From positions 7,812-71,811 of the forward strand of contig CAZFCC010000010.1 of NCBI GenBank assembly GCA_964517635.1: DNA of 64,000 nucleotides, written 5' to 3'. Below the pieces are notes generated by a model. The model saw nothing but the letters and a program-made list of their open reading frames with translations. It ran no database searches and was not told the DNA's origin. The translations under genes and the position numbers were made by a program. Of this stretch, positions 1 through 64,000 are shown in pieces. The DNA comes from an uncultured Desulfovibrio sp. (lineage in GTDB: Bacteria > Desulfobacterota > Desulfovibrionia > Desulfovibrionales > Desulfovibrionaceae). Within the stretch, counting starts at the first letter, position 1. Each line of letters starts with the position of its first letter.

Positions 1-2
1 CC

Positions 3-242
3 CAGCTTACCTACATGAAGGGCCTGCGCCCGCTGAACCGCGTAGGAGCCGCCTTTGGTTCCTTCGGCTGGTCTGGCGAAGCGCCCAAACAGCTGCACGA
101 ACACCTGGTCGGCATGCAAATGGACATGCCCGTGAGTCCGGTCAAGTGCAACTGGCGGCCCAACCGCGACGTGTTCAAGGCTTGCCACGAAATGGGCAAG
201 GCCGTGGCCACAGCATTGAAAAAGAAGTGCCAGGAAGGATAG
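3..242 (+). CDS. roo: Flavodiiron protein (rubredoxin:oxygen oxidoreductase/FprA), C-terminal flavodoxin domain; 5' end lies outside the window
   Basis: Frame open from the window edge; AAFGSFGWSGEA flavodoxin-domain motif typical of FprA/ROO C-termini. Confidence 0.75.
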   Translation, partial: QLTYMKGLRPLNRVGAAFGSFGWSGEAPKQLHEHLVGMQMDMPVSPVKCNWRPNRDVFKACHEMGKAVATALKKKCQEG

Positions 243-264
243 CGTAAAACTGTTCCTGCAACGC

Positions 265-300
265 AAAAGCGGCGGAAGATATACTTCCGCCGCTTTTTTT
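265..300 (+). terminator. Intrinsic terminator after roo
   Basis: AAAAGCGGCGGAAG-atata-CTTCCGCCGCTTTT hairpin followed by a T run. Confidence 0.85.
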
Positions 301-335
301 ATAACAGCTTTGCTTCTGCCTGCCGCTTTGCCGCT

Positions 336-452
336 CAGAGCATTTCACACTTGGAATGCTGGACAAGAATTGGTCTTCAAATCCGTGTCACTAAATGATT
401 GCAGGCCGACTTCGCCGACCGTTGAGCAATCATTTGAAGCGTGAATACGCTA
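336..452 (-). repeat. MITE-like element, family C type 1 (~117 bp)
   Basis: Reverse complement aligns along its length with 19357-19471 (shared acgcttcaaatgattgct...caatcattt core and terminal AGAGCA hairpin). Confidence 0.7.
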
Positions 453-591
453 AGGGCAAAACAGTCCGGGCCGCTACGCGCCCGTCAGAGAGCCGTAAAC
501 ACCTTGAGAATGCATATCCTCAAAACTGCAAGCCCCTGAAAACAGGCTGAAGATGCAATCGTCTTCTACCAGTTTATGACTGGCATGCAGC

Positions 592-978
592 CTACGGATG
601 GCACTTGGACTTGGCGCAGCCCGTAAGATCCTTCTTGAGGTCGGGCTTTTCAGCCACAACCTTGGTGTGACAGGCAAAGCAGCTGGTGTGCTTGAGATCG
701 CCCTTGGCGTGAATGACGTAATACAGGCTCTTTTCGCCCTTTTTGGCGGTCAGATCGTCATGGCAGCCGGAGCTGCCGCATTTGGCATAGCTTTCCTTGC
801 CATCCACCAGGTGGTGACAGGTCACGCATTCCACTTTTGCGTGGGGAGCGTGGGGGAACATGACTGTTTTTTGCGTGCCTTTGATTTCAACTGGTTTGTC
901 AGGTACGGCAGGGGCGGCCCAGGCGCTTACAGCGAAAAGCAGGGCCAACATACAGGTAAGTGCAAGAGTTTTTTTCAC
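592..978 (-). CDS. cycA: Tetraheme type I cytochrome c3 precursor
   Basis: GTG start after GGAGG; signal peptide; heme motifs CVTCH, CGSSGCH, CFACH, CAKSKCH; mature N-terminus APAVPDKPVE matches D. desulfuricans c3 as remembered. Confidence 0.95.
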   Translation of the reverse strand: MKKTLALTCMLALLFAVSAWAAPAVPDKPVEIKGTQKTVMFPHAPHAKVECVTCHHLVDGKESYAKCGSSGCHDDLTAKKGEKSLYYVIHAKGDLKHTSCFACHTKVVAEKPDLKKDLTGCAKSKCHP

Positions 979-1088
979 AGCAGTCCTCCAAGGTAAAAAA
1001 CAACACATGCGAATTATTGGGAGCTTACGGCCAGCATGGCAACGTGTCAATGGGGAGCACGAAACACTTTTTCAAGTCATTTACACTG

Positions 1089-1850
1089 TCATAAACGCCT
1101 TTTACGTGCATATCCCCTGGGCGTAAGCATATACGACCCAACAGATCGGCTTTCATTGTTGCCGATAATCAACAGAGAGAGCATGTCCACCTGTGCGGCA
1201 TCAAAGGCGTCCAGCCTATGAACGCTCACACTCTGTCCCGGCCTGTACGCCTTGCGCACCAGCCCCACGGGGCAGTCACCCGCACGAAAACGGCGGGCCA
1301 GCTCCAGCGCATGATCCAGATGGCCGGGGCGCCCCTTGGAACGCGGATTATAGATCACGCAGACAAAATCCGCCTCCAGGGCCGCTGTCAATCTTTTAAC
1401 AATGGTTTCCCACGGCGTCAGCAGGTCGCTCAGGCTCACACAGGCAAAATCGTGTGTCAGAGGCGCGCCCAACAGGGCCGCGGCCGCGCATACGGCGGGA
1501 ACCCCCGGAACCACCTCAAAAGGAATCGAGTCGGCCAGGCCGCGTAATTCAAGTATTTCAAGGGCAAGGCCAGCCATGGCGTATATACCGGGGTCGCCCG
1601 AACACACAAGGGCCGTGGGCTGACCGGCCAGGGCCGCGTCCACAGCGGCGGCGCAGCGCTCTGTTTCATGCCGCATGCCGGTGCTGATGCATTCTTTGCC
1701 TTCCAGCAATTCGGGGGGAACCATATCCATATACAGGTGATAGCCCGCCACACAACGGGCCTGCGCCAGCACGGCGCGGGCTTGGGGCGTCAGGCATTGG
1801 GCATGGCCAGGGCCAAGACCGACCACATGAAGACTGGCGGCTTGCGTCAT
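1089..1850 (-). CDS. cobJ: Precorrin-3B C17-methyltransferase (CobJ/CbiH)
   Basis: VVGLGPG, SGDPGIYAMAG, HDFACVSLSDLLTPW and YNPRSKGR motifs; ATGA overlap with cbiG. Confidence 0.92.
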   Translation of the reverse strand: MTQAASLHVVGLGPGHAQCLTPQARAVLAQARCVAGYHLYMDMVPPELLEGKECISTGMRHETERCAAAVDAALAGQPTALVCSGDPGIYAMAGLALEILELRGLADSIPFEVVPGVPAVCAAAALLGAPLTHDFACVSLSDLLTPWETIVKRLTAALEADFVCVIYNPRSKGRPGHLDHALELARRFRAGDCPVGLVRKAYRPGQSVSVHRLDAFDAAQVDMLSLLIIGNNESRSVGSYMLTPRGYARKRRL

Positions 1851-3121
1851 ATCAACTCTTCTTTCTTGCAGTTTTCACCGTTTTCGGCCTTATCTGGTTC
1901 TTGCTCGAGAGCCAGGGCCACTGCCACGGTTAACTGCGAATGGAAAATGGTTTTGGGCAAAAGCAAACGGGCCGCGCTACACGCCGAGCCCTGACGGGCC
2001 GCCAACAAGGCGGCGGCCTCACAAACGCTGAAAGGAGGCAAGCCAAAACGCCGCCCCGCCGCCGCCGAAGGGTGCGGCACCGGGCAGCGGGCCAGACGGG
2101 CAGCGTCAAATCCCTTGAGGGGCACTCCAAGGCGAAAAGCAAGTTCCAGCAGCGCTGGCTCCTGCAATTTTTCCGTCACCGTGCCCAAGGCGGCCACGGC
2201 CTGCATTTCAAGATCATGCGTTGCAAAAAGCTCTTCAAAAGCCTCAAGGGCCGCGCCCAGCGAAAGATTTTTGCGGCAGCCAAGCCCCACATACAGACGC
2301 GGCACGGCCACGCGCATGAGCCCCTCACAAGGGAGAAGCCGACGCCAATGCGCAGCCACAAGGGGCGGCGCATGCGCTTCACGCTTTTCGGTAAGCAACG
2401 ACAAGGGCGGCGCCACGGCCTCGTCGCGACAGGGCAAAAGCTCCAGCGCATGATGCGCAGGCACAGCCGCGCAGGGATTCCAGACCCGCAGGCGCTCGCC
2501 TTCCAGCAGGGCCGCCTGCGCGCGCGGCAGCTGGCCCCAATCCACAATGCGCAGACCAGCCTCACGCAAAAGCAGGTCAAAGGCCAAAGCGCGGCCCGCA
2601 GCCAAAGGCTGCCCGGCATTTTCTGCGCCTGCATGCGCGAGCCCTGACGCGCCAAGACCATTCTCTTCGGCCGCAACATCTGAAGCAGTTGTAATAACGG
2701 GAGTAGCGCGCAACAAACCTGCCACATGGCGGGCCAGATGGTTGCCGCCGCCCCAGTGGCCGGAAATCAGACTGATGACGTAGTTGCCGGCGGCGTCCAG
2801 CACAAGAACCGGCGGATCCTGACTTTTATGAGCCAGCAGGGGGGCCAGGGCGCGCACGGCAATACCCGTGGCCCCGATAAAAATATGCGCCCCGTGCTGC
2901 CGGTAAGCCGTGGCAAGAAAATCGCCAAGCCGCGTAAACGGCTGCGCATCGGACGGGCAGAAGCGTTGTGGTGTAAAGATGTGGCATTGTTCAAGGCGGC
3001 TGCCCCCCGGATCAACCCAGGGCTGGCTTGCCAGCAAGGCCTTGAGCCGTCGGGCAAGGGGCAGCGCAGAAAGACTCAGGGCGTAACAGGCGAGGGAGTT
3101 TTTTTCAAAAACAGGATGCAA
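1847..3121 (-). CDS. cbiG: Cobalamin biosynthesis protein CbiG
   Basis: FIGATGIAVR, KSQDPPVLVLD, SGHWGGGN, PVITTASD, GLGCRK and CEAAAL motifs; TTG start after GGAGG. Confidence 0.9.
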   Translation of the reverse strand: MHPVFEKNSLACYALSLSALPLARRLKALLASQPWVDPGGSRLEQCHIFTPQRFCPSDAQPFTRLGDFLATAYRQHGAHIFIGATGIAVRALAPLLAHKSQDPPVLVLDAAGNYVISLISGHWGGGNHLARHVAGLLRATPVITTASDVAAEENGLGASGLAHAGAENAGQPLAAGRALAFDLLLREAGLRIVDWGQLPRAQAALLEGERLRVWNPCAAVPAHHALELLPCRDEAVAPPLSLLTEKREAHAPPLVAAHWRRLLPCEGLMRVAVPRLYVGLGCRKNLSLGAALEAFEELFATHDLEMQAVAALGTVTEKLQEPALLELAFRLGVPLKGFDAARLARCPVPHPSAAAGRRFGLPPFSVCEAAALLAARQGSACSAARLLLPKTIFHSQLTVAVALALEQEPDKAENGENCKKEELI

Positions 3122-3187
3122 GCAAACCTCCGGCGGTCTTCCGCCGCGTGGCCTGAAAAAATACGGTTCAGAGCAGTTTTAGCGTGA

Positions 3188-3269
3188 AATAAAAATAAAG
3201 ATTTTTTTGGGATGGGGGCGTGGGGGAGGAGCCTTTTTGCAAAAGGGCCCCTCCCCCACAAAGCATTTC
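3188..3269 (+). repeat. REP-like palindromic element, family A copy 1
   Basis: gggatgggggcgtgggggag-gagcctttt-gc-aaaagggccc-ctcccccacaaagc; sits just downstream of the hemL stop. Confidence 0.85.
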
Positions 3270-3283
3270 AAAGCCAATTTGCG

Positions 3284-4555
3284 CTAGAATATCACCTTGC
3301 GGGCCGCGTCCAGCGCGCGGTTAAAGTCTTCATCCGTATGGGCAAAAGAAACCATGCCGGTTTCATAGCCCGAGGGCGCAAGGTAGATGCCTTGGGCGCG
3401 CATCTGCTTGTAAAAACTTGTAAAGAGTTTCTGGTCGCACTTTTGCGCGTCGGCAAAGTCCGTCACTTCCTGCTCACTGAAATAGGGGCAGAACATGGAA
3501 GCCAGCGTGGGCATCTGCAAGGGCACGCCCTTGGCGGCAATAATATCGCGCAGGCTGTGGGCAAAAGCGCGAGTGCGCTTCTCAAGGCCGTCATAGTCGG
3601 CCTTTTTGAGAATGCCCATGGTAGCAAGACCGGCAGCCATGGCCAGCGGATTGCCCGAAAGGGTTCCCGCCTGATACACGCCGCCCCGGGGGGCGATGAG
3701 CTCCATGTACCGGCGCTTGCCGCCAAAAGCCCCCACAGGCAGACCGCCGCCGATGATCTTGCCAAAGGTGGTCAGGTCGGGGTCAATCTTGAAGCGCGCC
3801 TGCGCCCCGCCAAAAGCCGCCCGAAAGCCCGTGATAACTTCGTCAAAAATTAACAGGCTGCCGTGCTGATCGCATATGGCGCGCAAGCCTTCAAGAAAGC
3901 CGGCCTTGGGCAGCACAAGACCCATATTGGCAGCCACAGGCTCCACAATAATGGCCGCAATGCTTTCACCGTGGCGGGCAAAGCATTCCTTGACGGCTTC
4001 CAGGTCATTATACGGAGCAAGCAGAGTGTCCGCCACCACGGCCGCTGGCACACCGGGCGTGCCGGGGATGGAAAATGTGGCAAGCCCCGAACCGGCCGCT
4101 GCCAAAAAAGGATCGGCATGGCCGTGATAGCAGCCCACAAACTTGAGCACCTTGTCGCGCCGGGTGGCAGCACGAGCCAGCCGCAGGGCGCTCATGGTGG
4201 CCTCGGTGCCCGAGTTGACCATGCGCACCATCTCAAGGCTGGGCATGGCCGCCACCACAGCTTCGGCCAGAAGCACCTCGTCCGGGCAGGGAGCGCCGTA
4301 GCTTGTGCCGCGATGAGCCGCATCGCACACGGCGCGGGTGACAGAAGGCTCGTCATGGCCAAGAATCATGGGCCCCCAGGAAAGCACGAAGTCAATGAAC
4401 TGCCGCCCATCCACGTCGGTAAGATGGCAGCCGTGCGCTTCGGCAATAAACAGGGGCTGGCTGTCCACATTGTGGCAGGCACGCACGGGGCTGTTGACGC
4501 CGCCGGGTATGACAGTCTGGGCTTTTTCAAAAAGCTGACGTGAAATGGTGTCCAT
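3284..4555 (-). CDS. hemL: Glutamate-1-semialdehyde 2,1-aminomutase
   Basis: [35 protein letters not shown] and GKIIGGGLP motifs; ATG after AGGAG. Confidence 0.97.
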
Positions 4556-4704
4556 TATGGCTCCTTTATAGCATTTTGCACTTGGGGCTGCCGCAGGGCT
4601 ACGCATGACGGCGCATGGGCCCGGCTGCGCCAGGCCGCCAATGCCGCCGCGCGTTGCACTGGCAGAACATCCCGTTATTTATGAATATAGTAAGCGACAA
4701 AAGG

Positions 4705-5184
4705 CTAGGTGAAATATGTCATGGAAGTTTTTTTCAATTCCTTGAGGCTGCGCAGGATGGCATGCTCTTGCAGGGAAGTCGCGCGCTTGACATCCTCGAC
4801 CACGCTCAGGCATTCGGCCTCGCTACGGCCATGAATCATGGTGTACATCTCATAGGGCCAGTCAGGGGCAGAGCTCGGGCGGTAATAGACGTGCGAAATA
4901 TGCTTATGCTCTGCCGCCTTGCGGCCACAGTCATCGACCTGATCGGGCGTGACCTTCCACGCGACCATGGCGTTGTGTGTCCACCCTGTTTTCTGATGCT
5001 TGATGCTCGCCCCAAAACGACGGATGGCCCCGGAGGCCTTGAGGCGGCCAAGCAGTTCGAGCACTTGGGCTTCAGTCATGCCCGCCTGCTCTGCCAGATC
5101 GGCATAGGGGGTCAGGCTGTCGGGCAAATTGGCCTGCACAATGCGCAAAACGGCTTGTTCCTCTGGGCTGAATTGATGGCTCAT
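4705..5184 (-). CDS. ahbB: Siroheme decarboxylase subunit beta (Lrp/AsnC-like fold)
   Basis: HTH plus HISHVYYRP...[10 protein letters not shown] and [12 protein letters not shown]; recognisable as Desulfovibrio AhbB; lies upstream of hemL. Confidence 0.9.
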
Positions 5185-5196
5185 GGATTCTCCAAA

Positions 5197-5344
5197 TAGA
5201 GCAATTTCATTTTACCTTGCTCTGACAGCTGCGTGAGCAGATATGGGCTACCAAGGCGTAAGCGCAGTTTACCTGCACTATGAGCGCCGCGGTGAGCGTG
5301 TCGTAAACTTTAAGAATGTATATGCTCAAAGATAGTCTGCTCTG
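5197..5344 (+). repeat. MITE-like element, family C type 2
   Basis: TAGAGCAA...TGCTCTG termini; homologous to 32055-32259, 40076-40217 and partly 453-537 (shared ttgctctgac, aaggcgtaag and cgtaaac..agaatg.atat.ctcaaa blocks). Confidence 0.65.
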
Positions 5345-5457
5345 AACAAAGAAGGTGCCGCGGGCCACAGCACACGACAAACGGCCATGCCCCAGGGCAT
5401 GGCGCAGGCCGAAAGCCCGACCCGGGAAAACCCCGGGCCGGGATAAAAACAGCATTA

Positions 5458-6012
5458 TCAGCGCGTAAACGAACGGGCAAAAAGGTTCTGAATGGCTACG
5501 CGGCCATTGTCCTCGAGAAAACGTGTGCCCGTTGCGGCAAAGTGGGCATGTTCAATGGCGGGATTTTCCACCTGCTCCCACTTATCCTTACGCCAGTCAA
5601 ACCAGGCGTTCTTGCCCTGGTCGAAAACCAGCAGAGGCTTGTTGCATATCTTGGCAAACTCCGCCCCCCAGCCCGTACCGCCCTTGACCGTTCCATCAGG
5701 CTGGATGGCTCCGACCACTACAATCTGGTCGCCACTGCTGACCTGCCAGCAAATGGACTGCAACACTTTGCGAAACAGGGGAGCGCGCGTGTACTCGCGG
5801 CTCATGAGGCGCGACACATAGGTAAGGCTCACATCTTTAAGGGCCAGCTCCTCAGACGTAAGAACACGCACACCACGGGTGCGCTCCATCTGATGCCCCT
5901 CAAAACTGTAATTCACTTCCTCCAAGCCCCAGCTTTCAGCCAGAGCGCCGAAAAACTGTTCAGTACCGGCGGCGCCGCCGCTGTAAAGCACACATTGGTT
6001 GGGGTTGAGCAT
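5458..6012 (-). CDS. Conserved hypothetical protein, SLOG/DprA-like Rossmann-type motifs
   Basis: YSGGAAGTE and VKGGTGWGAEFAK..KPLLVFDQ motifs; globular-protein composition. Confidence 0.7.
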   Translation of the reverse strand: MLNPNQCVLYSGGAAGTEQFFGALAESWGLEEVNYSFEGHQMERTRGVRVLTSEELALKDVSLTYVSRLMSREYTRAPLFRKVLQSICWQVSSGDQIVVVGAIQPDGTVKGGTGWGAEFAKICNKPLLVFDQGKNAWFDWRKDKWEQVENPAIEHAHFAATGTRFLEDNGRVAIQNLFARSFTR

Positions 6013-6630
6013 GCTGCCTCCTCAAGGATTGTTGCGCCGGGCAAATTGTGGATAGTGGTCTGTTTATCCGGCAGAAGCGTCTTGATCATCATTGCAAAAA
6101 TTACTGCGCTCGGCAAGGCTGCCCCGACAAAGAATGGTTGACGAAAGCCGCCTGCGCACAAAATAATTTTCCCGCCGAACCACAGGCAGACGGCAACATC
6201 ATGCGCTGGAAATGCTTCGGGGAGGGAAGAATGCTTTGGGGGAAGGGTGCAAGAGATGTGAGAGGGAGGAATGCGCTATGAGGGGCTGCGCCAATGACGG
6301 GAGGAGATGCGTGAGACGGGCGGGAGGTGCAGGCGGCATGGCAGGGCGTGTAAGCAATGCGGTGGCGGGCGGCGGATGCGTGTGAGGATGCTGTGGCGGG
6401 CGGCGTGGCAGTGCATGCAGGTGGCGCGAGGGTGCATGCGGACGGCGGGCGCCTACGACCAGGGCTGTCACAGCAAGCTAGTGGCTGATGACGCGCCGGG
6501 CGCATGCGAAGGGTCTGGCAGATGGGCCAATGCCTGATGGCTGCGAGGGCACTAGAGCAATTTCAGGCCAAAGCAGCCCAAAGCGCAGACGGCAAGCCGC
6601 AAACGGCGCACAGCACCAACGGAAACCGGC

Positions 6631-6677
6631 AAACCGCAAACCGCAAACCGCAAACCGCAAACCGCAAACCGCAAACC
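6631..6677. repeat. 7-bp tandem repeat (AAACCGC) x6.7
   Basis: Read directly from the sequence. Confidence 0.95.
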
Positions 6678-6873
6678 AAAGCAGCTCAAAGTACCAAGCA
6701 AAGCACAAGCCTAAATTGCTCAAGCTGCTGTGCTCATGTGAGCGGGCTGGCTAAACCCATGAAGGGGCACACCGTTCAGGGAGTTGCCTGCCCGCCACAC
6801 TCAAACCTGTGCCGCACCGCTATTGTTACGCCACAAGGCGCAAAGCCTGTGCGGGGTTAAAAGCGCAACGAAC

Positions 6874-6902
6874 AAAAAACGCCCCAAAAAGCGAGGGGCG
6901 TT
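6874..6902 (-). terminator. Intrinsic terminator after the RRM gene
   Basis: Minus strand AACGCCCC-loop-GGGGCGTT followed by a T run. Confidence 0.8.
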
Positions 6903-6918
6903 ATGTTGTTGCTGAACT

Positions 6919-7185
6919 CTAGTAGCGGGGCTGACGAGGAGCCCTGGGTTTCGCTTCGTTGACGCGAAGCGTGCGACCGCCGAAGCTAAAGTTGTCAAGA
7001 GCTTCGATGGCGGAGTCGGCTTCGCCGTCTTCCATTTCCACAAAGCCGAAGCCGCGGGCACGGCCGGTATCCCTGTCGCTAACAAGTTTCACAGACAGAA
7101 CGCTGCCGTATTCGGCAAAAAGATCCTGAACCTGTTCTTCAGTTGCAGACCAAGGAAGGTTCCCGACATAGATGGACTTGGACAT
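6919..7185 (-). CDS. Single-RRM RNA-binding protein
   Basis: RNP2 IYVGNL and RNP1 RGFGFVEM; ends LRVNEAKPR. Confidence 0.95.
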   Translation of the reverse strand: MSKSIYVGNLPWSATEEQVQDLFAEYGSVLSVKLVSDRDTGRARGFGFVEMEDGEADSAIEALDNFSFGGRTLRVNEAKPRAPRQPRY

Positions 7186-7944
7186 GAAACACCCTCTCAA
7201 AAAAAACAATCTTGCCGCGCTTACACCCGATAAAACGTATTACCGGTACGCGGCCCATGCAAGTCACAGAAACACGCTTTGACGAGCTTGTCAACGAAAG
7301 TACTAAAAAAAGTTAGTATTGCGCGCTTTTTGCGTGATAAAAACGTGTGATGCAATAAAATACCCGCAAATTTTTATTAAAAGATGTTCAATCCCTTCAG
7401 AATGTTATACACGCGCAGAGCCTACACGTCACCACACATCTAAGGGCACAGCAAAGAGACGCTGCAGCAAAAACACATCTTTTACATAGGATGAACATCA
7501 TCTTGTGCAGTAAAGATACTTCCTGTTTGACCGCACAACCATATTGCATGCTCACACAACAGATACCAAATCTAGAGCTTTGTGTGTGAAAACATGCGCA
7601 AGCTCGGCTGTACAGCAGCAAAACTAGCGGCTTTGCCAAGCCAGACCCCACATAGACAGCGATTTTTTTGCTTCAATATAGATTATAGTATGCGGCAAAA
7701 ATGAGCGTCAATTTGCGCTCGTATAGAAGAAAAAGGCCGAAGCACGGGCCGACGGTCTTGCCCTTCCACCTTCTTTGGTGGCCGCGTCTGTATGCAAATG
7801 CATACAGGCTGCGCAAAGGCAAAGCCAGCTTACGGCCGCATGGACAAAGCAATTTTGCAGGCATTACCAGACGTTCATGCAGCTGCCAGAGGTTCATGCG
7901 GCTGCCGGGGCTGGAGCGCATTTGGCCTTTGAGCCTGGTACTGC

Positions 7945-8130
7945 CGGACTGCGCTCTGCCGGACAGAGCTCTCCGGACTGTGTCTCCTGACAGAGTTCTG
8001 CAGGGCTGTGTTATTCTGACAGTGTTCGGCCGGACTGTGCACTGCCGGACTGCGCTCTGCCGTAAAGAGTTCGGACGTAAAGTGTTCGGCCGGACGGCGC
8101 TCTCCGAATAGAGTTCAGCTGGACAGAGCT
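7945..8130. repeat. Degenerate 13-15 bp tandem array, ~13 units (consensus ~CGGACWGNGYTCTGC)
   Basis: Units at 7945, 7960, 7974, 7987, 8002, 8016, 8031, 8046, 8061, 8076, 8091, 8105, 8120. Confidence 0.75.
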
Positions 8131-8284
8131 ATACTGCAAGGCACGGTTTACGCCCCGCTGCTGCAAATGGCGTTTTCTGCCCGCCATGGTGGTGCCGAAC
8201 GTGTGTTGTACGACAGGGTCTGTCCCACATGGTCTGCCCGCCATGGTGCTGCCTGCAAGGCGTGGCTGCCGCTCCTGCCTCCTA

Positions 8285-8470
8285 GGTCAGGGGAAGTCTT
8301 GTGCAGACAGAAAAGGGATAAAGGTTTGGGGGGGTGGGGGCGTGGGGGAGGCGCCCCTTTTGCAAAAGGGGCCCTCCCCCACAAAACGCCTCAAACGCAT
8401 ACAGCTCCGGCGGGGCCCTCCCCCACAAAGCACTTCAAGCCCTACCTGCTCAAAAAAGCTTCCCCCACAC
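8285..8470 (+). repeat. REP-like element, family A copy 2, with two extra half-units
   Basis: Full hairpin at 8343-8381 plus ccctcccccacaaag and cttcccccacac half-repeats; downstream of dnaB. Confidence 0.85.
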
Positions 8471-8483
8471 AGCAGCAAAAAAC

Positions 8484-8509
8484 AAAAGCGTGCCCAGGAG
8501 CACGCTTTT
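8484..8509 (-). terminator. Hairpin at the dnaB 3' end
   Basis: AAAAGCGTGC-ccagga-GCACGCTTTT, followed by a T run on the minus strand. Confidence 0.7.
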
Positions 8510-8517
8510 GCGAAAAA

Positions 8518-10056
8518 CTATGAACCGCTTTCGGAGGGCGGCGGCGACCAATCTGGCGCCATATCTTCAAAAGAAGTGTACGGCGACATATACATAAGCT
8601 CCGCCACGCCCACAGGCCCGTTGCGCTGCTTGCCGATAATGATTTCGGCCACGCCCTGTGGGGGGCGCTCGGCGGGTTTGACGAATTTATACACGTCGTC
8701 GCGATAGACGAACATGATGACGTCCGCGTCCTGTTCGATGGCGCCGGATTCGCGCAAGTCAGAGAGCATGGGCCGCTTATCGCTGCGCTCTTCAACTTTT
8801 CTGTTCAGCTGCGAAAGCGCCACAACGGGAACGTGCATTTCTTTGGCAAGCCCTTTGAGGGAGCGAGAAATATCTGAAATTTCCAGTTCGCGTGAGTCAG
8901 TGCGACGGCTGGTGCGCATGAGCTGCAAGTAGTCAACAACCACCATGCCCAGGCCCTTGTCTGCCTTGAGGCGTCGGGCGCGGGCGCGCAGTTCCAGCGT
9001 GGTGAGGGCCGGGGTGTCGTCGATAAAAATGGGTGCGCGGGCCACGACGTCGGCCGCGGCATAGAGGCGCTGCCAGTCATCGTCGGTGAGCAGTGACGGG
9101 CGGCGTAATTTGGAAAGGTCGACCTTCCCCCACACGGCGAGCATGCGCTGCATGAGTTGTTCTTTACTCATTTCAAGGGAAAAGACGGCCACGGGAACAT
9201 TCTGGCGCACGGCGGCATGCAGGGCCATGCACATGGCAAAGGCCGTCTTGCCCATACTGGGGCGAGCCGCCACGATGATGAGGTCTGAGGGCTGGAGCCC
9301 GGCGGTGAGTTTATCCAGGCGGCTATAGCCGGTGGTGACGCCGGTGATCACGTCCTTGGCATCGGCCAGGCGGGAAAGGTTGTCAAAAACCTTGTCCAGC
9401 AGTTCGCGAGTGGGGGTAAAATCGCGCCCGGAGGTGCGTTGCGAAATGGCAAAGACCGCCTGCTCGGATTCGTCAAGCAGGGCTCCCACCTCAAGAGAGG
9501 CATCGTAGCAATTGGTGATAATGCCGGAGCAGGCCTCGATAAGCCCGCGCTGCAAGGCCTTGTCGCGCACGATGGTGGCATAATATTCGGCATTGGCGCC
9601 GGAAACTACGGCCTGAGCGAGATCGCCAAGGTAGACGGCCCCGCCCGCTTCTTCCAGGGCGCTGCGGCTTTTGAGCATTTCTGCTGTGGAGAGCAGGTCT
9701 ATGGGTGCGGACTTGCGATACAGCTCAAGAAAGGCGGCGTAAATGGTGACGTGGGTTGGCACATAAAAGTCTTCGGCGGCCAACTGATCCACGATGGAGT
9801 GCATGAGCTGCGGGCGCATGAGCACCCCGCCAAGCACGGCCTGTTCCGCCTCCACGCTGTGGGGCGGCACACGGCGCAAAAGATCGGCCTCGGCTCTTTC
9901 AGCGGCACTGCCCGAGGCATTAGCCTGGCGAGACTTGAACGCACCCTGCCCCGACTGGCCGCCACGGCCGCCGCGACCGGATGCGCCGTTCTGCCCAAAA
10001 GGCGCGCCCCCGGCCTCAGGGCCGGGGGCGGAACCATGATCACTGTGGGAAACCAC
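8518..10056 (-). CDS. dnaB: Replicative DNA helicase
   Basis: PPHSVEAEQAVLG, Walker A AARPSMGKT, VVDYLQL, SQLNR and DLRESGAIEQDAD; exact start uncertain (GTG). Confidence 0.97.
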   Translation of the reverse strand: MVSHSDHGSAPGPEAGGAPFGQNGASGRGGRGGQSGQGAFKSRQANASGSAAERAEADLLRRVPPHSVEAEQAVLGGVLMRPQLMHSIVDQLAAEDFYVPTHVTIYAAFLELYRKSAPIDLLSTAEMLKSRSALEEAGGAVYLGDLAQAVVSGANAEYYATIVRDKALQRGLIEACSGIITNCYDASLEVGALLDESEQAVFAISQRTSGRDFTPTRELLDKVFDNLSRLADAKDVITGVTTGYSRLDKLTAGLQPSDLIIVAARPSMGKTAFAMCMALHAAVRQNVPVAVFSLEMSKEQLMQRMLAVWGKVDLSKLRRPSLLTDDDWQRLYAAADVVARAPIFIDDTPALTTLELRARARRLKADKGLGMVVVDYLQLMRTSRRTDSRELEISDISRSLKGLAKEMHVPVVALSQLNRKVEERSDKRPMLSDLRESGAIEQDADVIMFVYRDDVYKFVKPAERPPQGVAEIIIGKQRNGPVGVAELMYMSPYTSFEDMAPDWSPPPSESGS

Positions 10057-10064
10057 TACATCCC

Positions 10065-10571
10065 CTATTCAGCGGATCCGGCTGCTTCAGCGGGAGCTTC
10101 AGGAGCAGGCTCATCTTCATAGGTCTGCTGGTCGGACACAACCTTCACCGGCACCACTGCGACAACGGTGGGGTGCAGGCGCACGCGCACGGGGTGTTCG
10201 CCCAGAACGCGGATGGGAGCGTCCATCAGGATGCGGCGGCGGTCAACATCCACACCAAGGGCGGCGATGGTATCGCCGATGATGGTGGTGGTGACGGAGC
10301 CATACAGCTTGTTGTTGTCGCCCACATGCATGGTGATAACCACGTCAAGGGCTTCAAGACGAGCCTGCATGTCCAGGGCTTCAGCGCGCACGCTGTCCAT
10401 ATGGGCCTGGAGCTTTTTGCGTTCCTGTTCAAAAACTTTCAGGTTGGCCGGTGAGGCCACCATGGCCAAGCCCTGGGGCAGCAAAAAGTTGCGGCCATAA
10501 CCGGGCTTGACATCAACCAAATCACCAAGACTGCCGAGATTTTCCACGTCGGCGCGAAGTATCAGTTTCAT
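10065..10571 (-). CDS. rplI: 50S ribosomal protein L9
   Basis: MKLIL..DVENLG..GD.V.VKPGYGRNFL and KLYGSVT. Confidence 0.98.
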   Translation of the reverse strand: MKLILRADVENLGSLGDLVDVKPGYGRNFLLPQGLAMVASPANLKVFEQERKKLQAHMDSVRAEALDMQARLEALDVVITMHVGDNNKLYGSVTTTIIGDTIAALGVDVDRRRILMDAPIRVLGEHPVRVRLHPTVVAVVPVKVVSDQQTYEDEPAPEAPAEAAGSAE

Positions 10572-10581
10572 GTGCGCCTCC

Positions 10582-10845
10582 TTAGATGCTGCTCTTTTTC
10601 TGGACGCCGGAATCGTGCGTCGCGGTGTAAATGAGCAGGGCCATCTGACGGGCGCGCTTGATTTCGCGGGTCAGCAGGCGCTGGTGTTGCGCGCAGGTTC
10701 CGGTGATACGGCGGGCAATGATCTTGCCGCGCTCGGTGATGAAATCACGCAGGATATCAGGGCGCTTGTAGTTCAGGGGCAGGTCTTTGTCTGCGCAAAA
10801 GCGGCAGAACTTGCGACGCGGTGCAAACTTTTTCTTAAAGGCCAT
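10582..10845 (-). CDS. rpsR: 30S ribosomal protein S18
   Basis: CRFC zinc-type motif, [14 protein letters not shown] and HQR.L.REIKRAR. Confidence 0.98.
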
Positions 10846-11154
10846 TTACGCAACCTCCCCGGCAACTTCATCGGCCAGCTTGACGGTCACAAACTTGAAG
10901 ACGCTGTCGTTCATGCGAATGTTACGTTCGAGCTCAGCCACCAGAGGAGCCGGGCCCTGATACACCAGACGCACATAGTAACCGCGCATCAGCTTGCGCA
11001 CCGGGTAAGCGAGGTCGCGCATACCCCAAGTGTCCACTTCTTCCATAACGCCCTTTTCGCGCTCGATAATACCGGTGAGCGTAGTAACAACGCCCTCGCG
11101 GTTATCGGGGGAAAGCTCCGGCGAAAGGAGCAGCAGGGTTTCAAATTTCCGCAT
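10846..11154 (-). CDS. rpsF: 30S ribosomal protein S6
   Basis: MRKFETLLLL, WG.R.LAYPV.K and GYY; ATG after GGAG. Confidence 0.97.
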   Translation of the reverse strand: MRKFETLLLLSPELSPDNREGVVTTLTGIIEREKGVMEEVDTWGMRDLAYPVRKLMRGYYVRLVYQGPAPLVAELERNIRMNDSVFKFVTVKLADEVAGEVA

Positions 11155-11211
11155 TGTAATTCTCCTTGTGGATTTACAGCCCGCACACACAGGTACGGGC
11201 AAGGAACGTGT

Positions 11212-11240
11212 TGTATACTGCCCGCTCTGCGCCCTGTCAA
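11212..11240 (-). promoter_or_regulatory. sigma70 promoter of rpsF-rpsR-rplI-dnaB
   Basis: Minus strand TTGACA-N17-TATACA, ~58 bp upstream of the rpsF ATG. Confidence 0.75.
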
Positions 11241-11294
11241 GGAACAATACCGCATGAAGCAGAATGAACGCAGATGCCCGGCGCTCATGTCGCT

Positions 11295-11340
11295 GGTCAG
11301 GGTTTCGCGGTCAGGGCTTCGCGGTCAGGGCTTCGCGGTT
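11295..11340. repeat. 14-bp tandem repeat (GGTCAGGGYTTCGC) x3
   Basis: Read directly from the sequence. Confidence 0.9.
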
Positions 11341-11441
11341 TGGGGCTGGCGACAAGGCGTAGCGGCCATCGCAACCAGAGGATGGCGGCCAGGGGCTGGC
11401 GACAAGGCACAGGACAGGGCGCAGCGGCCAAGGCTTCGCAA

Positions 11442-12341
11442 TCAGGGCATATGCGCGGGTTTTTCGGTCAAAAAACTGTAGTCGTCCACAATCCAATCAT
11501 GGAGAGCCGGCACGCCCTCATCCTCGACCCGCACCCAAGAGCCCTGCCCATCACAATCTGTCAGCCACACCTGCACAAAGCGCAGGCGCAGGGCAAGCCG
11601 CCGCAATGTAGCGCTATAAAGCCCCTCCACACAGTGACAAACCACAGGGGCCACGCAACGCCTGCGCCCCGGCCTGTTGAGCACAACGCAAAGCAACATC
11701 TGCGTGCCGGCCAGCCTGTGGTAGCGGTCTTGCGCGGCCACATCGTCCATTTCAAGGCGCGCTCCGCCCGCAGAGATATTCACCAGCCGCAGCGAGCCCG
11801 AATTGTCCTCGCGAAAACAAAAATCAGGTGAACCCAGTTCGCGCCAATGCGAGGGCAGCTTGCTCCGCAACCACAAATCCACAGAGCGCACCATACCCGC
11901 TGACGGAAACACCCGCTCATGCTTGCGCAAAGCTCGCTGCACATAAGCCTCGGGCCTGCCGACCTTGAGCTCACACTGTCGGCTTTCCGGGTTCAACTGA
12001 TTATGAATGATATGGGTTTTGCACAAAAAACCCTTCCGCGCTTCACTGGGTGGCATCTTGAAAACATGCGCAAGAAGGGTGCGCGGCAGGTTGAAATAAA
12101 TAAGGCACTGCTCGTCGTTAAGGGCGTCGGGCAGAAAATTGATGTTGGACACAAGCTGTATACCGGACGGCCCCATACTTTGGATACGGCAATACACATT
12201 GTCCATCTGGCGATTGCGATTGATAAACAGAACCTCTACGCAGACCTGATGCGCAAAGGCCGCATCAAGCACCATTCCAACAGAGGGCTTTTTGACGGCA
12301 GCATGCCCGACAGCACGCTTAAAACGATTGAAGAAAAGCAT
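11442..12341 (-). CDS. PilZ-domain-like protein (putative c-di-GMP receptor)
   Basis: QRALRKHER (RxxxR) and NISAGG (D/NxSxxG) motifs; start uncertain. Confidence 0.65.
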   Translation of the reverse strand: MLFFNRFKRAVGHAAVKKPSVGMVLDAAFAHQVCVEVLFINRNRQMDNVYCRIQSMGPSGIQLVSNINFLPDALNDEQCLIYFNLPRTLLAHVFKMPPSEARKGFLCKTHIIHNQLNPESRQCELKVGRPEAYVQRALRKHERVFPSAGMVRSVDLWLRSKLPSHWRELGSPDFCFREDNSGSLRLVNISAGGARLEMDDVAAQDRYHRLAGTQMLLCVVLNRPGRRRCVAPVVCHCVEGLYSATLRRLALRLRFVQVWLTDCDGQGSWVRVEDEGVPALHDWIVDDYSFLTEKPAHMP

Positions 12342-12546
12342 TTCCTGCCTCTTGCGGGCTGCCCCTTTTTCGTGTCCGAAAGCGCATGCCAGAACATCTA
12401 GCCAGCATGAAAACAATACTTAGTTATTCCGGCATACGTTTTTTGTCAAACATCCGCCCCGCACAAGCAGAGGGGCATATGCCTTATAAACCGGCTACAT
12501 ACGCCAATGCTTGCATACCAGGGCTCTTGCATATACTGTGCGCGGC

Positions 12547-13686
12547 ATGTCCGACTCCATCTTTACCATAGAACATACCGACGGGGCCGCCCGAGCAGGA
12601 ACCCTGCGCACTGCCCACGGCACTATCCCCACGCCCATCTTCATGCCCGTAGGCACGGTAGGCACGGTCAAGGCCATTGCCCCTGACGACCTGGCCGCCA
12701 TCGGCGCACCCGTCATACTCGGCAACACCTACCACCTTTATCTGCGCCCCGGCGACGAGCTGGTGGGCCGGCGCGGCGGCCTGCACGAATTCGCCGCATG
12801 GCCCGGCTCCATTCTCACGGACAGCGGCGGCTTTCAGGTGTTCAGCCTCAGCTCGCTGCGCAAGATTCGCGAAGAAGGGGTGGAGTTCCGTTCGCATCTT
12901 GACGGTTCGCGCCATCTGTTCACCCCCGAAAAGGTGCTGCAGATCCAGCGCAACCTCAACTCAGACATCATGATGGTGCTCGACGAGTGCGTGCCCTACG
13001 GCGCGGACTATGACTATACCGAAAAATCCCTGGCCCTCACCACGCGGTGGGCATTGCGCGCCCGGGCTGCCTACCCGGCAGGCACAGCGCACAACCTGCT
13101 CTTCGCCATTACCCAGGGCGGCTTTCACAAAGACCTGCGCACGCGCTCCATCGAAGAACTTTGCGGCCTTGATTTTGACGGCTTTGCCATCGGCGGCCTT
13201 TCAGTGGGAGAACCCAAAGACCAGATGTACGACCTGCTCTATCACACAGCCCCCCAGCTGCCCGGCCACAAGCCCCGCTACCTTATGGGCGTGGGAACGC
13301 CGCTCGATATCGCCAATGGCATCAACGCCGGCATTGACATGTTCGACTGCGTGCTGCCCACCCGCAACGCGCGCAATGGCACGCTCTATACCTCGGAAGG
13401 CAAAATAAACATCAGGCGCAAGCAGTTTGCCGAAGACGACGGCCCCCTGGATCCCAACTGCAGCTGCTACACCTGCCGCACCTTTTCGCGTGCCTACCTG
13501 CGACACCTCTACGCCAGCCAGGAACTGCTCTCTTTTCGCCTCAACTCCCTGCACAACCTCACGTACTTCCTCGATCTGGCCCGCAATGCGCGCCAAGCCA
13601 TTATTGAAGGACGCTACGCCTCCTTTCTTGCGGGCATTGAAGCGCTCTACCCCGATGAGGCGGCAAGGGCAGCGGCCGGGGCGTAA
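12547..13686 (+). CDS. tgt: Queuine tRNA-ribosyltransferase
   Basis: [44 protein letters not shown] and C-x-C-x2-C zinc site. Confidence 0.97.
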
Positions 13687-13716
13687 CGCCCACAGGAATA
13701 CACGTTTCGTACGAAT

Positions 13717-13740
13717 AAAAGCCCGCTTCAGGGCTTTTTT
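13717..13740 (+). terminator. Intrinsic terminator after tgt
   Basis: AAAAGCCC-gcttca-GGGCTTTT followed by Ts. Confidence 0.8.
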
Positions 13741-13748
13741 ACTTGGCA

Positions 13749-13866
13749 ATGCTTTGTGGGGGAGGGGCTTTTTGGAGCAAGTACAGTCGGAAATGCTTTG
13801 TGGGGGAGGGGCCCTTTTGAAAAAGGGCCCCTCCCCCACACCCCCACCCCCTAAAACTTTTATTTC
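13749..13866 (-). repeat. REP-like element, family A copy 3, with an extra half-unit
   Basis: aatgctttgtgggggagggg occurs twice, then hairpin and ccacacccccaccccctaaaac. Confidence 0.85.
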
Positions 13867-14072
13867 TGTTTCAGTCAGACACGAAAATACTTCTATCAGG
13901 CACAGGCACCCTTCAATCTGGCGCGAACAGCCTTCTGCCCCTGAAACAGGAGTGCGGCACGGGGCCGGGCCGCCTTTGCCCCCTGCCCCTTCCTGTGGCA
14001 TACTGCCCGCGAACAGCCGCCAGGCGACACAGCGCCACAAAAACGGGCGGGACAAGCCAGCAAGAGGTTCGC

Positions 14073-15773
14073 ATGCAAGCCAGCCACAAGTATTCCCTTA
14101 CCCCTTCCACCGGCAGCAACCCGCTGAGCCTGCGGGGCATGGTCACAAGCCCCCACTATCTGGCGTCGCAGGCCGGGCGCGACATCCTGCGCGCAGGCGG
14201 CACAGCTGTGGACGCGGCCATCGCCGCAGCCGCCGTGCTTTCTGTGGTCTATCCGCACATGTGCGGCATTGGCGGCGATAATTTCTGGCTCATATACGAT
14301 GCGGCCTCGCAAAAACTACGCGCCCTTAACGGCAGTGGCCGCGCCGCGCAGGCAGCCACCACAGGCCTGTATACCGAGCGCGGCCACAAGGCCGTGCCCA
14401 CGCGCGGGCCGCTGGCTGCCATTACGGTTCCCGGCGCTGTGTCGGGCTGGGCAGCGGCCTTTGACCACAGCAAAAAGCATATGGCCTCGCCCCTGAGCTG
14501 GGCCGACCTGCTGGCATCCGCCCGCGAGCATGCCGAAAACGGCTTTGCCGTTTCGCATTCCCTGGCAGGCAGCCTGACCCTTGTCAGCAGCGGCAAGCCC
14601 AATTACTGCCTGACCGATTGCCCCGAATTCCGCGAGCTTTTCTGCACGCCCGACGGGCGCGCTCCGGCCTTTGCCTCAGTTTTGCGCCAACCGCACCTTG
14701 CACGCACCCTCGCCCGCCTGGCAGAGCAAGGGCCAGAAGAATTTTACCGCGGCGACACAGCCCAGGCCATTATCACCGCCATGCAGCGCCACGGCGGGCT
14801 GCTCGCGCAAGATGACCTGAGCAGCCACACGGCCGACTGGGCCGAGCCCCTGCGCGTGGACTACCGGGGCTACACGGCCTGCACGCCGCCCCCCAACTGC
14901 CAGGGGCTGGCTACGCTTGAAATTCTTAACATCCTCAATCAGATGGATGTCGCGGCTTTGGGTGAAGGCACGGCCGACTACTATCACGTCATGGCCGAAG
15001 CCACGCGCGAGGCCTTCATTGACCGCCAACACTACCTCACAGACCCGGACTTTGCCCACATTCCCACGGACAGGCTGCTTTCGCCAGAACACGCGCGCCA
15101 ACAGGCCGCGCGCATCCGCATGGATAAAAGCGCCGGGCCCCTCCCCCCCCTGCCCCCTGGTGGCGACACCATCTGGCTTGGCGTGGTGGACGCGTGGGGC
15201 AATGCGGTGTCACTCATCCAGAGCATTTACCACGAATTCGGCTCGGGCCTTGTGGCACACGGCGCGGGCTTTGTGTTGCAAAACCGGGGCTGCGCCTTTG
15301 CCCTTGAAACGGGCCACGTCAACAGCCTTCAGCCCGGCAAGCGCACCCTGCACACCCTGACGCCAGCCATGCTGCTCAAAAACGACAAACCCCACCTCGT
15401 TTACGGCAGCATGGGCGGCGACGGCCAACCGCAAACCATTGCGGCCATGACCACCCGCATGGTGGACTTTGGCATGGATCCGCAAGATGCCGTTAATGCG
15501 CCGCGCTGGCTGCTGGGCCGGAGCTGGGGGGCGGAATCCAACGACCTCAAGCTTGAGGGCCGCATTGCCGAAAATATTGCGCGCGACCTGGAAGGGCGCG
15601 GGCATGAAGTGCGGCGTATGCCTGATTTTTCAGAACTGTTGGGCCATGCCGGGGCCATCATGCGGCGGCCGGGCGCGGCCGGGCCCAGTGAATCCGGGCC
15701 CAGTGAGTCTGAACCAGATGTCTGGCAGGGCGCTACAGACCCGCGCGGCGACGGGCAGGTGGCCGCGCTGTAA
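14073..15773 (+). CDS. ggt: Gamma-glutamyltransferase-family Ntn hydrolase (HpxW/YwrD-like)
   Basis: GGTAVDAAIAAAAVLSVVYPHMCGIGGDNF, nucleophile GDT, QSIYHEFGSG and GSMGGDGQPQT. Confidence 0.9.
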   Translation: MQASHKYSLTPSTGSNPLSLRGMVTSPHYLASQAGRDILRAGGTAVDAAIAAAAVLSVVYPHMCGIGGDNFWLIYDAASQKLRALNGSGRAAQAATTGLYTERGHKAVPTRGPLAAITVPGAVSGWAAAFDHSKKHMASPLSWADLLASAREHAENGFAVSHSLAGSLTLVSSGKPNYCLTDCPEFRELFCTPDGRAPAFASVLRQPHLARTLARLAEQGPEEFYRGDTAQAIITAMQRHGGLLAQDDLSSHTADWAEPLRVDYRGYTACTPPPNCQGLATLEILNILNQMDVAALGEGTADYYHVMAEATREAFIDRQHYLTDPDFAHIPTDRLLSPEHARQQAARIRMDKSAGPLPPLPPGGDTIWLGVVDAWGNAVSLIQSIYHEFGSGLVAHGAGFVLQNRGCAFALETGHVNSLQPGKRTLHTLTPAMLLKNDKPHLVYGSMGGDGQPQTIAAMTTRMVDFGMDPQDAVNAPRWLLGRSWGAESNDLKLEGRIAENIARDLEGRGHEVRRMPDFSELLGHAGAIMRRPGAAGPSESGPSESEPDVWQGATDPRGDGQVAAL

Positions 15774-15945
15774 CAAACGAACCACGCCAGCCACGCGGTC
15801 ACGACGACCGCGGCAGGATTGCTGGCAGCGGCAACGGCCAGGCAACAGCGCAGTCACAAACGCAGCCACGCCAGTCACGGCAGGATTGCCGGGCGCGGCG
15901 CAAACCTGCCGGGCCAGAACCCCAAGCACGCACAAAAAATCAAAC

Positions 15946-15981
15946 AAAAGGCCCCGGACACGCTCATGTCCGGGGCCTTTT
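15946..15981. terminator. Bidirectional terminator between convergent genes
   Basis: AAAAGGCCCCGGACA-cgctca-TGTCCGGGGCCTTTT perfect stem. Confidence 0.85.
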
Positions 15982-16092
15982 GCCTGTAACATTCATTTTG
16001 CCAACGTAGCCCGCGCGGCTAACAACGGCCAGATGCAGCTTGCTGTTGAGACAGCGCATGGCCTGCGCGGCGCGGCTTGTGCCCCGCCTGCC

Positions 16093-16205
16093 TCAGGTCA
16101 GGAGACTTTCTGCAACAGATTGAATAAAAATAAAGGTTTTAGGGGGTGGGGGCGTGGGGGAGGAGCCCCTTTTGTAAAAGGGGCCCTCCCCCACAAAATA
16201 CTTCA
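16093..16205 (+). repeat. REP-like element, family A copy 4
   Basis: tcaggtcaggagactttctgcaacagattga leader plus G-run plus hairpin. Confidence 0.85.
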
Positions 16206-16237
16206 AGCGCAAGCCACGCCCTGTCAGCAGATCTGCG

Positions 16238-16519
16238 CTAGCTGATCCAGCTCCCCAGGGCATCCACAATCTTGCGGGCCTGTTCAGCGCTGGAAATGGT
16301 AAATTTGGACTGCTGGCGGTATTCGCCGCCAGATTTCTTGTAGCGCCGAATGACGTATATGTCCGGCCCAAAATCATCCTTTTCCGGCTGCCATTGCTGA
16401 TAACGGAACAAAATGGTCGTCCACAGGCCCTTGCTCAGCACAACCTTGTCCAGTTCGTTAATAATGACCTGGCCGTTTTCTTCAAACTGTACGGTAAGAT
16501 CGTCAATAGTCTCGTTCAA
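16238..16519 (-). CDS. Hypothetical protein, 93 aa (possible PC4/whirly-like fold)
   Basis: TTG start 6 nt after GGGAGA; beta-rich pattern with a C-terminal helix. Confidence 0.75.
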   Translation of the reverse strand: MNETIDDLTVQFEENGQVIINELDKVVLSKGLWTTILFRYQQWQPEKDDFGPDIYVIRRYKKSGGEYRQQSKFTISSAEQARKIVDALGSWIS

Positions 16520-16567
16520 GATATTTCTCCCTGCGGAGCCTCATGGCCGCCCCCGACGGGGCGGAAT

Positions 16568-16798
16568 TTATCCGGCGTAATTGGCCAGCATGCCTTTGAC
16601 ATTTTCAGGAAGCTCGAGCGCTTTGACAACCATTTCCGTAGGGCCGGGGCCATACGCACTGGCGGCAATCGCCCCGGAGGCAGACAGGGCCATCATACGT
16701 TCGACCATGGTCAGCTCTCTGCCCGCAGCTATCTTGTTGCCGAGGATGCTCAGAACATTTTCGCTGATTCTCAGCGGACTGACAGTGTGGAACTTCAT
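16568..16798 (-). CDS. Hypothetical protein, 76 aa
   Basis: Strong RBS (GAAGGAGG) upstream of the ATG; host-like codon use. Confidence 0.7.
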   Translation of the reverse strand: MKFHTVSPLRISENVLSILGNKIAAGRELTMVERMMALSASGAIAASAYGPGPTEMVVKALELPENVKGMLANYAG

Positions 16799-16952
16799 AG
16801 TATGCTGCCTCCTTCAGTTTCTGAATATGCAAGGCTACAATTTTCGCCGCCATCCCGCAAGGGGCTGAATGCGGCCGCAAAATAGCGAAAAACCCAGCCG
16901 GAGTGGCCGAAGATGCCTGTGCACCGTTATTTTTACGCGCGGCAGCCAAAGC

Positions 16953-18485
16953 TTATTGGCGCAGCAGCATAAGGGCGTAACGTTCCACCGGAGCAAAATC
17001 GTCGGTCAGGGGCGGCGTAGTAAAATCCAGCGAGCCTGTGTATCGCTTGGTCAGCATGTTTTTTACAGATTCTTGCTCGGCTGATGCGGCGTCCTTGCCG
17101 TCAGCCACTGCGGGCGCGACGTTATTTCTTTTTTCAGGAAAAGCCGCCACCATGAGGTTCTGCACTTCGTCGGGCCTGTCGGGCCGCGACACGCAGTAAA
17201 CCTGCACCTCGGCGAACGATGCGGCCAAGGCCTTGAAAATACTTTGAAACAGGCGCCCGTCCTCTCCTTCCACAGCGGAAATGACATTCATGAGCAGGGC
17301 CCCGCCCGGAGCCACGGCCCGGCGCAAGGCCTGCGCCGCCTCGACGGTTCCCATCTGAAAGGGAACTGCATAGTGCGAATTGAACACATCCACAAAAACC
17401 AGGTCAAAGCGCTCGTCCTGCCTGTTCAGAAAGGCGCGGGCGTCTTCGTGGCGCACGGAAAGACGAGGATCGTCGCCCAGGGAAAACCAGCGCCGGGCCA
17501 CGTCCGTCATGGCCGGGTCAATTTCCACAACAGTCATGCGCACATCCTCGGGGGCAGACAGGGCCGACTTGCCCGCCAGGATCCACTTGGGCACGGAATA
17601 ACCCCCGCCGCCCAGCATGAGGATGGAGCGCGCATGGGGCACAAAGCTGGGGCCCAGCGCATAAAAACGCGTGTATTGAAAATAGAGATCTTCCGGCGCG
17701 TCGAGGTACATGCCCGACTGGCTGTAGCCCGGATCAGTGGCCATAAGCCGCACGGCGCGGCCGCCCTCGCCCCAGTCAGTGGCTTCGTAAATACGGATAC
17801 TGTTATAGGGGCTTTCCACAAGGTGCGTATTGCTTCTGTCATCGCGCCAAGCGCCGTACATGCCGTTTATGCCGGTTCCGAAAATACAGAGCACCAGCAG
17901 CGCCGCCCTGCCCTTGGCCCCTCCAGGCGCATTGCACAGCGAAAGGGCCAGCATGCCCACGGCCACCCCCCACAAGATGGACGAGCTGCCAAAAAACGAT
18001 ATGAGCACAAAGCCGCCCAAAAAAGTTCCCAGAATGCTGCCCGCGGTGGAAAGGGCATACAAACGCCCCACTGTGGCCCCGGAGGTGTCCAGGCTGCCGA
18101 TGCGCAGGCGGATGGCATAGGGGCTTATCATGCCGAAAAAAAAGGCGGGCAAGGCGAAAATTCCCACGGCTGCGGCCACTGCCGCCACATACAAATTGCC
18201 GATGCCCCCAGTCACCCACTGGCCCACCAGCGAATGACACAGGGCCGTTAGTGCGCTGCCGCCTCCGGCTCCGGCCAGAGCCAAGGCAAGGCCCCTGCGG
18301 GAAAGATGCCTGTCGGCCATGCGACCGCCCGCCCAGGCGCCCAAAGCCAGACAGGCCAGCACCACGCCGATAAGGCTCGTCCAGACAATGGCCGATGTTC
18401 CCACATATGGCGCCAGCACGCGCGCCCCAACCATTTCCAGCACCATGACCAGCGCGCCGCTAAAAAAGACTGTCAGTTCCAGCAT
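16953..18485 (-). CDS. Fused membrane domain / spermidine-synthase-like methyltransferase
   Basis: N-terminal TMs with MVLEMVGARVLAPYVG and VGRLYALSTAGSILGTF; C-terminal LMLGGGG, VVEIDP, DARAFL and LTDDFAPVE. Confidence 0.88.
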   Translation of the reverse strand: MLELTVFFSGALVMVLEMVGARVLAPYVGTSAIVWTSLIGVVLACLALGAWAGGRMADRHLSRRGLALALAGAGGGSALTALCHSLVGQWVTGGIGNLYVAAVAAAVGIFALPAFFFGMISPYAIRLRIGSLDTSGATVGRLYALSTAGSILGTFLGGFVLISFFGSSSILWGVAVGMLALSLCNAPGGAKGRAALLVLCIFGTGINGMYGAWRDDRSNTHLVESPYNSIRIYEATDWGEGGRAVRLMATDPGYSQSGMYLDAPEDLYFQYTRFYALGPSFVPHARSILMLGGGGYSVPKWILAGKSALSAPEDVRMTVVEIDPAMTDVARRWFSLGDDPRLSVRHEDARAFLNRQDERFDLVFVDVFNSHYAVPFQMGTVEAAQALRRAVAPGGALLMNVISAVEGEDGRLFQSIFKALAASFAEVQVYCVSRPDRPDEVQNLMVAAFPEKRNNVAPAVADGKDAASAEQESVKNMLTKRYTGSLDFTTPPLTDDFAPVERYALMLLRQ

Positions 18486-18619
18486 GGCATTCCTTTTCGG
18501 GTTCTCTGTCCGGGATCAGGCAATACAAATCCTGTTGCAGCAACAGAACAACTGACCTCCTGTCGCACGGCGCAGATGGCACGACGCCACCCGGCCGAAA
18601 AATTCTCCACAAGACGCGG

Positions 18620-18748
18620 CTGCCCGGCACAAGGGCTGCCCGGCACAAGGGCTGCCCGGCACAAGGGCTGCCCATCACAAAGACTGCCCAGCCAAGACGC
18701 TCGGCCGCAAGGCTGCTCAGTCGCAAGGGTTGCCCGGCCGCAAGGCTG
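18620..18748. repeat. 16-bp tandem array (CTGCCCGGCACAAGGG): 3 perfect plus ~5 degenerate units
   Basis: Read directly from the sequence. Confidence 0.9.
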
Positions 18749-18753
18749 TTCAC

Positions 18754-19347
18754 TCAGAAGGCAGTTGGCACAAGATCAGCCCGGTCACGCCGCGCGGCAA
18801 AAAAATCACGCAGCAAGGCCGCGCACTCTTCACCGCGCACGCCCCCCATATGCCAGAGGCTGTGGTTGGCGCTTTGGGCATCAAAATATTCCGCGCGGGA
18901 TACAACGGCTCCGGCCAGATCATCCGCCGCTCCATAAACAAGCCCGGCCAGGCGGGCATGAATGCAGGCCGCCGCGCACATGGCGCACGGTTCCAGAGTG
19001 ACCACCAGCACGCAGCCTCCGAGCCGATAATTGCCAAGCGCCTGACCAGCCCTGCGCAAAGCCAGTATTTCGGCATGGGCCGTGGGATCGTTCAGGGCCA
19101 CCGGGGCATTGGCCGCCTCGGCCAGCACCCTGCCGTCAGGCGCAACCAGCACAGCCCCCACGGGAACTTCCCCAGCGGAGGCAGCGCAGCGCGCCTGATC
19201 AAGGGCGCGGCCCATGAGCTGATCCCAGCTGTGGCCGGGCGGAGCCGCAGGCACAGGCCCGGCAGGCGCAAAAGCGCGAAATCCCCCGTCCCGGGGGCGC
19301 AGCCCACCGGGAAAGGGGAAAGAAACATCCGCCAAGTCAGGCCCCAT
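18754..19347 (-). CDS. tadA: tRNA-specific adenosine deaminase
   Basis: GEVPVGAVLV, DPTAHAE, TLEPCAMC; start uncertain. Confidence 0.88.
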   Translation of the reverse strand: MGPDLADVSFPFPGGLRPRDGGFRAFAPAGPVPAAPPGHSWDQLMGRALDQARCAASAGEVPVGAVLVAPDGRVLAEAANAPVALNDPTAHAEILALRRAGQALGNYRLGGCVLVVTLEPCAMCAAACIHARLAGLVYGAADDLAGAVVSRAEYFDAQSANHSLWHMGGVRGEECAALLRDFFAARRDRADLVPTAF

Positions 19348-19356
19348 ACAGCATCC

Positions 19357-19471
19357 TAGAGCATACGCTTCAAATGATTGCTTACCGGCCAGCAAAGCCG
19401 CCCAACAATCATTTGGCGACAATGATTTGGAGACAAAACCTTGTAGAACATTTCAAGGGTGCAATGCTCTA
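19357..19471 (+). repeat. MITE-like element, family C type 1 (115 bp)
   Basis: TAGAGCA...TGCTCTA termini; the right terminus is the TAG stop of the LOG gene. Confidence 0.75.
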
Positions 19472-20137
19472 AAGGATAACAATCTTGCGCAGATGATTGA
19501 CCACTTCTTCCGGCGTATCGCAGACGGTAACAAGCCGGTCTATTTCCTTTTCGCTAATAAATCCGCGCCCGGCCATGCTTTTGCGCAGCCATTCCAGCAT
19601 GCCGCTCCAGAAGCTGGAATCGTACAGCACAATGGGGAAAGGCCGTGTGCGGCCGGTCTGGGCCAGAACAAAAGCTTCAGAAAGCTCGTCAATGGTTCCC
19701 ATACCGCCGGGCATGACCACGTAGGCCATGGCGTATTTGACGAACATGAATTTGCGGATGAAAAAATAGCGGAAATTACAGCGGGTTTTAACGTATGGGT
19801 TGCATCCCTGCTCGTGCGGCAAGTGAATATGCAGCCCCACAGACTCGCCCCCGGCCTCGGTTGCGCCCTTATTGGCCGCTTCCATAATCCCGGGGCCGCC
19901 GCCGGTGATGATGCCAAAACCGGCGTCTACCAACAGCTTGGAAATTTTTTCCGCATCTTTATATTCCTGCGTTTCAGCGCCGCAGCGGGCTGAACCGAAA
20001 ATGGAGATGCAGTTGACCTTGAGGGCATTGAGGGTATCCAGGGCTTCTACCATTTCGGCCATGATGCGGAAGGTACGCCAGGATTCGGTGGTCACGGAAG
20101 CGAGATCGTCGACAATATTCTGTTGCAGTTCAGGCAT
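19469..20137 (-). CDS. LOG family (TIGR00730-type) Rossmann-fold protein
   Basis: SIFGSAR, ITGGGPGIMEAANKGA, FFIRKFMF and PGGMGTIDE. Confidence 0.92.
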   Translation of the reverse strand: MPELQQNIVDDLASVTTESWRTFRIMAEMVEALDTLNALKVNCISIFGSARCGAETQEYKDAEKISKLLVDAGFGIITGGGPGIMEAANKGATEAGGESVGLHIHLPHEQGCNPYVKTRCNFRYFFIRKFMFVKYAMAYVVMPGGMGTIDELSEAFVLAQTGRTRPFPIVLYDSSFWSGMLEWLRKSMAGRGFISEKEIDRLVTVCDTPEEVVNHLRKIVIL

Positions 20138-20720
20138 GTATTCTCCTTTTATATCTTCCATATGCCGAGCGGCGGGCTTGGCCAGCGCCATCCGGCTGCT
20201 GCCGATTTTATCCGGTGCTCTCCGGTGTGATCCGGACGGCTGCCGATTCTATTCAGGTTTATCCAGTCTCTCGGTGCTTTTCGGCTTGATCAGAATTTAT
20301 CAGAATTTGGCAGGCTTATCTGATTTTTGCCGGGCTTGCTGCCGGTTCGCACACCGGGGCGAAAGCGCATGAATTGCCCTGCCACCCCAGGCGGCAATGG
20401 TGTAATCAGTGTTGCAGTATATGTGGCCCAATGCGTAAAAGCAATGCGAAGCTTTAACGCGTGGCATGTGCGCAGGCCGCCGGGCAGCTTGACGCTACGC
20501 GTCTCAAGCGGCTATGGAAAAAAGTCCTACGCGGCTTGTGGCAACACAAGTGCGCGCTTGAGGCGTTTACCATCCGCGCTCAGGCATGGTGGACAGCTCA
20601 CGGCCCAAACGCATCACATACCTGAAAACAGCGTTGCAAGGCGGAACACGGGCGCACAAGAGCCTGCTGGCTGCCTCGGCATACCGGGCGGCCTTTTGCC
20701 GCCAAATTTTACCGGAGGCC

Positions 20721-22334
20721 ATGATGAAGGTTCAATTCCTGGGCGCGGCGCAAACCGTGACCGGTTCCTGCTACATGATTGAAGCATGCGGCAAGCGTTT
20801 TTGCATCGACTGCGGCATGCATCAGGGCAACAAGGCCATTGAAGCCCGCAACCGCGAAATCGAAGTATACCGGGCCACAGAGCTTGATTTCATGCTTATT
20901 ACTCACGCGCATATAGACCATTCGGGCCTTTTACCCCGAGTTGTGAGCGAGGGTTTTCAGGGGCCTGTATACTGCACCAAGGCCACCAGCGAGCTGCTGG
21001 ATCTCATGCTGCAAGACAGCGCCCACATTCAGGAAATGGAAGCCCAGTGGGAAGCTAAAAAATACATGCGCCGCGGGCTGAAAAATCCCCCCGCGGCACT
21101 TTATACCATAGAGGACGCGCAAAAAGCCGTGTCGCTTTTTTCCGCTGTGGACTACCATAAAACATTTGAGCCCGCGCCGGGCATTCGCGTAACCTACTAT
21201 GATGCGGGCCACATTCTTGGCTCCGGTTCGCTGCGCATCGAGGCCGACGAAGACGGCAAAACCACAAGCCTCATTTTTTCCGGCGACATCGGCCGCCCCC
21301 AGGCCCTCATTGTGCGCAACCCCGAAAGCCCGCCACAGGCCGACTATGTTTTTATGGAATCCACCTACGGTGACCGAGACCATAAAAACGAAGAAACCAG
21401 CGATCGCGAGCTGGCCGAAGCCATTGCCTACAGCTACGGCAAGGGCGAAAAAGTTATTATCCCGGCATTTGCCGTGGAACGCACGCAGGAAGTGCTGTAT
21501 TGTCTGCACACGCTGAGCAAAAAGGGCAAGCTTCCCGACGATATGCCCGTGTACGTGGACAGCCCCCTGGCCATCCGCGCCACAGAAGTTTTTGAGCGCA
21601 ACCGCGAGCTTTTTGACGAATCCGCCAAAAAACTGCTCAATAACGGCGACAATCCCTTTGCGTTGCCCAACCTGCGCTATACCCTGTCTGTGGCCGAATC
21701 GCAGGCCATTAACGATTACAAAGGGCCGGCCATTATCATTTCCGCCAGCGGCATGTGCAATGCGGGCCGCGTGCGCCACCACCTGCGCCATAATATCTGG
21801 AAACCCGGCGCCAGCATCGTTTTTGTGGGCTATCAGGCCGTAGGCACGCCGGGGCGGAAGATTGTTGAAAGGGCCAAAAAAATAACCCTTTTCGGCGAAG
21901 ATATGGATGTGGCGGCCCGCATTGTCACCATTAACGGCTTTTCGGGCCATGCTGGGCAGAGCCAACTTCTGGACTGGCTGGCCCCCCTGGCCCACAACTG
22001 CGCCCAGGTCGTGCTGACCCACGGCGAAATCAAGGCCCAGGAAACGCTGGCCGGGCTTGTGCAGCAGCGTTTCGGCATCAAACCGCGCATTGCCGCCTAC
22101 CTTGAAGAAATGGTACTGGAAGGCTGTGAGGTTACCGCCACAGTTACCCACGAAACCAAGGCCCATCCCAGGGTGGATTGGGGCTTTCTTACCGGCGAAG
22201 TGGAGCGCAAGTGGGGGATGTTCAAGGGCAAACTGGCTGATGTTGAAGCCCGTCCCTGGGTGGAGCAAACCGATTTGCAGGAAGCTCTGGAAAAAATGGA
22301 CTATGCCCTCACGCGCCTTATTTCGCGCATGTAG
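20721..22334 (+). CDS. Metallo-beta-lactamase / beta-CASP nuclease
   Basis: THAHIDHSG, AGHILGS, FSGDIG, MESTYG, PAFAVERTQE and FSGHA. Confidence 0.93.
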   Translation: MMKVQFLGAAQTVTGSCYMIEACGKRFCIDCGMHQGNKAIEARNREIEVYRATELDFMLITHAHIDHSGLLPRVVSEGFQGPVYCTKATSELLDLMLQDSAHIQEMEAQWEAKKYMRRGLKNPPAALYTIEDAQKAVSLFSAVDYHKTFEPAPGIRVTYYDAGHILGSGSLRIEADEDGKTTSLIFSGDIGRPQALIVRNPESPPQADYVFMESTYGDRDHKNEETSDRELAEAIAYSYGKGEKVIIPAFAVERTQEVLYCLHTLSKKGKLPDDMPVYVDSPLAIRATEVFERNRELFDESAKKLLNNGDNPFALPNLRYTLSVAESQAINDYKGPAIIISASGMCNAGRVRHHLRHNIWKPGASIVFVGYQAVGTPGRKIVERAKKITLFGEDMDVAARIVTINGFSGHAGQSQLLDWLAPLAHNCAQVVLTHGEIKAQETLAGLVQQRFGIKPRIAAYLEEMVLEGCEVTATVTHETKAHPRVDWGFLTGEVERKWGMFKGKLADVEARPWVEQTDLQEALEKMDYALTRLISRM

Positions 22335-22349
22335 GAGAATAAAAACACC

Positions 22350-22901
22350 ATGCGCATCATAGCGGGCCGCCTTGGCGGCCGTATTTTAAAAACCGTCGAG
22401 GGTGAGGGCTATCGCCCCGCCATGAGCAGAACCCGAGAAGCGCTCTTTTCAATGCTTGTGGCTCGCGGGCTGGTCTGGGGCACAGCGCGCGTGCTGGATC
22501 TTTTTGCTGGCAGCGGCAGCCTGGCCTTTGAATCCATCAGCCGGGGGGCGCCGCATGCCCTGCTGGTGGAAAATTCCAACACGGCCATGCGTTGCCTTCA
22601 GGCCAATGTGGAAAACCTCGGCGTGCAGGCCGAGGCAGGCCTTGTGAAAGACGATGTGCTCAAGGTGCTCAAGCGGCCGCCGCAAGAACCGTATAACCTT
22701 GTTTTTATGGACCCGCCCTATCGGAAAAAACTGGCGGAACCAGCCTTGCGCCTTCTGGCGGCCAACCGCTGGCTTGCGCCCGGAGCCTTTGTAACGGCCG
22801 AGATTGAAAAGGAGGCACGCTTTGCCGTGCCCCAGGGTTTTACCCTGGAAACCGACAGGCTGCTGGGCCAGACCCGCGTCTGTATCTGGATAGCATCATG
22901 A
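22350..22901 (+). CDS. rsmD: 16S rRNA m2G966 methyltransferase
   Basis: MRIIAG, REALFS, LDLFAGSGSL and DPPY; followed by coaD. Confidence 0.93.
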   Translation: MRIIAGRLGGRILKTVEGEGYRPAMSRTREALFSMLVARGLVWGTARVLDLFAGSGSLAFESISRGAPHALLVENSNTAMRCLQANVENLGVQAEAGLVKDDVLKVLKRPPQEPYNLVFMDPPYRKKLAEPALRLLAANRWLAPGAFVTAEIEKEARFAVPQGFTLETDRLLGQTRVCIWIAS

Positions 22902-23437
22902 AAGTAGCCATGTATCCCGGCACCTTCGACCCGCTGACCAATGGTCACCTCAGCCTTATCCGGCGCGGGTGCGAAGTTTTTGACCAGCTTATCGTGGCCG
23001 TGGCCGACAGTACGCCCAAACGCCCCCTGTTCAGCCACGAAGAACGTGTGGCAATGGCCCGCGAGGCCCTCAAAAACGAAACGCGCGTCCGTGTGGAACC
23101 ATTTTCAGGGCTGACGGTGGAATATGCCGCCCAGCGCGGGGCCTGCGCCCTGCTGCGGGGGCTGCGCGCCGCCTCTGACTTTGAATATGAATTCCAGCTG
23201 GCCCTCATGAACCGTCGCTTACAGCGCCAGATCCAGACGGTTTTTCTCATGACCGACTACCAGTGGCTGTTCATAAGCTCCACCATCGTCAAGGCCGCTG
23301 CCAGCCACGGCGCGGACATCAAGGGCCTTGTGCCCGAAAATGTACGCCTGGCCCTTATGGAAAAATACGAAAAAGGCGAAGTTGCCAAAGGAACTCCGTG
23401 CCTTGCGCCGCCCTACGGCGGGTTCCGCACTTCATGA
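22898..23437 (+). CDS. coaD: Phosphopantetheine adenylyltransferase
   Basis: YPGTFDPLTNGH, RGLRAASDFEYE and ISST. Confidence 0.97.
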   Translation: MKVAMYPGTFDPLTNGHLSLIRRGCEVFDQLIVAVADSTPKRPLFSHEERVAMAREALKNETRVRVEPFSGLTVEYAAQRGACALLRGLRAASDFEYEFQLALMNRRLQRQIQTVFLMTDYQWLFISSTIVKAAASHGADIKGLVPENVRLALMEKYEKGEVAKGTPCLAPPYGGFRTS

Positions 23438-23449
23438 AGCGATAGATGC

Positions 23450-24421
23450 ATGCCAAGCAACAACACTTCCGGCGGGGTGGCGCAAGCCGCCCCGTCATCC
23501 ACAACTTTGCCCGTCATCTGCCTCGCCGGGCCCACAGGTTCGGGTAAAACGGCCGCGGCCTTGGCCATGGCCGACGCCCTTGGCGGCGAAGTCATCAATG
23601 CGGACTCGCGCCAGGTTTACGCCGACTTTCCACGCATCACGGCCCAGCCTTCTCCCGAAGAGCTGGCCTGCTGTCCGCACCATCTTTATGGCTTCTTGCC
23701 CACAGCGCAAAAAATCAGCGCCGGCCGCTGGGCTGCGCAAGCCCAGGAAACAGCACGACAAATCCTTTCACGCGGTAAAATACCGCTGCTGGTAGGCGGC
23801 ACGGGCCTTTACTTTCAGACCCTCCTGCACGGCACAGCCGAAATCCCCCCGGTGGATCCGGCCCTCACCGCAGCCCTCACCGCGCGCCTGGAAGGCGCCG
23901 GATCGCAGGCCATGCACGCCGAGCTGGCCCGCGTGGACTCGGACTACGCTGCCCGCATACATCCCAATGACCGGCAACGCATCGTGCGCGCTCTTGAAGT
24001 ACATGAGGCCACGGGCAAAGCCTTTAGCTGGTGGCACAAACACGCCATGAGCCCGCCGCTCTGTAGCGGGCCCCTGCTTGTGCTTGATGCTCCCCTGCCC
24101 TGGCTGGAGCCGCGCCTTGCCCGGCGCCTGGACATGATGCTCGCGTCTGGCGCCATGGACGAAGCCGCCGCTGCCCTTGAAATTTGTGATGACGACAATG
24201 CCCCCGGCTGGACGGGCATCGGCTGTGCGGAGGCCCTCGCCTTTCTGCGGGGCCGCATGAGTTTTGATGCCTGCCGCGACCTCTGGCTGCGCAACACGCG
24301 GGCCTACGCCAAGCGCCAGCTCACCTGGTTTCGTGCGCGGCCCGAGGCCGTGTGGCTGCCCCCCGATGACGTGGACGCCGTGGTCAAAGCGGCGGGGATG
24401 CGCCTGGCAGCGGGGGTATGA
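23450..24421 (+). CDS. miaA: tRNA dimethylallyltransferase
   Basis: GPTGSGKT, INADSRQVY, VGGTGLY, HPNDRQRIVRALEV and YAKRQLTWF. Confidence 0.96.
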   Translation: MPSNNTSGGVAQAAPSSTTLPVICLAGPTGSGKTAAALAMADALGGEVINADSRQVYADFPRITAQPSPEELACCPHHLYGFLPTAQKISAGRWAAQAQETARQILSRGKIPLLVGGTGLYFQTLLHGTAEIPPVDPALTAALTARLEGAGSQAMHAELARVDSDYAARIHPNDRQRIVRALEVHEATGKAFSWWHKHAMSPPLCSGPLLVLDAPLPWLEPRLARRLDMMLASGAMDEAAAALEICDDDNAPGWTGIGCAEALAFLRGRMSFDACRDLWLRNTRAYAKRQLTWFRARPEAVWLPPDDVDAVVKAAGMRLAAGV

Positions 24422-25030
24422 CGCCTGAACGGCGGGGGTGTGTAGCCTGCGCGGCAGGGATGCGCCTGCGCGGCAGGGATGCGCCTGCGCGGCGGGGATG
24501 CGCCTGCGCGGCGGGGATGCGCCTGCGCGGCGGGGATGCGCCTGCCAGCGGGGATGCGCCTGCCAGCGGGGGGGATTGCGCGACGCGCAGGGATGAGAAA
24601 AGGGCTTGTCCTTTGGGAAGAGATTTTTGTGCCCGGCGGGCACGAAGGCTTTTTCTTTGTATGTTATTTTGGCCGCCTGCGCGGCGCGCCGCAGAAAGAA
24701 CGTTTGTCCTTCGATAAGGGAAGTGAGTGCCCTGCGGGCACGAGGGCTTGTTTTTTAATTTAGTTTAGGCCGCCTGCGCGGCGGGCGGCAGACGGGGGCC
24801 TGTTAGGGGCTGCCGCCCCTCCGAGGCCCCCTCTGCACTCCCCCCGGACGACCCCGCTGGGCTTTCCATATTTCACCAACCCTCAAGGCCCATCTGGCCT
24901 CACTCCGGCCAATCCTCCTGGGCTTTCCAACTACCGCCAATCCCCGAGGGCTGCGCGGCCTCTGCTGCGGGAGCTTCCCTCGCTGCGCTCGGGTGATCTC
25001 CCTGCGCGCCGCGCAATGCCATCCACGAAT
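24390..25030 (-). repeat. Long modular element, family B copy 1, with a 19-bp tandem tail (GCGGCRGGGATGCGCCTGC)
   Basis: Reverse complement aligns with 25524-25915 and 33985-34360; five full tail units at 24451-24545 plus degenerate ones. Confidence 0.85.
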
Positions 25031-25525
25031 GGAGCTTTGATCGCCTGCTGCACAAAGCAAAGATCATCAGGCTATTTCATGCAATGCCGCCCACGAGCAA
25101 GTCTTGATCGGCTGCTGCACAAGACAAAGATCATCAGGCTATTTCATGCAATGCCATCCGCAAGCAAATCTTGATCGGCAACTGCCCAAATCGACGGTCA
25201 TCAGGCTATTCGGTGCAATACTTTCAAGCAGGCGACGCCCAAAATCTTTTGGGCAAGGAGAAAGCAAGCCATGGTGCAATGCACCCAAGCAGGCGATTCC
25301 CTCACAGCTTTTAAGCAAAGAGAACACAAACGATAATACAATGCCCTTCAAGCAGACAAACGCCCCAGAGCTTTTGGACAGAGAAGAAGTATCCGAAGTC
25401 CTGATGCCCCTCAAACGGGCGACGCCCCAGAGCTTTTGGGCAGAGATGAAACAGCCAAAGCCCTCATGCCCTCAAGCAGGCGACTCCCCAGAGCTTTGGT
25501 GCAAGGAGAAAGCAAACGATGGTAT
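25013..25525. repeat. Degenerate 61-68 bp tandem arrays (3 x ~67 bp plus 5 x ~62 bp)
   Basis: Units start at about 25013, 25081, 25148, 25215, 25276, 25338, 25401 and 25462. Confidence 0.75.
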
Positions 25526-25915
25526 TGCGCGGCGCGCAGGGAGATCACCCGAGCGCAGGGAGATCACCCGAGCGCAGCGAGGGAAGCTCCCGCAGCAGAG
25601 GCCGCGCAGCCCTCGCAGGCTGGCGGAAACTGGAAAGCCCAAGGGGGGTGCTTCGGGGGGGATGCAAGGGGGGCCGAGAAGGGGGCGCAGCCCCATAACC
25701 GGCCCCGCCTTGCCGCCCGCCGCGCAGGCGGCCAAAACAAAGAGCAAAGAAAAAGCCCCGTGCCCGCAGGGCACAGAAATCTCTTCCCAAAGGGCAAGCC
25801 CTTTCCCCTTCCCATCATTGCTCGCCGCGCAGGCGTCTCCCCCCGCCGGTAGGCGCAATCCCCCCGCCGATCAGGCGTCTCCCCTCGCCGATCAGGCGTC
25901 TACCCCCGCCCCGTA
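25524..25915 (+). repeat. Long modular element, family B copy 2 (inverted relative to copy 1)
   Basis: ttgcgcggcgcgcagggagatcacccga...ggaaagccc...gcaggcggcc...gtgcccgcagggcac core with a caggcgtctcccc tail. Confidence 0.85.
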
Positions 25916-25926
25916 AGCGGCCCCAC

Positions 25927-26565
25927 TCACTTGTTCAGGGTAAGAAACTCGTGCTCGTCAGGATCGTAATATTCAATTTCGCCAGACTCGATGTGGTAGA
26001 GCCAGCCGTGAACATGGAGCGTGCCTTTATTTACCTTGCGCCGCACATAGGGATAGGTGAGCAAATTTTCGAGCTGGAAAATGATGGAAAGCTTTTCGGT
26101 CAAGCGCAGAAGCTTTTCTTGATCGGCATTCTTGCCCAGGGCCAAGAGGGCAAGATCCTTGGCCTTCTTGCCCAGAGACAACCATTTTTTGGTGTGGATG
26201 AGCTCCTTGCCCTTGATGTCTTTGTACAGCGCCTCAATGGCACCGCAATGGGTATGTCCGCAGATAATTATTTCTGAAATATTCAATGTAGTTACGGCGT
26301 ATTCGATACCGGAAGCCGTGGCGTGATAATCTTCGTCGGGCTTATAGGGGGCCACAAAGTTGCCCACATTGCGCAAGACGAAAAGCTGCCCTGGAGGCGC
26401 ATTGGTTATGAGAGAAGGAATAACCCGGGAGTCGGCGCAGCCGATAAAAAGCGCCTTGGGGTGCTGCCCGCTGCTGACCAGATCTAAAAGCTGGGATTCA
26501 TTTTTTTTGAAATAGTTTTTCTGGAACAGCTCGTTGCCCTGTAACAGGCTTTCAACACTCTTCAT
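25927..26565 (-). CDS. can: Beta-class carbonic anhydrase
   Basis: GCADSRV, RNVGN and CGHTHCG zinc motifs. Confidence 0.95.
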   Translation of the reverse strand: MKSVESLLQGNELFQKNYFKKNESQLLDLVSSGQHPKALFIGCADSRVIPSLITNAPPGQLFVLRNVGNFVAPYKPDEDYHATASGIEYAVTTLNISEIIICGHTHCGAIEALYKDIKGKELIHTKKWLSLGKKAKDLALLALGKNADQEKLLRLTEKLSIIFQLENLLTYPYVRRKVNKGTLHVHGWLYHIESGEIEYYDPDEHEFLTLNK

Positions 26566-26918
26566 CAACGATCCTCCGTTGGGGTTATGCAGCCCTTCAT
26601 TACAACCCTTTAGTACAGCCATTCAGGCGGCAGGCGCACCCCAGGATACCGTCCTCTGCGGAAAGACGGCACAGCCTGAAAAGGGGGCGCATTCCCCGGC
26701 AAAACCGGGGTATTTCACGCTGCTTCCATATCACCTTGGCACGTAGAGCATCTTTATGCGCAGGTCAAGCGCAAAGCACACTCATGCCCTCTTTGGGACA
26801 AAATTCGTAAAAAAAAATTATTTTTGTCAATCCGCGCCGGGCCATGTATCCATCGTGCACAACGTAAGACAACAAATAAAAAGAATGGCGCAAAACGCCA
26901 AAATAAAAACTTCCTTTT

Positions 26919-26936
26919 TAATGAAAAATTTCTCAA
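26919..26936. promoter_or_regulatory. Possible Rex-type operator upstream of the nine-heme cytochrome operon
   Basis: TAATGAAAAATTTCTCAA, 11/14 match to TTGTGAA-N4-TTCACAA. Confidence 0.35.
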
Positions 26937-27121
26937 TCGCCTTGTTTTTCCAAGCATGAGAAGCCGTTCCAACTCTCTGACCTCCTTGACGTGTCTTGCT
27001 GCCTGCGATACCGTTGCAATATCTGCGTGTTTGCCCCCCGCAGGGATCGGCGGGGCCGGAGGATCCCGCCGCCCTTGAGTGGCGGGCTTGGGGTAATGTC
27101 TGAATGCAAAAGGACAAGCAC

Positions 27122-28102
27122 ATGAGGAACGGCACATCACTGCTTCTGCTGGCGGCTATAGCCCTGGCTGGCGCGGCGTGTCTCACGGCGCTGGGAGGCA
27201 CGGCCAAGGCCGCAGCCCTGGAGCCAACGGACAGCGGCGCGCCATCGGCTATAGTCATGTTTCCGGTCGCCGAAAAGCCCAATCCCAAGGGCGCGGCCAT
27301 GAAACCTGTGGTTTTCAACCATCTTATTCATGAAAAGAAAATTGACAACTGCGAGACCTGTCACCACACGGGTGATCCCGTGTCCTGTAGCACCTGCCAC
27401 ACGGTGGAAGGCAAGGCCGAGGGGAATTATGTCACCCTTGACCGCGCCATGCATGCTACCAACATCGCCAAACGCGCCAAGGGCAACACGCCCGCGAGCT
27501 GCGTAAGCTGTCACGTACAGCAAACCAAAGAACGGCGAGAATGCGCGGGCTGCCACGCTATTGTCACGCCCAAGCGCGATCAGGCATGGTGCGCCACCTG
27601 CCACAACGTCACACCTGCCATAACGCCCGAACAGATGCAGAAGGGAATCAACGGAACCCTGCTGCCCAGCGACAACGAAGCCCTGGCCGCAGCAACCGTG
27701 CTGGCCCAGAAGCCCGTTGAACCAGTTTCTCCCATGCTGGCTCCCTTAAAGGTGATCATTGATACTCTGGCTGACAAGTATGAGCCGAGCAATTTTACCC
27801 ACGGTCGCCACCTCACGTCTCTTATGGAAAGAATCAAGGACGACAAGCTGGCTCAGGCTTTCCACAACAAGCCTGAAATTCTGTGCGCTACCTGCCACCA
27901 CAGAAGCCCGCTTTCCCTTACGCCTCCCAAGTGCGGCAGCTGCCACACCAAGGAGATCGACAAGGCCAATCCCGGTCGTCCCAACCTTATGGCCGCCTAC
28001 CATCTGCAGTGCATGGGCTGCCACAAGGGCATGGATGTCGCGCGTCCCCGTGACACCGACTGCACCACTTGCCATAAGGCTGCGCCCAAGAGCGCCGACT
28101 AG
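27122..28102 (+). CDS. nhcA: Nine-heme cytochrome c precursor (9HcA)
   Basis: Signal peptide and nine CxxCH motifs; mature AALEPTDSGAPSAIVMFP matches D. desulfuricans 9Hc as remembered. Confidence 0.93.
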   Translation: MRNGTSLLLLAAIALAGAACLTALGGTAKAAALEPTDSGAPSAIVMFPVAEKPNPKGAAMKPVVFNHLIHEKKIDNCETCHHTGDPVSCSTCHTVEGKAEGNYVTLDRAMHATNIAKRAKGNTPASCVSCHVQQTKERRECAGCHAIVTPKRDQAWCATCHNVTPAITPEQMQKGINGTLLPSDNEALAAATVLAQKPVEPVSPMLAPLKVIIDTLADKYEPSNFTHGRHLTSLMERIKDDKLAQAFHNKPEILCATCHHRSPLSLTPPKCGSCHTKEIDKANPGRPNLMAAYHLQCMGCHKGMDVARPRDTDCTTCHKAAPKSAD

Positions 28103-28116
28103 CATGGAGTAAGAAT

Positions 28117-29220
28117 ATGAAACGCAGAACATTTCTGACCATTCTGGGAAGCGCAGGCGTAGTCTCGGCCCTTGGCTCAGCCAAGGTAGCCCAGGCCGGG
28201 CAGCATACTTTCCCATACTACGCAGATAGTTACGGGGTGCTGCACGACACCACCCGTTGCATCGGTTGCCGCAAATGTGAAGAGGCCTGCAACAAGGTCA
28301 ACAACCTGCCCAAACCCAAAAAACCCTTCAGCGACCTCACGGTCTGCGATACGCAGCGCCGTAGCAGCGAATATGAATGGACAGTGGTGAACAAGTACAA
28401 GGTCAACGGCAAAAACGTGTTCCGCAAGTTGCAGTGCTTTCACTGCAATGACCCGGCCTGCGCCTCTGCCTGCTTTGCCAAGTGCTTTACCAAACAGCCC
28501 AACGGCGCTGTTCACTACGATGGCTCGCAGTGTGTGGGTTGCCGCTACTGCATGATCGCCTGTCCTTTCTATGTTCCCGGCTTTCAGTACGATGAGGCCT
28601 TTGACCCCCTCGTACAAAAATGCACCTTCTGCGAGCCGCTGCTCAAAGAAGGCAAGCTGCCCGGCTGTGTGCAGGCCTGCCCCAAGGACGCCCTCACCTT
28701 TGGCCGCCGCAGCGACCTGATCCGCGTGGCTCGCGCCCGCATGGCCGATAATCCCGGCAAATACGTCAACTACATCTATGGCGAGTTTGATGCGGGCGGC
28801 ACAGCCTGGATGGTGCTCAGCCCCGCTGTGGGCGCCACCGCCGCAGCCATTCCGCCGGACGACGCTCCGCTGGCTGGCGACGAGCTCAAGCAGCTCGGCC
28901 TTGACACCCATCTCGGCAACCGCCCCATGGGCGAGCTGACCTACGGCGCTCTGGGCGCAGTGCCCATGATCGTGGCCTTCTGGCCCGTGCTTTTCGGTGG
29001 CGCCTACGCCATCAGCAAGCGCCGCGAAGCCATGTACAAAGCTGAAGCGGATGGCAAGACCAAGGAAGCCCGTGAAGACGTGGCCGCCGCTGTTGACGCC
29101 GCTGTTCGCAAAATTGAGGAAACCCAGGGGCCGGGCGCTGCCGACACAGCCCGCCGCGCCATGACCGAGGCCCTCAAGGCCCGGGAAACGGCGAGCACGG
29201 GTCACGGGGAGGATAAGTAA
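28117..29220 (+). CDS. nhcB: Tat-exported 4x[4Fe-4S] subunit (HmcB/HybA-like)
   Basis: MKRRTFL Tat motif; four Cys cluster motifs; C-terminal TM helix. Confidence 0.88.
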   Translation: MKRRTFLTILGSAGVVSALGSAKVAQAGQHTFPYYADSYGVLHDTTRCIGCRKCEEACNKVNNLPKPKKPFSDLTVCDTQRRSSEYEWTVVNKYKVNGKNVFRKLQCFHCNDPACASACFAKCFTKQPNGAVHYDGSQCVGCRYCMIACPFYVPGFQYDEAFDPLVQKCTFCEPLLKEGKLPGCVQACPKDALTFGRRSDLIRVARARMADNPGKYVNYIYGEFDAGGTAWMVLSPAVGATAAAIPPDDAPLAGDELKQLGLDTHLGNRPMGELTYGALGAVPMIVAFWPVLFGGAYAISKRREAMYKAEADGKTKEAREDVAAAVDAAVRKIEETQGPGAADTARRAMTEALKARETASTGHGEDK

Positions 29221-30435
29221 ATGTCACAGCACAGCATCGTCATTCCCAGCAAAGGCAAGCTGTTTAACCTGGACGAGTTTCTCAAACCCACTCCGGGCAA
29301 TATCATCACCGCCATCATCCTGGTGGTGGGCCTGATAATCACCGTTATCCGCTTTACCATGGGTATCGGCTCGGTCACCAACCTGAGCAACACCCAGCCC
29401 TGGGGCCTGTGGATCGGCTTTGACCTGCTTTGCGGCGTGGCGCTGGCGGCAGGCGGCTACTTTACCACTGTGGCCTGCTACGTCATGGGCATGAAACAGT
29501 TTCACTCTGCCGTGCGCCCGGCCATTACAACGGCCTTTCTCGGCTATACCTTTGTGGTCATAGCCCTTCTGTATGACCTGGGCCATCCGCTGCGTTTGCC
29601 CTTCATGTTCTTCTTCCCGGGAACCACTTCGGTGCTCTTTGAAGTGGGCCTGTGCGTGGCCACTTACGTTACGGTGCTCATGATCGAGTTTTCCGTGGCT
29701 CCTCTTGAGTGGCTGTCGCAAAAGTTCCCCTGCCTTATCAAATGGCGCAGGCTCGTGGTGCACAGCACCATCGTGCTCACCATTTTTGGCGTTACCCTGT
29801 CGACCCTGCACCAGTCGTCGCTGGGCGCGCTGTATCTGATTGCACCTGAAAAGCTGCATCCCCTGTGGTATTCGCCCTTCATGCCCATGTTCTTCTTCGT
29901 CAGCTCCATGGCTGCCGGGGCCTCCATGGTCATCTTTGAAGGCATTTTCGCCCACAAGGGGCTGCACCACTACATGGACGAAACCCACCTGCGTGAAGGC
30001 GACGGCGTAATCCTCAGCTTCTCGCGCGCGGCTTCTTTCATCCTGTTCGCCTACTTCATGCTCAAGCTCATCGACATGCTTGTGCAGGCCAACATCCCCT
30101 ATGTTTTCTCGGGCTATGGGGCCTGGTGGCTGGTTGAAATGCTGGGCTTCGTGCTGTTGCCCGCCCTGCTCTATGCCAAGGGCGCGCGCGACCGTAACCT
30201 GACCCTGTGCCGCATTGCATCGGCCAATACAGTACTGGGCATCATTCTGAACCGCTTCAACGTGTCCATGATCGCCTTCAACTACAACCTGCCTTCAGCG
30301 GAACGCTACTTCCCCAGCATCTGGGAAATATGCATTTCCATTTTTGTGGTAACGATGATCGTGACCGTGTACCGCTTTATCGTCTACCACATGCCGGTGC
30401 TGTACGAACACCCCGACTTCAGGGATGAGCACTAG
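29221..30435 (+). CDS. nhcC: NrfD/HmcC-family integral membrane subunit
   Basis: PWGLWIGFD, SVLFEV, LSTLHQSSLG and HPLW; about 10 TMs. Confidence 0.88.
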   Translation: MSQHSIVIPSKGKLFNLDEFLKPTPGNIITAIILVVGLIITVIRFTMGIGSVTNLSNTQPWGLWIGFDLLCGVALAAGGYFTTVACYVMGMKQFHSAVRPAITTAFLGYTFVVIALLYDLGHPLRLPFMFFFPGTTSVLFEVGLCVATYVTVLMIEFSVAPLEWLSQKFPCLIKWRRLVVHSTIVLTIFGVTLSTLHQSSLGALYLIAPEKLHPLWYSPFMPMFFFVSSMAAGASMVIFEGIFAHKGLHHYMDETHLREGDGVILSFSRAASFILFAYFMLKLIDMLVQANIPYVFSGYGAWWLVEMLGFVLLPALLYAKGARDRNLTLCRIASANTVLGIILNRFNVSMIAFNYNLPSAERYFPSIWEICISIFVVTMIVTVYRFIVYHMPVLYEHPDFRDEH

Positions 30436-30457
30436 CCAACAGGGAGAGGAGAATACT

Positions 30458-30610
30458 ATGGAATTCCATACTTTTTACGATTACTTCCTCTATACGAAGA
30501 GCTGGGCTTACGCCATGATGTTTGTGGTTCTGCCCCTCTATGTGGTGTACTGGAACTTTGTTCTGTTTCCCAAAAAGAAGGGACGCAACGGCGACTCCAA
30601 AGGCCATTAG
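30458..30610 (+). CDS. nhcD: Small membrane subunit (HmcD-like)
   Basis: RBS GAGGAG; MEFHTFYDYFLYTKSWAY; single TM. Confidence 0.8.
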   Translation: MEFHTFYDYFLYTKSWAYAMMFVVLPLYVVYWNFVLFPKKKGRNGDSKGH

Positions 30611-30641
30611 AACCTGCGACCCTGACATGACAGTCTGAAAC

Positions 30642-30673
30642 ACGGGGGCGACGCCAAACGGTGTCGCCCCCCG
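30642..30673 (+). terminator. Hairpin after the nhc operon
   Basis: ACGGGGGCGACGCC-aaac-GGTGTCGCCCCCGT; no immediate T tract. Confidence 0.55.
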
Positions 30674-30748
30674 TCCATTGACAAAGATTCTTTTTACAGC
30701 CACCCTTGCGCGCCATACATTCATGTCATTTGTTTGGGTAAGCACGGC

Positions 30749-30850
30749 TCTTGGCCGAGCCTTGCGACTTCAGGCCGAGGTCTGGCCGAGATCTGGCCGT
30801 GCCTGGCCGGGGGTCTGAAAGATCTGACGGGCCTGGCAGAACTTTATTGG
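30749..30850. repeat. Degenerate ~11-bp tandem array (TCTGGCCGAG-like)
   Basis: Recurrent ctggccg at roughly 10-11 bp spacing. Confidence 0.55.
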
Positions 30851-31089
30851 GCTGGCGACCCTGGCTGAACTTTTTGGGCTGACTTCCTGACTGAATTTAT
30901 TGGATTGGGCGGGCCTGGCGGCCATTGCTGACGCAGCGTTTGAAATTTGGCGCGCCGCCTGCGGCCTCTTGTGAATAGAAAACGCGTAGAACAAACCCAC
31001 AGGCTGCGCATTGCGCCCAGAGGTGGCTTGGGGTATACTTGACAGTGTGTGAAGTGGCTTCGGCGTTGCAATAACGCATACTTGCAGCC

Positions 31090-31878
31090 ATGAATCGGAG
31101 GCTTGACGTGCGGCGATTTTATCAAGAAAGCTGGCAGGGCATACCCTTTACATCCTTTTCTCATATCTCTTTTTTTCATCTGGCGGAACCCAAGTTCTAT
31201 GCGGTTTTCTACGAAGAACTTTTTCGCCGCTATAAAAACTGGGATGATCTGCCTGCCGTCTGGCGCGAAAACAAGCGCAAAGACGCCCGCTGGCTCATCG
31301 GCCAGTTGCGGGATCAGATCGCCAGAGAAGCGCAGCCCCGCACAGAGCCTGTGCGCGTGCTTTCTATCGGCAGCGGCGTGGGTTATATGGAAAAAATCCT
31401 GCTGGAGGAAATGCCCGATCTGGAGTTGCACGTCAACGAGCCAAGCACCGTGGGCCTGAAATGGCTGCGCCAGCATATTCCCAGCGAACGCATCTATATC
31501 GGTCTGCCCCCGGCCTGCCTGCCGCCCGATGTTCACTACGACATGATCTACCTCTCCACGGTAGACTACGGCATCCCCACGCGCGAATTCACCTATCTGC
31601 TGCAAGAGCTGCGCGCCCAGCTGGCCCCCGAAGGCGAGATCATCCTGCTTTCGGCCTCCTTGCTGGAAGAAGATTCCTTTATCGGCAGCTTTGTTAACGC
31701 CATCAAGATTTTTATTCGCGGCTTCCTGCATTACCTGGGCATACGGCGCCAGCAGTTCTGGGGCTGGCGACGCACGCGCGATGAATACCGCCAGATTTTT
31801 AAGCAGGCCGGATGCACCGAGACGCAGGACGGCTGGCTCCAAGACGGCTTTGAAACGTTCTGGATCCGCGGAAAATAA
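31090..31878 (+). CDS. Hypothetical class I SAM-methyltransferase-like protein
   Basis: VLSIGSGVG motif I-like sequence, HVNEP and YDMIYLS. Confidence 0.7.
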   Translation: MNRRLDVRRFYQESWQGIPFTSFSHISFFHLAEPKFYAVFYEELFRRYKNWDDLPAVWRENKRKDARWLIGQLRDQIAREAQPRTEPVRVLSIGSGVGYMEKILLEEMPDLELHVNEPSTVGLKWLRQHIPSERIYIGLPPACLPPDVHYDMIYLSTVDYGIPTREFTYLLQELRAQLAPEGEIILLSASLLEEDSFIGSFVNAIKIFIRGFLHYLGIRRQQFWGWRRTRDEYRQIFKQAGCTETQDGWLQDGFETFWIRGK

Positions 31879-31920
31879 TTCCCACAGGCTCACGTTCGGC
31901 TGAGCATTTTACGCTTGAGA

Positions 31921-32016
31921 TACTTTGTGGGGTGATTTGTGGGGTGATTTGTGGGGGAGGGCCCCTTTTGCAAAAGGGTCGCCTCCCCCACACCCCCACC
32001 CCCTAAAACCTTTATT
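31921..32016 (-). repeat. REP-like element, family A copy 5
   Basis: Hairpin preceded by two tttgtggggtga units. Confidence 0.85.
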
Positions 32017-32054
32017 CCTGTCTCAATTTAGCCCAAGAATTCACGGGATTTAAG

Positions 32055-32259
32055 GAGAGGGCCAGAAGCCGTGCCTTCCGGCCATAACTCTGGCACAAAA
32101 TTTAGCGTACGCCCACTTCGGCCTTCAACCGCGAAGATACTCCGCACTGCTGACTTCATCTGTCACTTTCTTCGTCATAACGGCTGAAGCTACCTTACGT
32201 TCCGTAGCGAACACCAGCTCACGCTGTCGTCAGAGCAATGTAAAAGGCAAATAGCCCTA
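32055..32259 (-). repeat. MITE-like element, family C type 2; terminus overlaps the dpaL stop
   Basis: Minus strand TAGGGCTATTTGCCTTTTACATTGCTCTGACGACAGCGTGAGC versus TAGAGCAATTTCATTTTACCTTGCTCTGACAGCTGCGTGAGC at 5197; left boundary approximate. Confidence 0.6.
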
Positions 32260-33480
32260 GCCTGCTTCCACCCCGCCACAAACCCCGTACCAAACAATCT
32301 GTCGATACAATTGGGGCGAAGTATCCCCTTCTGTGCTGAAAAGCAAAATACGGGAAGCTGCGTCCAGCCTCAGGGCCTGACGCACTTCCTGCATCTGCGG
32401 ATTCTTCATGATGTGCTCAAGAGCTCCCAGAGGGGCCGCGCCCGATTCGCCGCTGCATACGGGGCTGTCGCCCGGCAGGGGCGCGGCAAGAATGCGCATG
32501 CCGTTGGCAGCCACCACATCGTGGCAAGACAAAGCGCCCGCAGCCCTATCGCGCAAAAGGGGCCAGCACAGGCTGCTGGGCTCACCACAGGCAAGCCCGG
32601 CCATGATGGTGCGCATATGGCCGCTGACTGCGCGCGGGGCGCCATCGCCAGCCACAAAAGACCGGTAAAAACAGTCCGCTGCATGCGGCTCCACAGTAAT
32701 AACCTGTGGCCCGTTATCGCCCCAAACGGCGGCAAAATAACCAAGCACAGCAGCTGCAAAAGAACCCACCCCGGCCTGAAGAAAAATATGCGTCGGCGCT
32801 TGCAAACCGCAGTGGCGCCATTGCTCATCCGCTTCCAGAGCCAGGGTTGTATAGCCTTGCATAATCCAGAGCGGCATTTCCTCATAGCCGTCCCAGGCCG
32901 TGTCCTGCACAAGCACGCCACCAGTCTCGTGCGCGTGCTGCCTGGCCAGACGCACGGTATCGTCATAATTAAGGTCGGTTATGGTGCACTGCGCCCCGGT
33001 CTTGCGGATGTTTTCAGCCCTGACCGGCGCGGAACCAGCGGGCATGAAGACCGCAGCCCCCATGCCAAGTTGCTGGGCTGTCCAGGCAACACCCCGGCCG
33101 TGGTTACCGTCCGTGGCTGTAACCAGAGTGAGTTTTCCCAACTTTTCACGCACTTCGGCAGAACGCAGCAATTGCGGGCTCACCTGGCTCATGGGCATAT
33201 CAAGCTGCCCGGCCAGATAGCGCGCCACAGCATAAGAACCGCCCAAAACTTTGAAAGCATTGAGGCCAAAGCGCTGCGACTCGTCCTTTACCAGAATTTC
33301 GCCAAGCCCCAGATCATGCGCAAGATTTTTCAGCCGCACGAGCGGCGTGGGCGCATATTGCTCAAAGCCCTGATGAAAAGCGCGGGCAACGCGGGCAACT
33401 TCCGGCCCATAGGCCGCAACATCCGCCCCGTGGGCAGCGCCTGTGCGCAGGCTGTTGGGACAATAGCTGATGGTACTCAC
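32257..33480 (-). CDS. dpaL: Diaminopropionate ammonia-lyase (PLP)
   Basis: YAPTPL, KDESQRFGLNAFKVLGG, ATDGNHGRG, QAGVGS, MAGLACGEP and GESGA; GTG start after AGGAG. Confidence 0.92.
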   Translation of the reverse strand: MSTISYCPNSLRTGAAHGADVAAYGPEVARVARAFHQGFEQYAPTPLVRLKNLAHDLGLGEILVKDESQRFGLNAFKVLGGSYAVARYLAGQLDMPMSQVSPQLLRSAEVREKLGKLTLVTATDGNHGRGVAWTAQQLGMGAAVFMPAGSAPVRAENIRKTGAQCTITDLNYDDTVRLARQHAHETGGVLVQDTAWDGYEEMPLWIMQGYTTLALEADEQWRHCGLQAPTHIFLQAGVGSFAAAVLGYFAAVWGDNGPQVITVEPHAADCFYRSFVAGDGAPRAVSGHMRTIMAGLACGEPSSLCWPLLRDRAAGALSCHDVVAANGMRILAAPLPGDSPVCSGESGAAPLGALEHIMKNPQMQEVRQALRLDAASRILLFSTEGDTSPQLYRQIVWYGVCGGVEAG

Positions 33481-33505
33481 GATTGCTCTCCTGTAATGAT
33501 TGGTA

Positions 33506-33606
33506 AATGCTTTGTGGGGGAGGGCCTGATGCTTTGCTTTGTGGGGGAGGGCCCCTTTTGTAAAAGGGTCGCCTCCCCCACACCACACCCCCCAAAACTT
33601 TTATTC
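33506..33606 (-). repeat. REP-like element, family A copy 6 (upstream of dpaL)
   Basis: Hairpin plus a duplicated half-unit, 26 nt from the dpaL start. Confidence 0.85.
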
Positions 33607-33749
33607 CTGTTGCAAACGGCTACAGGAGTTCACATGCTCTTGGGAGGGTTTGGCCTTTGGGGAAAACTTTTACGCACTGCGGCCGAGCCACTATTAATGA
33701 TACCCAGCGGCCCAGAAATTTTCATTCAAAACAAAAGTGCCGGATGGCC

Positions 33750-34360
33750 CGATGACCGCAAATCTGGCAACAGCCGATCGAAGCCGAATTCACCGCTGGT
33801 TCCAGACGACCTGATGGCCAAAGCCCCAGCAACAGCCGATCAAAGAAGCCCCACGTATGCATTGCTCCAGACAAACCGATGATCGCGCGTTGACCAACAG
33901 CCGATCAAGGCCGGTCTGATGCATTGCGCCGAACAAGCTGATGACCGCCATTCTGGCAACAGTCGATCAAAGCCAATGCCTTGGATGGCGTTGCGCGGCG
34001 CGCAGGGAGATCACCCGACCGAAGGGAGGGAAGCTCCCGGAGCAAAAGCCGTGCAGCCCTCGCAGGCTGACGGAAGTTGGAAAGCCCAACAGTGTTGGCC
34101 GGAGTGAGAGCAGATGGGGATCAGCCGGTTGGCGGAAGATGGAAAGCCTAGCGGGGTCGTCCGGGGGGAGTGCAGAGGGGGCCTCGGAGGGGCGGCAGCC
34201 CCTAACAGGCCCCCTCGCCGCCCGCCGCGCAGGCGGCCCAAACTCAATTAAAAAAGAAGCCCCCGTGCCCGCAGGGCACACATTCCCTTTCTCGAAGGAC
34301 AAGCCCTTCTTCTTCCCCCGCCGCAAAGGCGCACTCCCCGCCGCAAAGGCGCACCCCCCT
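33750..34360 (+). repeat. Long modular element, family B copy 3, with upstream ~62-bp array and tail
   Basis: Core 33985-34310 matches copies 1 and 2; four degenerate ctgatga..caacagccgatcaa units upstream; two cgcaaaggcgca tail units. Confidence 0.85.
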
Positions 34361-34362
34361 AT

Positions 34363-35391
34363 TCAGTTCGAATTGGCTGTGCGCACAAAAACATTATAAG
34401 CCTGTCGACTTTTCTGCGCGGCTTGATTCAGCTCCTGCCGCAACGGGCTGTAAAAACCCTGATCCAGCCCCCGAACCACAAGCGCCTCATAGCGAGCAAC
34501 CTGCTTAAGAAAATCACGATACCCCCGTTCCACCTCGGGAGCAGCCGCGAATGGCGGCTGTCCGGCCCGGCGCAAGCCAGCCTCAAGCTTGCCCCGCACC
34601 TGCTCAAGGGCCTGACGGTCGGGCGTCTGGGCTTTCAACAATTCCGCGGTATTGGAGTACAGACTAAAAATGTTTTTGGCTTCCAGAATCTGCCGCCGGA
34701 GCGGATGCCCGTACAACAGGGCTTCTTCAGCTTTGACGGCCCGCCCTTCCACAAGGGCCAGATAGCTGTTGCGGGCAGTCATAAAACGCTCATGCGCCTT
34801 TTCCAGGCTGGCTGCCAGGGCGCGGCCTTTTACGCCATCATCGCGAACCTCGTCATCCCGCACATAGCGCCCCAGCGCCGCGTAGTCGGCCCGCATGCTC
34901 TGGATGCTCTTTTCCATATCGCCCACCCACTGGGCCAGTGCCGCCACTTCATCCTCGCCGAACATGGCCGCAGTAGCCGCCAGGCGGCGCGCAAGCACCT
35001 TGCCATCGCCGGTGGGCGCAGGGCGCGGGGCCAGCGTCCATTGGCGCAAATAATGGTTCACGTGTTCCATCATGACTTCGGCCTGAACAAAATAGGGCTC
35101 AGCCAGGGTGGCGGCGGCCACATTATAGAAAGCCACAAGCGCATCGGCCTTTTCAAGCTCTTCCTGCGTGGGGGGCGGCCCCTGAACCTGTTCTTCATAG
35201 GGCGCACGATCCTGCGGGGCGCTGTTAGCCGCGCCAGCCGCGTCCGGCTTGCCTTGAGCCTGGTCAGTGTTCTGCGTTTGGCCCGCCTGCTCCTTGCCTG
35301 TGGAAGAGGCGCCTTCATTGCCGCCGGAATCGCAAGCCACAAGAAACAGGGCCACAAGACAGACGGACAGTATAGAGAGTCTTTTTTTCAT
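34363..35391 (-). CDS. Putative lipoprotein (helical; YiiG/DUF3829-like)
   Basis: Lipobox LVAC, low-complexity linker, helical body; family assignment tentative. Confidence 0.7.
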   Translation of the reverse strand: MKKRLSILSVCLVALFLVACDSGGNEGASSTGKEQAGQTQNTDQAQGKPDAAGAANSAPQDRAPYEEQVQGPPPTQEELEKADALVAFYNVAAATLAEPYFVQAEVMMEHVNHYLRQWTLAPRPAPTGDGKVLARRLAATAAMFGEDEVAALAQWVGDMEKSIQSMRADYAALGRYVRDDEVRDDGVKGRALAASLEKAHERFMTARNSYLALVEGRAVKAEEALLYGHPLRRQILEAKNIFSLYSNTAELLKAQTPDRQALEQVRGKLEAGLRRAGQPPFAAAPEVERGYRDFLKQVARYEALVVRGLDQGFYSPLRQELNQAAQKSRQAYNVFVRTANSN

Positions 35392-35448
35392 AGTTTCAGG
35401 CGCAAAAACCCCACAGGCAACCTGCGGGGCTTGGTGTTATATGTTTGT

Positions 35449-36102
35449 TCAGGCCGAGGCCACGCGGGCCGCAATCCAGTCATTAAGCCCCGTAAGGTCT
35501 TCGGCCCAGGGATAGGCGCTGTCTGAAGCGGGCTTGATGTCTGGCCCAACGCCGTAAAAAAGCGTGCCCACTTCTTCCGCTGCCTGGCGGTCAGTGGGGG
35601 CATCGCCCACCATGAGCACATCCTCCGGGGCCAGGGGCAGCGGGCCCACAATCTCGGCCAAAAGCCGGGCCTTGGCCGGGGGAGAGCCATGAATGGACGT
35701 AAAATAGTGCGCCAGGCCGCGCTCGTGCAATACGGCCAGCACCTCTTCATGCGGCGCGCCGGAACAAACGTAGAGGGGCAGCCTGCCCTTCCAGCTGTCC
35801 AGCACGTCCTTGATACCGGGAATAAGCGGGCAGCGGCGCACTTCGTCCAGGGCGTATTCCGCAAAGAGGCGGCCCAGCTTTTCCGACTCGTCCTGCGTTA
35901 TCTCACGGCCCAGCACCTCGGTGTAAAACCATTCAAACTTCTTGTATCTGCTCACCCCGCCGTGCAGGCTGTGATACATGACAAAGCGATCCTGCGCCTC
36001 CTGGCCGTAAGGTTCGGCGATGCGGGCAAAGGCGCGGGTTTTTACGGGCACACTGTCCAGTATGACACCGTCACAGTCAAAAACAATACATTGCAATGAC
36101 AT
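35449..36102 (-). CDS. HAD-family hydrolase/phosphatase
   Basis: FDCDGVILDS motif I and MVGDAPTD motif IV. Confidence 0.9.
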   Translation of the reverse strand: MSLQCIVFDCDGVILDSVPVKTRAFARIAEPYGQEAQDRFVMYHSLHGGVSRYKKFEWFYTEVLGREITQDESEKLGRLFAEYALDEVRRCPLIPGIKDVLDSWKGRLPLYVCSGAPHEEVLAVLHERGLAHYFTSIHGSPPAKARLLAEIVGPLPLAPEDVLMVGDAPTDRQAAEEVGTLFYGVGPDIKPASDSAYPWAEDLTGLNDWIAARVASA

Positions 36103-36338
36103 AACTATCCTTTTTCTGCATCCGCCGCAGGGCCTGAACTGGCTTTTGGGGCAAGGCGGATGTGTCTGCGCCTATTTGCTATAAGTTTTGCACTTTACTA
36201 CAGAGTAGCCACTGTCTCCATGGGGGCAACTCCGAAGAAAAAAACTTTTTGCGAAAAAAGAGCTCGCTCGTGGCGGGCTGAAAAAACTTTTTGATAAATC
36301 CAGTTATACAAAAACGATCAGGGGGAAGGGGGCCGCCC

Positions 36339-37154
36339 CTAAGACGTATGCCCGCCCGTGTGCGGGCCGCTCTGCCCGCGCATGCCGATGAGCCGGGCGG
36401 GAACGCCGCCCACGATGCTGAAGGGGGCCACGTTACGGGTGACCACGGCCCCCGCGCCCACCACAGCGCCGCGCCCGATGCGCACATCGGGCGTAATAAC
36501 GCAGTTGGCCCCTATCCATACGTCTTCTTCAATAACAATTTCGCCCGGCACGTGGCCCTGATACATCATGGGCACGTCCTGACGGGCTGTGCAATGATTG
36601 GCCGCGCGTATGACCGTTCCCGGCCCCACGGCCGTGTGCGCGCCGATTTCAATACGGCCCGCATCGGCCCCCACATGCACATAGGGTGACAGAGCCACGC
36701 TGTCGTGCAGCACCAGTTCGCCGTCTGTGGCCGTGATAAAACAACCGCGGCCAAGACGCACGTTGTTGCCAAAGCGCATGCCCCGGCAACCCGCAAGGCT
36801 CAGGCCCGTGCCAAAACGCACCGAGCCGCAGCGGGCAAAAAGCCAGCGCCAGCCCGCAAGCCGCAGCGCCAGCCCCACGGGCGTGGGTATCCAGCCGAGC
36901 AGGGCTATCCACAACTCTTCCAACGCCGCGCCAAGGCGGCGGCGCCAACCCGGCGCGCCATGCCCCGGCGCCGCAGAATCGGCTCCCGCAGAACCGGCCC
37001 CAGCAGAAGCTGATGCGCCAGAACATGAAGAGGCGCATGGCGAGGCGGCAGGGCCAGCCGCTTTAGCCGCCCCAGAGCACGAAGAGGCGGCAGGGTCAGC
37101 CGCTTTGGCCGCCCCGCCCTCTTGCGCCATGCCCGTTTTTTCGAGCTCGGCCAT
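36339..37154 (-). CDS. Left-handed beta-helix (hexapeptide) O-acyltransferase
   Basis: IVIEEDVWIGANCVITPDVRIGRGAVVGAGAVVT and GGVPAR; low-complexity N-terminus. Confidence 0.88.
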   Translation of the reverse strand: MAELEKTGMAQEGGAAKAADPAASSCSGAAKAAGPAASPCASSCSGASASAGAGSAGADSAAPGHGAPGWRRRLGAALEELWIALLGWIPTPVGLALRLAGWRWLFARCGSVRFGTGLSLAGCRGMRFGNNVRLGRGCFITATDGELVLHDSVALSPYVHVGADAGRIEIGAHTAVGPGTVIRAANHCTARQDVPMMYQGHVPGEIVIEEDVWIGANCVITPDVRIGRGAVVGAGAVVTRNVAPFSIVGGVPARLIGMRGQSGPHTGGHTS

Positions 37155-37155
37155 A

Positions 37156-37926
37156 CTACTTGCTGTATCCCTTCATGAGGTCGTCACCTTCCATCAGGCG
37201 GCAAACGCGCACGAGATCTTCGGGCGTGTCCACGCTCCAGGTGCGGCTGGCCGTGGGAACCATGCGCACTTTTTCCCCGTACTCAAGAATACGCAGCATA
37301 TCCACAGACTCGTAGATCTCCAGGGGGCTTTCTTCCATTTCGTTAAAGCGCAGCAGATAATCGCGGCGGAAAGGAATAATGCAGACCTGCTTGCGCATGG
37401 GAACCTTGTCCGAACCTTTTTTACGCGAAGGAATGGGCTCGCGCGAGAAGTAGAGGGCGTTGTTGAACTTGTCTACCACCACCTTGACTTCATTGGGGTC
37501 TTCAAATTCTTCAAGGGTGTCCATATCAGCCATGAGGTTGGTCACGTTGATGGACGGATCAGCCAGCATGGGGGCCACGGCGGCGTCGATCATCTCGGGG
37601 CGCACCATGGGCTCGTCGCCCTGCACCATAACCACGATGTCGGCCTTTTTGCCGGTGGCGGCTTCGATCTTGAGCAGGGCTTCCGCCGTGCGCGTAGAAC
37701 AGCGCACGTGGTGGTCGCCGGTCATGACGCAGGGCAGGCCTGCATCCCTGCAGTAATTTTCGATAATTTCATCGCAGGTGGCCACATAGGTGGATGAAAG
37801 CGTCTTGCTCATGCCCGTGCGAAAGGCCACGTGGCCCACCATGGGCACATTGTGGATGAGCGCAAGCGGCTTGCCGGGATAGCGGCTGGATCCCATGCGC
37901 GCGGGAATAATGGCGATAATGTTCAT
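37156..37926 (-). CDS. KdsB-family cytidylyltransferase
   Basis: IIPARMGSSRYPGKPL, VMVQGDEP, ALYFSREPIP, ESVDMLR and SVDTPED. Confidence 0.9.
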   Translation of the reverse strand: MNIIAIIPARMGSSRYPGKPLALIHNVPMVGHVAFRTGMSKTLSSTYVATCDEIIENYCRDAGLPCVMTGDHHVRCSTRTAEALLKIEAATGKKADIVVMVQGDEPMVRPEMIDAAVAPMLADPSINVTNLMADMDTLEEFEDPNEVKVVVDKFNNALYFSREPIPSRKKGSDKVPMRKQVCIIPFRRDYLLRFNEMEESPLEIYESVDMLRILEYGEKVRMVPTASRTWSVDTPEDLVRVCRLMEGDDLMKGYSK

Positions 37927-38051
37927 GTAGCGGCTCCTTATGGCCTCAAATTTTCAGAAATATCTGTAGCATGCGCCACCGGACAGGCTTTTTGGCAAAA
38001 AACCTTCCCGGACAAAAAAGCTGTGTGCAATCAGCGCCTGGAGCAGGTCGC

Positions 38052-38187
38052 CTTTGAAAATATACATTTTCCAAGGTGTCATTCTGCCGAGAAATACGAT
38101 TTTCGGCTGAATCTACGCCGCGTTGCGGCGCGCTGTACTCTCGTGCAGCGTTAGAGCATTTACCTTTTTCAAAGTTAAATTGCTCTA
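38052..38187 (-). repeat. MITE-like element, family C type 3; terminus is the epimerase stop
   Basis: Minus strand TAGAGCAATTTAACTTTGAAAAAGGTAAATGCTCTAA hairpin; CTTTGAAAA inverted at both ends. Confidence 0.6.
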
Positions 38188-39099
38188 GTCGTCTGTGGCC
38201 ACGAGATAGCCGCCCTCAGACGCCAGCTCCGGGTGCATTTCCTTATGCTCTTCTTCCATAACGCGCAGGATGCCCTGCCCGAGATCCACCGTAAGCGGCG
38301 GCACAAGCTTGCGCCCCACCTTGGGCATAAAGGCATAGGGCGTTACCTGATAATGCCCGCTGTTGGGGTCGTTTTGATAATTGATAACCAGATCCTTGCG
38401 CAACATTTCGCCGATCATCTTGAAAAGGTCGCCAACCCGCATGGGCTGATTGCCGGAGATGATGATATTCTGATTTTCAAATTCGGGATCCAGCACGGCC
38501 AGGGTGGCGGCGCTGGCATCGTCCACATGCACGTATTCGCGCAGGGCCGTGGGCGCGCCGTAATAGGTGATGCCGCCGGTGGAAAGCGCTTCGTACACAA
38601 AGCGGTTGATGGCGTTGCGCCTGTCTGAGCGGGGGCCGTATAGCGAGCCGTAGCGCAGAATAGTGTAGGGCAGATTGTGCATGGCCTGATAGTTTTCAAT
38701 ATATAATTCGCAGGCCTGCTTGCTACAACGGTAAAACCCGCCCGACTTGCCATATACATATAAGGAGCTGGCAAAGACATAACGCTTGACCTTGGCCAGG
38801 CGGCAGGCTTCAAGAATCATGACATTGCCGAGGACGTTGATGCGCGCCGTGTCCACCGGGCGGTTATTGGCTTCGCCGATGTCGGCTATGCCCGCGTAGT
38901 TGAACACCATGTCTGCGCCTTCCACAGCGCTGCGCACGGTTTCTTCGTCAAGGATATTCCCCGTGAGCATGGTCTGGTCAGGCCGCAGCCAGGGGGAGGG
39001 ATGCAGGTCTACCATGGTGACAGCGTGCCCGGCATCGGAAAGCTTATCGCAAATATGCGAACCCAGAAAACCGGATCCGCCAAAAACAGTTATTTTCAC
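38185..39099 (-). CDS. NAD-dependent epimerase/dehydratase (extended SDR)
   Basis: GGSGFLG, YRCSK (YxxxK) and LRYGSLYGP; GTG start. Confidence 0.9.
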   Translation of the reverse strand: MKITVFGGSGFLGSHICDKLSDAGHAVTMVDLHPSPWLRPDQTMLTGNILDEETVRSAVEGADMVFNYAGIADIGEANNRPVDTARINVLGNVMILEACRLAKVKRYVFASSLYVYGKSGGFYRCSKQACELYIENYQAMHNLPYTILRYGSLYGPRSDRRNAINRFVYEALSTGGITYYGAPTALREYVHVDDASAATLAVLDPEFENQNIIISGNQPMRVGDLFKMIGEMLRKDLVINYQNDPNSGHYQVTPYAFMPKVGRKLVPPLTVDLGQGILRVMEEEHKEMHPELASEGGYLVATDD

Positions 39100-39101
39100 A
39101 G

Positions 39102-39905
39102 TTATTCTCCCTGATCCGGCCGCTCAGCAGCATGCCAGAGAAAGACGGAATCAATGCCATATGCAATAAAGCGGCTGCCTGCCGCGATCTGCCTCTTGAG
39201 CTCGGCCGGGTCGGGCTGCACAATATGCAAGCCCATGCGGGCCTTGTGGCGAACGCAGGCCGCAGCGATGCGCTCCATGGCCGCCTTGAAGTCCTTATGA
39301 TCAAACTGGCCCGTAAGCCCCATGGAGCCGGAAAGGTCGTAGGGGCCAACCATGATGGCGTCCAGGCGCGGGTGCGAGAGGATGGCGTCCAGGTTTTCCA
39401 CAGCACGGATATGCTCTATCTGCGCCACAAGAAATATTTCTGGCGCCAGGGAATTGCGATAGGCGTCAAAGTTTTTTCCAAAGGTGTTGGCTCGGCAAAA
39501 ACCCACGCCCCTGTACTCGTCGGCGGTTTCTCCGGCAGCGCGCCAATGATCCTGGCCAGGGTAAACAGCCCAGTCAATGGCGCGATCCAGTTGTTCGCGG
39601 CTTTCAATCATGGGAAAAATCAGCCCCTGAGCGCCCGCCTCAAGAGCGGACTTGATCTGGGTTTTCCCGGCTTCGGGCAGGCGGGCAAAGGGCGCTGCCC
39701 CGCCGCATTCGATGGCCCGGAAGATGCCCGGCAACCCGGTGCGGCCAAAGGAGCCGTGTTCCATATCCACAGCCACCCAATCATAGCCCGCTCGAGCCAT
39801 AAGCTCCGCCACATCAGCAGAGGGCAACTGCAGCCATGTGCCTACCGTGGCTTTGTCCGCAGCCAGAAGCGCGCGTATTTCGTGTACGGTCATATCAAAC
39901 GGCAT
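39102..39905 (-). CDS. HpcH/HpaI-family class II pyruvate aldolase
   Basis: WVAVDMEHG, LEAGAQG.IFPMI, VAQIEH and MVGPYDLSGSMG. Confidence 0.9.
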   Translation of the reverse strand: MPFDMTVHEIRALLAADKATVGTWLQLPSADVAELMARAGYDWVAVDMEHGSFGRTGLPGIFRAIECGGAAPFARLPEAGKTQIKSALEAGAQGLIFPMIESREQLDRAIDWAVYPGQDHWRAAGETADEYRGVGFCRANTFGKNFDAYRNSLAPEIFLVAQIEHIRAVENLDAILSHPRLDAIMVGPYDLSGSMGLTGQFDHKDFKAAMERIAAACVRHKARMGLHIVQPDPAELKRQIAAGSRFIAYGIDSVFLWHAAERPDQGE

Positions 39906-40075
39906 ACCGCCGCAGGGTTGAGGTTACGTACGAACTTTCAGTATACGCCCAGCCGCTGCAGCACGCAATACAGGCAGTGGGGTCTGCCTTGAGTCGCATA
40001 GTTGCAAGTCTTGTCGGAAGATGTATGTTTGCAGCAAGGGCATATGCGATTTCGCCCGTTCTGGTTTCACATTTC

Positions 40076-40217
40076 CGGAGCAGCCGGTTTTGAAGCCTAA
40101 ACTCAAAGCCGCCACATACCGCTCCGGCGCTTGACCGCGCAAATAGTGCGCTTACGCCTTTTTGGCGCGCGTTCGCCCCTTGCGGTCGTCAGGGCAATCT
40201 CAAGGTAGATTGCCCTC
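40076..40217 (-). repeat. MITE-like element, family C type 2, abutting the RBS of the MoeA-like gene
   Basis: Terminal hairpin AGGGCAATCT-caaggt-AGATTGCCCT (40191-40216); shares aaggcgtaagcgca with the 5197 copy. Confidence 0.55.
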
Positions 40218-40228
40218 AAGGAGGGTAT

Positions 40229-42211
40229 ATGGCTCCCCAAAGCAATGTCTACACGCAAACCATGCCTCTGGGCGACGCGCTGGACAAGCTGCTTGGCGCT
40301 CTGGACAAAGCCCGCGCCTCTGACGGCCTGAACCGGCTGCCGCAAGCCGTATCCTGCCCGACCAAAGACGCCCATGGCCGCGTGTTGAGTCAATTTGTCA
40401 CTGCCGCCGTTGATTTCCCTCCTTCAGCTCTGTCCGCCGCCAAGGGCTATGCCCTCAAGGCAGCAGACACCTACACCGCCGACAGCAACACTCCCGCCCT
40501 GTTACAGCAAGGCAAAAACTGCTTTGCCGTGAACCCCGGCGACATGCTGCCCCCTGGCTGCGATGCCGTGGCCCTGCCGGTTCACACGGCTGTGGACGGC
40601 AAGGGTGGCGTCAGCATCACAGCCCCCATACTGCCGTGGCTGCATGTGCGCCGGGCCGGATCCGACATGGCCGCAGGCGAAACCATTTTTCCGCGCAACC
40701 ACATTCTCCGACCCGCTGACATGGGCGCGCTGCTGGCGGCGGGAGTCGCCGAGGTGCAGGTGTGGGATCATCTGCACCTGCATCTTGCGGCCGTGAGCGC
40801 TGCTGGCCCAGATTCCGGCAAAAATCGGCTTGCCGTAACGGCCGGGGCCGAGGGCATCATCGCCGCCCTGGCGGCCCAGGCACAGGATATTGACTGTTGC
40901 ACGCACACAGCGCCCTGTCTGCAGGCCGACGGCCTGCGCGACTTTTTACGCTCCGCCCTTGAAGCTGGAGCGCATGCCCTGCTGCTGTGCCCCACAGACG
41001 ATGAAGCCCTGGTCGCCATACGCGAACTGATGGAAAAAGAAGGAAGAATTGTGGCCCCCGCCATCGGCCTCCTGCCCGGATCGCCTGCCATGACGGCCGT
41101 GTATGAGGGCAGGCCCGTTTTTTGCCTGCCGTCATCGCCTGCGGGCAGCCTCACAGCCTTTGATGCTCTGGTGGCCCCGGCCCTGCTGCTCATGTCGCGC
41201 CGGCCGGGCCTGTGTTATGCCAAAACACTGACCGGCGATGCCTCTGCGGCCGGCGAGTTGGCGGCAGAGCTGGCGACCAGCCTGCCCGCGCACCCCGGCC
41301 TTGATGTTTTTGCCCCCCTGGCCCTGGCCCGAGTGGCGCAAAAAACCATCGCCATGCCCCTGCGCATGGGCGAGGGCTATAAAAATGCGTCCCGCATCCA
41401 GGGGCATGCCCATATGGCGGCCAGCGGCAAGGGCGTGGCCCTTGGCAGCATGATTCGCGCCCGCCCCCTGCGCCCGGCCGACAGCCTGTATAATACGCTG
41501 TTTTGCGCCGGGGGCGACGATGTGCCGTTGCACCTGCTTGCCGACGAATTATTGCGCCTGCCCCATGCCGTAAACCTTGTCTGCGCTGGCGCGGATGCAG
41601 CCGACGCCGTGCAGGCCCTGAAAAGCCAGCACTGTCATATGGCCGTCTTGCATATGGCCGATGACTACAAGGGCGGCTTCAACTTTGCCTTTGTGCAGCA
41701 GCACTGGCCCGAAGGCAAGATTTCCCTGATCAATCTGGTTATCCGGCAGGTTGGCCTGGTGGTTGCTGCGGGCAATCCCCTGGGCATCAAAAGTGTGGCC
41801 GATATTAAAAGCATGAAGCTGCGCTGTGTTAACCGCCAGGCCGGCTCGAGCACCCGCATGCAGTTTGACGCGCTTTTAGGCCATGCCAACATGGGCCCAC
41901 AGGATGTCGCGGGTTATGAACATGTGGTGGAAAGCCAGCTTGCCGTCGCCGCCGCCGTGCTTACGGGCAAGGCCGACTGCGGCCCCGGCGTGGCGGCTGC
42001 AGCCAAGGCCCTGGGGCTGGACTTTATTCCCCTGGCCGCCGAGCGCTGGGATCTTGCCATCCCCGAGGCATTACGGGATGATCCCCGGGTGTTCAGCGTG
42101 GAAGGGCTGTTGCAATCGCCGGAATTTAAAAAGCGTCTTGAAAAACTTGGCGGCTACAGCACCCACCTGACCGGGCAAAAACTTGCGCTTGGCGTTCGCC
42201 TTGGGGCATGA
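40229..42211 (+). CDS. MoeA-like N-terminal region fused to a periplasmic-binding-fold domain (motif-degenerate)
   Basis: GRVL, GYA, LPPGCDAV and LRPADMGALLAAG; C-terminal GNPLGIKS...NRQAGSSTR and AAAV..GKADCG.G. Confidence 0.8.
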   Translation: MAPQSNVYTQTMPLGDALDKLLGALDKARASDGLNRLPQAVSCPTKDAHGRVLSQFVTAAVDFPPSALSAAKGYALKAADTYTADSNTPALLQQGKNCFAVNPGDMLPPGCDAVALPVHTAVDGKGGVSITAPILPWLHVRRAGSDMAAGETIFPRNHILRPADMGALLAAGVAEVQVWDHLHLHLAAVSAAGPDSGKNRLAVTAGAEGIIAALAAQAQDIDCCTHTAPCLQADGLRDFLRSALEAGAHALLLCPTDDEALVAIRELMEKEGRIVAPAIGLLPGSPAMTAVYEGRPVFCLPSSPAGSLTAFDALVAPALLLMSRRPGLCYAKTLTGDASAAGELAAELATSLPAHPGLDVFAPLALARVAQKTIAMPLRMGEGYKNASRIQGHAHMAASGKGVALGSMIRARPLRPADSLYNTLFCAGGDDVPLHLLADELLRLPHAVNLVCAGADAADAVQALKSQHCHMAVLHMADDYKGGFNFAFVQQHWPEGKISLINLVIRQVGLVVAAGNPLGIKSVADIKSMKLRCVNRQAGSSTRMQFDALLGHANMGPQDVAGYEHVVESQLAVAAAVLTGKADCGPGVAAAAKALGLDFIPLAAERWDLAIPEALRDDPRVFSVEGLLQSPEFKKRLEKLGGYSTHLTGQKLALGVRLGA

Positions 42212-42215
42212 TAAG

Positions 42216-42247
42216 AAAAAGCCCCGCCGTCGGCAAACGGAGGGGCT
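42216..42247. terminator. Hairpin between convergent genes
   Basis: AGCCCC-GCCGT-loop-ACGGA-GGGGCT preceded by an A run. Confidence 0.55.
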
Positions 42248-42301
42248 GGGTATGGACCAGACTGCGGCAGATCAGTCTGGGCCTGGAGGAGATGGGCAAT
42301 T

Positions 42302-43510
42302 TCACTGCATGGGGCGTAACGATTCGGTGTAAATTCTTGCCACAAGCTGGCGTGAAACATTGACCGGCGCTACCGAGAGCAGAAGACCCAGCGAAGGCGT
42401 CTGCTCGACGAAGTTGCAAAACTCTTCCACATCGAACTCCTGGACTCCCAAGTCCAGGAGTTTTTGCGTTATGCCCAGGCTGAATATCCATTTTTCCACA
42501 GCCCGCGCCGCTTCTGTGGCTTCTTCGGCTATGCCCCGTAAGCCGGGGGCCACCGGCCCAAGCACATGAGCCAACACCTGGGGCCTGGCGCCGTAACATT
42601 GGCCAATCACAGCGGGCAACAGGATAGCCAGGCGCATCCCGTGCGGAAGATTTCTAAAGCGCCCCAAGGGCTGCTCCAGCGCGTGAGCCATGTGCAAATG
42701 GCTGTTGTCAAAAGCCACCCCGGCCTGAAGAGCCGCCAGACACAAACCGTAGCGGGCCTTGAGGTTTTCGGGCTCCGCGAGGGCCACAGGCAACCATCGA
42801 TGAACCAGGCGCACGGTTTCGCGGGCCAGCGTAATCGCCAAAGGGTTGGCTACCGTGGCTGTGGCAGCTTCCACAACCCTACAGAACGCATTTATGGATA
42901 CATAGCGGCTTTGCTCTGCCGAAAGCCCGGCCATAAGGGCCGGGTCGTCAATAGCGTAACGGGGATACATGCAGTCATAGCCCACAATGGATCTGTGGGT
43001 GCGCCCCGAAACGGTAATCACGGCAAAACGGTTTACTTCACTGCCCGTGCCGTGCGTAAGATTGACGGCAATTAGAGGAAGGGCCTTTTGGGGCGTGAAG
43101 CGAAAACAAAAAAGATCTTCAGCGCTTTTACCAGGATTGGCCAGCAGTATGGCCGCGCTTTTGCCACAGTCCAAGGGGCTGCCGCCGCCTATGGCAAGTA
43201 CTGCTCCGGCGTTGATGGCGCGCCCAAGAGCCGCAGCATCATCCACAGTATCAGTGGTTGGGCTTGGTGTAACCCTGTTGTACAGAGCGAGAACAATGCC
43301 ATGCCTGAGTGCCGCGGCCTCTGCTTTATCCCACGCGCCTGAAGCGCGATAGGCATGCCCGCCGCAAACACAAAGAACTGCTGTTATTCCCTCACTTTTC
43401 AAAGTGCCCAGAATGGCGTCTATCTTGTCTATGGCTCCCACACCGAGGTAAGCAATGCTTTTTACACGCACCTCATGAACCACATTGTAATCGCAGCAGT
43501 CATCCCACAT
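42302..43510 (-). CDS. Iron-containing (group III) alcohol dehydrogenase homolog
   Basis: GGGSPLDCGKS, NLTHGTGSEVNRFAV and IDDPALM; ATG after GGAGG. Confidence 0.88.
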   Translation of the reverse strand: MWDDCCDYNVVHEVRVKSIAYLGVGAIDKIDAILGTLKSEGITAVLCVCGGHAYRASGAWDKAEAAALRHGIVLALYNRVTPSPTTDTVDDAAALGRAINAGAVLAIGGGSPLDCGKSAAILLANPGKSAEDLFCFRFTPQKALPLIAVNLTHGTGSEVNRFAVITVSGRTHRSIVGYDCMYPRYAIDDPALMAGLSAEQSRYVSINAFCRVVEAATATVANPLAITLARETVRLVHRWLPVALAEPENLKARYGLCLAALQAGVAFDNSHLHMAHALEQPLGRFRNLPHGMRLAILLPAVIGQCYGARPQVLAHVLGPVAPGLRGIAEEATEAARAVEKWIFSLGITQKLLDLGVQEFDVEEFCNFVEQTPSLGLLLSVAPVNVSRQLVARIYTESLRPMQ

Positions 43511-43585
43511 GGCAACCTCCGCAATCACGCCGGGCTTTTATTGCGCTGCATCAAGTTAGAACGAATATATGTTTAGGTCAAGGAG

Positions 43586-43643
43586 CTGCGCAATTTTTCA
43601 CATAAATTTGGGGCAAATAATCCTGTTGCTAAAAAATTCACAA
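43586..43643. promoter_or_regulatory. Pair of possible Rex-type operators upstream of the ADH homolog
   Basis: TTGCTAAAAAATTCACAA (43626-43643, 12/14) and CTGCGCAATTTTTCACAT (43586-43603, 10/14) versus TTGTGAA-N4-TTCACAA; 40 bp apart. Confidence 0.45.
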
Positions 43644-43921
43644 TATCCTAAACAGAAAGATTCTAAATTTTTTGCATTCTCCTGGCGAACAACGTTTCGC
43701 CAACTACCCGCCCTATATAACTTTTTTTGCTTCACTCTTTTCCTGGCGGCTCTGGCCTGCCCCACCGACTGCTTACGCCCCTGCCCCCCCCGACTGGCGA
43801 TGATCAGCATGGCTACCCTGAAGCCGGGCCTTGTGCCTGCCTCGCAACGCACAAGGCCGGAACCTTCGAGAGCAGATATACTTTCTTGTGTTATGCCTGG
43901 AAAGACGCGGCTTCTGCCCCC

Positions 43922-44032
43922 CTCAAGTCGGGAGAGTTTCTGTACAGATTGAGTCAGAAACATAGATTTTAGGGGGTGGGGGCGTGGGGGAGGCGACCCT
44001 TTTGCAAAAGGGTCTCTCCCCCACAAAGTACT
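43922..44032 (+). repeat. REP-like element, family A copy 7
   Basis: Same leader, G-run and hairpin as copy 4; downstream of the TOBE gene. Confidence 0.85.
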
Positions 44033-44051
44033 GCAACAGCCGCTTACAGTT

Positions 44052-44480
44052 TTATTTGGGCACAGCCAGAATAACCTGCGAAGCCTTCACGATGGCCGTC
44101 ACCTTGTTTCCAGCGGCCAGGGCCAGTTTTTCTACGCTGCCCATGGTCACAATGGACGTAATGCCAGCACCTCCGGGCAGATCCACCTGCACTTCGGCAT
44201 TGACTGCGCCGGGCGTAACCTTGCTGATAGTACCCGAAAACTGGTTGCGGGTGGAAAGGAGATAGTTTTCAGCATCATTCATCAGCAACACAAAGCTCGC
44301 CTTGATCAGGGCCATGGCCTCCACGCCGGGCTTGAGACCAAGCTTGCGCGTGCTCACCTGGGTAATGGAGGCCACGATGGTAATCCCCCCGTCAACGGCC
44401 AGTTCCACTTCATCATTGACAGCGCCGGATCGCACCCCCACCACTTTGCCTTTAAAAACATTTCTCGCGCTGGTTTTCAT
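44052..44480 (-). CDS. Di-TOBE/Mop molybdate-binding protein
   Basis: Two Mop repeats: SARN.F.G/STRNQF.G, GAVN.EV and ALIKAS/AIVKAS. Confidence 0.92.
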   Translation of the reverse strand: MKTSARNVFKGKVVGVRSGAVNDEVELAVDGGITIVASITQVSTRKLGLKPGVEAMALIKASFVLLMNDAENYLLSTRNQFSGTISKVTPGAVNAEVQVDLPGGAGITSIVTMGSVEKLALAAGNKVTAIVKASQVILAVPK

Positions 44481-44775
44481 AGTTTTATCCTCATATGGGG
44501 TTCTCTCTCACCCGTAATGGGCAAAAGCAGGTTCACATGGTTTTAGTATAAAACAGGACAACACGCAGCGCCATCATGACACGCTAGACAATAAACACCA
44601 CAACAAAGGCTGCAACGGCCGCCAGTTAGATATACCCGCACAGGAACCATTCCTGAAACAACATGTTTCCTGCAACGGCCGGATGGCAAAACACTCTCCC
44701 GGCTGGGGGGCAAGCGCCAGATGCCATGCTGCCGCAAAACGGCCATCCCCAGTAAATACAAAGAAATCCATACGA

Positions 44776-44804
44776 CAAAGGCCGGTCCTTCAGGACCGGC
44801 CTTG
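44776..44804. terminator. Strong palindromic hairpin
   Basis: AAGGCCGGTCCT-tc-AGGACCGGCCTT. Confidence 0.65.
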
Positions 44805-44880
44805 CATTATTGGCGCATGGGATCACGCCATTAATCTCTAATAATATTGTTCATGGGGCCGCAAGATCGGCCCCAGCGCT

Positions 44881-44961
44881 GGCCCGAACCTTGACCCGAG
44901 CGGCGGCCCGAACCTTGACCCGAGCGGCGGCCCGAACCTTGACCCGAGCGGCGGCCCGAAC
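44881..44961. repeat. 24-bp tandem repeat (GGCCCGAACCTTGACCCGAGCGGC) x3.4
   Basis: Read directly from the sequence; perfect copies. Confidence 0.95.
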
Positions 44962-45056
44962 GCGGCGGCGGACAGAACACGGCGCAAAATCTGTTGTGCA
45001 AGCCAGCGCGCAGTCTGGCGCGAGACATTTCACGCAGCCTGTCCCAAACTCTCACA

Positions 45057-45150
45057 CCTGGTGTGGCGCTCGGCCTGACGCCTGGTCTGACGGTCGGTGT
45101 GGCGTTCGGTGTGGCGCTCGGCCTGACGCCTGGTCTGACGCTCGGTCTGG
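45057..45150. repeat. Degenerate 12-bp array containing a 33-bp direct repeat
   Basis: ggtgtggcgctcggcctgacgcctggtctgacg occurs twice. Confidence 0.8.
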
Positions 45151-45194
45151 CACACCGCCTGGCGCGCATGCAAGTTCACAGGGCCTGATGCGCC

Positions 45195-45587
45195 CTAAAT
45201 ATTTTCCGTTACCCAATCCACAACCTGGGCCATACGCTTGAGCGTATAGCGCCGATGAGGGCTTTGCTGGGCCAGATCGTCCAGCGTGCCGTCCAGGCGG
45301 TAGATGCGCCAATCACCCTCGGGCAGGGCGCCTTTTTCCATTCCCTGAGTGATGGCGCTACGCGCCGCACCAGGCGAACAGAAAAGCTCAAATTCCTGCA
45401 CACCGGGGTCAAGCACCACCTGCGAACCGCTTGCAATGTCTATGATGTAATTGCCCGGAGCAAAAACATAGACAAAGGGGCAAGGTTCCACCGGAAATTC
45501 CTGCTCCGTCTCGGCCGCTGGGCCAGCCTTGACACAGGCCAGCAAGGGCAAGGCCAGCAGTGTAACCAGCAAAAGGCGTGCTTGCAT
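45195..45587 (-). CDS. Small lipoprotein of unknown function
   Basis: Lipobox LLAC; directly downstream of htpX. Confidence 0.7.
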   Translation of the reverse strand: MQARLLLVTLLALPLLACVKAGPAAETEQEFPVEPCPFVYVFAPGNYIIDIASGSQVVLDPGVQEFELFCSPGAARSAITQGMEKGALPEGDWRIYRLDGTLDDLAQQSPHRRYTLKRMAQVVDWVTENI

Positions 45588-45643
45588 TGTCTACCTCAGT
45601 ATGACGGGCGTTCGGCCCGGTTATAGCCGCCTGGGCGACCTTT

Positions 45644-46504
45644 CTAGCGCCGTGAGGCAGCCATGGCCTGAAGCCTGCGGATGCGCTCTTCCAGGGGCGG
45701 GTGCGTGCTGAAAAGATTGGCCATGCTGCTGCGGGCAAACATGGGGGACACAATAAACATCTGCTCGGTGCTGGGATTGCCTTCGCGCATGGGTATGCGC
45801 CCGCTGGCAGCGCCCAGCTTGGCAAGAGCGCCCGCCAGAGCCAGCGGCTGGCCGCAAAGCTCCGCCCCGGTGTCGTCGGCCAAGTACTCACGCGAGCGCG
45901 AAATGGCCATCTGCACAAGGCCAGCGGCCATGGGGGCCAACAAAGCCATGACCAAGGCCGCTATGGGGTTCACGCTATTGCCCTCGCCATCGCGGCTGCC
46001 GCCAAAAATGGCCGTAAACTGAAAAATATTGGCCATGGTCACAATGGCCGAAGCCATTACCCCGGCAATGGTCTGGATGAGTATGTCGCGGTTGACGATG
46101 TGGCCTATTTCATGCGCCACCACACCGCGCAACTCTTCGGGCGGCAACAGGCGCATGAGCCCTTCTGTTACGGCCACCACGGCATTTTCAGGATTGCGCC
46201 CGGTGGCGAAAGCATTGGGGGCTTCTTCGGGAACCACGCATACGCGTGGCTTGGGAATACCCGCATTATAAGACAATTCTTCAACAATTTTATGCAAATA
46301 TGGGGCTTCTTCCGGCGCAAGCTCGCGCGCACGGTACATGGATAACACGATCTTGTCCGAATACCAGTAGCTGCCCACGTTCATGAGCAGGGCCATACCG
46401 AAGGCGATGACAATGCCCGTGCGCCCGCCCAGCAGGCCGCCGAGCACAATGATGATACCCGAAAGCAAACCCAGAAGAAGAACGGTCTTGATCTGGCTGG
46501 TCAT
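45644..46504 (-). CDS. htpX: M48 zinc metalloprotease HtpX
   Basis: PNAFATGR, HEIGH, SRSREYLAD and FSTHPP.EERI. Confidence 0.95.
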   Translation of the reverse strand: MTSQIKTVLLLGLLSGIIIVLGGLLGGRTGIVIAFGMALLMNVGSYWYSDKIVLSMYRARELAPEEAPYLHKIVEELSYNAGIPKPRVCVVPEEAPNAFATGRNPENAVVAVTEGLMRLLPPEELRGVVAHEIGHIVNRDILIQTIAGVMASAIVTMANIFQFTAIFGGSRDGEGNSVNPIAALVMALLAPMAAGLVQMAISRSREYLADDTGAELCGQPLALAGALAKLGAASGRIPMREGNPSTEQMFIVSPMFARSSMANLFSTHPPLEERIRRLQAMAASRR

Positions 46505-46947
46505 GTAAACTCCTCACCTTGCGAATATTGTATGAATGCGTTTTACGCTGCATTGATGGAAAATCCACATGCACGTACTGAAACGACGTAATATCATATA
46601 AGCATTGGCCCATGGCTGGCAAGAAGCGGCGCCAGTGAAAGGCCGTAAAAATCGCACCGATCTCGCACCTGGTGGGCGGAGTGCCGGAAAGAAAACATAC
46701 AGCCCCGGAGGGGCAAAGCCCTTAACGGGCCGCAGCGCCCTTGGCACAGTCCGCCGCTGGCTGCTTGCTGCCGTCCATCGCCAGCAGTTGATTTACGCCG
46801 CTGGCGCGCTATCCGCGCAAGCAGATCAGGCTCAAGCCTTGGCACTTCACATGACCACTGTTCCAGCTTCCACACAGGCCACTGTGCCGTTACGCCGTCC
46901 GCCGCTGGCCGCTATCTGCTGCGCAGGCGGCCCAGGCCATACGCGCC

Positions 46948-48891
46948 TCAAGACGCTGCGCTGTTCCCCTTTCGCGCCTGCCACCAGAGCTGAAAAACCA
47001 GCAAAGTCCAGAGGGGCTTGCGCAGGTCTGCCCTGCCCGAAACATGCTCGTCCACAAGGGCGCGCACGGCGGCAGGTTCAAAAATACCCTGCGCCTTGAG
47101 GCTGTCTGCGCTGAGCAGGTCTTCCACAAGTGGGCGCATGCGCCCGCGCAGCCATTCTGCCACGGGAATCTGAAAGCCCCGCTTGTTGCGATACAGTATT
47201 TCCTTGGGTAGCAGGTCGGCAAAGGCCCGCTTGAGCAGCCACTTGCGCTTGAAGCCGTGCAACTTGCGGTTCACAGGCAGGCGGGCGGCAAATTCGGCCA
47301 CATCCTTGTCCAAAAACGGTGCTCGCACCTCAAGGCTATGCAGCATGGAGCAGCGATCCACCTTGACCAAAATATCGTCCAGCATGAACTGGCGCGCATA
47401 CACATGAAAGGCCCGCGCCAGCGGCGCGGCCGCATTGTGGGGCCGCCAATGCTCATACTGTTGGCGCGTGGGCGCAAAGAGGCGCTCCGGCGCAAGAAAA
47501 CCCGGAGCCTGCGCCTTGAAGGGGGAAGACAAAATCTCGGCCTGCATGTCGGGGGTAAAGGCCGTCAGCATGGTTTGCACGCGCTGCCATGCCGGAGCCT
47601 GCGCCGCGCGCAGAAACGTGGCCACCGCCAGGCGCGGATTGATGTATCCGGCGGACGAAGGCAGGCGGCGGGCCAGAGGCTCCACAAGCTTGCGCCGCAG
47701 CACAAGGGGCAAGGCATTATACCACTCCGCCACCTTAAAACCGATATAATGCTCATACCCGGCCCACAATTCGTCTGCACCGTCGCCGCCCAGGGCCACG
47801 GTGACCTTTTGGCGGGTCACGCCCGAAAGCAGCCAGGTGGGCGCCACCGAAGCGTCCGCCATGGGCACATCCATTTTGCTGATAATGCCGGGCAGATTGT
47901 CGGCGCATTCCTCTGCCGAAAGCACGCGCTCGTTGTGGTCTGTGCCAAAGGCCCCGGCCACGATGCGGGCATAACGCGACTCGTCGTAGCTGGCCTCGGT
48001 AAAGCCTATGGAAAAGGTTTTTATGGGCGAGGACGACTGCCGCGCCATCAGCCCTGCCACAATGGACGAATCAATGCCGCCCGAAAGAAAAACACCCAGG
48101 GGCACATCGCTGACCATGCGACGGCGCACGGCCTGGGCCAGCAGGCCCCGCAGTTCTTCGCAAAGTTCGTCGGTGCTGCGGGAGTCGTTTTCGTCCGGCA
48201 CGGGCATATCCCAATAGCGGCCCATGCGCAGGTTACCGCCTTCGAGCATGAGCCAGTGCGCCGGGGGCAGACTCGCCACTTCATCATACACGGTCTGCGG
48301 CGTGGGCACGTATTCATAAGCCAGATAGCGCATAACGGCTTCGGGGCTCAGGGTCAGGCTCAGCCCCATGCCCTGATCGCGCAGGGTTTCAAGAGCCGTC
48401 AGCTCCGAGGCAAAATGCAGCCTGCCCTGTTGCACCGTATAAAAAAACGGTTTTTTGCCAAAGGGGTCGCGCGCGCAAAAAAGGCGCTGCTCCACGGAAT
48501 CCCACAGGGCGAAGGCAAACATGCCGTTGAAGCGGCCGAGACAATCCACACCCCACAAGCGGTAGGCCTCAAGAATGACCTCTGTGTCCGAATTGGTCTG
48601 AAAGCGCGCTCCGGCGCTGGAAAGCTCTTGCTTCAGCTCCGCAAAATTATACATCTCGCCATTATATGTGATGGAATACCGCCCATCTACACTGTGCATG
48701 GGCTGGGCGCCCGTGCCGAGATCAATAATGGAAAGCCGCCGATGCCCGAGGCACAGCGGCCCGCTCAGCCACTGACCTTGGCCGTCCGGCCCGCGGTGGG
48801 CCAGGCGGTCGGTCATGGCTTGCACCCAGTGGAGGGCCTGTGGGTCAAGGGGCGAGGCGTCCAGTTGGCAAATACCGGCTATTCCACACAT
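46948..48891 (-). CDS. asnB: Glutamine-hydrolysing asparagine synthase-like amidotransferase
   Basis: MCGIAG, HRGPDG, HRRLSIID, NGEMYN, LSGGIDSS, GGDGADE and EVRAPFLD. Confidence 0.93.
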   Translation of the reverse strand: MCGIAGICQLDASPLDPQALHWVQAMTDRLAHRGPDGQGQWLSGPLCLGHRRLSIIDLGTGAQPMHSVDGRYSITYNGEMYNFAELKQELSSAGARFQTNSDTEVILEAYRLWGVDCLGRFNGMFAFALWDSVEQRLFCARDPFGKKPFFYTVQQGRLHFASELTALETLRDQGMGLSLTLSPEAVMRYLAYEYVPTPQTVYDEVASLPPAHWLMLEGGNLRMGRYWDMPVPDENDSRSTDELCEELRGLLAQAVRRRMVSDVPLGVFLSGGIDSSIVAGLMARQSSSPIKTFSIGFTEASYDESRYARIVAGAFGTDHNERVLSAEECADNLPGIISKMDVPMADASVAPTWLLSGVTRQKVTVALGGDGADELWAGYEHYIGFKVAEWYNALPLVLRRKLVEPLARRLPSSAGYINPRLAVATFLRAAQAPAWQRVQTMLTAFTPDMQAEILSSPFKAQAPGFLAPERLFAPTRQQYEHWRPHNAAAPLARAFHVYARQFMLDDILVKVDRCSMLHSLEVRAPFLDKDVAEFAARLPVNRKLHGFKRKWLLKRAFADLLPKEILYRNKRGFQIPVAEWLRGRMRPLVEDLLSADSLKAQGIFEPAAVRALVDEHVSGRADLRKPLWTLLVFQLWWQARKGNSAAS

Positions 48892-50414
48892 GATTCTTTC
48901 CAGCACTTGTAATTATTGGTGAATATGCGGGCCAAACGATCATTGTTGGCTTCAGGATCAAACATCTGGGCTGCCAGCAGCCTGCCATTACGGGCCAGTT
49001 GCGCCGCCAAGGCCCTGTCGCCAGCAAGCTGGGCAATGGCCTCGGCCAGGGCTTTGGCATCTCCCGGGGGAACGGCCAGACCTGTCTTGCCATGGCGCAC
49101 CACCTCGGGCAGGGCGTTGACAGTGGTGCTGACCACGGGCAAGCCGTAGGCCAGCGCCTCGATAACCGTGTTGGGGATGCCGTCGCGGCGGCCCGAGGCG
49201 TGTACCACGCAGGGCGCGGCAAAAATATGGTGCTCCCCGAGCAGCCGGGGCAGTTCATTGTGCGAAATCAGGCCGGGCATGGTCACGTGGCCTTCCAGCT
49301 TGAGCTCCTTGTGCAAACGCATCAGCTCTGCCTGCATGTTGCCAAGGCCCATGGCCTTGCCGCCGCCGCCCGCCAGCGTCAGCCTGAAGTCCAGCCCCTG
49401 TTCGCGCAGAATCCCGCAGGCCCGCAGCAAAACGTCAAAACCCTTGGTAACGTCAAAGCGCCCAAGCGCCAGCAAACGCACGGGCCGGGGCATGGCCTCG
49501 GGCGCGGCAGAAGGCCGGGCTTCTTCCAGGGGCGAAACGAGGCCAGCATAGCCGCCCGAAGCATCGCTCGCAGGCACGGGCGCAGGCCCAGACATAACGG
49601 CAGCTCCAGGCCCGGAGGCTGCAACAAGCGCTGCCCCAGACGCTGTCACAGACGCTGCCACAGACGCTGTCACAGACGCTGTCACAGGCGCTGCACCAGA
49701 CGCTGCCTCCGCGGCGGCTTCGCTTTCGCCCACCAGCGACGGCAGGGTCAGGCCGTTATAAACAAGCTCCACCTTGCCCTTGGCCTGTCCCCTGTCAAAG
49801 CTTTCGATACGCCCCTTGTCGGCGGCATTATTGGCGCGCACAAGAAAGGCCGCGTCCAGTTTGTCGCCAAGATCCGGGTCAGCAGGCTCAAGGTTGTCGC
49901 CCCGCGCGCAGGTGGCAAAGGGCAGCCCGGCAAGACTGCCGGCCACCCAGGCTGCCGTGGCTGTGCCACGCGGCCAGGGGGCGTAAATCATGTCGATGCC
50001 AGCCTCTGTCAAACGACGGGCCAGGTAAACGCCAGCACAAAAGGCCCAAAGATTTTCGCCAAAAGTCTCGATGCTGCGCCAGCGGCGGAACATGGTGCGC
50101 CGGAAAAGCCTTAGCAGGCGCACGGGGCGCGTAAACATCTGCCGCAGCAGTTCCGCCAAAATGACTGGTAGCGCACGCGTGCCCATAGTTATGGTCTCGC
50201 GCGCCACGCTGCGCATTTCTGTGGAACAGTGGCGCAAATTGGGGCCGTACAGGCTGTAAACCGCAACGGGAAGGCGCTGGCGCAGGCCCTGCACCTCGCG
50301 AAATATAAAAGGCTGGGTGAAAAGAGGATACCAGAGCAGCACACAGGCCACATGGGGCAAGCCCGCAGCGAATGGCGGTGGGGTGGATTCTTCGCCTGTT
50401 CTTTTTATTGTCAT
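48879..50414 (-). CDS. GT4 (GT-B) glycosyltransferase with an internal repeat insertion
   Basis: LLWYPLFTQPFIFRE, GRF..TKG, DGIPNTVIEA and PEVV..G..G. Confidence 0.9.
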   Translation of the reverse strand: MTIKRTGEESTPPPFAAGLPHVACVLLWYPLFTQPFIFREVQGLRQRLPVAVYSLYGPNLRHCSTEMRSVARETITMGTRALPVILAELLRQMFTRPVRLLRLFRRTMFRRWRSIETFGENLWAFCAGVYLARRLTEAGIDMIYAPWPRGTATAAWVAGSLAGLPFATCARGDNLEPADPDLGDKLDAAFLVRANNAADKGRIESFDRGQAKGKVELVYNGLTLPSLVGESEAAAEAASGAAPVTASVTASVAASVTASGAALVAASGPGAAVMSGPAPVPASDASGGYAGLVSPLEEARPSAAPEAMPRPVRLLALGRFDVTKGFDVLLRACGILREQGLDFRLTLAGGGGKAMGLGNMQAELMRLHKELKLEGHVTMPGLISHNELPRLLGEHHIFAAPCVVHASGRRDGIPNTVIEALAYGLPVVSTTVNALPEVVRHGKTGLAVPPGDAKALAEAIAQLAGDRALAAQLARNGRLLAAQMFDPEANNDRLARIFTNNYKCWKESCVE

Positions 50415-50598
50415 TGCCTGCTCCTGAGCGTCTGCAAGGGGCAAATCCATAACTTTCTATGTCCGGGCATGTACCTTGTTTCAAAGACAAAATGCCCTAA
50501 GATAATGCGGGATGCAACCAGCGTAGGGCCGTGTGGATTGCGCCGAAGACCACCTGTAAAAATGGAGTGCACCATTGAAACGCGCAACACGGCAACGC

Positions 50599-51624
50599 TT
50601 ATGTGCAACAGGCCCAATCGTTGGGCCCGGCATCTGCGGCCCGGAGCAGACCGCTGCTTTCGGGAGCGGCGGGGCCCAGGGTTTCGCGCAACTGATCCAT
50701 GGTCAGGCAGCGCACGTTCCAGCGGGCCATGAGCCAGTCTGTCCAGGCCTGTATCTTGTTCATGAGCCTGTCCACAGCAGCGGCATCGGGCAGATGCGGC
50801 GCGCCGCCCGGCATCATTTCTGAAGAATGCCAGGTAAGGGACAAAACCCGGCCCCCCCGAGCCACAAACAGCCGGGTTATGGCCTGCATGGCCCATAAGG
50901 GGTGATAGACGGGTAAAAGACTCAATGCACCCCAGTTTTTGAATCCGGGACGCAGGCGCGGCGCAGCGCGGCGCAGCGCGGCGGGCAAACACGGTAAAAG
51001 CGGAGTAACGCTGAGGGGCACTTCAAAAATACGGCCTTCCGGCGTGGATACCCAATACGGATCGCGCGGCGCGTTAAAATGATCCGGCCCGGCCAGCGGG
51101 CTGACCCCACAATGCAGCGGGCGCACCGAGGCGTCTACCAGAATGCCAGCTTGAGCCAGCAGCGGCCAGAGGCTGCGGTGCAAGTCCCAGCGGCCCATGC
51201 GAAACGATGTCAGCGGCGCGCTCTGAAAATCACGCCCGGCAGCCATGAGGGTTGCGAGCTTGGCGGCCATGAGGGGAGCGGGAACCGCGGCGGCAGGAAC
51301 GCTGGCGGCATTGTCGCCAAGGGCGGCGTCGGCATGGGGCCCATCAAGGGTCAGGGGCGGCGTGTTCCAGTGGTGCAAATGCGCGCCGATTTCCGCCCCG
51401 TGGCTGTCGCGGGCATGGGCCAGAGCCTGACGGGAAGGCGCATGGGCGAGCACGCTGTGTGCGCAGAACAGCGTAGGGCGCACCCCCCGCTCGTACAGCG
51501 GGGCAAGGCGCGTGAGGCTGGCGGTATTGGCCATGGAATAGTCCCGGCGGGCGTACTGCCCGCCAAACAGCCCTTCTTCTTCCACATCCAGACTGACAGC
51601 GAGATATATATCCGGACGGCTCAT
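50599..51624 (-). CDS. Polysaccharide deacetylase-like (WalW-type) protein
   Basis: SLDVEEE, EIGAHLH.WNTPP, SFRMGRW and LTWHSSE; ATGA overlap with the upstream GT. Confidence 0.8.
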   Translation of the reverse strand: MSRPDIYLAVSLDVEEEGLFGGQYARRDYSMANTASLTRLAPLYERGVRPTLFCAHSVLAHAPSRQALAHARDSHGAEIGAHLHHWNTPPLTLDGPHADAALGDNAASVPAAAVPAPLMAAKLATLMAAGRDFQSAPLTSFRMGRWDLHRSLWPLLAQAGILVDASVRPLHCGVSPLAGPDHFNAPRDPYWVSTPEGRIFEVPLSVTPLLPCLPAALRRAAPRLRPGFKNWGALSLLPVYHPLWAMQAITRLFVARGGRVLSLTWHSSEMMPGGAPHLPDAAAVDRLMNKIQAWTDWLMARWNVRCLTMDQLRETLGPAAPESSGLLRAADAGPNDWACCT

Positions 51625-52979
51625 GCGCCCTCTTCCGCCGTGCCGCTTGCGGCAAAATTCCGGCCCGAAGCGCTGTGGTCGCTGGGGTGCGCCTCGTCGG
51701 CGCGGGCACATTCCGTTACGTACAAGTCGTAGACGGCCTTAATGTTGCGCTCGGGATCAAAAAGTTTTTCCACCAGGGCGCGCCCCGCCTGGGCCATGCC
51801 CAGGGTGGCCTCCCGGTCAGCAAGCATGCGGCGCACGGCATGGGCCAGCGCGCGCGGATCGCGCTGCTGCACCAGCAGACCGGTTTCGCCGTCAATGATC
51901 ACCTCGGAAATGCCGCACACGTCGGTAGCAATAACCGGCATGCAGTGCGAAAGGGCTTCTATGATCACGTTGGGGATGCCGTCGCGATCGCCATTGGTGT
52001 GAACAACGCTGGGCATGATAAGCATGTCATGATTCAGCATAAAGTCGCAAATTTTATCGTGGGGGATGAAGCCCGGCATGTCCACAACGCCGGCAAGGCC
52101 CAGCTCATCGCGCATTTTTGTCAGCTTGCGCCGCCAGTTGCCGTCTCCCACAAGGGTCAGGGTCACCGGCACGTTTTCACGCCGCAGCCGAGCCATGGCT
52201 GTGAGCAGTTCGGGAAAACCCTTGGTGCGGGCAAAGCGTCCCACAGCCAGCAGGCGATAGGGCGCCCGCATAGGCATGGCGCACTGACCACCGGGCCGAA
52301 ACGTGAGGCTGTTATAGATGGCATGCACCTTGTCTTTGCCCTCAGGCGGACAAAAACTGCGCAGCCATTGCACGTTGGTCTGGTTATTGGTGCGGATAAA
52401 GAGCGCATCGCGAGATTTTTCTCGCAACAGGCCGTCTTCGGGATAAATATCTCCGGCTCGGCCCGTAAAGGCAAAAGGAATGCCAGACATGCGCGAAGCA
52501 ACCCAGGCGGCAGTGGCTGGCCCGTTGGCCCAGGCCGCATGGATCAGCTGCACGCCGTCCTGACGACACTGCTCGGCCAGCAGAAAACCCGCCAGAAAAC
52601 ACCAGACATTTTCGCCTTCGGCCTCAAGATTGCGCATGCGCCGGAAAAAGCCCTCGCGCATGAGCCGCCAAACCTTGCCCGGCTGCTGGCGCAAAGCGCG
52701 CCAAAAGGCGGCCAGAATCCTGCCCGCAGCTTTAAAGCCCATGCGCCGCACTTGCCCGGCGTAGGCGCGCATCTCTTCGCTGCAACCCTTGAGGTTTTCG
52801 CCATACATGCTGTAGGCATACACCGGAAGGCCCCGTTGCATGAGCTGCACAATCTCACGAAATATAAAAGTCTCTGAAGACAAGGGGAACCATAGAAGGA
52901 CGTAGGCGATAACCGGGGGCACTGCCCGCCGGTCGCGCTCTGCTCCCGCTTTTGTGGCGTGGCCACTAATAAAAGACAT
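51621..52979 (-). CDS. GT4 glycosyltransferase (paralog of 48879-50414)
   Basis: LLWFPLSSETFIFRE, GRFARTKG and DGIPNVIIEA. Confidence 0.9.
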   Translation of the reverse strand: MSFISGHATKAGAERDRRAVPPVIAYVLLWFPLSSETFIFREIVQLMQRGLPVYAYSMYGENLKGCSEEMRAYAGQVRRMGFKAAGRILAAFWRALRQQPGKVWRLMREGFFRRMRNLEAEGENVWCFLAGFLLAEQCRQDGVQLIHAAWANGPATAAWVASRMSGIPFAFTGRAGDIYPEDGLLREKSRDALFIRTNNQTNVQWLRSFCPPEGKDKVHAIYNSLTFRPGGQCAMPMRAPYRLLAVGRFARTKGFPELLTAMARLRRENVPVTLTLVGDGNWRRKLTKMRDELGLAGVVDMPGFIPHDKICDFMLNHDMLIMPSVVHTNGDRDGIPNVIIEALSHCMPVIATDVCGISEVIIDGETGLLVQQRDPRALAHAVRRMLADREATLGMAQAGRALVEKLFDPERNIKAVYDLYVTECARADEAHPSDHSASGRNFAASGTAEEGA

Positions 52980-53033
52980 GCTGATCTCCGCAGAAACGAG
53001 AGCCGGGCCATAAGGCCCGGCCGGAGTGTTGTT

Positions 53034-54356
53034 TTATTCGCCCAGGGATTCTTCGGCGTGTTCGCGTTTGTATTTTTCAACAATTGCTTGCGCCTTGGGA
53101 ATCTCTTCTTTCACGGCGTCAAGCGCCGTGCGGATATGCTCTTCCGTATGTGCGGCTGAAAGGAAGAAACGCAGCCTGTCCGTGCCTTCCTTGACTGCAG
53201 GGAAGGTGATGGGCATGACGTAGATGCCGCGTTTGAACAGGGCGTTGGACAAAAAGCCCGCCACCATGGGGTCGCCCACCATAACAGGCACAATGGCATA
53301 GCCCTGGGCCGCGCCCGTATCAAGGCCGATGCTCGAAGCGTATTCCACAAAAAACTTGGAAATGCTCTGCAGCTTGTGCACCCGTTGCGGTTCACGCAGC
53401 ATGATGTCCAGGGCCTTTTGGCAGGCCACGGCAATAACCGGGGGCATGCCCACGCTGAACACAAAGCCCGGCGAACCATATTTGAGAAATTCTATCAGCT
53501 CATGCCGACCGGCGATAAAACCGCCGCAACCGCACATGGACTTGGAGAGCGTGCTCATCCACATGTCCACTTCTGTGGGGTCGATGCCGAAATGCTCGTG
53601 AGCGCCGCGCCCGGTTGCGCCGAGCACGCCCAGCGAGTGGGCCTCGTCAACCAACAACATGCAGTCATACTGCTTTTTCAGCTGAATGATGCGGGGCAGA
53701 TCGGGGATATTGCCGTCCATGCTGAACAGGCCTTCGGTAACGATAATGGCCCGTTTGTGGTCGGCGCGCTTGGCCTTGAGCACTTCTTCAAGAGCGTCGC
53801 AATCGTTGTGATTATACGAGTAGCGCGCTGCATGCGAGAGGCGGGCGCCCTGAACCAACGAGTTGTGGGCCAGGCCGTCATGAAAAATGGCGTCGCGGTG
53901 GCCGAGCAAAAAGCCCAGTGTGGATACGTTGGTGGCGTGGCCGCTGACGTACACGATACTGTCTTCAACACCATACAGGTCGGCAAAGGCGCGCTCCAGC
54001 GCACGGTGGGGCGGGCGCTCGCCGCCCACAAGGCGGCTGGCTCCGGCAGAAGTTCCGTACACGGCGGCAGCTTCGGCGACGACCTCGGTTATTTCCGGAT
54101 GGGCGTTGATATCCAGATAATCGTAGGTGGAAAAGTTCAGATATTCTTTGCCTTCAATAAACGTGGTGGCCTTGGCCGCGCGCTCGTGGCAAAGAAAAAG
54201 AGGATTTTCCATCCCCATCTTGGCTCCCATCTCCACAAGCCGGTCGAAGGCGAGCTTGGAACGCATGCGACTAAAGCCGCTGGCGGAGCTTTCAGTGGCG
54301 GCAGCGGTTGTTGATGCCGCCTCTTTTCCGGCCTGACAGGAATGGTCTTTCTTCAT
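53034..54356 (-). CDS. PLP-dependent alpha-oxoamine synthase (WcbT/RkpG-like)
   Basis: NFSTYDYL, GTSAGASRLVGGERP, VSGHATNV, DEAHSLG and TLSK. Confidence 0.88.
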   Translation of the reverse strand: MKKDHSCQAGKEAASTTAAATESSASGFSRMRSKLAFDRLVEMGAKMGMENPLFLCHERAAKATTFIEGKEYLNFSTYDYLDINAHPEITEVVAEAAAVYGTSAGASRLVGGERPPHRALERAFADLYGVEDSIVYVSGHATNVSTLGFLLGHRDAIFHDGLAHNSLVQGARLSHAARYSYNHNDCDALEEVLKAKRADHKRAIIVTEGLFSMDGNIPDLPRIIQLKKQYDCMLLVDEAHSLGVLGATGRGAHEHFGIDPTEVDMWMSTLSKSMCGCGGFIAGRHELIEFLKYGSPGFVFSVGMPPVIAVACQKALDIMLREPQRVHKLQSISKFFVEYASSIGLDTGAAQGYAIVPVMVGDPMVAGFLSNALFKRGIYVMPITFPAVKEGTDRLRFFLSAAHTEEHIRTALDAVKEEIPKAQAIVEKYKREHAEESLGE

Positions 54357-54688
54357 GCCTTGTCCTCTTAAATTTGTCCAAAAAACGCGCCAATTCGCAC
54401 CCTGCAGCAAGCCGCCGGGCACTGAGCGCAACTTTGTAAGGATCTAGTATAGCCAATGCGCGGAAGTATGGCAAGTGCGGAATAACAAATACACGGCAGG
54501 CCGCAAAAGCGGCTACCGGCAAGGCATCAGGGTGCTGCGGCCGTTTTGTTGCGCGCTTTTCCTATGCGTAGTTACGGCTGCTCTTCTGGACAAGCACTAC
54601 GATATACCCTAACATAAGACTCTTAGCCGATCTGGGCCACGGTTCGGCCCCTTTTTTGACCAACCGCGCTCCACAGGCTTAAAACTAT

Positions 54689-57600
54689 ATGCAGCAAGAC
54701 CCTGCTCCTCAATACGGCGACTGTCGTATAACACAAAGCACCGCTCTTCCCGGCGGCCTGCTGGCCGTGCCTCTTCCGAGCATCGCGTTTTCATGCCCCG
54801 CTCCGGAAGGCTCCAACCTCGACCAGCAAGATTCCTCTGCGGTCGACATCAGTGCCCAGGATATGGTTCAACTGTGTTTCAAGTGGCTTACACACATTGA
54901 AACTCCCGGGCCTGTCCTGCTCTGGCTTTGCTGGCACGAGCAAAACACCCCCGCCCCGCTGGCCCTGCCTCTGGTGCTGGCTCTTCAGGGGCTGCAAAAT
55001 CTCTGGCGCATCGGGCCCATCCGCTTCCAGTGCGAACCCTTTATGCCCGGCCAGATGTTGGAGGCTGAAAAACTCCTGCGCGACATGCCGCAGCACGGCG
55101 AAAGCACAGTAGAAGCCCCCAACGGCAAGCCCACAAAAACGCCGCTGCGCTCCCCTTCGGGCGCCGATCAGATTATGCGGCCCGTGACAGGACGCGTGCC
55201 GACCATTCTTTTGCTGAACTTTACGAGCGATGAAGAAAGCAGGCTGCATTGCCATCCGCTGTTGCTGCGCTTGCCGGCGCTCACTCCGCCCTGCTGCGAC
55301 ACGCTCATGTGCCGCAAAAGCCCGCCCCGCATCGCTCCGGAGGAAAAAACGCCTGCGCCTGCGCCGCACACGAGCCAACCGCAGCCCACGGTGAACGCCA
55401 TGGCCATGCCTGCGCCGCACACGAGCCAGCCGCAGCCCACGGTGAACGCCATGGCCATGCCTGCGCCCGGCGCTTGCGGCGTCTCTGGTGTTCCCGGCAT
55501 CCCCGGTATCCCCGGCATCCCCGGCGCCTGTGCAGATCCCCACACTCCCGACGCATACGCAGCACCTGGAGAGATTTTTCTTGACGGTGTGCGCTATACG
55601 GAACTTCCTCAGGACGGCCTACTCTGGCGCATAGGCGCCGTCAACCCCCTATGGCGTCAGGAATTGCTCGTGCTGCCGCACAATCCCGACGCTGCCGCCC
55701 TCGCGGCCCTGGAGCCGCGCGGCCTGTGGCTGGCCCCTGTTCAAACGCCGCCGCCCCTGGCCGTCATGTGCTGCGGGCTGGGTTCGGTCTGGCCGGGCAT
55801 GGGCCGCGAACTGTACGACAGTTTCCCCGTTGCGCGCGCGGCCATGGATCGCATCGCCGCCGTGGCTGACTGGGACGTGCTTGGCCTTATGGACGAAAAG
55901 GATGTGGAAAAAATCAGCCTTACCCGCTGGCAGTCGCCCTACCTTTTCATGCTCGAATTTGCGCAGTGGAGCGTGCTTTCTTCTCTGGGCCTGCGGCCTT
56001 CGCTCTTTTGTGGCCACAGCTTGGGCGAGATTATCGCCCTCTGCCTCAGCGGCATCGTTGAGCCCGAGGCGGCCTGGTACATGCTCGACACCCGCGCTGT
56101 GCACATGGCCGAACTGGAAGCCGCAGCCACGCGCGAAACAGGCATGATGGCCGTCCACGCCAACATTGAAGTCGTTGAAGAAATCCGCGCAACCTGGCCG
56201 TCGCTCTACGTATCCAACTATAATACGCCCCAACAGTTCATCCTCAGCGGCCCGCGCGAGGCCCTGCAAGAAGCCCGCAAAAGCCTGCGCAAGCGGCGTA
56301 TACCGGCCATTGTGCTCAACGTGAGCCTGGCTTTTCACCATCCGAGCATGCGCGTGTTGCGCGATCTTTCGCAGCGCCGCCTCAATGCCCTGGAAATGCA
56401 CGCGCCGAACATCCCCATACTGAGCTGTATCACCACCGACTTTTACCCCAACGACCAGCCCTCCATTTGCCAGCACATGACTGATCTGGATGAAAACTCC
56501 GTGCGCTGGACAGAATGCGTGCATGCCATGTGGAACAGAGACGGCATCCGCCACTTTGTCGAACTGGGGCCGCAGGATACCATTTGCGGGCTCACTCGTG
56601 ACAACGAATCCCGGGCCCTGTGCCTGCCAGCCGGGCGCAAGGGCAAAGAAGTCGAGGGCATGCGCCAGACATGCGCCCGCCTCTACTCCCTGGGGCATCT
56701 GCGCGATGATTCCATCCGCGCGCGCGTTACCTCTATGCGTGAGGGGCGTGATGCCGCGGCTGCCGCACGCGCGCCGCTGCCCCACTGCGGCCTTATACCC
56801 GTCGGAACCCCAGACGCCGCCTGCCCCGTAGAAAGCGTCGCCCCAATGGTGCCCGACGCCCAAACACCGACGCCACTTGAAACACAGACCAACGCCCAAA
56901 CACAGGCCGATGCCCCTTCAAGCACGACCGACGCGGCCCCCACAGCGGCCAACGATTTTTCCGCCGACGCAGCTCTGCGCGTGGTTATGGACGTGCTGTC
57001 CCGCGCCAGCGGGCGGGCAGTGGAAGACCTGCGCCCTGAAATGGATCTGCGCTATGACCTGGCCCTGCGCTCCAGCCGTTTCCCCCTCATCATTCAGGAA
57101 GTGGAAAAAGCGCTGGATATTATCGTCAACTTTGAAGATCTGCTTAAAGTTTCGACCATAGGCGATCTGGCGCGCATTCTGGGCGGCAATCCCCTTGCCA
57201 GCAACGAACAGGAACGCACGGCGGCAGGCGCAAGCTCTTTCAGCCGGGCGGCCAGCGCCTGCGCCCCTTTATGCCGATTCGCGCCACTGCTGCGGCCCTG
57301 GCCGGAAGAAGACGCTCCGGCGCAAGCGAGCACTCCGGCGCAAACGAGCACCCCGGCTGAAGCCAGCATTCCGGCACAAGCCAGTGCAATCCTTGCAAAA
57401 AGTGCCCCAGCCCAGTTACCGCTGGATCCCTGTGGCCAAGGGCTGCCCATACACATGGGCGATGTGCTGGCCCTGCTCTTTTTCGAGCCAGAGCTTTTAC
57501 CTGCGCTCATGAGCGGACTCGCGCCGCTGGGCTGCGTGTTGGGCGTGCCCAAAGATCAGCTTGAAGCCTGCGCGCCCCTGGCCAAGGCCGGTTCGCGCCT

Positions 57601-59170
57601 TGTGCCCCTTGACCTGCGCATACGCACGCCCCAAAGCGCCACAGAGGCGCTGGCCCTTGCCGACGAAACCCGTATGGCCCTTGATGCCTTAGCCCGCAAC
57701 GAAGGCCGCATAGACGGACTTGTCTTTACGCCCGCCGTCATCGCAAAGGCCAACGGAACCGCATGCGGCCCGGCCGCTTCCGATGCCGAATTTGCCGCCG
57801 CCCGCATGCCCGAGGTGCTGGATGCCGCCATGCGGGCCGCCCTGAGCCATGGCCTGCGCCATGCCTGCCTGTGCAGCCTCATGCTGCCTGCGCAGGAAAA
57901 TATGTATTGCGACGGCCCGCTGGAAAAACACCTTGAAGCCCTTGGCCAAGAGTCGGGCATAGCCGTGCGTGCCGTGCGCCTGCTTGAACCCACCCTGCGC
58001 GCCGGGCTCAACGAATGGGGCGACCTGCTGGCCCGCGAACTGCTGCTTGGCACGGCAGAGCATGTGTTCTGGGCACGCCACAACACCCTGCCGACCATGC
58101 ACACACCAGGCCACCGGGCGGATCATCCCGGCGCAAGCGCGGGACATTCCCCCACAGGCTCGGGCCTGGCCCTGATCGAGCGGCCCCGCCGCTACCCCCT
58201 GGTTTTTCCCGATCCGCGCCCGCCTTACCGCGGCACGGCCACGCTGTTTCAAGGCGGCTGCCATTACTCGCGCTTTGCAGACGCCGACCTGGCCCAGCAC
58301 GGCGGCCAGCCGGGCAATGGCCTTGGCGAAAACACGCCATGGCTGCCGGCCGGCCGCGCCCTTGCGGCCCTGCTGGAGGCATCCAGCCTGTGGTTGCCCT
58401 GGCTTACGGTCACCGGTTTTTCAGATCTGCGCTTTCATGAGCCGCCGCTGTTGCCGCCCGGCCTCACACGCGAATGCCGCCTGACCATGGAGGCCGAACC
58501 CTGGCTCATGCAGGACGGCGTTATGACCCGCATGTGTCGGGGCGAACTGGCTGTGCGCGAAGTCACGCCCAACGGCAGACACTTGGGCCAGTATACCCCC
58601 GTGGCCGGGGGCATGACCCTGCTGGCTGCGAACAATGGGCAGGTTCCCCCCTTGTGGCCGCACGAAGCCCATATTTTTGAAAAAAATGGTGGTTTCGCTG
58701 TTCCCGGTCTGGACACCGAACTTTTTTATGAGGCTCTTGGCCTTGGCGCCCCCTGGCGCATGTTGCGAGATTTTTTGATCTTACCAGAGCACAAATACGC
58801 GGCGCGCCTGAATCCACAGCATACGGCCATTGCCCCCGAGGGCAATAAAGGCTATGCTGATGTTCTGAATGTGGTGGAGGGAATGGTGCAGGCTGCCTGG
58901 CTGGCCATAGCCCAGGGAGCTGAAAATACCAACGCGGACATAGCGGCAGTGGCCCAGGCGGTGCGCTGCTGGCGGTTGCACGCGGCTGGTTTTATCCGAT
59001 TCGGGGCCGAAAGGGGCAAAGGGCCGTGGCATGTGGTGCTGCGCCGTTCCTGGTCGGATTCCCGTCTGTTACGCTTTGACGGCCAGGCCGTTGACGAGCG
59101 TGGCCGTATTTTTCTTACCCTTCATCATCTGGAATTTGACCGGCGGGACCACAAACCCACCGCGCTTTAG
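54689..59170 (+). CDS. PKS/PUFA-synthase-like multidomain protein: AT - ACP-like - degenerate KR - DH; no KS
   Basis: CCGLGSVWPGMG, GHSLGE and SLAFHH (AT); DLALRSS (ACP-like); RIDGLVF; LAQH..P and EGMVQAAW (DH-like); start uncertain. Confidence 0.8.
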   Translation: MQQDPAPQYGDCRITQSTALPGGLLAVPLPSIAFSCPAPEGSNLDQQDSSAVDISAQDMVQLCFKWLTHIETPGPVLLWLCWHEQNTPAPLALPLVLALQGLQNLWRIGPIRFQCEPFMPGQMLEAEKLLRDMPQHGESTVEAPNGKPTKTPLRSPSGADQIMRPVTGRVPTILLLNFTSDEESRLHCHPLLLRLPALTPPCCDTLMCRKSPPRIAPEEKTPAPAPHTSQPQPTVNAMAMPAPHTSQPQPTVNAMAMPAPGACGVSGVPGIPGIPGIPGACADPHTPDAYAAPGEIFLDGVRYTELPQDGLLWRIGAVNPLWRQELLVLPHNPDAAALAALEPRGLWLAPVQTPPPLAVMCCGLGSVWPGMGRELYDSFPVARAAMDRIAAVADWDVLGLMDEKDVEKISLTRWQSPYLFMLEFAQWSVLSSLGLRPSLFCGHSLGEIIALCLSGIVEPEAAWYMLDTRAVHMAELEAAATRETGMMAVHANIEVVEEIRATWPSLYVSNYNTPQQFILSGPREALQEARKSLRKRRIPAIVLNVSLAFHHPSMRVLRDLSQRRLNALEMHAPNIPILSCITTDFYPNDQPSICQHMTDLDENSVRWTECVHAMWNRDGIRHFVELGPQDTICGLTRDNESRALCLPAGRKGKEVEGMRQTCARLYSLGHLRDDSIRARVTSMREGRDAAAAARAPLPHCGLIPVGTPDAACPVESVAPMVPDAQTPTPLETQTNAQTQADAPSSTTDAAPTAANDFSADAALRVVMDVLSRASGRAVEDLRPEMDLRYDLALRSSRFPLIIQEVEKALDIIVNFEDLLKVSTIGDLARILGGNPLASNEQERTAAGASSFSRAASACAPLCRFAPLLRPWPEEDAPAQASTPAQTSTPAEASIPAQASAILAKSAPAQLPLDPCGQGLPIHMGDVLALLFFEPELLPALMSGLAPLGCVLGVPKDQLEACAPLAKAGSRLVPLDLRIRTPQSATEALALADETRMALDALARNEGRIDGLVFTPAVIAKANGTACGPAASDAEFAAARMPEVLDAAMRAALSHGLRHACLCSLMLPAQENMYCDGPLEKHLEALGQESGIAVRAVRLLEPTLRAGLNEWGDLLARELLLGTAEHVFWARHNTLPTMHTPGHRADHPGASAGHSPTGSGLALIERPRRYPLVFPDPRPPYRGTATLFQGGCHYSRFADADLAQHGGQPGNGLGENTPWLPAGRALAALLEASSLWLPWLTVTGFSDLRFHEPPLLPPGLTRECRLTMEAEPWLMQDGVMTRMCRGELAVREVTPNGRHLGQYTPVAGGMTLLAANNGQVPPLWPHEAHIFEKNGGFAVPGLDTELFYEALGLGAPWRMLRDFLILPEHKYAARLNPQHTAIAPEGNKGYADVLNVVEGMVQAAWLAIAQGAENTNADIAAVAQAVRCWRLHAAGFIRFGAERGKGPWHVVLRRSWSDSRLLRFDGQAVDERGRIFLTLHHLEFDRRDHKPTAL

Positions 59171-59240
59171 CGCGTCCTCGCCGCTACAACCGTGACCATA
59201 CACCAACGCGCTGGCCGCGCGAGCCTGTAAAGGGTACCAG

Positions 59241-60707
59241 ATGCCACATAAAGCACGCACTTTTCTTCCAGCACGAACCTGCCTTTCGCTGCTGCTCGTT
59301 CTGACCTTTCTTTTTTCAGCCTGCGCCTCCAACAAGGCGGGGCTCAAATCGCCAGAACTACCCGCCAGACACTGGCTGGAAGAGGCCCCCGGCGTGCCGG
59401 TGGAAAACAAGGGCAAGCTTGAAGCCGCTGTTCCCAATCTTTATGATCCCTCCAAGGTCTTCACTTTTGAAGACTGCGTTTTTCTTACCATCCAGCAGTC
59501 GCCGCTCTTGGTCAACAGCGCAGTAGACCTGGAGATCAAGCGCGTTGCCCTTACCAACGCCGTGTGGAAATACCTGCCCGAACCGCGCATGACCATGCAG
59601 GTCAGCAACAACCTCACGCGGCTTAATATGGACCACAAGGACACCCCCGGCGATTACGGGCGCACAAAACTCAGCGTGGGCTTTTACGCGGCCTTTCCCA
59701 ATCCGGTGGCCACCTATTTTGAACATCAGGTGCAAAAGGCCATGGTCAACCTGGCCATCTCAACCCACCGCAAGGCCGTGGGCGAAGCCATCTACAAGAT
59801 CGCTCAGGCCTATCTACAACTCCAGGCGCAGAAAAGAATCGTCAAAGCCCAGAAAGATATACTGCCCATCGGCAAAGAACTGATTTCCTACTGGCAGCAG
59901 GTGGAGGCCGTTGACGGCCGCCAAGGGGTTTCTCTCAATCTGGCCATGCAGCACCAGCGGGAGCTTGAGCTCATGCTGGAGCAGACCAAGATGAAAGAAA
60001 CCATGCAGCTCACCCAGCTTAAAATTCTGGCGGGTGTGGATCCCCAGCAGCGCCTGGATGTAGACGCCGCCAGCGCCGAAGAGCTTCTGCGCAGCTTCAA
60101 TGGGCGCAAGCTCAAGTGGGACGAGCGCTGGACTACCACCGAAGACGACTTGTTGCTGCGCGGCCAGATCAAGCTGGGCGACTATAACATCATGGTTGCC
60201 TGGGCGCAGTACATCCCCGACATGAGCATTGCCGTCAACAACAATCCGCCGTCCGGTCAGTACCAGCCCGCCAGCGGCAGCGAAGACACCTTTTTGCATC
60301 TGAACTTCAGCTTCCCCCTGCTGGACTGGGGACGCCGTTATCGCGGTGTGCAAACCGCCCGCATGCAAAAGGCGCAGGCTTTTCACGAAATGGCCCGCAA
60401 GCGCACCGACTATTCCAACCGGTGGCTGCAAGCCGAACAAAATGTGGCCCTGGCCGAAACCGAACTCAAGCTGGCGCGCACGCGCTTTGATACGGCGGCC
60501 ATGCAGTTCAAAGAAGCCCACATTTCTTTCAACGAAGGCATAGCCGAACTGCCCGCCGTGGCCGACAGGCAGGAAGCTATGGTGCAGGCCCAGGTGGCCC
60601 TTATCCGCGCCGAGCTGACCTGTGAACTGGCCCAGCTTGAATGGATGTATCTTTCCACGGCGCTTCAGGAACATTTCCTCGGCCTACCCGCCAAAGAGGT
60701 GCTGTAA
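59241..60707 (+). CDS. TolC/OMF-family outer membrane lipoprotein
   Basis: Lipobox FSAC; helical repeats; LNFSFPLLDWG motif. Confidence 0.8.
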   Translation: MPHKARTFLPARTCLSLLLVLTFLFSACASNKAGLKSPELPARHWLEEAPGVPVENKGKLEAAVPNLYDPSKVFTFEDCVFLTIQQSPLLVNSAVDLEIKRVALTNAVWKYLPEPRMTMQVSNNLTRLNMDHKDTPGDYGRTKLSVGFYAAFPNPVATYFEHQVQKAMVNLAISTHRKAVGEAIYKIAQAYLQLQAQKRIVKAQKDILPIGKELISYWQQVEAVDGRQGVSLNLAMQHQRELELMLEQTKMKETMQLTQLKILAGVDPQQRLDVDAASAEELLRSFNGRKLKWDERWTTTEDDLLLRGQIKLGDYNIMVAWAQYIPDMSIAVNNNPPSGQYQPASGSEDTFLHLNFSFPLLDWGRRYRGVQTARMQKAQAFHEMARKRTDYSNRWLQAEQNVALAETELKLARTRFDTAAMQFKEAHISFNEGIAELPAVADRQEAMVQAQVALIRAELTCELAQLEWMYLSTALQEHFLGLPAKEVL

Positions 60708-61651
60708 TGCGAGCCCTTGCCCGTCCATGCTCCCCCAGCGCACGTGGTCTGCTTTTGACGCTGGCCCTGCTGTGCAGCTTGGCTTTTGCCGTTGCCGCCA
60801 CTGCGGCCGAAGGCGGCAAAAGCAGTGTAACCATTCTCACCGGCAAAGTGGTGACCACGGTGACGCGCGCCATCCCCATGCCCTTTAACGGGGTGGTGGA
60901 CGACGTGCTTGTCAAACCAGGCGAAGCAGTTGAAGAAAACGCCCCCCTCATGCGCTACCACCTGCACGAAGACGCCGAGCGCACCTTGCAACGTGAAGTC
61001 ATGCAAGGCCCCGGCACAGAAAGCCTTAAAAGCCAGGTGCTTGACCTTGAGCGCAGGCTGGCCGAAACCATCGCTCAGCGCAACAAGGCGCGCCAGCTTG
61101 CCGCCTCCGGTCTTGGCTCCCGCCAGGCCTCGGGGCGCCTTGAAGAAGACGTGACCTCCTTGCAGCGTCGCATCGAACTCACCAATATTACGATCAAAAA
61201 AGCTGAAAATAGCTTTGCCATTCGCCTGAAAGAGCTGAGCAGCTACTTTGGTCAGGAAATCAAGGAAGGCGAACTTTTGCCTGAAACCCTCACCCTGACC
61301 TCCCCCATCAAGGGCTACGTGCTCTCGCTTGACGCCACTCTCAACCCCGGCACCCTGCTGCAAGCAGGGAGCGTGCCCGTCAGAGTGGGGCAGCTTGACC
61401 CTGTACTGATTCAGGTGCCTGTGTACGAAGCCGAAATCAGCGCCATCTCGGAAGGGGACAAGGTCGCTGTGGAAATTCCCTCGCTCGGCAACAAGGTTTT
61501 TCCCGGCAAAGTAAACGAAATCGCCTGGGTTTCCAGCGACATGAGCGTATCGAATCCGTCGTATTACACGGTAGAGATCACTGTGCCCAACCCTGATCTG
61601 GAACTCAAGCCCGGCTTCAAGGCCGTTGTGCGTTTCGGGGGCGGCAGGTAA
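60707..61651 (+). CDS. Membrane-fusion (HlyD/RND periplasmic adaptor) protein
   Basis: Lipoyl halves GVVDDVLVKPGE and LTSPIKGYV, coiled coil, LKPGF; TAATG overlap with TolC. Confidence 0.85.
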   Translation: MRALARPCSPSARGLLLTLALLCSLAFAVAATAAEGGKSSVTILTGKVVTTVTRAIPMPFNGVVDDVLVKPGEAVEENAPLMRYHLHEDAERTLQREVMQGPGTESLKSQVLDLERRLAETIAQRNKARQLAASGLGSRQASGRLEEDVTSLQRRIELTNITIKKAENSFAIRLKELSSYFGQEIKEGELLPETLTLTSPIKGYVLSLDATLNPGTLLQAGSVPVRVGQLDPVLIQVPVYEAEISAISEGDKVAVEIPSLGNKVFPGKVNEIAWVSSDMSVSNPSYYTVEITVPNPDLELKPGFKAVVRFGGGR

Positions 61652-61660
61652 AGCCCAGGC

Positions 61661-63070
61661 ATGAAGCTCAAGAGCATACCCCGCAGGCTCGGTTACATTC
61701 TGGGCGCGCAATGGACGCGCGACCTGGCGTGGACGGCCTTTACCATTTTGCTGGCCCGCCGCAGCCCAGACATTATGGGCCAGATCGTCTTGGCCCTCAC
61801 CTTTGGCTATTTGGTAAAAACCATTGCCGATGTGGGGCTCAACGATTTCCTGCTGTCCACCTTTGCCCGCCGTGAAGGCCGCCCTCGGGCGCTGCTTGGC
61901 GAGGTCACATGGCTCAAAATTGTGGTGCTGGTGCTGGCTTTGGTCACCACATGGCTCGTCACCGGCTGGCAAGACTACAGCCCGGAACTACGCCTCATTG
62001 TGCTCTGTATCGCTGCGGGCCTCGGCCTTGACGGCGTAAGCGATTCGTTTTTTGCCCTGTGTCAGGCCCGTGGGCGGCAAGATGTCGAAATGCGCATCCG
62101 CGTTCCGTCGGCTCTCATCGGCATAGGCTTTGGCATTGCTTGCGTGATAATGGGCGCACCGCCCATTATCATTGCCCTGTATAAACCCATCGAATCCGTC
62201 CTCTGCATCATTTTCGCGCTGGTGGCGCTAGGGCGCAACCCGCTGGCCGGTGTCGGCAAATCGGGCATGCTCGACCTGGCGCGCCAGATGAAACACGGCC
62301 TTATTTTTACCTGCATGGCTGCCTGCGCCATGTTCTACAACAAGATCAACGTTATTTTTCTCAAGCAATACGGCGGCAATGCCGACGTGGGCGGCTACGG
62401 CGTTGCCTGGGAAACCATCGAGGGCCTGTCGGTGCTGGTGTCCAGCGCCCTCTTGGGCAAAGTCATATTTCCGCTGCTGGCCAGACACTGGCAACAAGAC
62501 AGGGCAGCCTTCAGCCAGTTGGCGGGGCAGACAGCCCGAACCCTGTGGGCGGCGGCCCTGCCCATCATTTTTCTGATCTGTGTGGAAAGCGACCGCTTTT
62601 TACCCTTTATTTATGGGCATAATTACGAAAGTGCCGTTCGGGCCCAGCAACTGCTTACCCCCTGCCTGGCCACTGCCTTTCTGCATAACCTGGCAGCCTA
62701 CGCCATGATAGGCATGCGCCGCCACCGCCTGTTGCTGGCCTTTTATGTAAGCGGGCTTGTGCTCAACATTATCTGCTGCTTTACGCTCATTCCGGGCATG
62801 CCGCTGGAAGGCGCGGCCCTGTCTTTGACCATCACCAAGGTGTGGGTTGCCCTGCTGACCGTGGGCTTTTTCCAATGGGCCGCCCGCCCCATGAGCGCAG
62901 GACAATGGCTGCTCATGCTGGTGACCATTATGGTGAGCCTGGCCCTGTGGCAGATCACTGGCAAGGTAGCTCCGCGCGAAGTGGCCGAGCTTGTGGGGCT
63001 TGTTCCCCTGCTTGCGCTTTTCTGGCGCTGGCGCCCGCCGCCGCCCTTTGAAGCAAAGACCACCCGATAA
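61661..63070 (+). CDS. MOP-superfamily (Wzx-like) flippase
   Basis: About 12-14 TMs; ADVGLN, DVGGYGVA and LEGAALS patterns. Confidence 0.8.
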   Translation: MKLKSIPRRLGYILGAQWTRDLAWTAFTILLARRSPDIMGQIVLALTFGYLVKTIADVGLNDFLLSTFARREGRPRALLGEVTWLKIVVLVLALVTTWLVTGWQDYSPELRLIVLCIAAGLGLDGVSDSFFALCQARGRQDVEMRIRVPSALIGIGFGIACVIMGAPPIIIALYKPIESVLCIIFALVALGRNPLAGVGKSGMLDLARQMKHGLIFTCMAACAMFYNKINVIFLKQYGGNADVGGYGVAWETIEGLSVLVSSALLGKVIFPLLARHWQQDRAAFSQLAGQTARTLWAAALPIIFLICVESDRFLPFIYGHNYESAVRAQQLLTPCLATAFLHNLAAYAMIGMRRHRLLLAFYVSGLVLNIICCFTLIPGMPLEGAALSLTITKVWVALLTVGFFQWAARPMSAGQWLLMLVTIMVSLALWQITGKVAPREVAELVGLVPLLALFWRWRPPPPFEAKTTR

Positions 63071-63077
63071 TCGCGTT

Positions 63078-63183
63078 TTTTGGGGGGGAGGGCCCCTTTT
63101 GCAAATGGGGCCCTCCCCCACACCCCCACCCCCCAAAAATCTCTATTTTTAGCTCAAACTGCGACAGAATCGACTCATCTGAC
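63078..63183 (-). repeat. REP-like element, family A copy 8
   Basis: Hairpin 8 nt after the flippase stop, plus C-run and leader. Confidence 0.85.
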
Positions 63184-63307
63184 TGGGCACTGAAGCGCAG
63201 CTCATAGGCCTGGCACTACCCAACACCCCACCACTACGCGGCTTAAATCATCACATTTCGGCGCGCTTCACCCAAGCCCGCCAGACCTTAGTTCACCGCG
63301 GCTCTAC

Positions 63308-63363
63308 GCAGCCACGGCGCCTTACTTCACTGCAGCCCACAGCGCCTTACTTCACTGCAGCCC
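63308..63363. repeat. 24-25 bp tandem repeat x2.3
   Basis: gcagcc(c)ac(g/a)gcgccttacttcact occurs twice. Confidence 0.8.
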
Positions 63364-63446
63364 CGCTGTATCCCGTGCACGCCAGTGCAAAAGTTGCGTT
63401 TGCGCCAGTTAGTTGTCTTCTCTTGCATCTTTGCCAGGGCTACGCG

Positions 63447-63476
63447 TTGACGCCAACATCATGCTGTGCATACTAT
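63447..63476 (+). promoter_or_regulatory. Possible sigma70 promoter
   Basis: TTGACG-N18-TACTAT, ~50 bp before the ATG at 63526. Confidence 0.5.
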
Positions 63477-63525
63477 GGTGTGCATAGTCCATAAAAAGAC
63501 ATGTAACGAACCCTCAAGGGGCAGT

Positions 63526-64000
63526 ATGGCAAAGGATTTTTTATTAGAACGCAGGCGCCTGCTCAAAGGACTAACATCCACAGCAGGGGCCGCCGGCCTT
63601 GGTCTGACAGGGCTTCAACCCGCCCAGGCCATGGCTCTTCGCCTGCCCAGCGATGACAAGGACTGCTGCACCATAATCGATGTGGATCGTTGCACGGGCT
63701 GCGGCGCTTGTGTAACTGCTTGCCGCCAGCGCAACCTCGCCCGCCTGCCGGAGCCGCATAAGCCCATTCCCCGCCCGTTTCCCTCCTGGAAGCCCATCAT
63801 CGACTGGTCTGACCGGAAGGATGTCACAGACCGCCTTACTCCTTACAACTGGCTGTACATACAGTCCTGCACCCTGTTCGGCCACCGTGGTGATCACAAG
63901 GTCTTTATACCGCGCCGCTGCCTGCACTGTCTCAACCCCCAGTGTGTGAGCCTGTGCCCTTCCGGTGCGGCTCGGCAAAGCCCGCAGGGGGCCACTTACA
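63526..64000 (+). CDS. Tat-exported 4Fe-4S dicluster protein (FdnH/HybA/NrfC-like); 3' end lies outside the window
   Basis: Absent from the ORF track; translated by hand: MAKDFLLERRRLLKG, IIDVDRCTGCGACVTAC, RRCLHCLNPQCVSLCP. Confidence 0.85.
   Translation, partial: MAKDFLLERRRLLKGLTSTAGAAGLGLTGLQPAQAMALRLPSDDKDCCTIIDVDRCTGCGACVTACRQRNLARLPEPHKPIPRPFPSWKPIIDWSDRKDVTDRLTPYNWLYIQSCTLFGHRGDHKVFIPRRCLHCLNPQCVSLCPSGAARQSPQGATY

Follow-up and report, generated by a model that had tools for sequence, protein, structure and literature searches.

The BIMEs of Escherichia coli and further enterobacteria, which are built from REP units, have been proposed to act in transcription termination, in protection of mRNA 3' ends and in protein binding (summarized in PMC3733652). 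The Correia or NEMIS elements of Neisseria bear terminal inverted repeats, are cotranscribed with neighbouring genes, contain regulatory signals and may supply stop codons; their insertion duplicates a TA target, and they are found in either orientation. In Streptococcus pneumoniae, BOX elements are composed of boxA-boxB(n)-boxC (Croucher et al. 2011, PMC3049150). CGTC-tagged REPs and SMAG-type stem-loop repeats combine stems of 8-9 bp and loops of 4-5 nt with a CCA tail and a CGTC tag that is terminal and unpaired (Di Nocera et al. 2013, PMC3733652).

In this study, we describe a modular, non-coding repeat family in Desulfovibrio that resembles each of these systems in part. Like BIMEs, it is an extragenic mosaic of short motifs and small GC-rich palindromes with a variable number of units (summarized in PMC3733652), its parts follow a regular order, and it is placed after gene ends and between convergent genes. 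Unlike BIMEs, which have no similar sequence, it carries its hairpins as direct tandem units and lacks the alternation of inverted Y and Z REPs of enterobacteria; the Desulfovibrio modules are also much longer (50-90 bp), one of them is terminator-like, the orientation is strict and no RAYT was found. We regard it as a putative functional analogue of BIMEs and not as a member. With BOX, the repeat shares a modular non-coding structure, a copy number near one hundred, an internal module that varies in number, the lack of its own transposase, and stable secondary structures and influences on adjacent genes that are predicted, but sequence and host are unrelated and the Desulfovibrio repeat amplifies every module, abuts stop codons and is polar. 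Abundant small palindromes that form head-to-head dimers or clusters, sometimes within gene ends, with no dedicated transposase are common to SMAG elements and to our repeat, in which, however, the tail stems measure 4 bp and are one part of a composite. Miniature size, terminal inverted repeats, supply of stop codons, and predicted cotranscription and regulatory signals recall the Correia elements, from which the repeat differs by its strong polarity and by showing no duplication.

Three copies lie in the window, the whole stretch of 64,000 nucleotides that we analysed (Table 1). An earlier note on this DNA had described three copies with differing module numbers and variable tails, all of which we reproduced with BLAST, nhmmer and TRF. 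Copies 1 and 3 aligned over 353 bp with 85% identity (BLAST, E=1e-108), and nhmmer read the module strings as H-M-M-P-T-T in copy 1, H-H-M-T in copy 2 and H-M-M-P-T in copy 3. The M module (marked by tggaaagccc) is present 2, 1 and 2 times in copies 1, 2 and 3, and the T module (gtgccc..gggcac) is doubled in copy 1. Copy 2 represents a second, shorter subfamily with M'-P' replacing M-M-P. Each tail unit of copy 1 is a mini-hairpin of the form CGCC-N5-GGCG, and the core of this copy is bracketed by the segments 24575-24593 and 25002-25020, which resemble 19-bp terminal inverted repeats. The left boundary of copy 3 is sharp, with 16 BLAST hits starting at 33984. The element exceeds its earlier description in that degenerate tandem units of 62-67 bp (S units) adjoin every head; the central S array is common to the heads of copies 1 and 2, and the start of the S unit, GATGGYRTTGC, resembles the head.

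Table 1. Features of the three repeat copies in the window.
Feature	Position	Strand	Description
Copy 1	24389-25023		+ strand reads tail -> head
Copy 1 tail	24389-24571	+	19 bp x 9.5 (TRF); unit GCGGCGGGGATGCGCCTGC
Copy 1 inverted head-start motif	24575-24593	+	ATTGCGCGACGCGCAGGGA; repeat search and genome-wide motif scan
Copy 1 T modules (two)	24600-24689, 24700-24787	+	nhmmer
Copy 1 terminator-like hits	24624-24648, 24734-24751	+	terminator scan
Copy 1 P module	24794-24844	+	two-tier GC hairpin GGGGGCCT..GGGGC-loop-GCCCC..AGGCCCCC
Copy 1 M modules (two; gggctttcca unit)	24830-24940	+	C-rich, G-poor in miaA sense
Copy 1 H (head) module	24946-25023	+	nhmmer
Central S-unit array	25037-25520		degenerate 62-67 bp tandem units (TRF, nhmmer S model)
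Copy 2	25518-25910		+ strand reads head -> tail
Copy 2 H module	25518-25614	-	nhmmer
Doubled 19-bp piece in copy 2 H	25534-25581		GCGCAGGGAGATCACCCGA (TRF)
Copy 2 M' and P' short-subfamily variants	25620-25706	-	
Copy 2 P'	25668-25706	-	GGGGGGCCGAGAAGGGGGCGCAGCCCCATAACCGGCCCC
Copy 2 T module	25714-25803	-	nhmmer; carbonic anhydrase gene sense
Copy 2 terminator-like hit	25778-25756	-	terminator scan
Copy 2 tail	25823-25910	-	21 bp x 4.2 (TRF)
S-type tandem units (four) beside copy 3 head	33730-33980		62-65 bp; repeat search
Copy 3	33984-34359		+ strand reads head -> tail
Copy 3 core	33984-34309	-	H 33984-34061, M 34062-34123, M 34124-34178, P 34164-34216, T 34220-34308
Copy 3 terminator-like hit	34276-34261	-	terminator scan
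Copy 3 tail	34315-34359	-	20 bp x 2.2 (TRF)

The general layout is S-array, H, M(1-2), P, T(1-4), tail(n), with a composite length of 330-640 bp. This order was kept in about 20 complete arms with varying module numbers, and tandem amplification affects all types of module. The tail consists of 19-21 bp units with 4-bp stems, repeated directly one after another. An inverted copy of the first 19 nt of the head (ATTGCGCGGCGCGCAGGGA) follows T closely in about 28 copies and is oriented as expected in every one of them, and the tail is located outside these inverted repeats. On the other side, the flank outside the head is constant and consists of GATGGC plus an S unit; the head-flanking units look to be of two kinds, 'A' (..CCGATCAAAGC..) and 'B' (..CCCCAGAGCTTTTGGGCAAGGAGAAAGCAAAC), which may be a single repeat read on opposite strands; our S model matched B only.

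We next consider the size and distribution of the family. BLAST searches of the 2.76 Mb Desulfovibrio draft genome (G000) assigned ~25 kb in about 80-85 regions to the family, corresponding to an estimated 60-100 copies, and genome-wide nhmmer searches counted 46 H, 41 M, 26 P and 107 T modules, besides the P' variants and the tail arrays. The metagenome depth of H and P was ~60x the single-copy depth. Contig ends hold 48 of the about 70-85 repeat loci, and the family causes most contig breaks in this assembly. The family is restricted to part of the genus Desulfovibrio, being present in 31 of 111 species (about a quarter) and absent from the other 80. Plasmids and viral contigs had no match, and a plasmid or phage origin was rejected on this ground. 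Full-text literature searches found no description of such a repeat in Desulfovibrio. The repeat adds a family to a class of bacterial repeats already represented by BIME and BOX and does not amount to a novel type of system.

The copies in the window are lineage-specific insertions at gene 3' ends. For each of them, one or more close relatives have no copy at the corresponding site, which identifies all three as insertions. The miaA-can region of the relative G021 contains no copy and has retained a native hairpin terminator after can, the corresponding region of G018 has a partial copy 1 only, and the site of copy 3 is empty in G018, G021, G013 and G002. The spacer between the lipoprotein gene and dpaL measures ~40 nt in G018 versus ~865 nt in G000. 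A point against a terminator role is that copy 3 places a predicted terminator within a gene set that is an operon in G018; the tails that are directed toward a gene start (19 of 70, see below) are another.

Copies 1 and 2 form a head-to-head pair, for which the earlier note had suggested a large cruciform or a recombination substrate. This was not borne out: the arms belong to different subfamilies, are only partly complementary and lie ~500 bp apart, and four independent metagenomes contained the same unique segments at 99-100% identity, with apparent joints falling within repeats and no rearranged form of the pair. The arrangement [T..H]n[H..T]n between convergent genes was also present in G021, G018, G096 and metagenome contigs. 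The pair is no fixed unit; heads at other loci flank ordinary genes (tilS, msrAB).

At all three sites the tail lies at the stop codon of a gene pointing into the element, as first noticed from the sequence. The stop codon of miaA (24419-24421) lies within the tail array of copy 1, which overlaps the last 33 nt of the gene, so that tail units make up roughly its last 10 codons. The stop of the carbonic anhydrase gene (25927-25929) is 16 nt from the tail of copy 2, and the gene is here without the final 5 codons present in G021 and G018; the stop of the lipoprotein gene (34363-34365) is 3 nt from the tail of copy 3. Pfam verified miaA (IPPT) and carbonic anhydrase (Pro_CA), and a signal peptide with a lipobox is present in the translation of the third. 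Across the genome, the tail side is directed toward a gene stop in 51 of 70 cases and toward a gene start in 19, about 20 of 38 close cases have no more than 15 nt between the stop codon and the beginning of the tail, and 9 of 19 internal loci are situated between convergent genes compared with a baseline of 13% (p=3e-4); these context statistics rest on few complete loci, 48 being cut by contig ends, and on a home-made gene caller. At least four genes have their stop codon inside a tail unit, and other tails begin right after the U-tract of a native terminator. Because the repeats lie in sense orientation, two copies between convergent genes have their heads toward each other. The direction of replication does not account for the polarity, since both orientations occur within 1 kb in the arms of a pair. 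The possibility that the tail provides a stop codon in every frame was not supported, as the worst frame stayed open for a median of ~130 nt in a scan with edge errors at contig starts.

The polarity extends to the T module. A hairpin followed by a U-tract was fitted by 65 of 87 T modules in the sense direction, by none of the 87 in reverse and by 5 of 87 shuffled sequences, and the terminator scan was positive in all three copies of the window. In copy 1, the hairpin GTGCCC-N3-GGGCAC is lengthened by G-U pairs and followed by a U-tract, making it terminator-like in the sense of miaA. The T stem extension generally uses T-G pairs, which form on the sense strand only. Against a terminator, the stem relies on weak G-U pairs, and variation at stem positions 29/43 and 30/42 was uncompensated. 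T is likely to be an intrinsic (Rho-independent) terminator that would work in the sense direction only.

We also compared the conservation of the modules. Among the copies in G000, identity was 99.6% for P, 93% for H, 78% for T and 75% for M. Across species, H was about 90% identical and the P stems were invariant with a varying apical loop, although cross-species P identity is inflated because many of the relatives' loci were picked by an exact P match. The hairpin stems are conserved as sequence, generally without compensatory changes. Two compensatory pairs were seen in all, one in H (G-C in 46 copies, C-G in 20) and one between P and P' (T-A versus G-C), and they may be single events. With so little variation in H and P, there is next to no covariation. 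The earlier proposal of a structured 3' RNA thus holds for the terminator-like T hairpin with its U-tract in the sense of the upstream gene and is not supported for the element as a whole.

The near-invariance of H and P next to much more variable modules would also be expected if H, P and the S units were sites for a nucleoid protein, gyrase or an IHF-like factor acting at the supercoils between convergent transcription units, a role that has been proposed for the BIMEs of E. coli, with the hairpins mattering as DNA. The enrichment between convergent genes, the periodic units beside every head and the conservation of stems as sequence agree with such a protein-binding array. However, these are candidate sites, and the strict strand polarity of T (65 versus 0) and the G-U extension of its stem would be left unexplained. 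We consider this reading improbable as the main explanation; it is compatible with the terminator reading and not exclusive of it.

Even less probable, in our estimate, is that P-M-H forms small RNA genes or 3'UTR-derived regulatory RNAs acting in trans. The RNA sets covered were wastewater, sludge, biofilm and aquatic metatranscriptomes, as contigs, and short fragments of P and H were present in four wastewater libraries at a depth above the flanking genes; these fragments are ambiguous, as DNA carry-over or a copy-number effect is possible, and their excess depth equals that of a 60-copy DNA repeat. The + strand of copy 3 folded with z = -3.3, and the compensatory pairs in H and between P and P' also fit an RNA, but the sense strand folded no better than shuffles (z = -1.5), no promoter-like site was found in or beside copies 1 and 2, and an RNA that acts in trans would not usually vary in its number of modules. 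Rfam gave no match at the gathering score or at E<=1 and ARAGORN found nothing, and a known RNA family or a tRNA-derived element was rejected. Coding potential was likewise rejected: seven internal ORFs had no Pfam match, in line with the earlier statement that the element contains no credible ORF.

The earlier note had called the element BIME/REPIN-like, and we find that it is BIME-like (mosaic, non-coding, non-randomly oriented and with no tested transposase alongside) and not REPIN-like. A REPIN or REP family mobilised by a RAYT (a Y1 HUH transposase) is suggested by the arrays of small GC-rich hairpins, the head-to-head pairs and the extragenic position near gene ends. PF01797, which represents Y1/RAYT, had no match in G000 or in the element-rich relatives G021, G018 and G013, in a search that detected the control genomes; it was present in G007 (10 matches), in the nearly element-free G020 and in G015, which has diverged copies. 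No RAYT gene flanked by repeats was found, and the repeat has direct tandem units with 4-bp stems instead of inverted doublets of 20-40 bp palindromes or stems of 8-13 bp with a GTAG/CGTC tag (PMC3733652). Mobilisation by RAYT was rejected because PF01797 is absent from the element-rich genomes, and we regard it as the least plausible of the readings, with hardly any chance of being correct.

An ordinary MITE is easier to reconcile with the 19-nt motif, although we still think it unlikely. The repeat would then be a deletion derivative of an IS, with ATTGCGCGGCGCGCAGGGA as 19-bp terminal inverted repeats, moved in trans by a transposase missing from the drafts, and the T module and the polarity would be by-products of selection against harmful insertions. 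The orientation of the inverted motif beyond T, the presence and absence of copies at the same sites between species and the frequent loss of multi-copy IS contigs from draft MAGs all fit. On the other hand, no target-site duplication was seen and no direct repeat flanks the copies, the GATGGC flank of the head is constant, unlike the tail side, the tail lies outside the inverted repeats, and plasmid and viral contigs are free of the repeat. PF01548 and PF01609 were essentially absent from carriers, the exceptions being a PF01609 fragment in G000 that is interrupted by a stop and a single hit to IS110 in G018. IS110 and IS4/IS5 are abundant in the element-free genomes G007 and G002, and partners of these types were rejected for both reasons. 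No full-length parent IS was located beside the H motif in G000, G021 (46 sites), G018 (28 sites), G096, 14 metagenome contigs or complete genomes, in a screen covering PF01797, PF01548 and PF01609 in carriers that are mostly MAGs. Moreover, H and P are conserved in old copies in which T and M have diverged by ~25%, and neutral decay predicts otherwise. Random orientation or an IS origin would have spoken against the earlier reading of the element; the genome-wide copies form a dispersed family with strongly non-random orientation, and no IS partner was found in the element-bearing genomes or loci.

Overall, our sequence analysis suggests that the repeat is probably a non-coding, non-autonomous, BIME/BOX-like mosaic family that lies inserted at gene 3' ends and would supply terminators there. 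Read in the sense of the gene, the stop codon or native terminator is followed by a tail of n mini-hairpins of 19-21 bp, the inverted first 19 nt of the head, one to four terminator-like T modules and the very stable two-tier P hairpin, and then by one or two C-rich M units, the H head and the tandem array of 62-67 bp units. T would act as a Rho-independent terminator for the preceding gene, replacing or backing the native one, and the P hairpin together with the C-rich M might, speculatively, protect the 3' end and serve as a site where Rho is loaded. Only the terminating orientation would be tolerated or favoured by selection, and H and P may owe their near-invariance to recognition, either by a protein or by the mechanism of spread. 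Any role suggested for P, M, H or the S arrays is guesswork.

Alternatively, the repeat could be a 'portable terminator' that spreads by itself and targets the ends of transcription units, inserts tail-first in sense at stop codons or just after native terminators and was domesticated in this Desulfovibrio clade as a multi-layer stop and insulator between convergent genes, with H and P kept by a recognising protein. We give this no better chance than the MITE. If it were true, insertion without a recognisable transposase would imply that the mechanism is encoded by the host or else coupled to transcription or its termination.

The repeat accounts for the fragmentation of drafts and MAGs into dozens of contigs in this Desulfovibrio clade. 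It also calls for caution in annotation, as it gives rise to false ORFs as long as 270 aa and has altered the C-termini of miaA and carbonic anhydrase, and its variable-number modules are usable as strain-typing markers. The family provides a natural example of a repeat that would deliver a terminator to gene ends in a single orientation. The near-invariant H and P hint at a recognising factor, and closed genomes of cultured carriers make the link between repeat spread and termination testable.

The repeats whose tails lie at the ends of miaA, the carbonic anhydrase gene can and a lipoprotein gene (copies 1, 2 and 3) belong to one modular family. Copies 1 and 3 are 85% identical across 353 bp (BLAST, E=1e-108). 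Module maps made with nhmmer models derived from copy 3, together with a sharp pile-up of BLAST hit ends, revealed a regular order: an array of degenerate tandem units (S), a head (H), one or two tggaaagccc/gggctttcca units (M), a two-tier GC hairpin (P), one to four terminator-like hairpins with a U-tract (T), and a tail of n units. The differences between the three copies that an earlier note had listed, by whole modules, are all real according to these maps and TRF, which also found the 19-bp piece doubled in the head of copy 2. A second, shorter subfamily, which includes copy 2, carries M' and P' where the other has M-M-P. Both subfamilies are present in the Desulfovibrio genomes G018 and G021 too and are therefore older than those species.

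Features of the window that relate to the repeat family (modules by nhmmer, tail arrays by TRF)
Feature	Position in window	Composition or setting	Tail array
Copy 1	24389-25023	H-M-M-P-T-T	19 bp x 9.5
Array between copies 1 and 2	25037-25520	degenerate 62-67 bp units	
Copy 2	25518-25910	H-H-M-T, inverted relative to copy 1	21 bp x 4.2
can	25927-26622	beta-carbonic anhydrase	
G-run + hairpin repeat	31921-32007 and 33506-33597	separate repeat family	
Lipoprotein gene-dpaL pair, split	33480-34365	split by copy 3	
Promoter-like site	33725-33697	minus strand, between S units and dpaL	
Copy 3	33984-34359	H-M-M-P-T	20 bp x 2.2

The first 19 nt of H, ATTGCGCGGCGCGCAGGGA, resemble a tail unit and recur inverted just past T in about 28 copies, always in consistent orientation. 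True tail arrays consist of mini-hairpins (CGCC-N5-GGCG) with a period of 19-21 bp and are found only adjoining T; the genome has 34 of them, and shuffled sequence gave 6 loose clusters of the pattern genome-wide. Some tails have longer or different units, for example of about 36 bp (CGCCGTGCAGTGTGTCACAGCGTAGCGCAACCAGCC), or CGCGCCTAGCCATCCCGCC (C19:12414-12620, C37:17555-17700, C14:1051-1250), hence the tail evolves fast via unit replacement. Every head adjoins at least one degenerate unit of 62-67 bp whose start resembles that of the head, and the 'spacer' separating copies 1 and 2 is an array of such units. Runs of N (masked or withheld bases) occur inside two central S arrays (C83:175-420, C2:136260-136420), which were therefore only partly readable. 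A head-to-head pair such as copies 1 and 2 consists of two elements, because heads elsewhere adjoin ordinary genes (tilS, msrAB).

The genome holding the window (83 contigs, 2.76 Mb, 57% G+C) contains about 85 regions of the repeat by BLAST, 25 kb in total, and iterated nhmmer identified 46 H, 41 M, 26 P and 107 T in 80 clusters. Assembly breaks in this genome are mostly due to the family, since 48 loci extend to the edge of a contig. H and P words were present at ~60x depth compared with the single-copy depth of flanking genes in four independent wastewater/bioreactor metagenomes, in which the unique parts of the window locus had 99-100% identity. Single loci in G021 have up to three whole arms (element copies) and eight consecutive T, together about 2.8 kb consisting only of repeat (L042, G021:C16 4073-6850; L065), and local tandem amplification adds to copy number as much as dispersal.

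We found miaA orthologues in 12 relatives and compared the fetched regions. G021 has miaA-can without any copy, with a different, G-run hairpin repeat behind miaA and a native hairpin terminator behind can. In G018 part of copy 1 is present, oriented as in the window genome, and the can site lacks a copy. Only G018, G021 and the window genome have can between miaA and the gene that follows; five more distant species of the genus lack it, and in them miaA goes directly to the gene beyond can (loci L031-L037), so the carbonic anhydrase gene itself is a clade-specific insertion. At the site of copy 3, the lipoprotein gene and dpaL form a tight pair in G018, about 40 nt apart; in the window genome about 865 nt separate the lipoprotein stop codon from the conserved dpaL ribosome-binding site. 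Copy 3 is also absent in G021, G013 and G002. Since each window copy is missing from the corresponding site in at least one relative, all three are lineage-specific insertions, located at gene 3' ends or slightly within them. A promoter-like site, ATGAAA-17-TATCAT, could have restored dpaL transcription after copy 3 split the gene pair, and the true dpaL start is probably GTG at about 33480 rather than 33588. The separate G-run + hairpin family (TTTGTGGGGGAGGGCCCCTTTTGTAAAAGGG..CCCCCACA) adjoins copy 3 upstream of dpaL and, at about 1040-1140 of L031 (G021), occupies the site behind miaA where the window genome has copy 1. Different repeat families alternate at the same gene ends.

The neighbouring genes were identified by PF01715 (miaA), PF00484 (beta-carbonic anhydrase) and a lipobox signal peptide (lipoprotein). 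The miaA stop codon lies inside the copy 1 tail array, the units of which encode the C-terminus AAGMRLAAGV*, and the last tail unit is 16 nt from the stop codon of the carbonic anhydrase gene and 3 nt from that of the lipoprotein gene. The carbonic anhydrase terminates ...LNK*, and the G021 and G018 proteins run five residues further. Genes were called genome-wide with a custom codon-usage caller for this genome, which recovered the known window genes. The tail side points toward a gene 3' end 51 times and toward a 5' end 19 times, and on the head side the nearest gene is always at least about 90-200 bp away. With stop codons aligned, about 20/38 tails start ≤15 nt from the stop, and the TAG or TGA of a tail unit serves as stop codon of at least four genes (miaA and others on C41, C54 and C64). 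Several farther tails begin directly 3' of the U-tract of a native terminator (C31, C13, C3). Nine of the 19 loci wholly inside contigs are between convergent genes, compared with 13% of all intergenic regions (p=3e-4), and one is between divergent genes, compared with 14.5%. Seven of eight single arms in co-directional settings run in the same sense as the upstream gene. The layout 'gene -> [T..H]n [H..T]n <- gene' is also found in G021, G018, the closed genome G096 and metagenome contigs. Since paired arms are inverted within 1 kb, the polarity is explained by transcription direction, not replication direction.

In sense orientation T reads UUUUUGUGCCC-UGC-GGGCACGGGGG-CUUUUUCUUU. A terminator scan predicted sites in copies 1, 2 and 3, always on the strand that encodes the neighbouring gene, and the hairpin + U-tract pattern was present in 65/87 near-complete T in sense, 0/87 in antisense and 5/87 when shuffled. 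The outer stem is built of T-G pairs, which on the opposite strand would give C-A mismatches; this fits an RNA-level, one-directional signal. M, downstream of T, has 44% C and 18% G in the same sense, a composition typical of a Rho loading site, which M may thus provide. The RNA data found were exclusively metatranscriptomes from wastewater, sludge, biofilms or aquatic sites, available as contigs. Four contained short P and H fragments at a depth above flanking genes; these are no evidence of transcription, because carry-over of DNA, with a repeat of 60 copies, would give the same picture.

Within this genome P modules have a mean pairwise identity of 99.6%, H modules of 93%, T modules of 78% and M modules of 75%. 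As modules in the same copies diverged unequally, this argues for module-specific constraint or homogenisation, not neutral decay of dead copies. Cross-species P identity is inflated, many relative loci having been chosen by exact P match. Both P stems are kept in all species, with a variable apical loop (GGCA, GCA, GAA, ATC, ACA). One stem pair is exchanged, T-A to G-C, between P and P', and H shows one G-C/C-G exchange (46 versus 20 copies); we found no covariation beyond these exchanges, and some T stem variants are uncompensated. On the sense strand the whole-element fold does not stand out (z=-1.5); the opposite strand folds with moderate stability (z=-3.3). The element had no match in Rfam even at E≤1 and none with ARAGORN, and its internal ORFs contain no Pfam domains.

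The proposal that the element is REPIN-like was rejected, as PF01797 (Y1/RAYT) is absent in the window genome, G021, G018 and G013; it is present in G007, G015 and G020. PF01548 (IS110) and PF01609 (IS4/IS5) are essentially absent in carriers and plentiful in element-free G007 and G002. These two have about 10 IS4/IS5 copies each, G007 also about 10 IS200, and the four repeat-rich genomes are almost without IS200, IS110 and IS4/IS5 transposase genes; this scarcity could be biological or could reflect IS contigs missing from the MAGs. A MITE is possible but unsupported: the inverted repeats are the only MITE feature seen, and we found neither a target-site duplication nor, at 74 H-motif sites (G021 and G018) or in 14 metagenome contigs, a transposase-sized ORF between inverted heads. 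Plasmid and viral sequences gave no match to the family.

Exact matches to a P word were confined to Desulfovibrio MAGs (sp. MES5, 3M006, STF2_171) and a MAG labelled only 'Proteobacteria bacterium' (OH_PBrB_39). The family is present in 31 of 111 species of the genus, closed genomes included; among 16 genomes representing the order's other families there was no convincing match, and one had two borderline matches (E=8e-4). Copies share 82-90% identity within a genome versus 74-80% between species. Like BIMEs and BOX elements, this is a mosaic, variable-number, extragenic repeat at gene ends without its own transposase, but its sequence is unrelated to theirs, and it lacks the defining features of REP/RAYT systems. 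Our full-text literature search found no description of such a repeat in Desulfovibrio. Overall, it is a new family within an already known, BIME/BOX-like kind of bacterial repeat, with three notable traits: strict sense polarity, a putative terminator of its own, and insertion either at stop codons or within them.

Follow-up and report, generated by a model that had tools for sequence, protein, structure and literature searches.

What does a Desulfovibrio genome that has no genes for lipid A do with a CMP-sugar enzyme of the KdsB family, encoded next to a pyruvate aldolase? The question is raised by five co-oriented genes that, according to the ORF calls, span exactly positions 35449-39905 on the minus strand of the window, i.e., the whole 64,000-nucleotide stretch of DNA analysed here. 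The answer that we consider the best, and hold to be rather probable, is that these genes represent, in this genome, a conserved cassette whose product is a 2-keto-3-deoxy sugar acid, distinct from Kdo and activated with CMP.

The first gene of the run (39102..39905) codes for a metal-dependent (class II) pyruvate aldolase of the HpcH/HpaI family (267 aa, PF03328), and is followed after 2 nt by an extended short-chain dehydrogenase/reductase (SDR) of NDP-sugar epimerase/dehydratase type (38185..39099, 304 aa, PF01370). A spacer of 258 nt (37927..38184), read directly from the sequence, contains the AAGGAG ribosome-binding site of the next gene, which encodes the KdsB-like cytidylyltransferase (37156..37926, 256 aa, NF009905 and PF02348). 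The fourth gene, for a left-handed β-helix (hexapeptide) acetyltransferase of WcaF/WbbJ type (36339..37154, 271 aa), lies 1 nt further on, and the fifth, after another 236 nt, specifies a HAD-IA phosphatase (35449..36102, 217 aa, PF00702 and TIGR01549). Conservation in the acetyltransferase begins only at about residue 71, after a low-complexity extension of some 70 residues that is specific to the species; the only in-frame starts upstream of the conserved portion are the ATG codons 1 and 9, so that the gap to the KdsB-like gene is either 1 or 25 nt. A scan of the locus for promoters and terminators gave no signal above chance, and this includes the search for a terminator in the 258-nt spacer. 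The gene arrangement described in the initial annotation, with gaps of 1-2 nt in two pairs of genes, is thus borne out, and so is the lack of a KdsA- or NeuB-type synthase and of a glycosyltransferase alongside: profiles of DAHP_synth_1/KdsA, NeuB and glycosyltransferases have no match in the part of the window from 27 kb to 47 kb, about 7 kb around the cassette.

Downstream of the HAD gene (34363..35391, minus strand) is a gene for a 342-aa protein with a lipobox-containing signal peptide (LVAC) and a helical body, which has no Pfam or NCBIfam match. Its homologues, 27-78% identical, come after the HAD gene in genomes of the genus. We tried this protein as a candidate for the missing transferase and rejected it because it is a secreted lipoprotein; its membership in the pathway is doubtful.

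Do the five genes belong together? Their order is kept in about 60 species-level genomes of Desulfovibrio while the outer flanks change, and therefore the cassette is not a chance neighbourhood. Among 151 Desulfovibrionaceae genomes drawn as a sample, 53 have an orthologue of the aldolase and 51 have the cassette-type KdsB-like gene, with both present in 48; the exceptions to the pairing are mostly fragmentary assemblies. The acetyltransferase is syntenic in most Desulfovibrionaceae cassettes, also in a clustering of the ORFs of this GC-rich DNA with a GC3 filter, and the HAD gene is syntenic across the family. Two other phyla have the core as well. A Leptospira genome contains homologues of the SDR (44% identity), HAD (29%), aldolase (48%) and KdsB-like protein (57%), the latter with the same residue signature as described below, and in a Prochlorococcus genome a SIS isomerase, HAD, aldolase and KdsB-like gene are found together; in both, the HAD gene adjoins the aldolase gene, and the aldolase orthologues of these two genomes, like those of Desulfovibrionaceae, have the KdsB-like gene beside them. 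This synteny and co-occurrence strengthen the initial proposal of a biosynthetic route that pairs an HpcH-type aldolase with a CMP-transferase of the KdsB family and has no PEP-dependent synthase, and they show the unit to be conserved.

A metagenomic fusion protein, P0320, joins a cytidylyltransferase to an HpcH aldolase, and could be taken as direct Rosetta-stone evidence; its cytidylyltransferase half, however, is of NeuA rather than KdsB type, and so it supports only the general pairing of the two activities. In three of the sampled genomes (G150, G042 and G109) there is a relative of the aldolase at 39-42% identity; the KdsB family is represented in G150 by the canonical type alone, and in G042 and G109 by no match whatever. 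It follows that this branch of aldolases does not invariably go with CMP activation. The relatives in G150 and G109 sit with genes of 2-hydroxyacid dehydrogenases and SDRs.

Catabolism is the setting in which HpcH aldolases are best known, and the reaction that they catalyse can run in both directions. It may be supposed that the aldolase of the cassette degrades a keto-deoxy acid and that the other genes are only its neighbours. The named equivalogs closest to it, HpaI, GarL and RhmA, are indeed catabolic, and two gaps of about 250 nt break the run. All the same, we regard this as very improbable, given the conserved gene order, the presence of the core in two other phyla, the absence around the cassette of the transporter, kinase, dehydratase or regulator typical of catabolic loci, and the scores of the aldolase itself. 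It matches the HpcH_HpaI domain of Pfam with 105.6 bits, and falls far under the NCBIfam cut-offs for the HpaI/GarL/RhmA equivalogs (135.8 against 368.8, 117.1 against 393, 113.1 against 406.75, and 102.3 against 441), i.e., at about one third of the required values. Its place in class II of the HpcH/HpaI family is nonetheless clear from the domain match and from the motifs EH, R-(L/V)-P, Q-I-E and G-P-x-D-L, which align with 1DXE and with HpaI structures (4B5S) and preserve the catalytic His and Arg and the Glu and Asp that serve as acidic metal ligands; the roles of these residues are presumably the ones established for GarL and HpaI. The fold and the chemistry, in which pyruvate and an aldehyde stand in equilibrium with a 4-hydroxy-2-keto acid, are likewise shared with HpaI, GarL and YfaU/RhmA, but those enzymes belong to degradation operons and the aldolase studied here is tied to a CMP-transferase.

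The KdsB-like enzyme belongs to the CTP_transf_3 fold (PF02348, 142.4 bits) and scores above the cut-offs of two curated KdsB models (NF009905, 332 bits with a cut-off of 255, and NF003952, 259 bits with a cut-off of 193), and is below the cut-off of the equivalog TIGR00466 (144 versus 155.2 bits). Its best solved relative is the capsule-type enzyme K-CKS/KpsU (1GQ9). In the phylogenetic tree, which the initial annotation had suggested as a check, the sequences of the cassette form a clade separated from canonical KdsB by a branch with 100/100 support, and genomes with kdsA have both types, the canonical kdsB often adjoining kdsA and sharing 35-42% identity with the cassette copy; the two are paralogues rather than orthologues. 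Residues involved in catalysis and in CTP and metal binding (R10, R15, K19, Q98, D100 and D225 in E. coli; R10, R15, K19, Q102, D104 and D233 here) are invariant in both clades.

The sugar pocket is another matter. The cassette enzymes have R75, C76, N130, Q180, I184, P185 and D209-M210 in place of, respectively, Ser, Gly, Thr, His, Tyr, Ala and Glu-Gln of the canonical ones; these changes hold in 22-25 of the 25 cassette sequences, and the canonical states in 11-12 of 12. For Q180, I184 and D209-M210 the count is 23-25 of 25, with His, Tyr and Glu-Gln found in all 12 canonical sequences. The replaced positions include His181 and the Glu-Gln pair of the LEQLR motif of E. coli KdsB, which we take to contact Kdo, and Tyr185, the counterpart of I184. 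The latter residue makes a hydrogen bond to the C5 hydroxyl of Kdo in the E. coli enzyme (PMC12199768). Since the enzyme is a paralogue in its own right, its sugar pocket has been remodelled, and it coexists with canonical kdsA and kdsB in other genera, its substrate is probably not Kdo, as had been proposed from the first reading of the locus.

Profile searches of the genome, which is 99.97% complete, detect no KdsA, KdsD, WaaA, LpxA, LpxB, LpxC, LptD or KpsC/S, and no valid match to PF00793, TIGR01362, TIGR00393 or PF04413. Hence the canonical route to Kdo and the LPS inner core (KdsA, KdsD, KdsC-type phosphatase, WaaA) is missing, and within the genus LpxC was found in none of 75 good genomes. 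The KdsB-family gene of the cassette is the only one in the genome; two other CTP_transf_3 genes lie elsewhere, and the single NeuB gene is located on another contig (C2). The initial annotation would have given up its proposal if this were the sole kdsB, acting on Kdo, beside a catabolic aldolase that is not conserved with it. We do see a single KdsB-family gene, but the aldolase is strongly conserved together with it, and the genome offers no Kdo pathway that the enzyme could serve. A canonical kdsA/kdsB pair, sought at the same suggestion, is absent here and present in other genera of Desulfovibrionaceae. Of the destinations then suggested for the product, LPS is unlikely, because the genes for lipid A, Kdo-transferase and the Lpt system that were looked for are missing from this genome; they are missing also from the searched genomes of the genus.

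Could the cassette nevertheless be a Kdo pathway in disguise? The aldolase might act as a Kdo aldolase in reverse, adding pyruvate to D-arabinose or its 5-phosphate, with the HAD protein substituting for KdsC and CMP-Kdo being passed to a polymer other than LPS. The genus lacks KdsA and yet keeps a KdsB-family gene that exceeds the NCBIfam KdsB subfamily cut-off, and thiobarbiturate-positive 'Kdo' has been reported in cell-envelope extracts of D. desulfuricans (PMC3354558). We think such a scheme unlikely in view of the replacement of the Kdo-contacting residues throughout the cassette clade, the lack of KdsD (arabinose-5-phosphate isomerase), WaaA and KpsC/S, and the occurrence of the cassette beside a complete kdsA/kdsB pair in many genera. 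This last observation also led us to reject a simple replacement of KdsA by the aldolase.

For a sugar acid other than Kdo, the following course of events is suggested by the protein families. The class II aldolase would join pyruvate to an aldose, free or phosphorylated, giving the skeleton of an ulosonic acid and taking the role that a PEP-dependent synthase, KdsA or NeuB, has in the known pathways. The HAD-IA phosphatase may dephosphorylate either the precursor or what results from the condensation, and the KdsB-like enzyme would link the sugar acid to CMP. The SDR (PF01370, 148.9 bits), whose best solved relatives are UDP-hexose 4-epimerases, could epimerise the sugar or modify it by a redox reaction, and the acetyltransferase (Hexapep, 56.7 bits; below the cut-offs of the WbbJ, WcaF and NeuD-type models) could O-acetylate it. 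As the genome has no genes for lipid A, Kdo-transferase or Lpt, the acceptor would have to be something other than LPS, e.g., another glycolipid, a capsule-like polymer or a glycoprotein, and the transferase would be encoded outside the cassette. Counting against this scheme are the familiar catabolic role and the reversible reaction of HpcH aldolases, the lack of a glycosyltransferase in or beside the cassette, and the type of the phosphatase. The latter, which has 74.4 bits with PF00702 and barely passes the TIGR01549 (HAD-IA) cut-off, fits the IA model and not the IIIA model, and is unlike the KdsC/NANP type of known ulosonic acid pathways.

The resemblance to those pathways is partial in other respects as well. 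With the CMP-Kdo pathway (KdsD, KdsA, KdsC and KdsB, and the capsule duplicates KpsF and KpsU) the cassette shares the addition of a three-carbon unit to an aldose or its phosphate, a phosphatase of the HAD superfamily and a cytidylyltransferase of the KdsB family, but the three-carbon donor enzyme is an HpcH aldolase instead of KdsA, the cytidylyltransferase has altered sugar contacts, an SDR and an acetyltransferase are added, and neither KdsD nor the transferases WaaA, KpsC and KpsS are available. With the pathways of nonulosonic acids (NeuB/NeuA; Pse, Leg and KDN) it would have in common a CMP-activated α-keto acid sugar and tailoring by an SDR and a hexapeptide acetyltransferase, and, in the case of the routes to KDN and to animal sialic acids, a phosphatase acting after condensation as well. 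Here, however, there is no NeuB-type synthase and no aminotransferase, and the cytidylyltransferase is of KdsB, not NeuA, type (21.5 bits with PseF, cut-off 205.7).

A further option is that the activated compound is no glycan component at all, but a small 2-keto or hydroxy acid linked to CMP for a lipid head group, a cofactor or a natural product. There is no glycosyltransferase in or beside the cassette in this genome, and a PGDH-like 2-hydroxyacid dehydrogenase recurs in other copies; both speak for this option. We rate it as quite improbable, since the Leptospira, Prochlorococcus and metagenomic cassettes are parts of surface-glycan loci that also encode glycosyltransferases, NeuB and methyltransferases. 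To our knowledge, all characterised enzymes of the KdsB family act on ring-forming ulosonic acids, which likewise speaks against it.

It is most likely that the cassette of this gut-type Desulfovibrio uses its pyruvate aldolase to build a Kdo-like acidic sugar, which is then activated with CMP. If so, this would be the first biosynthetic route in which a CMP-activated sugar of ulosonic type is made by a pyruvate aldolase and not by a PEP-dependent synthase, and it would set apart a subfamily of KdsB whose substrate is new; the literature that we searched describes neither an aldolase/cytidylyltransferase route nor a loss of lipid A genes. Annotation pipelines call the cassette protein KdsB, so that estimates of 'LPS biosynthesis potential' in metagenomes may count Desulfovibrio wrongly. 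Gut Desulfovibrio are often tied to inflammation through their supposed LPS, an assumption that needs re-examination if they have no lipid A and display another acidic sugar. In a more speculative vein, in Desulfovibrio in the strict sense (as judged by gene content, without lipid A) the product might itself be the thiobarbiturate-positive 'Kdo' that has long been reported from D. desulfuricans 'LPS', serving as the head-group sugar of an outer-membrane glycolipid not based on lipid A. We give this idea little weight; were it true, 'Desulfovibrio endotoxin' would have been blamed on a surface molecule that differs chemically from LPS.

One genome in our sample (G074), which we take to be D. 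vulgaris Hildenborough, has the aldolase, SDR, KdsB-like, acetyltransferase, PGDH-like dehydrogenase and HAD genes, in this order, at a locus presumably around DVU0338-DVU0343, with 57-79% identity to the proteins of the window where shared. Unlike the genome studied here, it also has kdsA, canonical kdsB, lpxA and lptD. Mutants and transposon libraries exist for this strain, making the question directly testable. Deletion of its HAD gene, DVU0338, caused no auxotrophy, and the homologue from D. vulgaris Miyazaki, DvMF_1903 (77% identical), did not complement an E. coli serB mutant (PMC5764234).

The PGDH-like gene, found in most other cassettes, is missing from the window's copy and has no close copy elsewhere in the genome; this counts against the main reading, and the pathway here may be incomplete or altered. 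Large proteins encoded beside other cassettes were considered as the transferase: a 575-aa protein of locus L124 matches a protein cluster (cluster 18) present in some Desulfovibrionaceae, but homologues of both are lacking in this genome, and they were rejected for that reason. Accessory genes vary by lineage, and include GmhA-like SIS, GFO/IDH/MocA, PGDH-like, DHQ-synthase-like and Glucosamine_iso proteins; we tried to name the sugar from them and gave this up, as they do not converge on one precursor across lineages. A GmhA-like gene is present in the genome studied here, in a housekeeping context.

The initial annotation described five co-oriented genes at 35449-39905, and five minus-strand ORFs occupy exactly these coordinates, with all family assignments upheld by Pfam and NCBIfam profile searches: an HpcH_HpaI family aldolase (39905-39102), an SDR (39099-38185), a KdsB-like cytidylyltransferase (37926-37156), a hexapeptide acetyltransferase (37154-36339) and a HAD phosphatase of subfamily IA (36102-35449). 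Intergenic gaps along the cassette, from the aldolase to the HAD gene, are 2, 258, 1 and 236 nt. On one side lie a cytochrome/NrfD redox complex, a diaminopropionate ammonia-lyase and a lipoprotein; on the other, a MoeA-PBP fusion, an Fe-ADH-like gene, a TOBE protein and an M48 peptidase. Profile searches of the cassette and its flanks found no KdsA- or NeuB-type synthase and no glycosyltransferase, as had been noted at the outset. The acetyltransferase has an N-terminal extension of about 70 residues, low in complexity and rich in Ala, Ser and Gly (36924-37154, minus strand), which is absent in relatives; none of the start codons checked trims it and spares conserved sequence. The spacers at 36103-36338 and 37927-38184 contain A/T-rich palindromic stretches, e.g. 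...CAAAAAGTTTTTT.... The lipoprotein (34363-35391, minus strand) has a lipobox and no family match; in almost every genome of the genus its gene lies 3' of the HAD gene, and its homologues there share only 27-78% identity; it evolves fast.

A scan with the aldolase gave 78 loci. The order aldolase, SDR, KdsB-like, acetyltransferase, HAD, lipoprotein is kept in about 60 Desulfovibrio species genomes, while the outer neighbours are common only to the closest relatives (tblastn with window proteins). Of 151 evenly drawn Desulfovibrionaceae genomes, 53 have an aldolase orthologue (38-100% identity), 51 a cassette-type KdsB-like gene (44-100% identity) and 48 both, mostly adjacent, so that the aldolase is co-conserved, contrary to a possibility raised in the initial annotation. 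The mismatches are mostly fragmentary assemblies; three genomes have a 39-42% identical aldolase relative and no cassette-type KdsB-like gene. As to whether kdsA exists elsewhere, it is found in 116 of the 151 genomes and not in that of the window. Many of the KdsA-bearing genomes also hold the cassette, which is therefore not a mere substitute for KdsA. In most Desulfovibrionaceae outside the genus, the cassette has an additional gene, for a PGDH-like 2-hydroxyacid dehydrogenase, which separates those of the acetyltransferase and the HAD; a close copy of it is missing from the window's genome (best match, 36% identity). In two genera, the cassette also includes genes for a GmhA-like isomerase, a GFO/IDH/MocA oxidoreductase and a cyclase-family protein. 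A GmhA-like SIS_2 protein, 37% identical to this isomerase, is encoded in the window's genome on contig C7 (4272-4904), between the genes for NAD kinase and porphobilinogen deaminase, in a genome devoid of LPS genes.

The KdsB-like protein is a paralogue of canonical KdsB. Identity to the window's protein is bimodal, at least 44% for cassette copies and 35-42% for a second copy, which occurs in kdsA-bearing genomes and often abuts kdsA. In a maximum-likelihood tree built from 25 sequences linked to cassettes and 12 canonical ones, a phylogeny that the initial annotation had called for, the two groups are separated with 100/100 support. Both retain R10, R15, K19, Q102, D104 and D233, whereas the cassette group has fixed R75 (canonical S), C76 (G), N130 (T), Q180 (H), C182 (G), I184 (Y), P185 (A) and D209-M210 (E-Q of the LEQLR motif). 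In the alignment, I184 takes the place of E. coli Y185; in a model built on PDB structure 3K8D this Tyr, together with Q98, hydrogen-bonds the C5 hydroxyl of Kdo (PMC12199768). The residue signature, examined on sequences from Desulfovibrionaceae, Leptospira and Prochlorococcus, is the main argument suggesting a substrate other than Kdo; loss of the Tyr, replacement of Gln by Met in the LEQLR motif and the new Arg at position 75 suggest that it differs from Kdo in the C5 substituent and the tail. The non-Kdo product proposed earlier thus gains support both from paralogue status and from the altered sugar pocket. Against NF009905, an NCBIfam model for a KdsB subfamily, the window's protein scores 332 bits, above the cut-off of 255. 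Cassette-type proteins in general reach about 330 bits with this model, versus 258-287 bits for canonical KdsB proteins from the order. The cassette clade may lie at the centre of the model, in which case automatic annotation would call cassette-type proteins KdsB.

The aldolase scores about one third of what is required for the HpaI, GarL or RhmA equivalogs. Alignment with GarL (1DXE) and HpaI (4B5S) shows conservation of the His, the catalytic Arg and two acidic metal ligands, and the enzyme therefore looks active. The most economical reading is a sequence of steps mirroring the Kdo pathway. The aldolase would condense pyruvate with an aldose or aldose phosphate, the HAD would remove phosphate before or after this step, and the KdsB-like enzyme would activate the acid with CMP; the SDR, which is NDP-hexose-epimerase-like and conserved across phyla, and the WcaF-type acetyltransferase would tailor it. 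A literature search found no paper on an aldolase and KdsB-like cassette.

Close matches to the window come from Desulfovibrio sensu stricto (D. falkowii, 96-98% identity; D. desulfuricans and D. piger, 80-92%). In the window's own genome assembly (2.76 Mb, 99.97% complete) there is no valid match to KdsA (PF00793, TIGR01362), KdsD (TIGR00393), WaaA (PF04413), LpxA (TIGR01852), LpxB, LpxC, LptD or KpsC/S, and tblastn with the LpxC protein of a relative is likewise negative. This is not an accident of assembly, since no LpxC was found in the 75 genus members with a completeness of 90% or more, several closed genomes included. KdsA is present in 2 of 18 genomes of the genus, and LpxC and KdsA are both present in all 12 genomes sampled from other families of the order. 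Judging from gene content, Desulfovibrio sensu stricto does not seem capable of lipid A synthesis, and the KdsB-like gene cannot act in the usual Kdo-lipid A pathway in this organism; a literature search found no paper reporting lipid A gene loss in Desulfovibrio. The cassette is a predicted, uncharacterised variant of CMP-ulosonic acid biosynthesis whose product is not destined for LPS in this organism; the earlier interpretation is supported in part, for biosynthesis of a probably non-Kdo acid, and the LPS destination is not supported.

Two other CTP_transf_3 genes of the same genome adjoin on contig C49 (1350-3790), and a NeuB gene is on C2 (71200-71913), which suggests a nonulosonic acid pathway of the conventional kind, distinct from the cassette. 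In a genome of a sister genus (G097), a kdsA-kdsB pair lies side by side (C28:18238-19742) in addition to the cassette, with no match to LpxA or LptD; a Kdo pathway is apparently retained there in the absence of genes for lipid A.

The gene content of the window's genome and of the genus is at odds with the published chemistry of D. desulfuricans "LPS" (PMC3354558, PMC3016211). Lodowska et al. (2012) detected Kdo in an intestinal strain by thiobarbiturate assay and GC-MS of methyl glycosides, reported heptose, glucosamine and 3-hydroxytetradecanoate as well, and cited earlier work claiming the absence of Kdo (PMC3354558). The conflict could possibly be explained by the identity of the strain, by endotoxin carried over from the medium, or by a Kdo-like acid produced by the cassette itself.

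Related cassettes exist outside Desulfovibrionaceae. Leptospira GCA_004769295.1 has consecutive genes for a Glucosamine_iso-like protein, SDR (44% identity to the window protein), HAD (29%), aldolase (48%) and KdsB-like protein (57%) within a large surface-glycan locus, and its KdsB-like copy has a residue signature identical to that of the cassette group. In a single-cell genome of Prochlorococcus, genes for a GmhA-like SIS isomerase, HAD and aldolase are accompanied by a convergent KdsB-like gene, next to NeuB and other glycan genes; in the tree, this KdsB-like copy has a long branch and belongs with the cassette group. In a 478-aa metagenomic protein (P0320; contig L124, 9001-10437), a NeuA-type cytidylyltransferase and an HpcH aldolase are joined in a single chain, amid genes for SIS, GFO/IDH/MocA, 2-hydroxyacid dehydrogenase, SDR, DHQ-synthase-like and two GT2 proteins; its cytidylyltransferase half being NeuA-type, it supports a general aldolase-cytidylyltransferase pairing, not this KdsB clade specifically. 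Accessory genes vary by lineage and do not converge on one precursor.

A six-gene cassette is found at about 384.1-389.2 kb in the genome that we take to be D. vulgaris Hildenborough, which also holds kdsA, canonical kdsB, lpxA and lptD; this links the cassette to a genetically tractable model organism. Price et al. (2018) regarded the dehydrogenase of the locus as the phosphoglycerate dehydrogenase of the serine pathway (PMC5764234). In the same study, the D. vulgaris Miyazaki phosphatase DvMF_1903, cloned in an E. coli serB mutant, did not rescue growth, and a strain deleted for its Hildenborough homologue DVU0338 (77% identical) grew in defined medium (PMC5764234).

Follow-up and report, generated by a model that had tools for sequence, protein, structure and literature searches.

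The DNA analysed is a stretch of 64,000 nt, referred to as the window, from an uncultured Desulfovibrio sp. (GCA_964517635.1 CAZFCC010000010.1:7812-71811), and the locus under consideration occupies positions 46948-63070 of it. Pfam and NCBIfam scans place nine genes in this span, in two divergent and tightly packed arms, the left on the minus strand and the right on the plus strand:

46948-48891, minus strand: AsnB-type glutamine-dependent amidotransferase, 647 aa from the ATG of MCGI (Asn_synthase 6e-106, plus GATase_7)
48879-50450, minus strand: GT4 'a' (GT4a), 523 aa (Glycos_transf_1 8e-31)
50599-51624, minus strand: CE4-like deacetylase-fold protein (ORF3), 341 aa, predicted (beta/alpha)7 (AF2 and Foldseek)
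51621-52979, minus strand: GT4 'b' (GT4b), 452 aa (Glycos_transf_1 3e-34; EpsE-like NF041876 5e-45, below cutoff)
53034-54356, minus strand: alpha-oxoamine synthase (AOS), SgaB/SPT-like, 440 aa (Aminotran_1_2 1e-47)
54357-54688, no strand: divergent intergenic region, 332 bp, with promoter-like sites facing both arms
54689-59170, plus strand: apparent relic PKS module, 1493 aa (AT and ACP by Pfam, KR by alignment, DH by fold)
59241-60707, plus strand: TolC/NodT-type outer-membrane factor (OMF) lipoprotein, 488 aa (OEP 6e-23; lipobox LFSAC)
about 60704-61651, plus strand: membrane-fusion (periplasmic adaptor) protein (MFP), about 315 aa (HlyD_D23 2e-17, HlyD_3 1e-12)
61661-63070, plus strand: MOP-superfamily (PST/Wzx-type) inner-membrane transporter, 469 aa (Polysacc_synt_3 6e-17, Polysacc_synt 2e-10)

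The positions and domains given for all nine genes in a previous sequence-only reading agree with these scans, as do the two overlapping junctions that it reported: GT4b and ORF3 share an ATGA at 51621-51624, and the GT4a and AsnB genes overlap by 13 nt at 48879-48891. The divergent gap, estimated there at about 330 bp, measures 332 bp, and carries sigma-70-like sequences on the minus strand at 54474-54446 (10/12) and on the plus strand at 54587-54615 (9/12), which are consensus matches only. The absences reported there are also real: there is no KS, and the N-terminal 340 aa of the AT-ACP protein have no match at all; nor is an ABC transporter encoded within 46948-63070. In addition, no priming phosphoglycosyltransferase, Wzy, Wzc or Wza was found by the Pfam and NCBIfam scans in the locus or its flanks, no chain-length regulator in the locus, and no SDR by profile scans of 46.9-63.1 kb; an N-acyltransferase for ceramide formation was not seen.

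The gene arrangement is far beyond chance and recurs in dozens of species. In a survey of 80 related Desulfovibrio loci the full layout is found in 27, and it is unchanged in loci whose PKS-like protein is only 36-66% identical; in one rearranged locus the arms are still linked. The arms are unlinked in about a quarter of the informative genomes. In all of 12 genomes with unlinked arms the AT-ACP-DH gene is still present elsewhere; in the four of these that were inspected, the OMF, MFP and MOP genes follow it without exception. Among 151 genomes sampled from the family, ten have both the PKS-like gene and a gene for an AOS of at least 70% identity, while one has only the AOS gene and one only the PKS-like gene, both being fragmented assemblies. 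The survey and the 12 unlinked genomes thus agree with the earlier proposal of a single two-arm system: the two arms are one co-inherited unit, of which the minimal form consists of the AOS, the AT-ACP protein, the OMF, the adaptor and the MOP flippase. The cluster is common to gut-type Desulfovibrio species and is uncharacterised; as had been stated before, no described product of this kind in Desulfovibrio was found in the literature.

No other enzyme of the system is as well conserved as the AOS, which is 70-97% identical (median 77%) across the 80 Desulfovibrio loci. Its PLP motifs VSGHATN, VDEAHS and STLSKS are intact (catalytic Lys, His and Asp) and are invariant in an alignment of relatives. 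In a PDB search, the solved BioF/KBL and SPT structures are about equally distant from it (~1e-70 to 1e-47). A paralogue with 34% identity, encoded elsewhere in the same genome, is the likely BioF. AOS genes in three other Desulfovibrionaceae genera encode proteins 55-63% identical to the AOS. Each of these genes immediately follows that of a fully reducing type I PKS of 2550-2660 aa (KS-AT-DH-(MT)-ER-KR-ACP), overlaps its 3' end and is translationally coupled to it. At one such locus (L021), an SDR, GTs, an ORF3 homologue and a Wzx are encoded nearby. In view of this coupling, the analogy previously drawn with wcbR/wcbT and rkpA/rkpG appears well aimed.

The large protein of the right arm appears from its sequence to be a relic or decayed module of PfaA order, with AT, ACP, degenerate KR and DH. 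The N-terminal extension (1-340), which contains no KS, is followed by a malonyl-type AT (361-628) and an ACP (765-830), both recognised by Pfam, and then by the degenerate KR (~918-1130) and a double-hotdog DH (~1170-1493). The KR remnant (psi-KR) between ACP and DH was overlooked in the sequence-only reading; it shows 28% aligned identity to the intact KR of a sister protein, P0120, and its GGGKG and YxxxN motifs are gone. The C-terminal 354 aa are predicted to adopt the PKS double-hotdog DH fold (AF2 pLDDT 86.5; Foldseek CurJ/CurF DH, E 1e-13). The GHSLG, Arg and AFH motifs of the AT and the DLxLRSS motif of the ACP are at least 90% conserved, and over about 90 clusters (50% identity) the motifs of both domains show almost no variation. 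Conservation of the DH is weak, with a median identity of 41%: among 34 sequences, 29 retain His1204, 31 an acidic residue at 1397 and 31 Gln1401, while the putative catalytic His is Cys in four. The N-terminal extension evolves fast (nucleotide identity 74-78% and amino-acid identity 57-62% with the closest species), and both it and the psi-KR, which is deleted in some genomes, seem to evolve almost neutrally. In all of the genomes examined, the AT-ACP-DH gene has an open reading frame.

The NCBIfam model TIGR02813 (PfaA) matches the AT of this protein, and the sister loci encode intact KS-AT-ACP-KR-DH proteins. The KS is kept in P0120, P0260, P0266, P0282 and P0285, with its active-site Cys, and the KR is intact too; the next relatives in the phylum are ER-KS-AT-ACP-KR-DH proteins of 2636-2690 aa. 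A KS is not present in most family members. Since the sister loci have an intact KS and KR, the module would once have built or extended a chain. Orthology of the PKS-like protein to WcbR/SgaA was considered and rejected, because its AT is only ~25% identical to those of SgaA-like fully reducing PKSs and its order is AT-ACP-psiKR-DH with neither KS nor ER.

In the export genes, the OMF gene always follows the PKS-like gene, and the start of the MFP gene overlaps the OMF stop codon. The MFP has an N-terminal anchor, and its homologues have YknX-type barrel domains. The MOP transporter is as conserved as the AOS (median identity 76.5%), and scores 48 bits against Wzx_EPS (NF041871, cutoff 800); wherever the right arm was seen, its gene is contiguous with those of the OMF and MFP. 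No ABC, RND or MFS pump gene is present in the locus, so that the sole inner-membrane partner in the operon is the MOP-family protein, which occupies the place usual for an ABC or RND pump. As in the tripartite exporters MacAB-TolC, DevBCA-HgdD, EmrAB-TolC and AcrAB-TolC, the genes for an OMF lipoprotein and an MFP are immediate neighbours whose junctions overlap or nearly touch, and the MFP has lipoyl, barrel and hairpin parts. In contrast to these exporters, the only inner-membrane transporter of the operon is a PST/Wzx-type MOP protein. To our knowledge, MOP-family pumps are not part of any established tripartite system.

The GT4s, the deacetylase and the amidotransferase are accessory across the family. 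The AsnB-like enzyme has the Cys nucleophile (MCGIAG start) and the PP-loop FLSGGIDSS, and scores above the cutoff of TIGR01536; the nearest NCBIfam model, TIGR03108 (XrtA/PEP-CTERM amidotransferase), gives 592 bits, below its cutoff of 817. Its gene is found in 57 of the 80 related loci, usually adjoining the AOS arm; in four MAGs the AOS and right arm occur without a close AsnB, so the core chemistry does not depend on amidation. D. piger ATCC 29098, among other lineages, lacks GT4a, whose two Rossmann halves are joined by a low-complexity tandem-repeat linker (12-nt x7.5 repeat, 49618-49707). GT4b is the more widely retained of the two and is kept in D. piger, which also lacks the deacetylase-like gene. 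Some lineages have AOS-AsnB without a GT4, and others only the AOS and the right arm. The glycan part, which the earlier reading had included in the product, is thus not core; nor is the amidation of uronic acids, as formerly suggested, a favoured role for AsnB, because this gene stays beside the AOS where no GT4 is adjacent.

The 341-aa ORF3 protein has no Pfam or NCBIfam match, PF01522 included, apart from DUF3473 at an E-value of 0.22. What speaks for the earlier designation as a deacetylase is a predicted CE4-like fold. Its AF2 model (pLDDT 72.8) is matched by Foldseek to CE4 proteins (3rxz/3qbu/3s6o), ArnD (8t0j) and GH57 (E 1e-7), with TM to target of 0.55-0.64, and the residues D42, E44-46, H111, H113 and H114 are invariant in the family, D42 and the three His being candidates for an Asp-His-His metal site. 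There are 1341 homologues, mostly in Desulfovibrio, under the NCBI name 'glycosyl transferase family 1'. The same genome carries a paralogue of ORF3 within an LPS-core-like locus. The juxtaposition of GT4s and a metal-dependent deacetylase-fold protein resembles that in MshA/MshB, BshA/BshB and PIG-A/PIG-L, and recalls the bacterial glycosphingolipid GT4s; BshA, MshA and GlcNAc-PG synthase are among the weak NCBIfam matches listed. By analogy, this suggests HexNAc transfer followed by de-N-acetylation, although the deacetylase here is CE4-like instead of LmbE-like and the genes are accessory in the family.

A close known counterpart of the PKS-AOS pair is that of Pseudomonas fluorescens MYb115, in which SgaA (an iterative PKS) and SgaB (an AOS with serine palmitoyltransferase activity) lead to sphinganines (Peters et al. 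2025, PMC12134224). The homologous PKS+AOS clusters surveyed in that paper are mostly from Burkholderia and also include Sinorhizobium, two taxa that match the wcbR/wcbT and rkpA/rkpG pairs; 17 Desulfovibrio hits are listed as well. Common to SgaA/SgaB/SgaC and the present locus would be the delivery of a PKS-derived, carrier-bound acyl group to a dedicated AOS of the SPT/BioF/KBL family, and the SgaA/SgaB arrangement, with the AOS directly behind a fully reducing PKS, is seen for the AOS relatives in the sister Desulfovibrionaceae genera. In contrast, the synthase here has no KS or ER, a dead KR and the order AT-ACP-KR-DH, and its gene is divergent from the AOS gene instead of coupled upstream of it. 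No equivalent of SgaC (a KDSR-type SDR) is present within 46.9-63.1 kb, and the locus adds the AsnB-like enzyme, two GT4s, the CE4-like protein and the OMF-MFP-MOP exporter. From these sequence comparisons, the partnership of PKS-like protein and AOS appears to be analogous, not orthologous, to SgaAB.

With the PfaA/HglE-type 'secondary lipid' synthases (KS-AT-ACPn-KR-DH) the protein shares the AT-ACP-KR-DH order, and its sister forms the order KS-AT-ACP-KR-DH. It differs from them in having a single ACP and in the loss of KS and KR; no PfaB/C/D or HglC/D/G partners occur among the nine genes or in the flanks, and the chain would be taken by the AOS, not by a thioesterase or reductase. The heterocyst-glycolipid system offers a parallel in combining a PKS lipid, a GT and MFP/TolC export, but its pump is the ABC type DevCA, where a MOP protein is found here. 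Of a Wzx/Wzy polysaccharide locus only the PST/Wzx-type protein is represented, with weak matches, and there is no PGT, Wzy or PCP/OPX.

Taken together, the cluster probably makes and exports a glycosylated amino-lipid. The more specific reading, that of an exported sphingoid-like amino-lipid of the PKS-dependent type, glycosylated and amidated in this genome, is given a probability of roughly 0.45. In this pathway the malonyl-type AT, whose motifs are conserved, would load the in-cis ACP of the relic module. An acyl chain would then be built or parked on the ACP with the help of the retained DH; as KS and KR are lost here, this would depend on housekeeping FAS-II enzymes acting in trans, which is the weakest step. 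The AOS would join the acyl group on the ACP to an amino acid, with release of CO2, to give an alpha-amino ketone, that is, a long-chain base; the enzyme class is established, and the substrates are suggested by the PKS-coupled relatives and the biochemistry of PfSgaB. GT4b and GT4a would add sugars, probably including at least one HexNAc, which the CE4-like protein may de-N-acetylate, and the AsnB-like enzyme may turn a carboxylate into an amide. Lastly, to judge from the invariant coupling of the genes, the MOP transporter would carry the product over the inner membrane to the adaptor and the OMF lipoprotein, and so to or beyond the outer membrane.

Of the amino-ketone or sphingoid-like glycolipid claimed originally, the link between PKS and AOS holds and the glycan is not core, while a long-chain sphingoid product is presumed instead of read from the genes, because the locus has no KS, working KR or SDR. 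The lack of these, and of an ER, argues against the amino-lipid, since neither long-chain building nor 3-keto reduction is provided for locally; so do the low similarity of the AT to SgaA-like ATs, the weak conservation of the DH in sequence comparisons and the fact that no N-acyltransferase for ceramide formation was seen. Moreover, given the malonyl-type motifs of the AT, delivery to the ACP is demonstrable for malonyl alone.

In the main rival, the product is a small, polar, malonyl- or malonamyl-derived metabolite, the AT loads malonyl on the ACP, the AOS joins a short acyl group to an amino acid, and MOP-MFP-OMF is an efflux system for soluble compounds. AsnB might then make malonamyl in an OxyD-like manner, and the GT4s might glycosylate the amino-ketone. 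Small molecules, soluble or amphipathic, are the usual cargo of MFP-OMF systems, and the MOP superfamily includes the MATE drug exporters; the transporter here, however, is PST/Wzx-type. Strong conservation (at least 90%) of the malonyl-type motifs of the AT and of the Ser of the ACP in a family mostly devoid of KS would fit such a product, as would the frequent position of AsnB directly next to the AOS even without GT4s and its absence from the 20 kb around each of the three fully-reducing-PKS-type loci. There is also a precedent in oxytetracycline, for which the amidotransferase gene oxyD and oxyP are described in the supply of the malonamate starter unit (PMC7749508). On the other hand, the nearest outside relatives of the AOS are coupled to fully reducing, long-chain PKSs, the sister loci retain active KS, KR and DH, and the four MAGs mentioned above do without a close AsnB. 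A beta-keto acid or amide of the malonyl or malonamyl kind would, besides, be chemically labile. On balance, the polar metabolite is considered rather unlikely.

An improbable reading is that of a conventional surface polysaccharide or capsule, in which the GT4s build an Und-PP-linked repeat, the Wzx flips it, and the AOS and AT-ACP protein furnish a substituent or terminal lipid anchor. Such a role was long proposed for the rkp-1 and wcb regions. The Wzx-type transporter, two EpsE/WcaL-like GT4s, the CE4-like protein and an amidotransferase nearest to that of XrtA/PEP-CTERM EPS are in keeping with this, and wcbR/rkpA clusters have been described among capsule synthesis and export genes (PMC3908369); later work, however, connects the wcbR/wcbT-type pair with free sphinganines and phosphoglycerol sphingolipids, and not with a capsule anchor (PMC12134224). 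The missing priming phosphoglycosyltransferase, Wzy and Wzc/Wza argue against an ordinary Und-P polysaccharide, as does the lack of a chain-length regulator. Moreover, the GT4s and the CE4-like gene can be dispensed with, while the genes for the Wzx-type transporter, MFP and OMF stay firmly with that of the AT-ACP protein and occur together with the AOS gene. It might also be argued, from the near-neutral evolution of the psi-KR and N-terminal extension, the deletion of the psi-KR in some lineages and the fraction of unlinked genomes, that the two arms are neighbours with no common function, or that the relic PKS gene is a decaying, pseudogene-like passenger. This reading is disfavoured and hardly credible, considering the co-occurrence of unlinked arms in 12/12 genomes, the near invariance of the AT and ACP motifs and the uniformly open reading frame.

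If the exported amino-lipid is retained as the product, a bolder and doubtful extension is that the OMF-MFP-MOP triad represents a new class of envelope-spanning tripartite exporter, with a MOP protein replacing the ABC, RND or MFS pump, and that its cargo is a polyketide-relic-derived, sphingoid-like amino-lipid placed on the surface of, or released by, human-gut Desulfovibrio. Should this be true, the sulfate-reducing lineages of D. piger, D. desulfuricans and D. falkowii would gain a previously unrecognised host-facing lipid.

The ORF listing and HMM scans of the window bear out the arrangement proposed from the sequence alone, namely nine genes in two divergent arms, with 332 bp between the alpha-oxoamine synthase (AOS) gene and the start of the right arm. 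The genes, in order of transcription within each arm, are as follows.

53034-54356, - strand: AOS, first gene transcribed in the left arm
51621-52979, - strand: glycosyltransferase GT4b, second in the left arm
50599-51624, - strand: 341-aa protein (ORF3, the 'deacetylase'), third in the left arm
48879-50450, - strand: glycosyltransferase GT4a, fourth in the left arm
46948-48891, - strand: AsnB-type amidotransferase, last in the left arm
54689-59170, + strand: AT-ACP protein of 1493 aa (the large, PKS-like protein), opening the right arm
59241-60707, + strand: outer-membrane factor (OMF) lipoprotein, second in the right arm
about 60704-61651, + strand: membrane-fusion (adaptor) protein (MFP), its start overlapping the OMF stop
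61661-63070, + strand: PST/Wzx-type MOP transporter, last in the right arm

The two overlapping junctions described for the left arm are also found, GT4b and ORF3 overlapping by ATGA and GT4a and the AsnB-like gene by 13 nt. The PLP Lys, His and Asp of the AOS are all intact, as are the MCGI nucleophile and SGGIDSS loop of the AsnB-like protein, and the AT motifs (GHSLG, Arg, AFH) and the ACP motif DLxLRSS of the large protein are at least 90% conserved across the family. By HMM scans, the locus lacks a KS and an ABC transporter, and also Wzy, Wza/Wzc and a priming transferase, in agreement with the earlier statement that it has no KS domain and no Kps ABC transporter. A PEP-CTERM/exosortase EPS system was considered and rejected, the family matches being sub-threshold and no exosortase being present in the window region examined. 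The 54 nt that separate the stop of the AOS from the start of GT4b contain a strong GC-rich hairpin (53001-53022, - strand; 9 pairs, 8 of them G-C), which could be an attenuator or processing site between the core AOS and the tailoring genes.

Six loci retrieved via homologues of the large protein have the same divergent layout, even at 36-38% large-protein identity, and one of the loci so retrieved is rearranged with the arms still linked. A pattern scan for the AOS yielded 80 loci, all in Desulfovibrio or Desulfovibrionaceae; AOS identity to the window is 97% in D. falkowii, 90% in D. desulfuricans and 77% in D. piger ATCC 29098, and Candidatus D. kirbyi is also represented. When all window proteins were compared with these loci by tblastn, the complete nine-gene layout was found in 27 of the 80; about a dozen have the left arm without the right arm within about 10 kb, and several are reduced variants. 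The genomes with unlinked arms all carry the AT-ACP-DH gene elsewhere (12/12), followed by the OMF, MFP and MOP genes in each of the four inspected. In a 151-genome sample of the family, an AOS at least 70% identical occurs in 11 other genomes, the PKS-like gene in 11, and both in 10; the two genomes with only one of them are fragmented assemblies. Therefore, from the layout survey and the genome samples, the two arms, which the sequence-only reading had joined in one cluster, are co-conserved.

Next to the left arm, 33-34 of the 80 loci encode an M48 peptidase and a DVU2496_C-type lipoprotein (window 45195-46504, - strand); next to the right arm, the loci retrieved via the large protein encode a TAT-signal ferredoxin-like protein (window 63466-64000, + strand). 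These three were considered as cluster members and rejected; their synteny holds within the genus, but they are missing from L006, L007 and other variants, rearranged ones included, and so are probably neighbours only.

The reduced variants differ in what they keep. D. piger has AOS-GT4b-AsnB without the CE4-like gene (ORF3) and GT4a; some MAGs have AOS-AsnB amid unrelated genes; and another group of MAGs has the AOS and the right arm alone, with no close AsnB anywhere in four of six, although these MAGs may be incomplete. On this last count AsnB was rejected as a universal core component. Judged by gene content, five components make up the minimal unit: AOS, AT-ACP protein, OMF, MFP and MOP transporter. 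The median identities to the window proteins (AOS 77%, MOP 76.5%, AT 71%, AsnB 70%, OMF 69%, GT4b 68%, MFP 63%, CE4-like protein 58%, psi-KR 47.5%, DH 41%; psi-KR being the degenerate ketoreductase of the large protein) fit such a division into core and accessory genes. In reduced variants the gene immediately after the AOS, or after the AOS-AsnB pair, encodes a small 8-stranded outer-membrane beta-barrel with OMP_b-brl, Opacity and PagL-like matches (L073, 11568-12272; L098, 13673-14302).

Over its last 354 aa the large protein has the double-hotdog fold of PKS dehydratases (AF2 pLDDT 86.5); a fold search matches this part to the DH domains of CurJ, CurF and RzxB (E about 1e-13), and its candidate motifs, a His and acidic-xxx-Gln, are conserved for the most part. 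The stretch between ACP and DH can be aligned (28%) with an intact sister-protein KR, but neither the glycine-rich motif for NADPH nor the catalytic Tyr/Asn is left. The DH fold and this KR-like region without its motifs together give an AT-ACP-psiKR-DH architecture. Strong psiKR-DH matches occur in this genus only among a 401-genome sample of the phylum. At sister loci whose genes are otherwise the same, the protein takes a KS-AT-ACP-KR-DH form of 1650-1820 aa, with a normal KS Cys and a KR detectable by Pfam; one protein, P0280, is an intermediate, its KS truncated and its KR weak; and some genomes, in which the psi-KR has been deleted, encode AT-ACP-DH proteins of 820-990 aa. In a search of 1.8 billion representatives, the KS-less form makes up about 90 clusters at 50% identity and the KS-containing form a handful, the next matches being of 2500-2690 aa. 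In the phylum genome survey, one protein of this size class has the PfaA-type order ER-KS-AT-ACP-KR-DH. The sister KS and KR forms, the losses of the psi-KR and this relative argue that the large protein descends from a PfaA-order module and has been maintained as its relic, with selection acting on the AT, the ACP and, less strictly, the DH.

The N-terminal 340 aa, examined for a KS remnant, show no similarity to the KS of the sister proteins or to any PDB chain; they are confined to the eight closest loci, evolve near-neutrally and contain in-frame tandem repeats. Such repeats lie in inter-domain linkers of the PKS-like protein (55357-55467, 51 nt x2.2; 55493-55525, 9 nt x3.7; 57315-57381, 18 nt x3.7) and of GT4a (49618-49707, 12 nt x7.5), and suggest ongoing repeat expansion in unconstrained linkers.

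For ORF3, the predicted fold is in keeping with the earlier naming as a deacetylase. There is no Pfam, NCBIfam or PDB-sequence match; a profile search against PDB sequences failed to identify the protein and a fold search alone succeeded, its AF2 model matching CE4 polysaccharide deacetylases (3rxz, HP0310, 3s6o), ArnD and GH57 enzymes. D42, E44-46, H111, H113 and H114 are invariant. The family has more than 1300 members, predominantly from Desulfovibrio, and is named 'glycosyl transferase family 1' in public records; because it has no GT domain and a predicted fold of the CE4/ArnD/GH57 kind, this name looks like a propagated misannotation. The locus offers a CE4-like family that has no Pfam model and stands under a glycosyltransferase name at NCBI. 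A paralogue, 53% identical, lies in an LPS-core-like locus of the same genome (L011; G000 contig C20, about 1885-14800) with HldE, glucokinase, an FtsX/MacB permease, a GT2/GT21-like enzyme, a GT4, a phosphodiesterase-like protein, an EamA transporter and an unusual 650-aa fusion of a MacB-type ABC ATPase with a GT4 domain.

By HMM score the AOS could not be assigned to BioF, KBL, SPT or ALAS, all scores being similar and below cutoff; a separate BioF-like paralogue is encoded elsewhere in the genome. In three other genera of the family (L021, L022, L023), AOS genes 55-63% identical to that of the window overlap the 3' end of genes for fully reducing synthases of 2550-2660 aa (KS-AT-DH-(MT)-ER-KR-ACP). 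Also encoded at L021 (G034:C45:62001-82000) are an SDR, a formyltransferase-like protein, several glycosyltransferases (GT2 and GT4), a radical-SAM/SPASM enzyme, a Wzx and a homologue of ORF3; this locus is itself a candidate for PKS-sphingolipid glycolipid synthesis. These PKS-AOS pairs have the SgaA/SgaB(/SgaC) arrangement, which in Pseudomonas fluorescens makes long-chain sphinganines and phosphoglycerol sphingolipids, SgaB being a serine-specific SPT (Peters et al. 2025, PMC12134224). The parallel with wcbR/wcbT and rkpA/rkpG drawn by the sequence-only reading agrees with the survey of 6101 homologous clusters in that study, in which Burkholderia predominates and Sinorhizobium and 17 Desulfovibrio entries are included (PMC12134224; background to the two pairs in PMC3908369); a literature search on wcbR/wcbT returned gene lists only. 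From its relatives behind fully reducing PKSs and the SgaAB precedent, the window AOS would belong, by similarity and context, with the PKS-ACP-dependent long-chain-base synthases. The synthase with which it is paired is, however, a different module and a degraded one. We class the locus as a variation on the PKS-plus-AOS long-chain-base pathway; the relic module and the OMF-MFP-MOP triad could each be new in themselves. Literature searches on Desulfovibrio sphingolipids, PKS clusters and aminolipids returned nothing on the present locus.

The product may be an exported sphingoid-like amino-lipid, with sugar and amide tailoring in the window genome, a reading to which we give a probability somewhat below one half (about 0.45). 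The AOS would join an amino acid to an acyl chain held on the ACP of the relic module, in a condensation; in the window genome two GT4 transfers, one de-N-acetylation and one amidation would decorate the product, which would then pass from the MOP transporter through the MFP to the OMF. Chain supply, with no KS or KR to draw on, is the weakest step, and housekeeping FAS-II enzymes acting in trans are assumed for it.

In the main alternative, which takes the missing KS at face value, the AOS might condense malonyl, or perhaps malonamyl provided via the AsnB-like enzyme, into a small polar amino-ketone for export. Such a malonyl-to-malonamyl conversion is ascribed to OxyD. The precedent is oxytetracycline, whose malonamate starter unit is supplied by OxyD with OxyP (PMC7749508). 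AOS and AsnB are often adjacent, and AsnB is missing from the three loci of the fully reducing PKS type, within the stretches fetched, both of which favour such a product; the AOS relatives, the KS-bearing sister loci and the PST-type transporter speak against it, and it is considered unlikely. The co-inheritance of the arms and the core/accessory pattern bear on two further explanations: they make an ordinary Und-P polysaccharide locus improbable, and leave very little chance that the arms are unrelated neighbours.

The large-protein homologues form a natural decay series, KS-AT-ACP-KR-DH to AT-ACP-psiKR-DH to AT-ACP-DH, which lets one ask how a PKS module comes to rely on housekeeping fatty-acid enzymes, and the OMF-MFP-MOP triad is a candidate MOP-based tripartite exporter. 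PKS-dependent synthesis of bacterial sphingolipids was demonstrated only in 2025, and the sphingolipids of gut Bacteroides act on the host. If the sphingoid reading is correct, sulfate reducers associated with the gut, among them D. piger ATCC 29098 and D. desulfuricans, would share in PKS-sphingoid chemistry. Their version of it would be modified: the synthase has decayed, tailoring with sugars and an amide is added, and a dedicated exporter would lead over both membranes.
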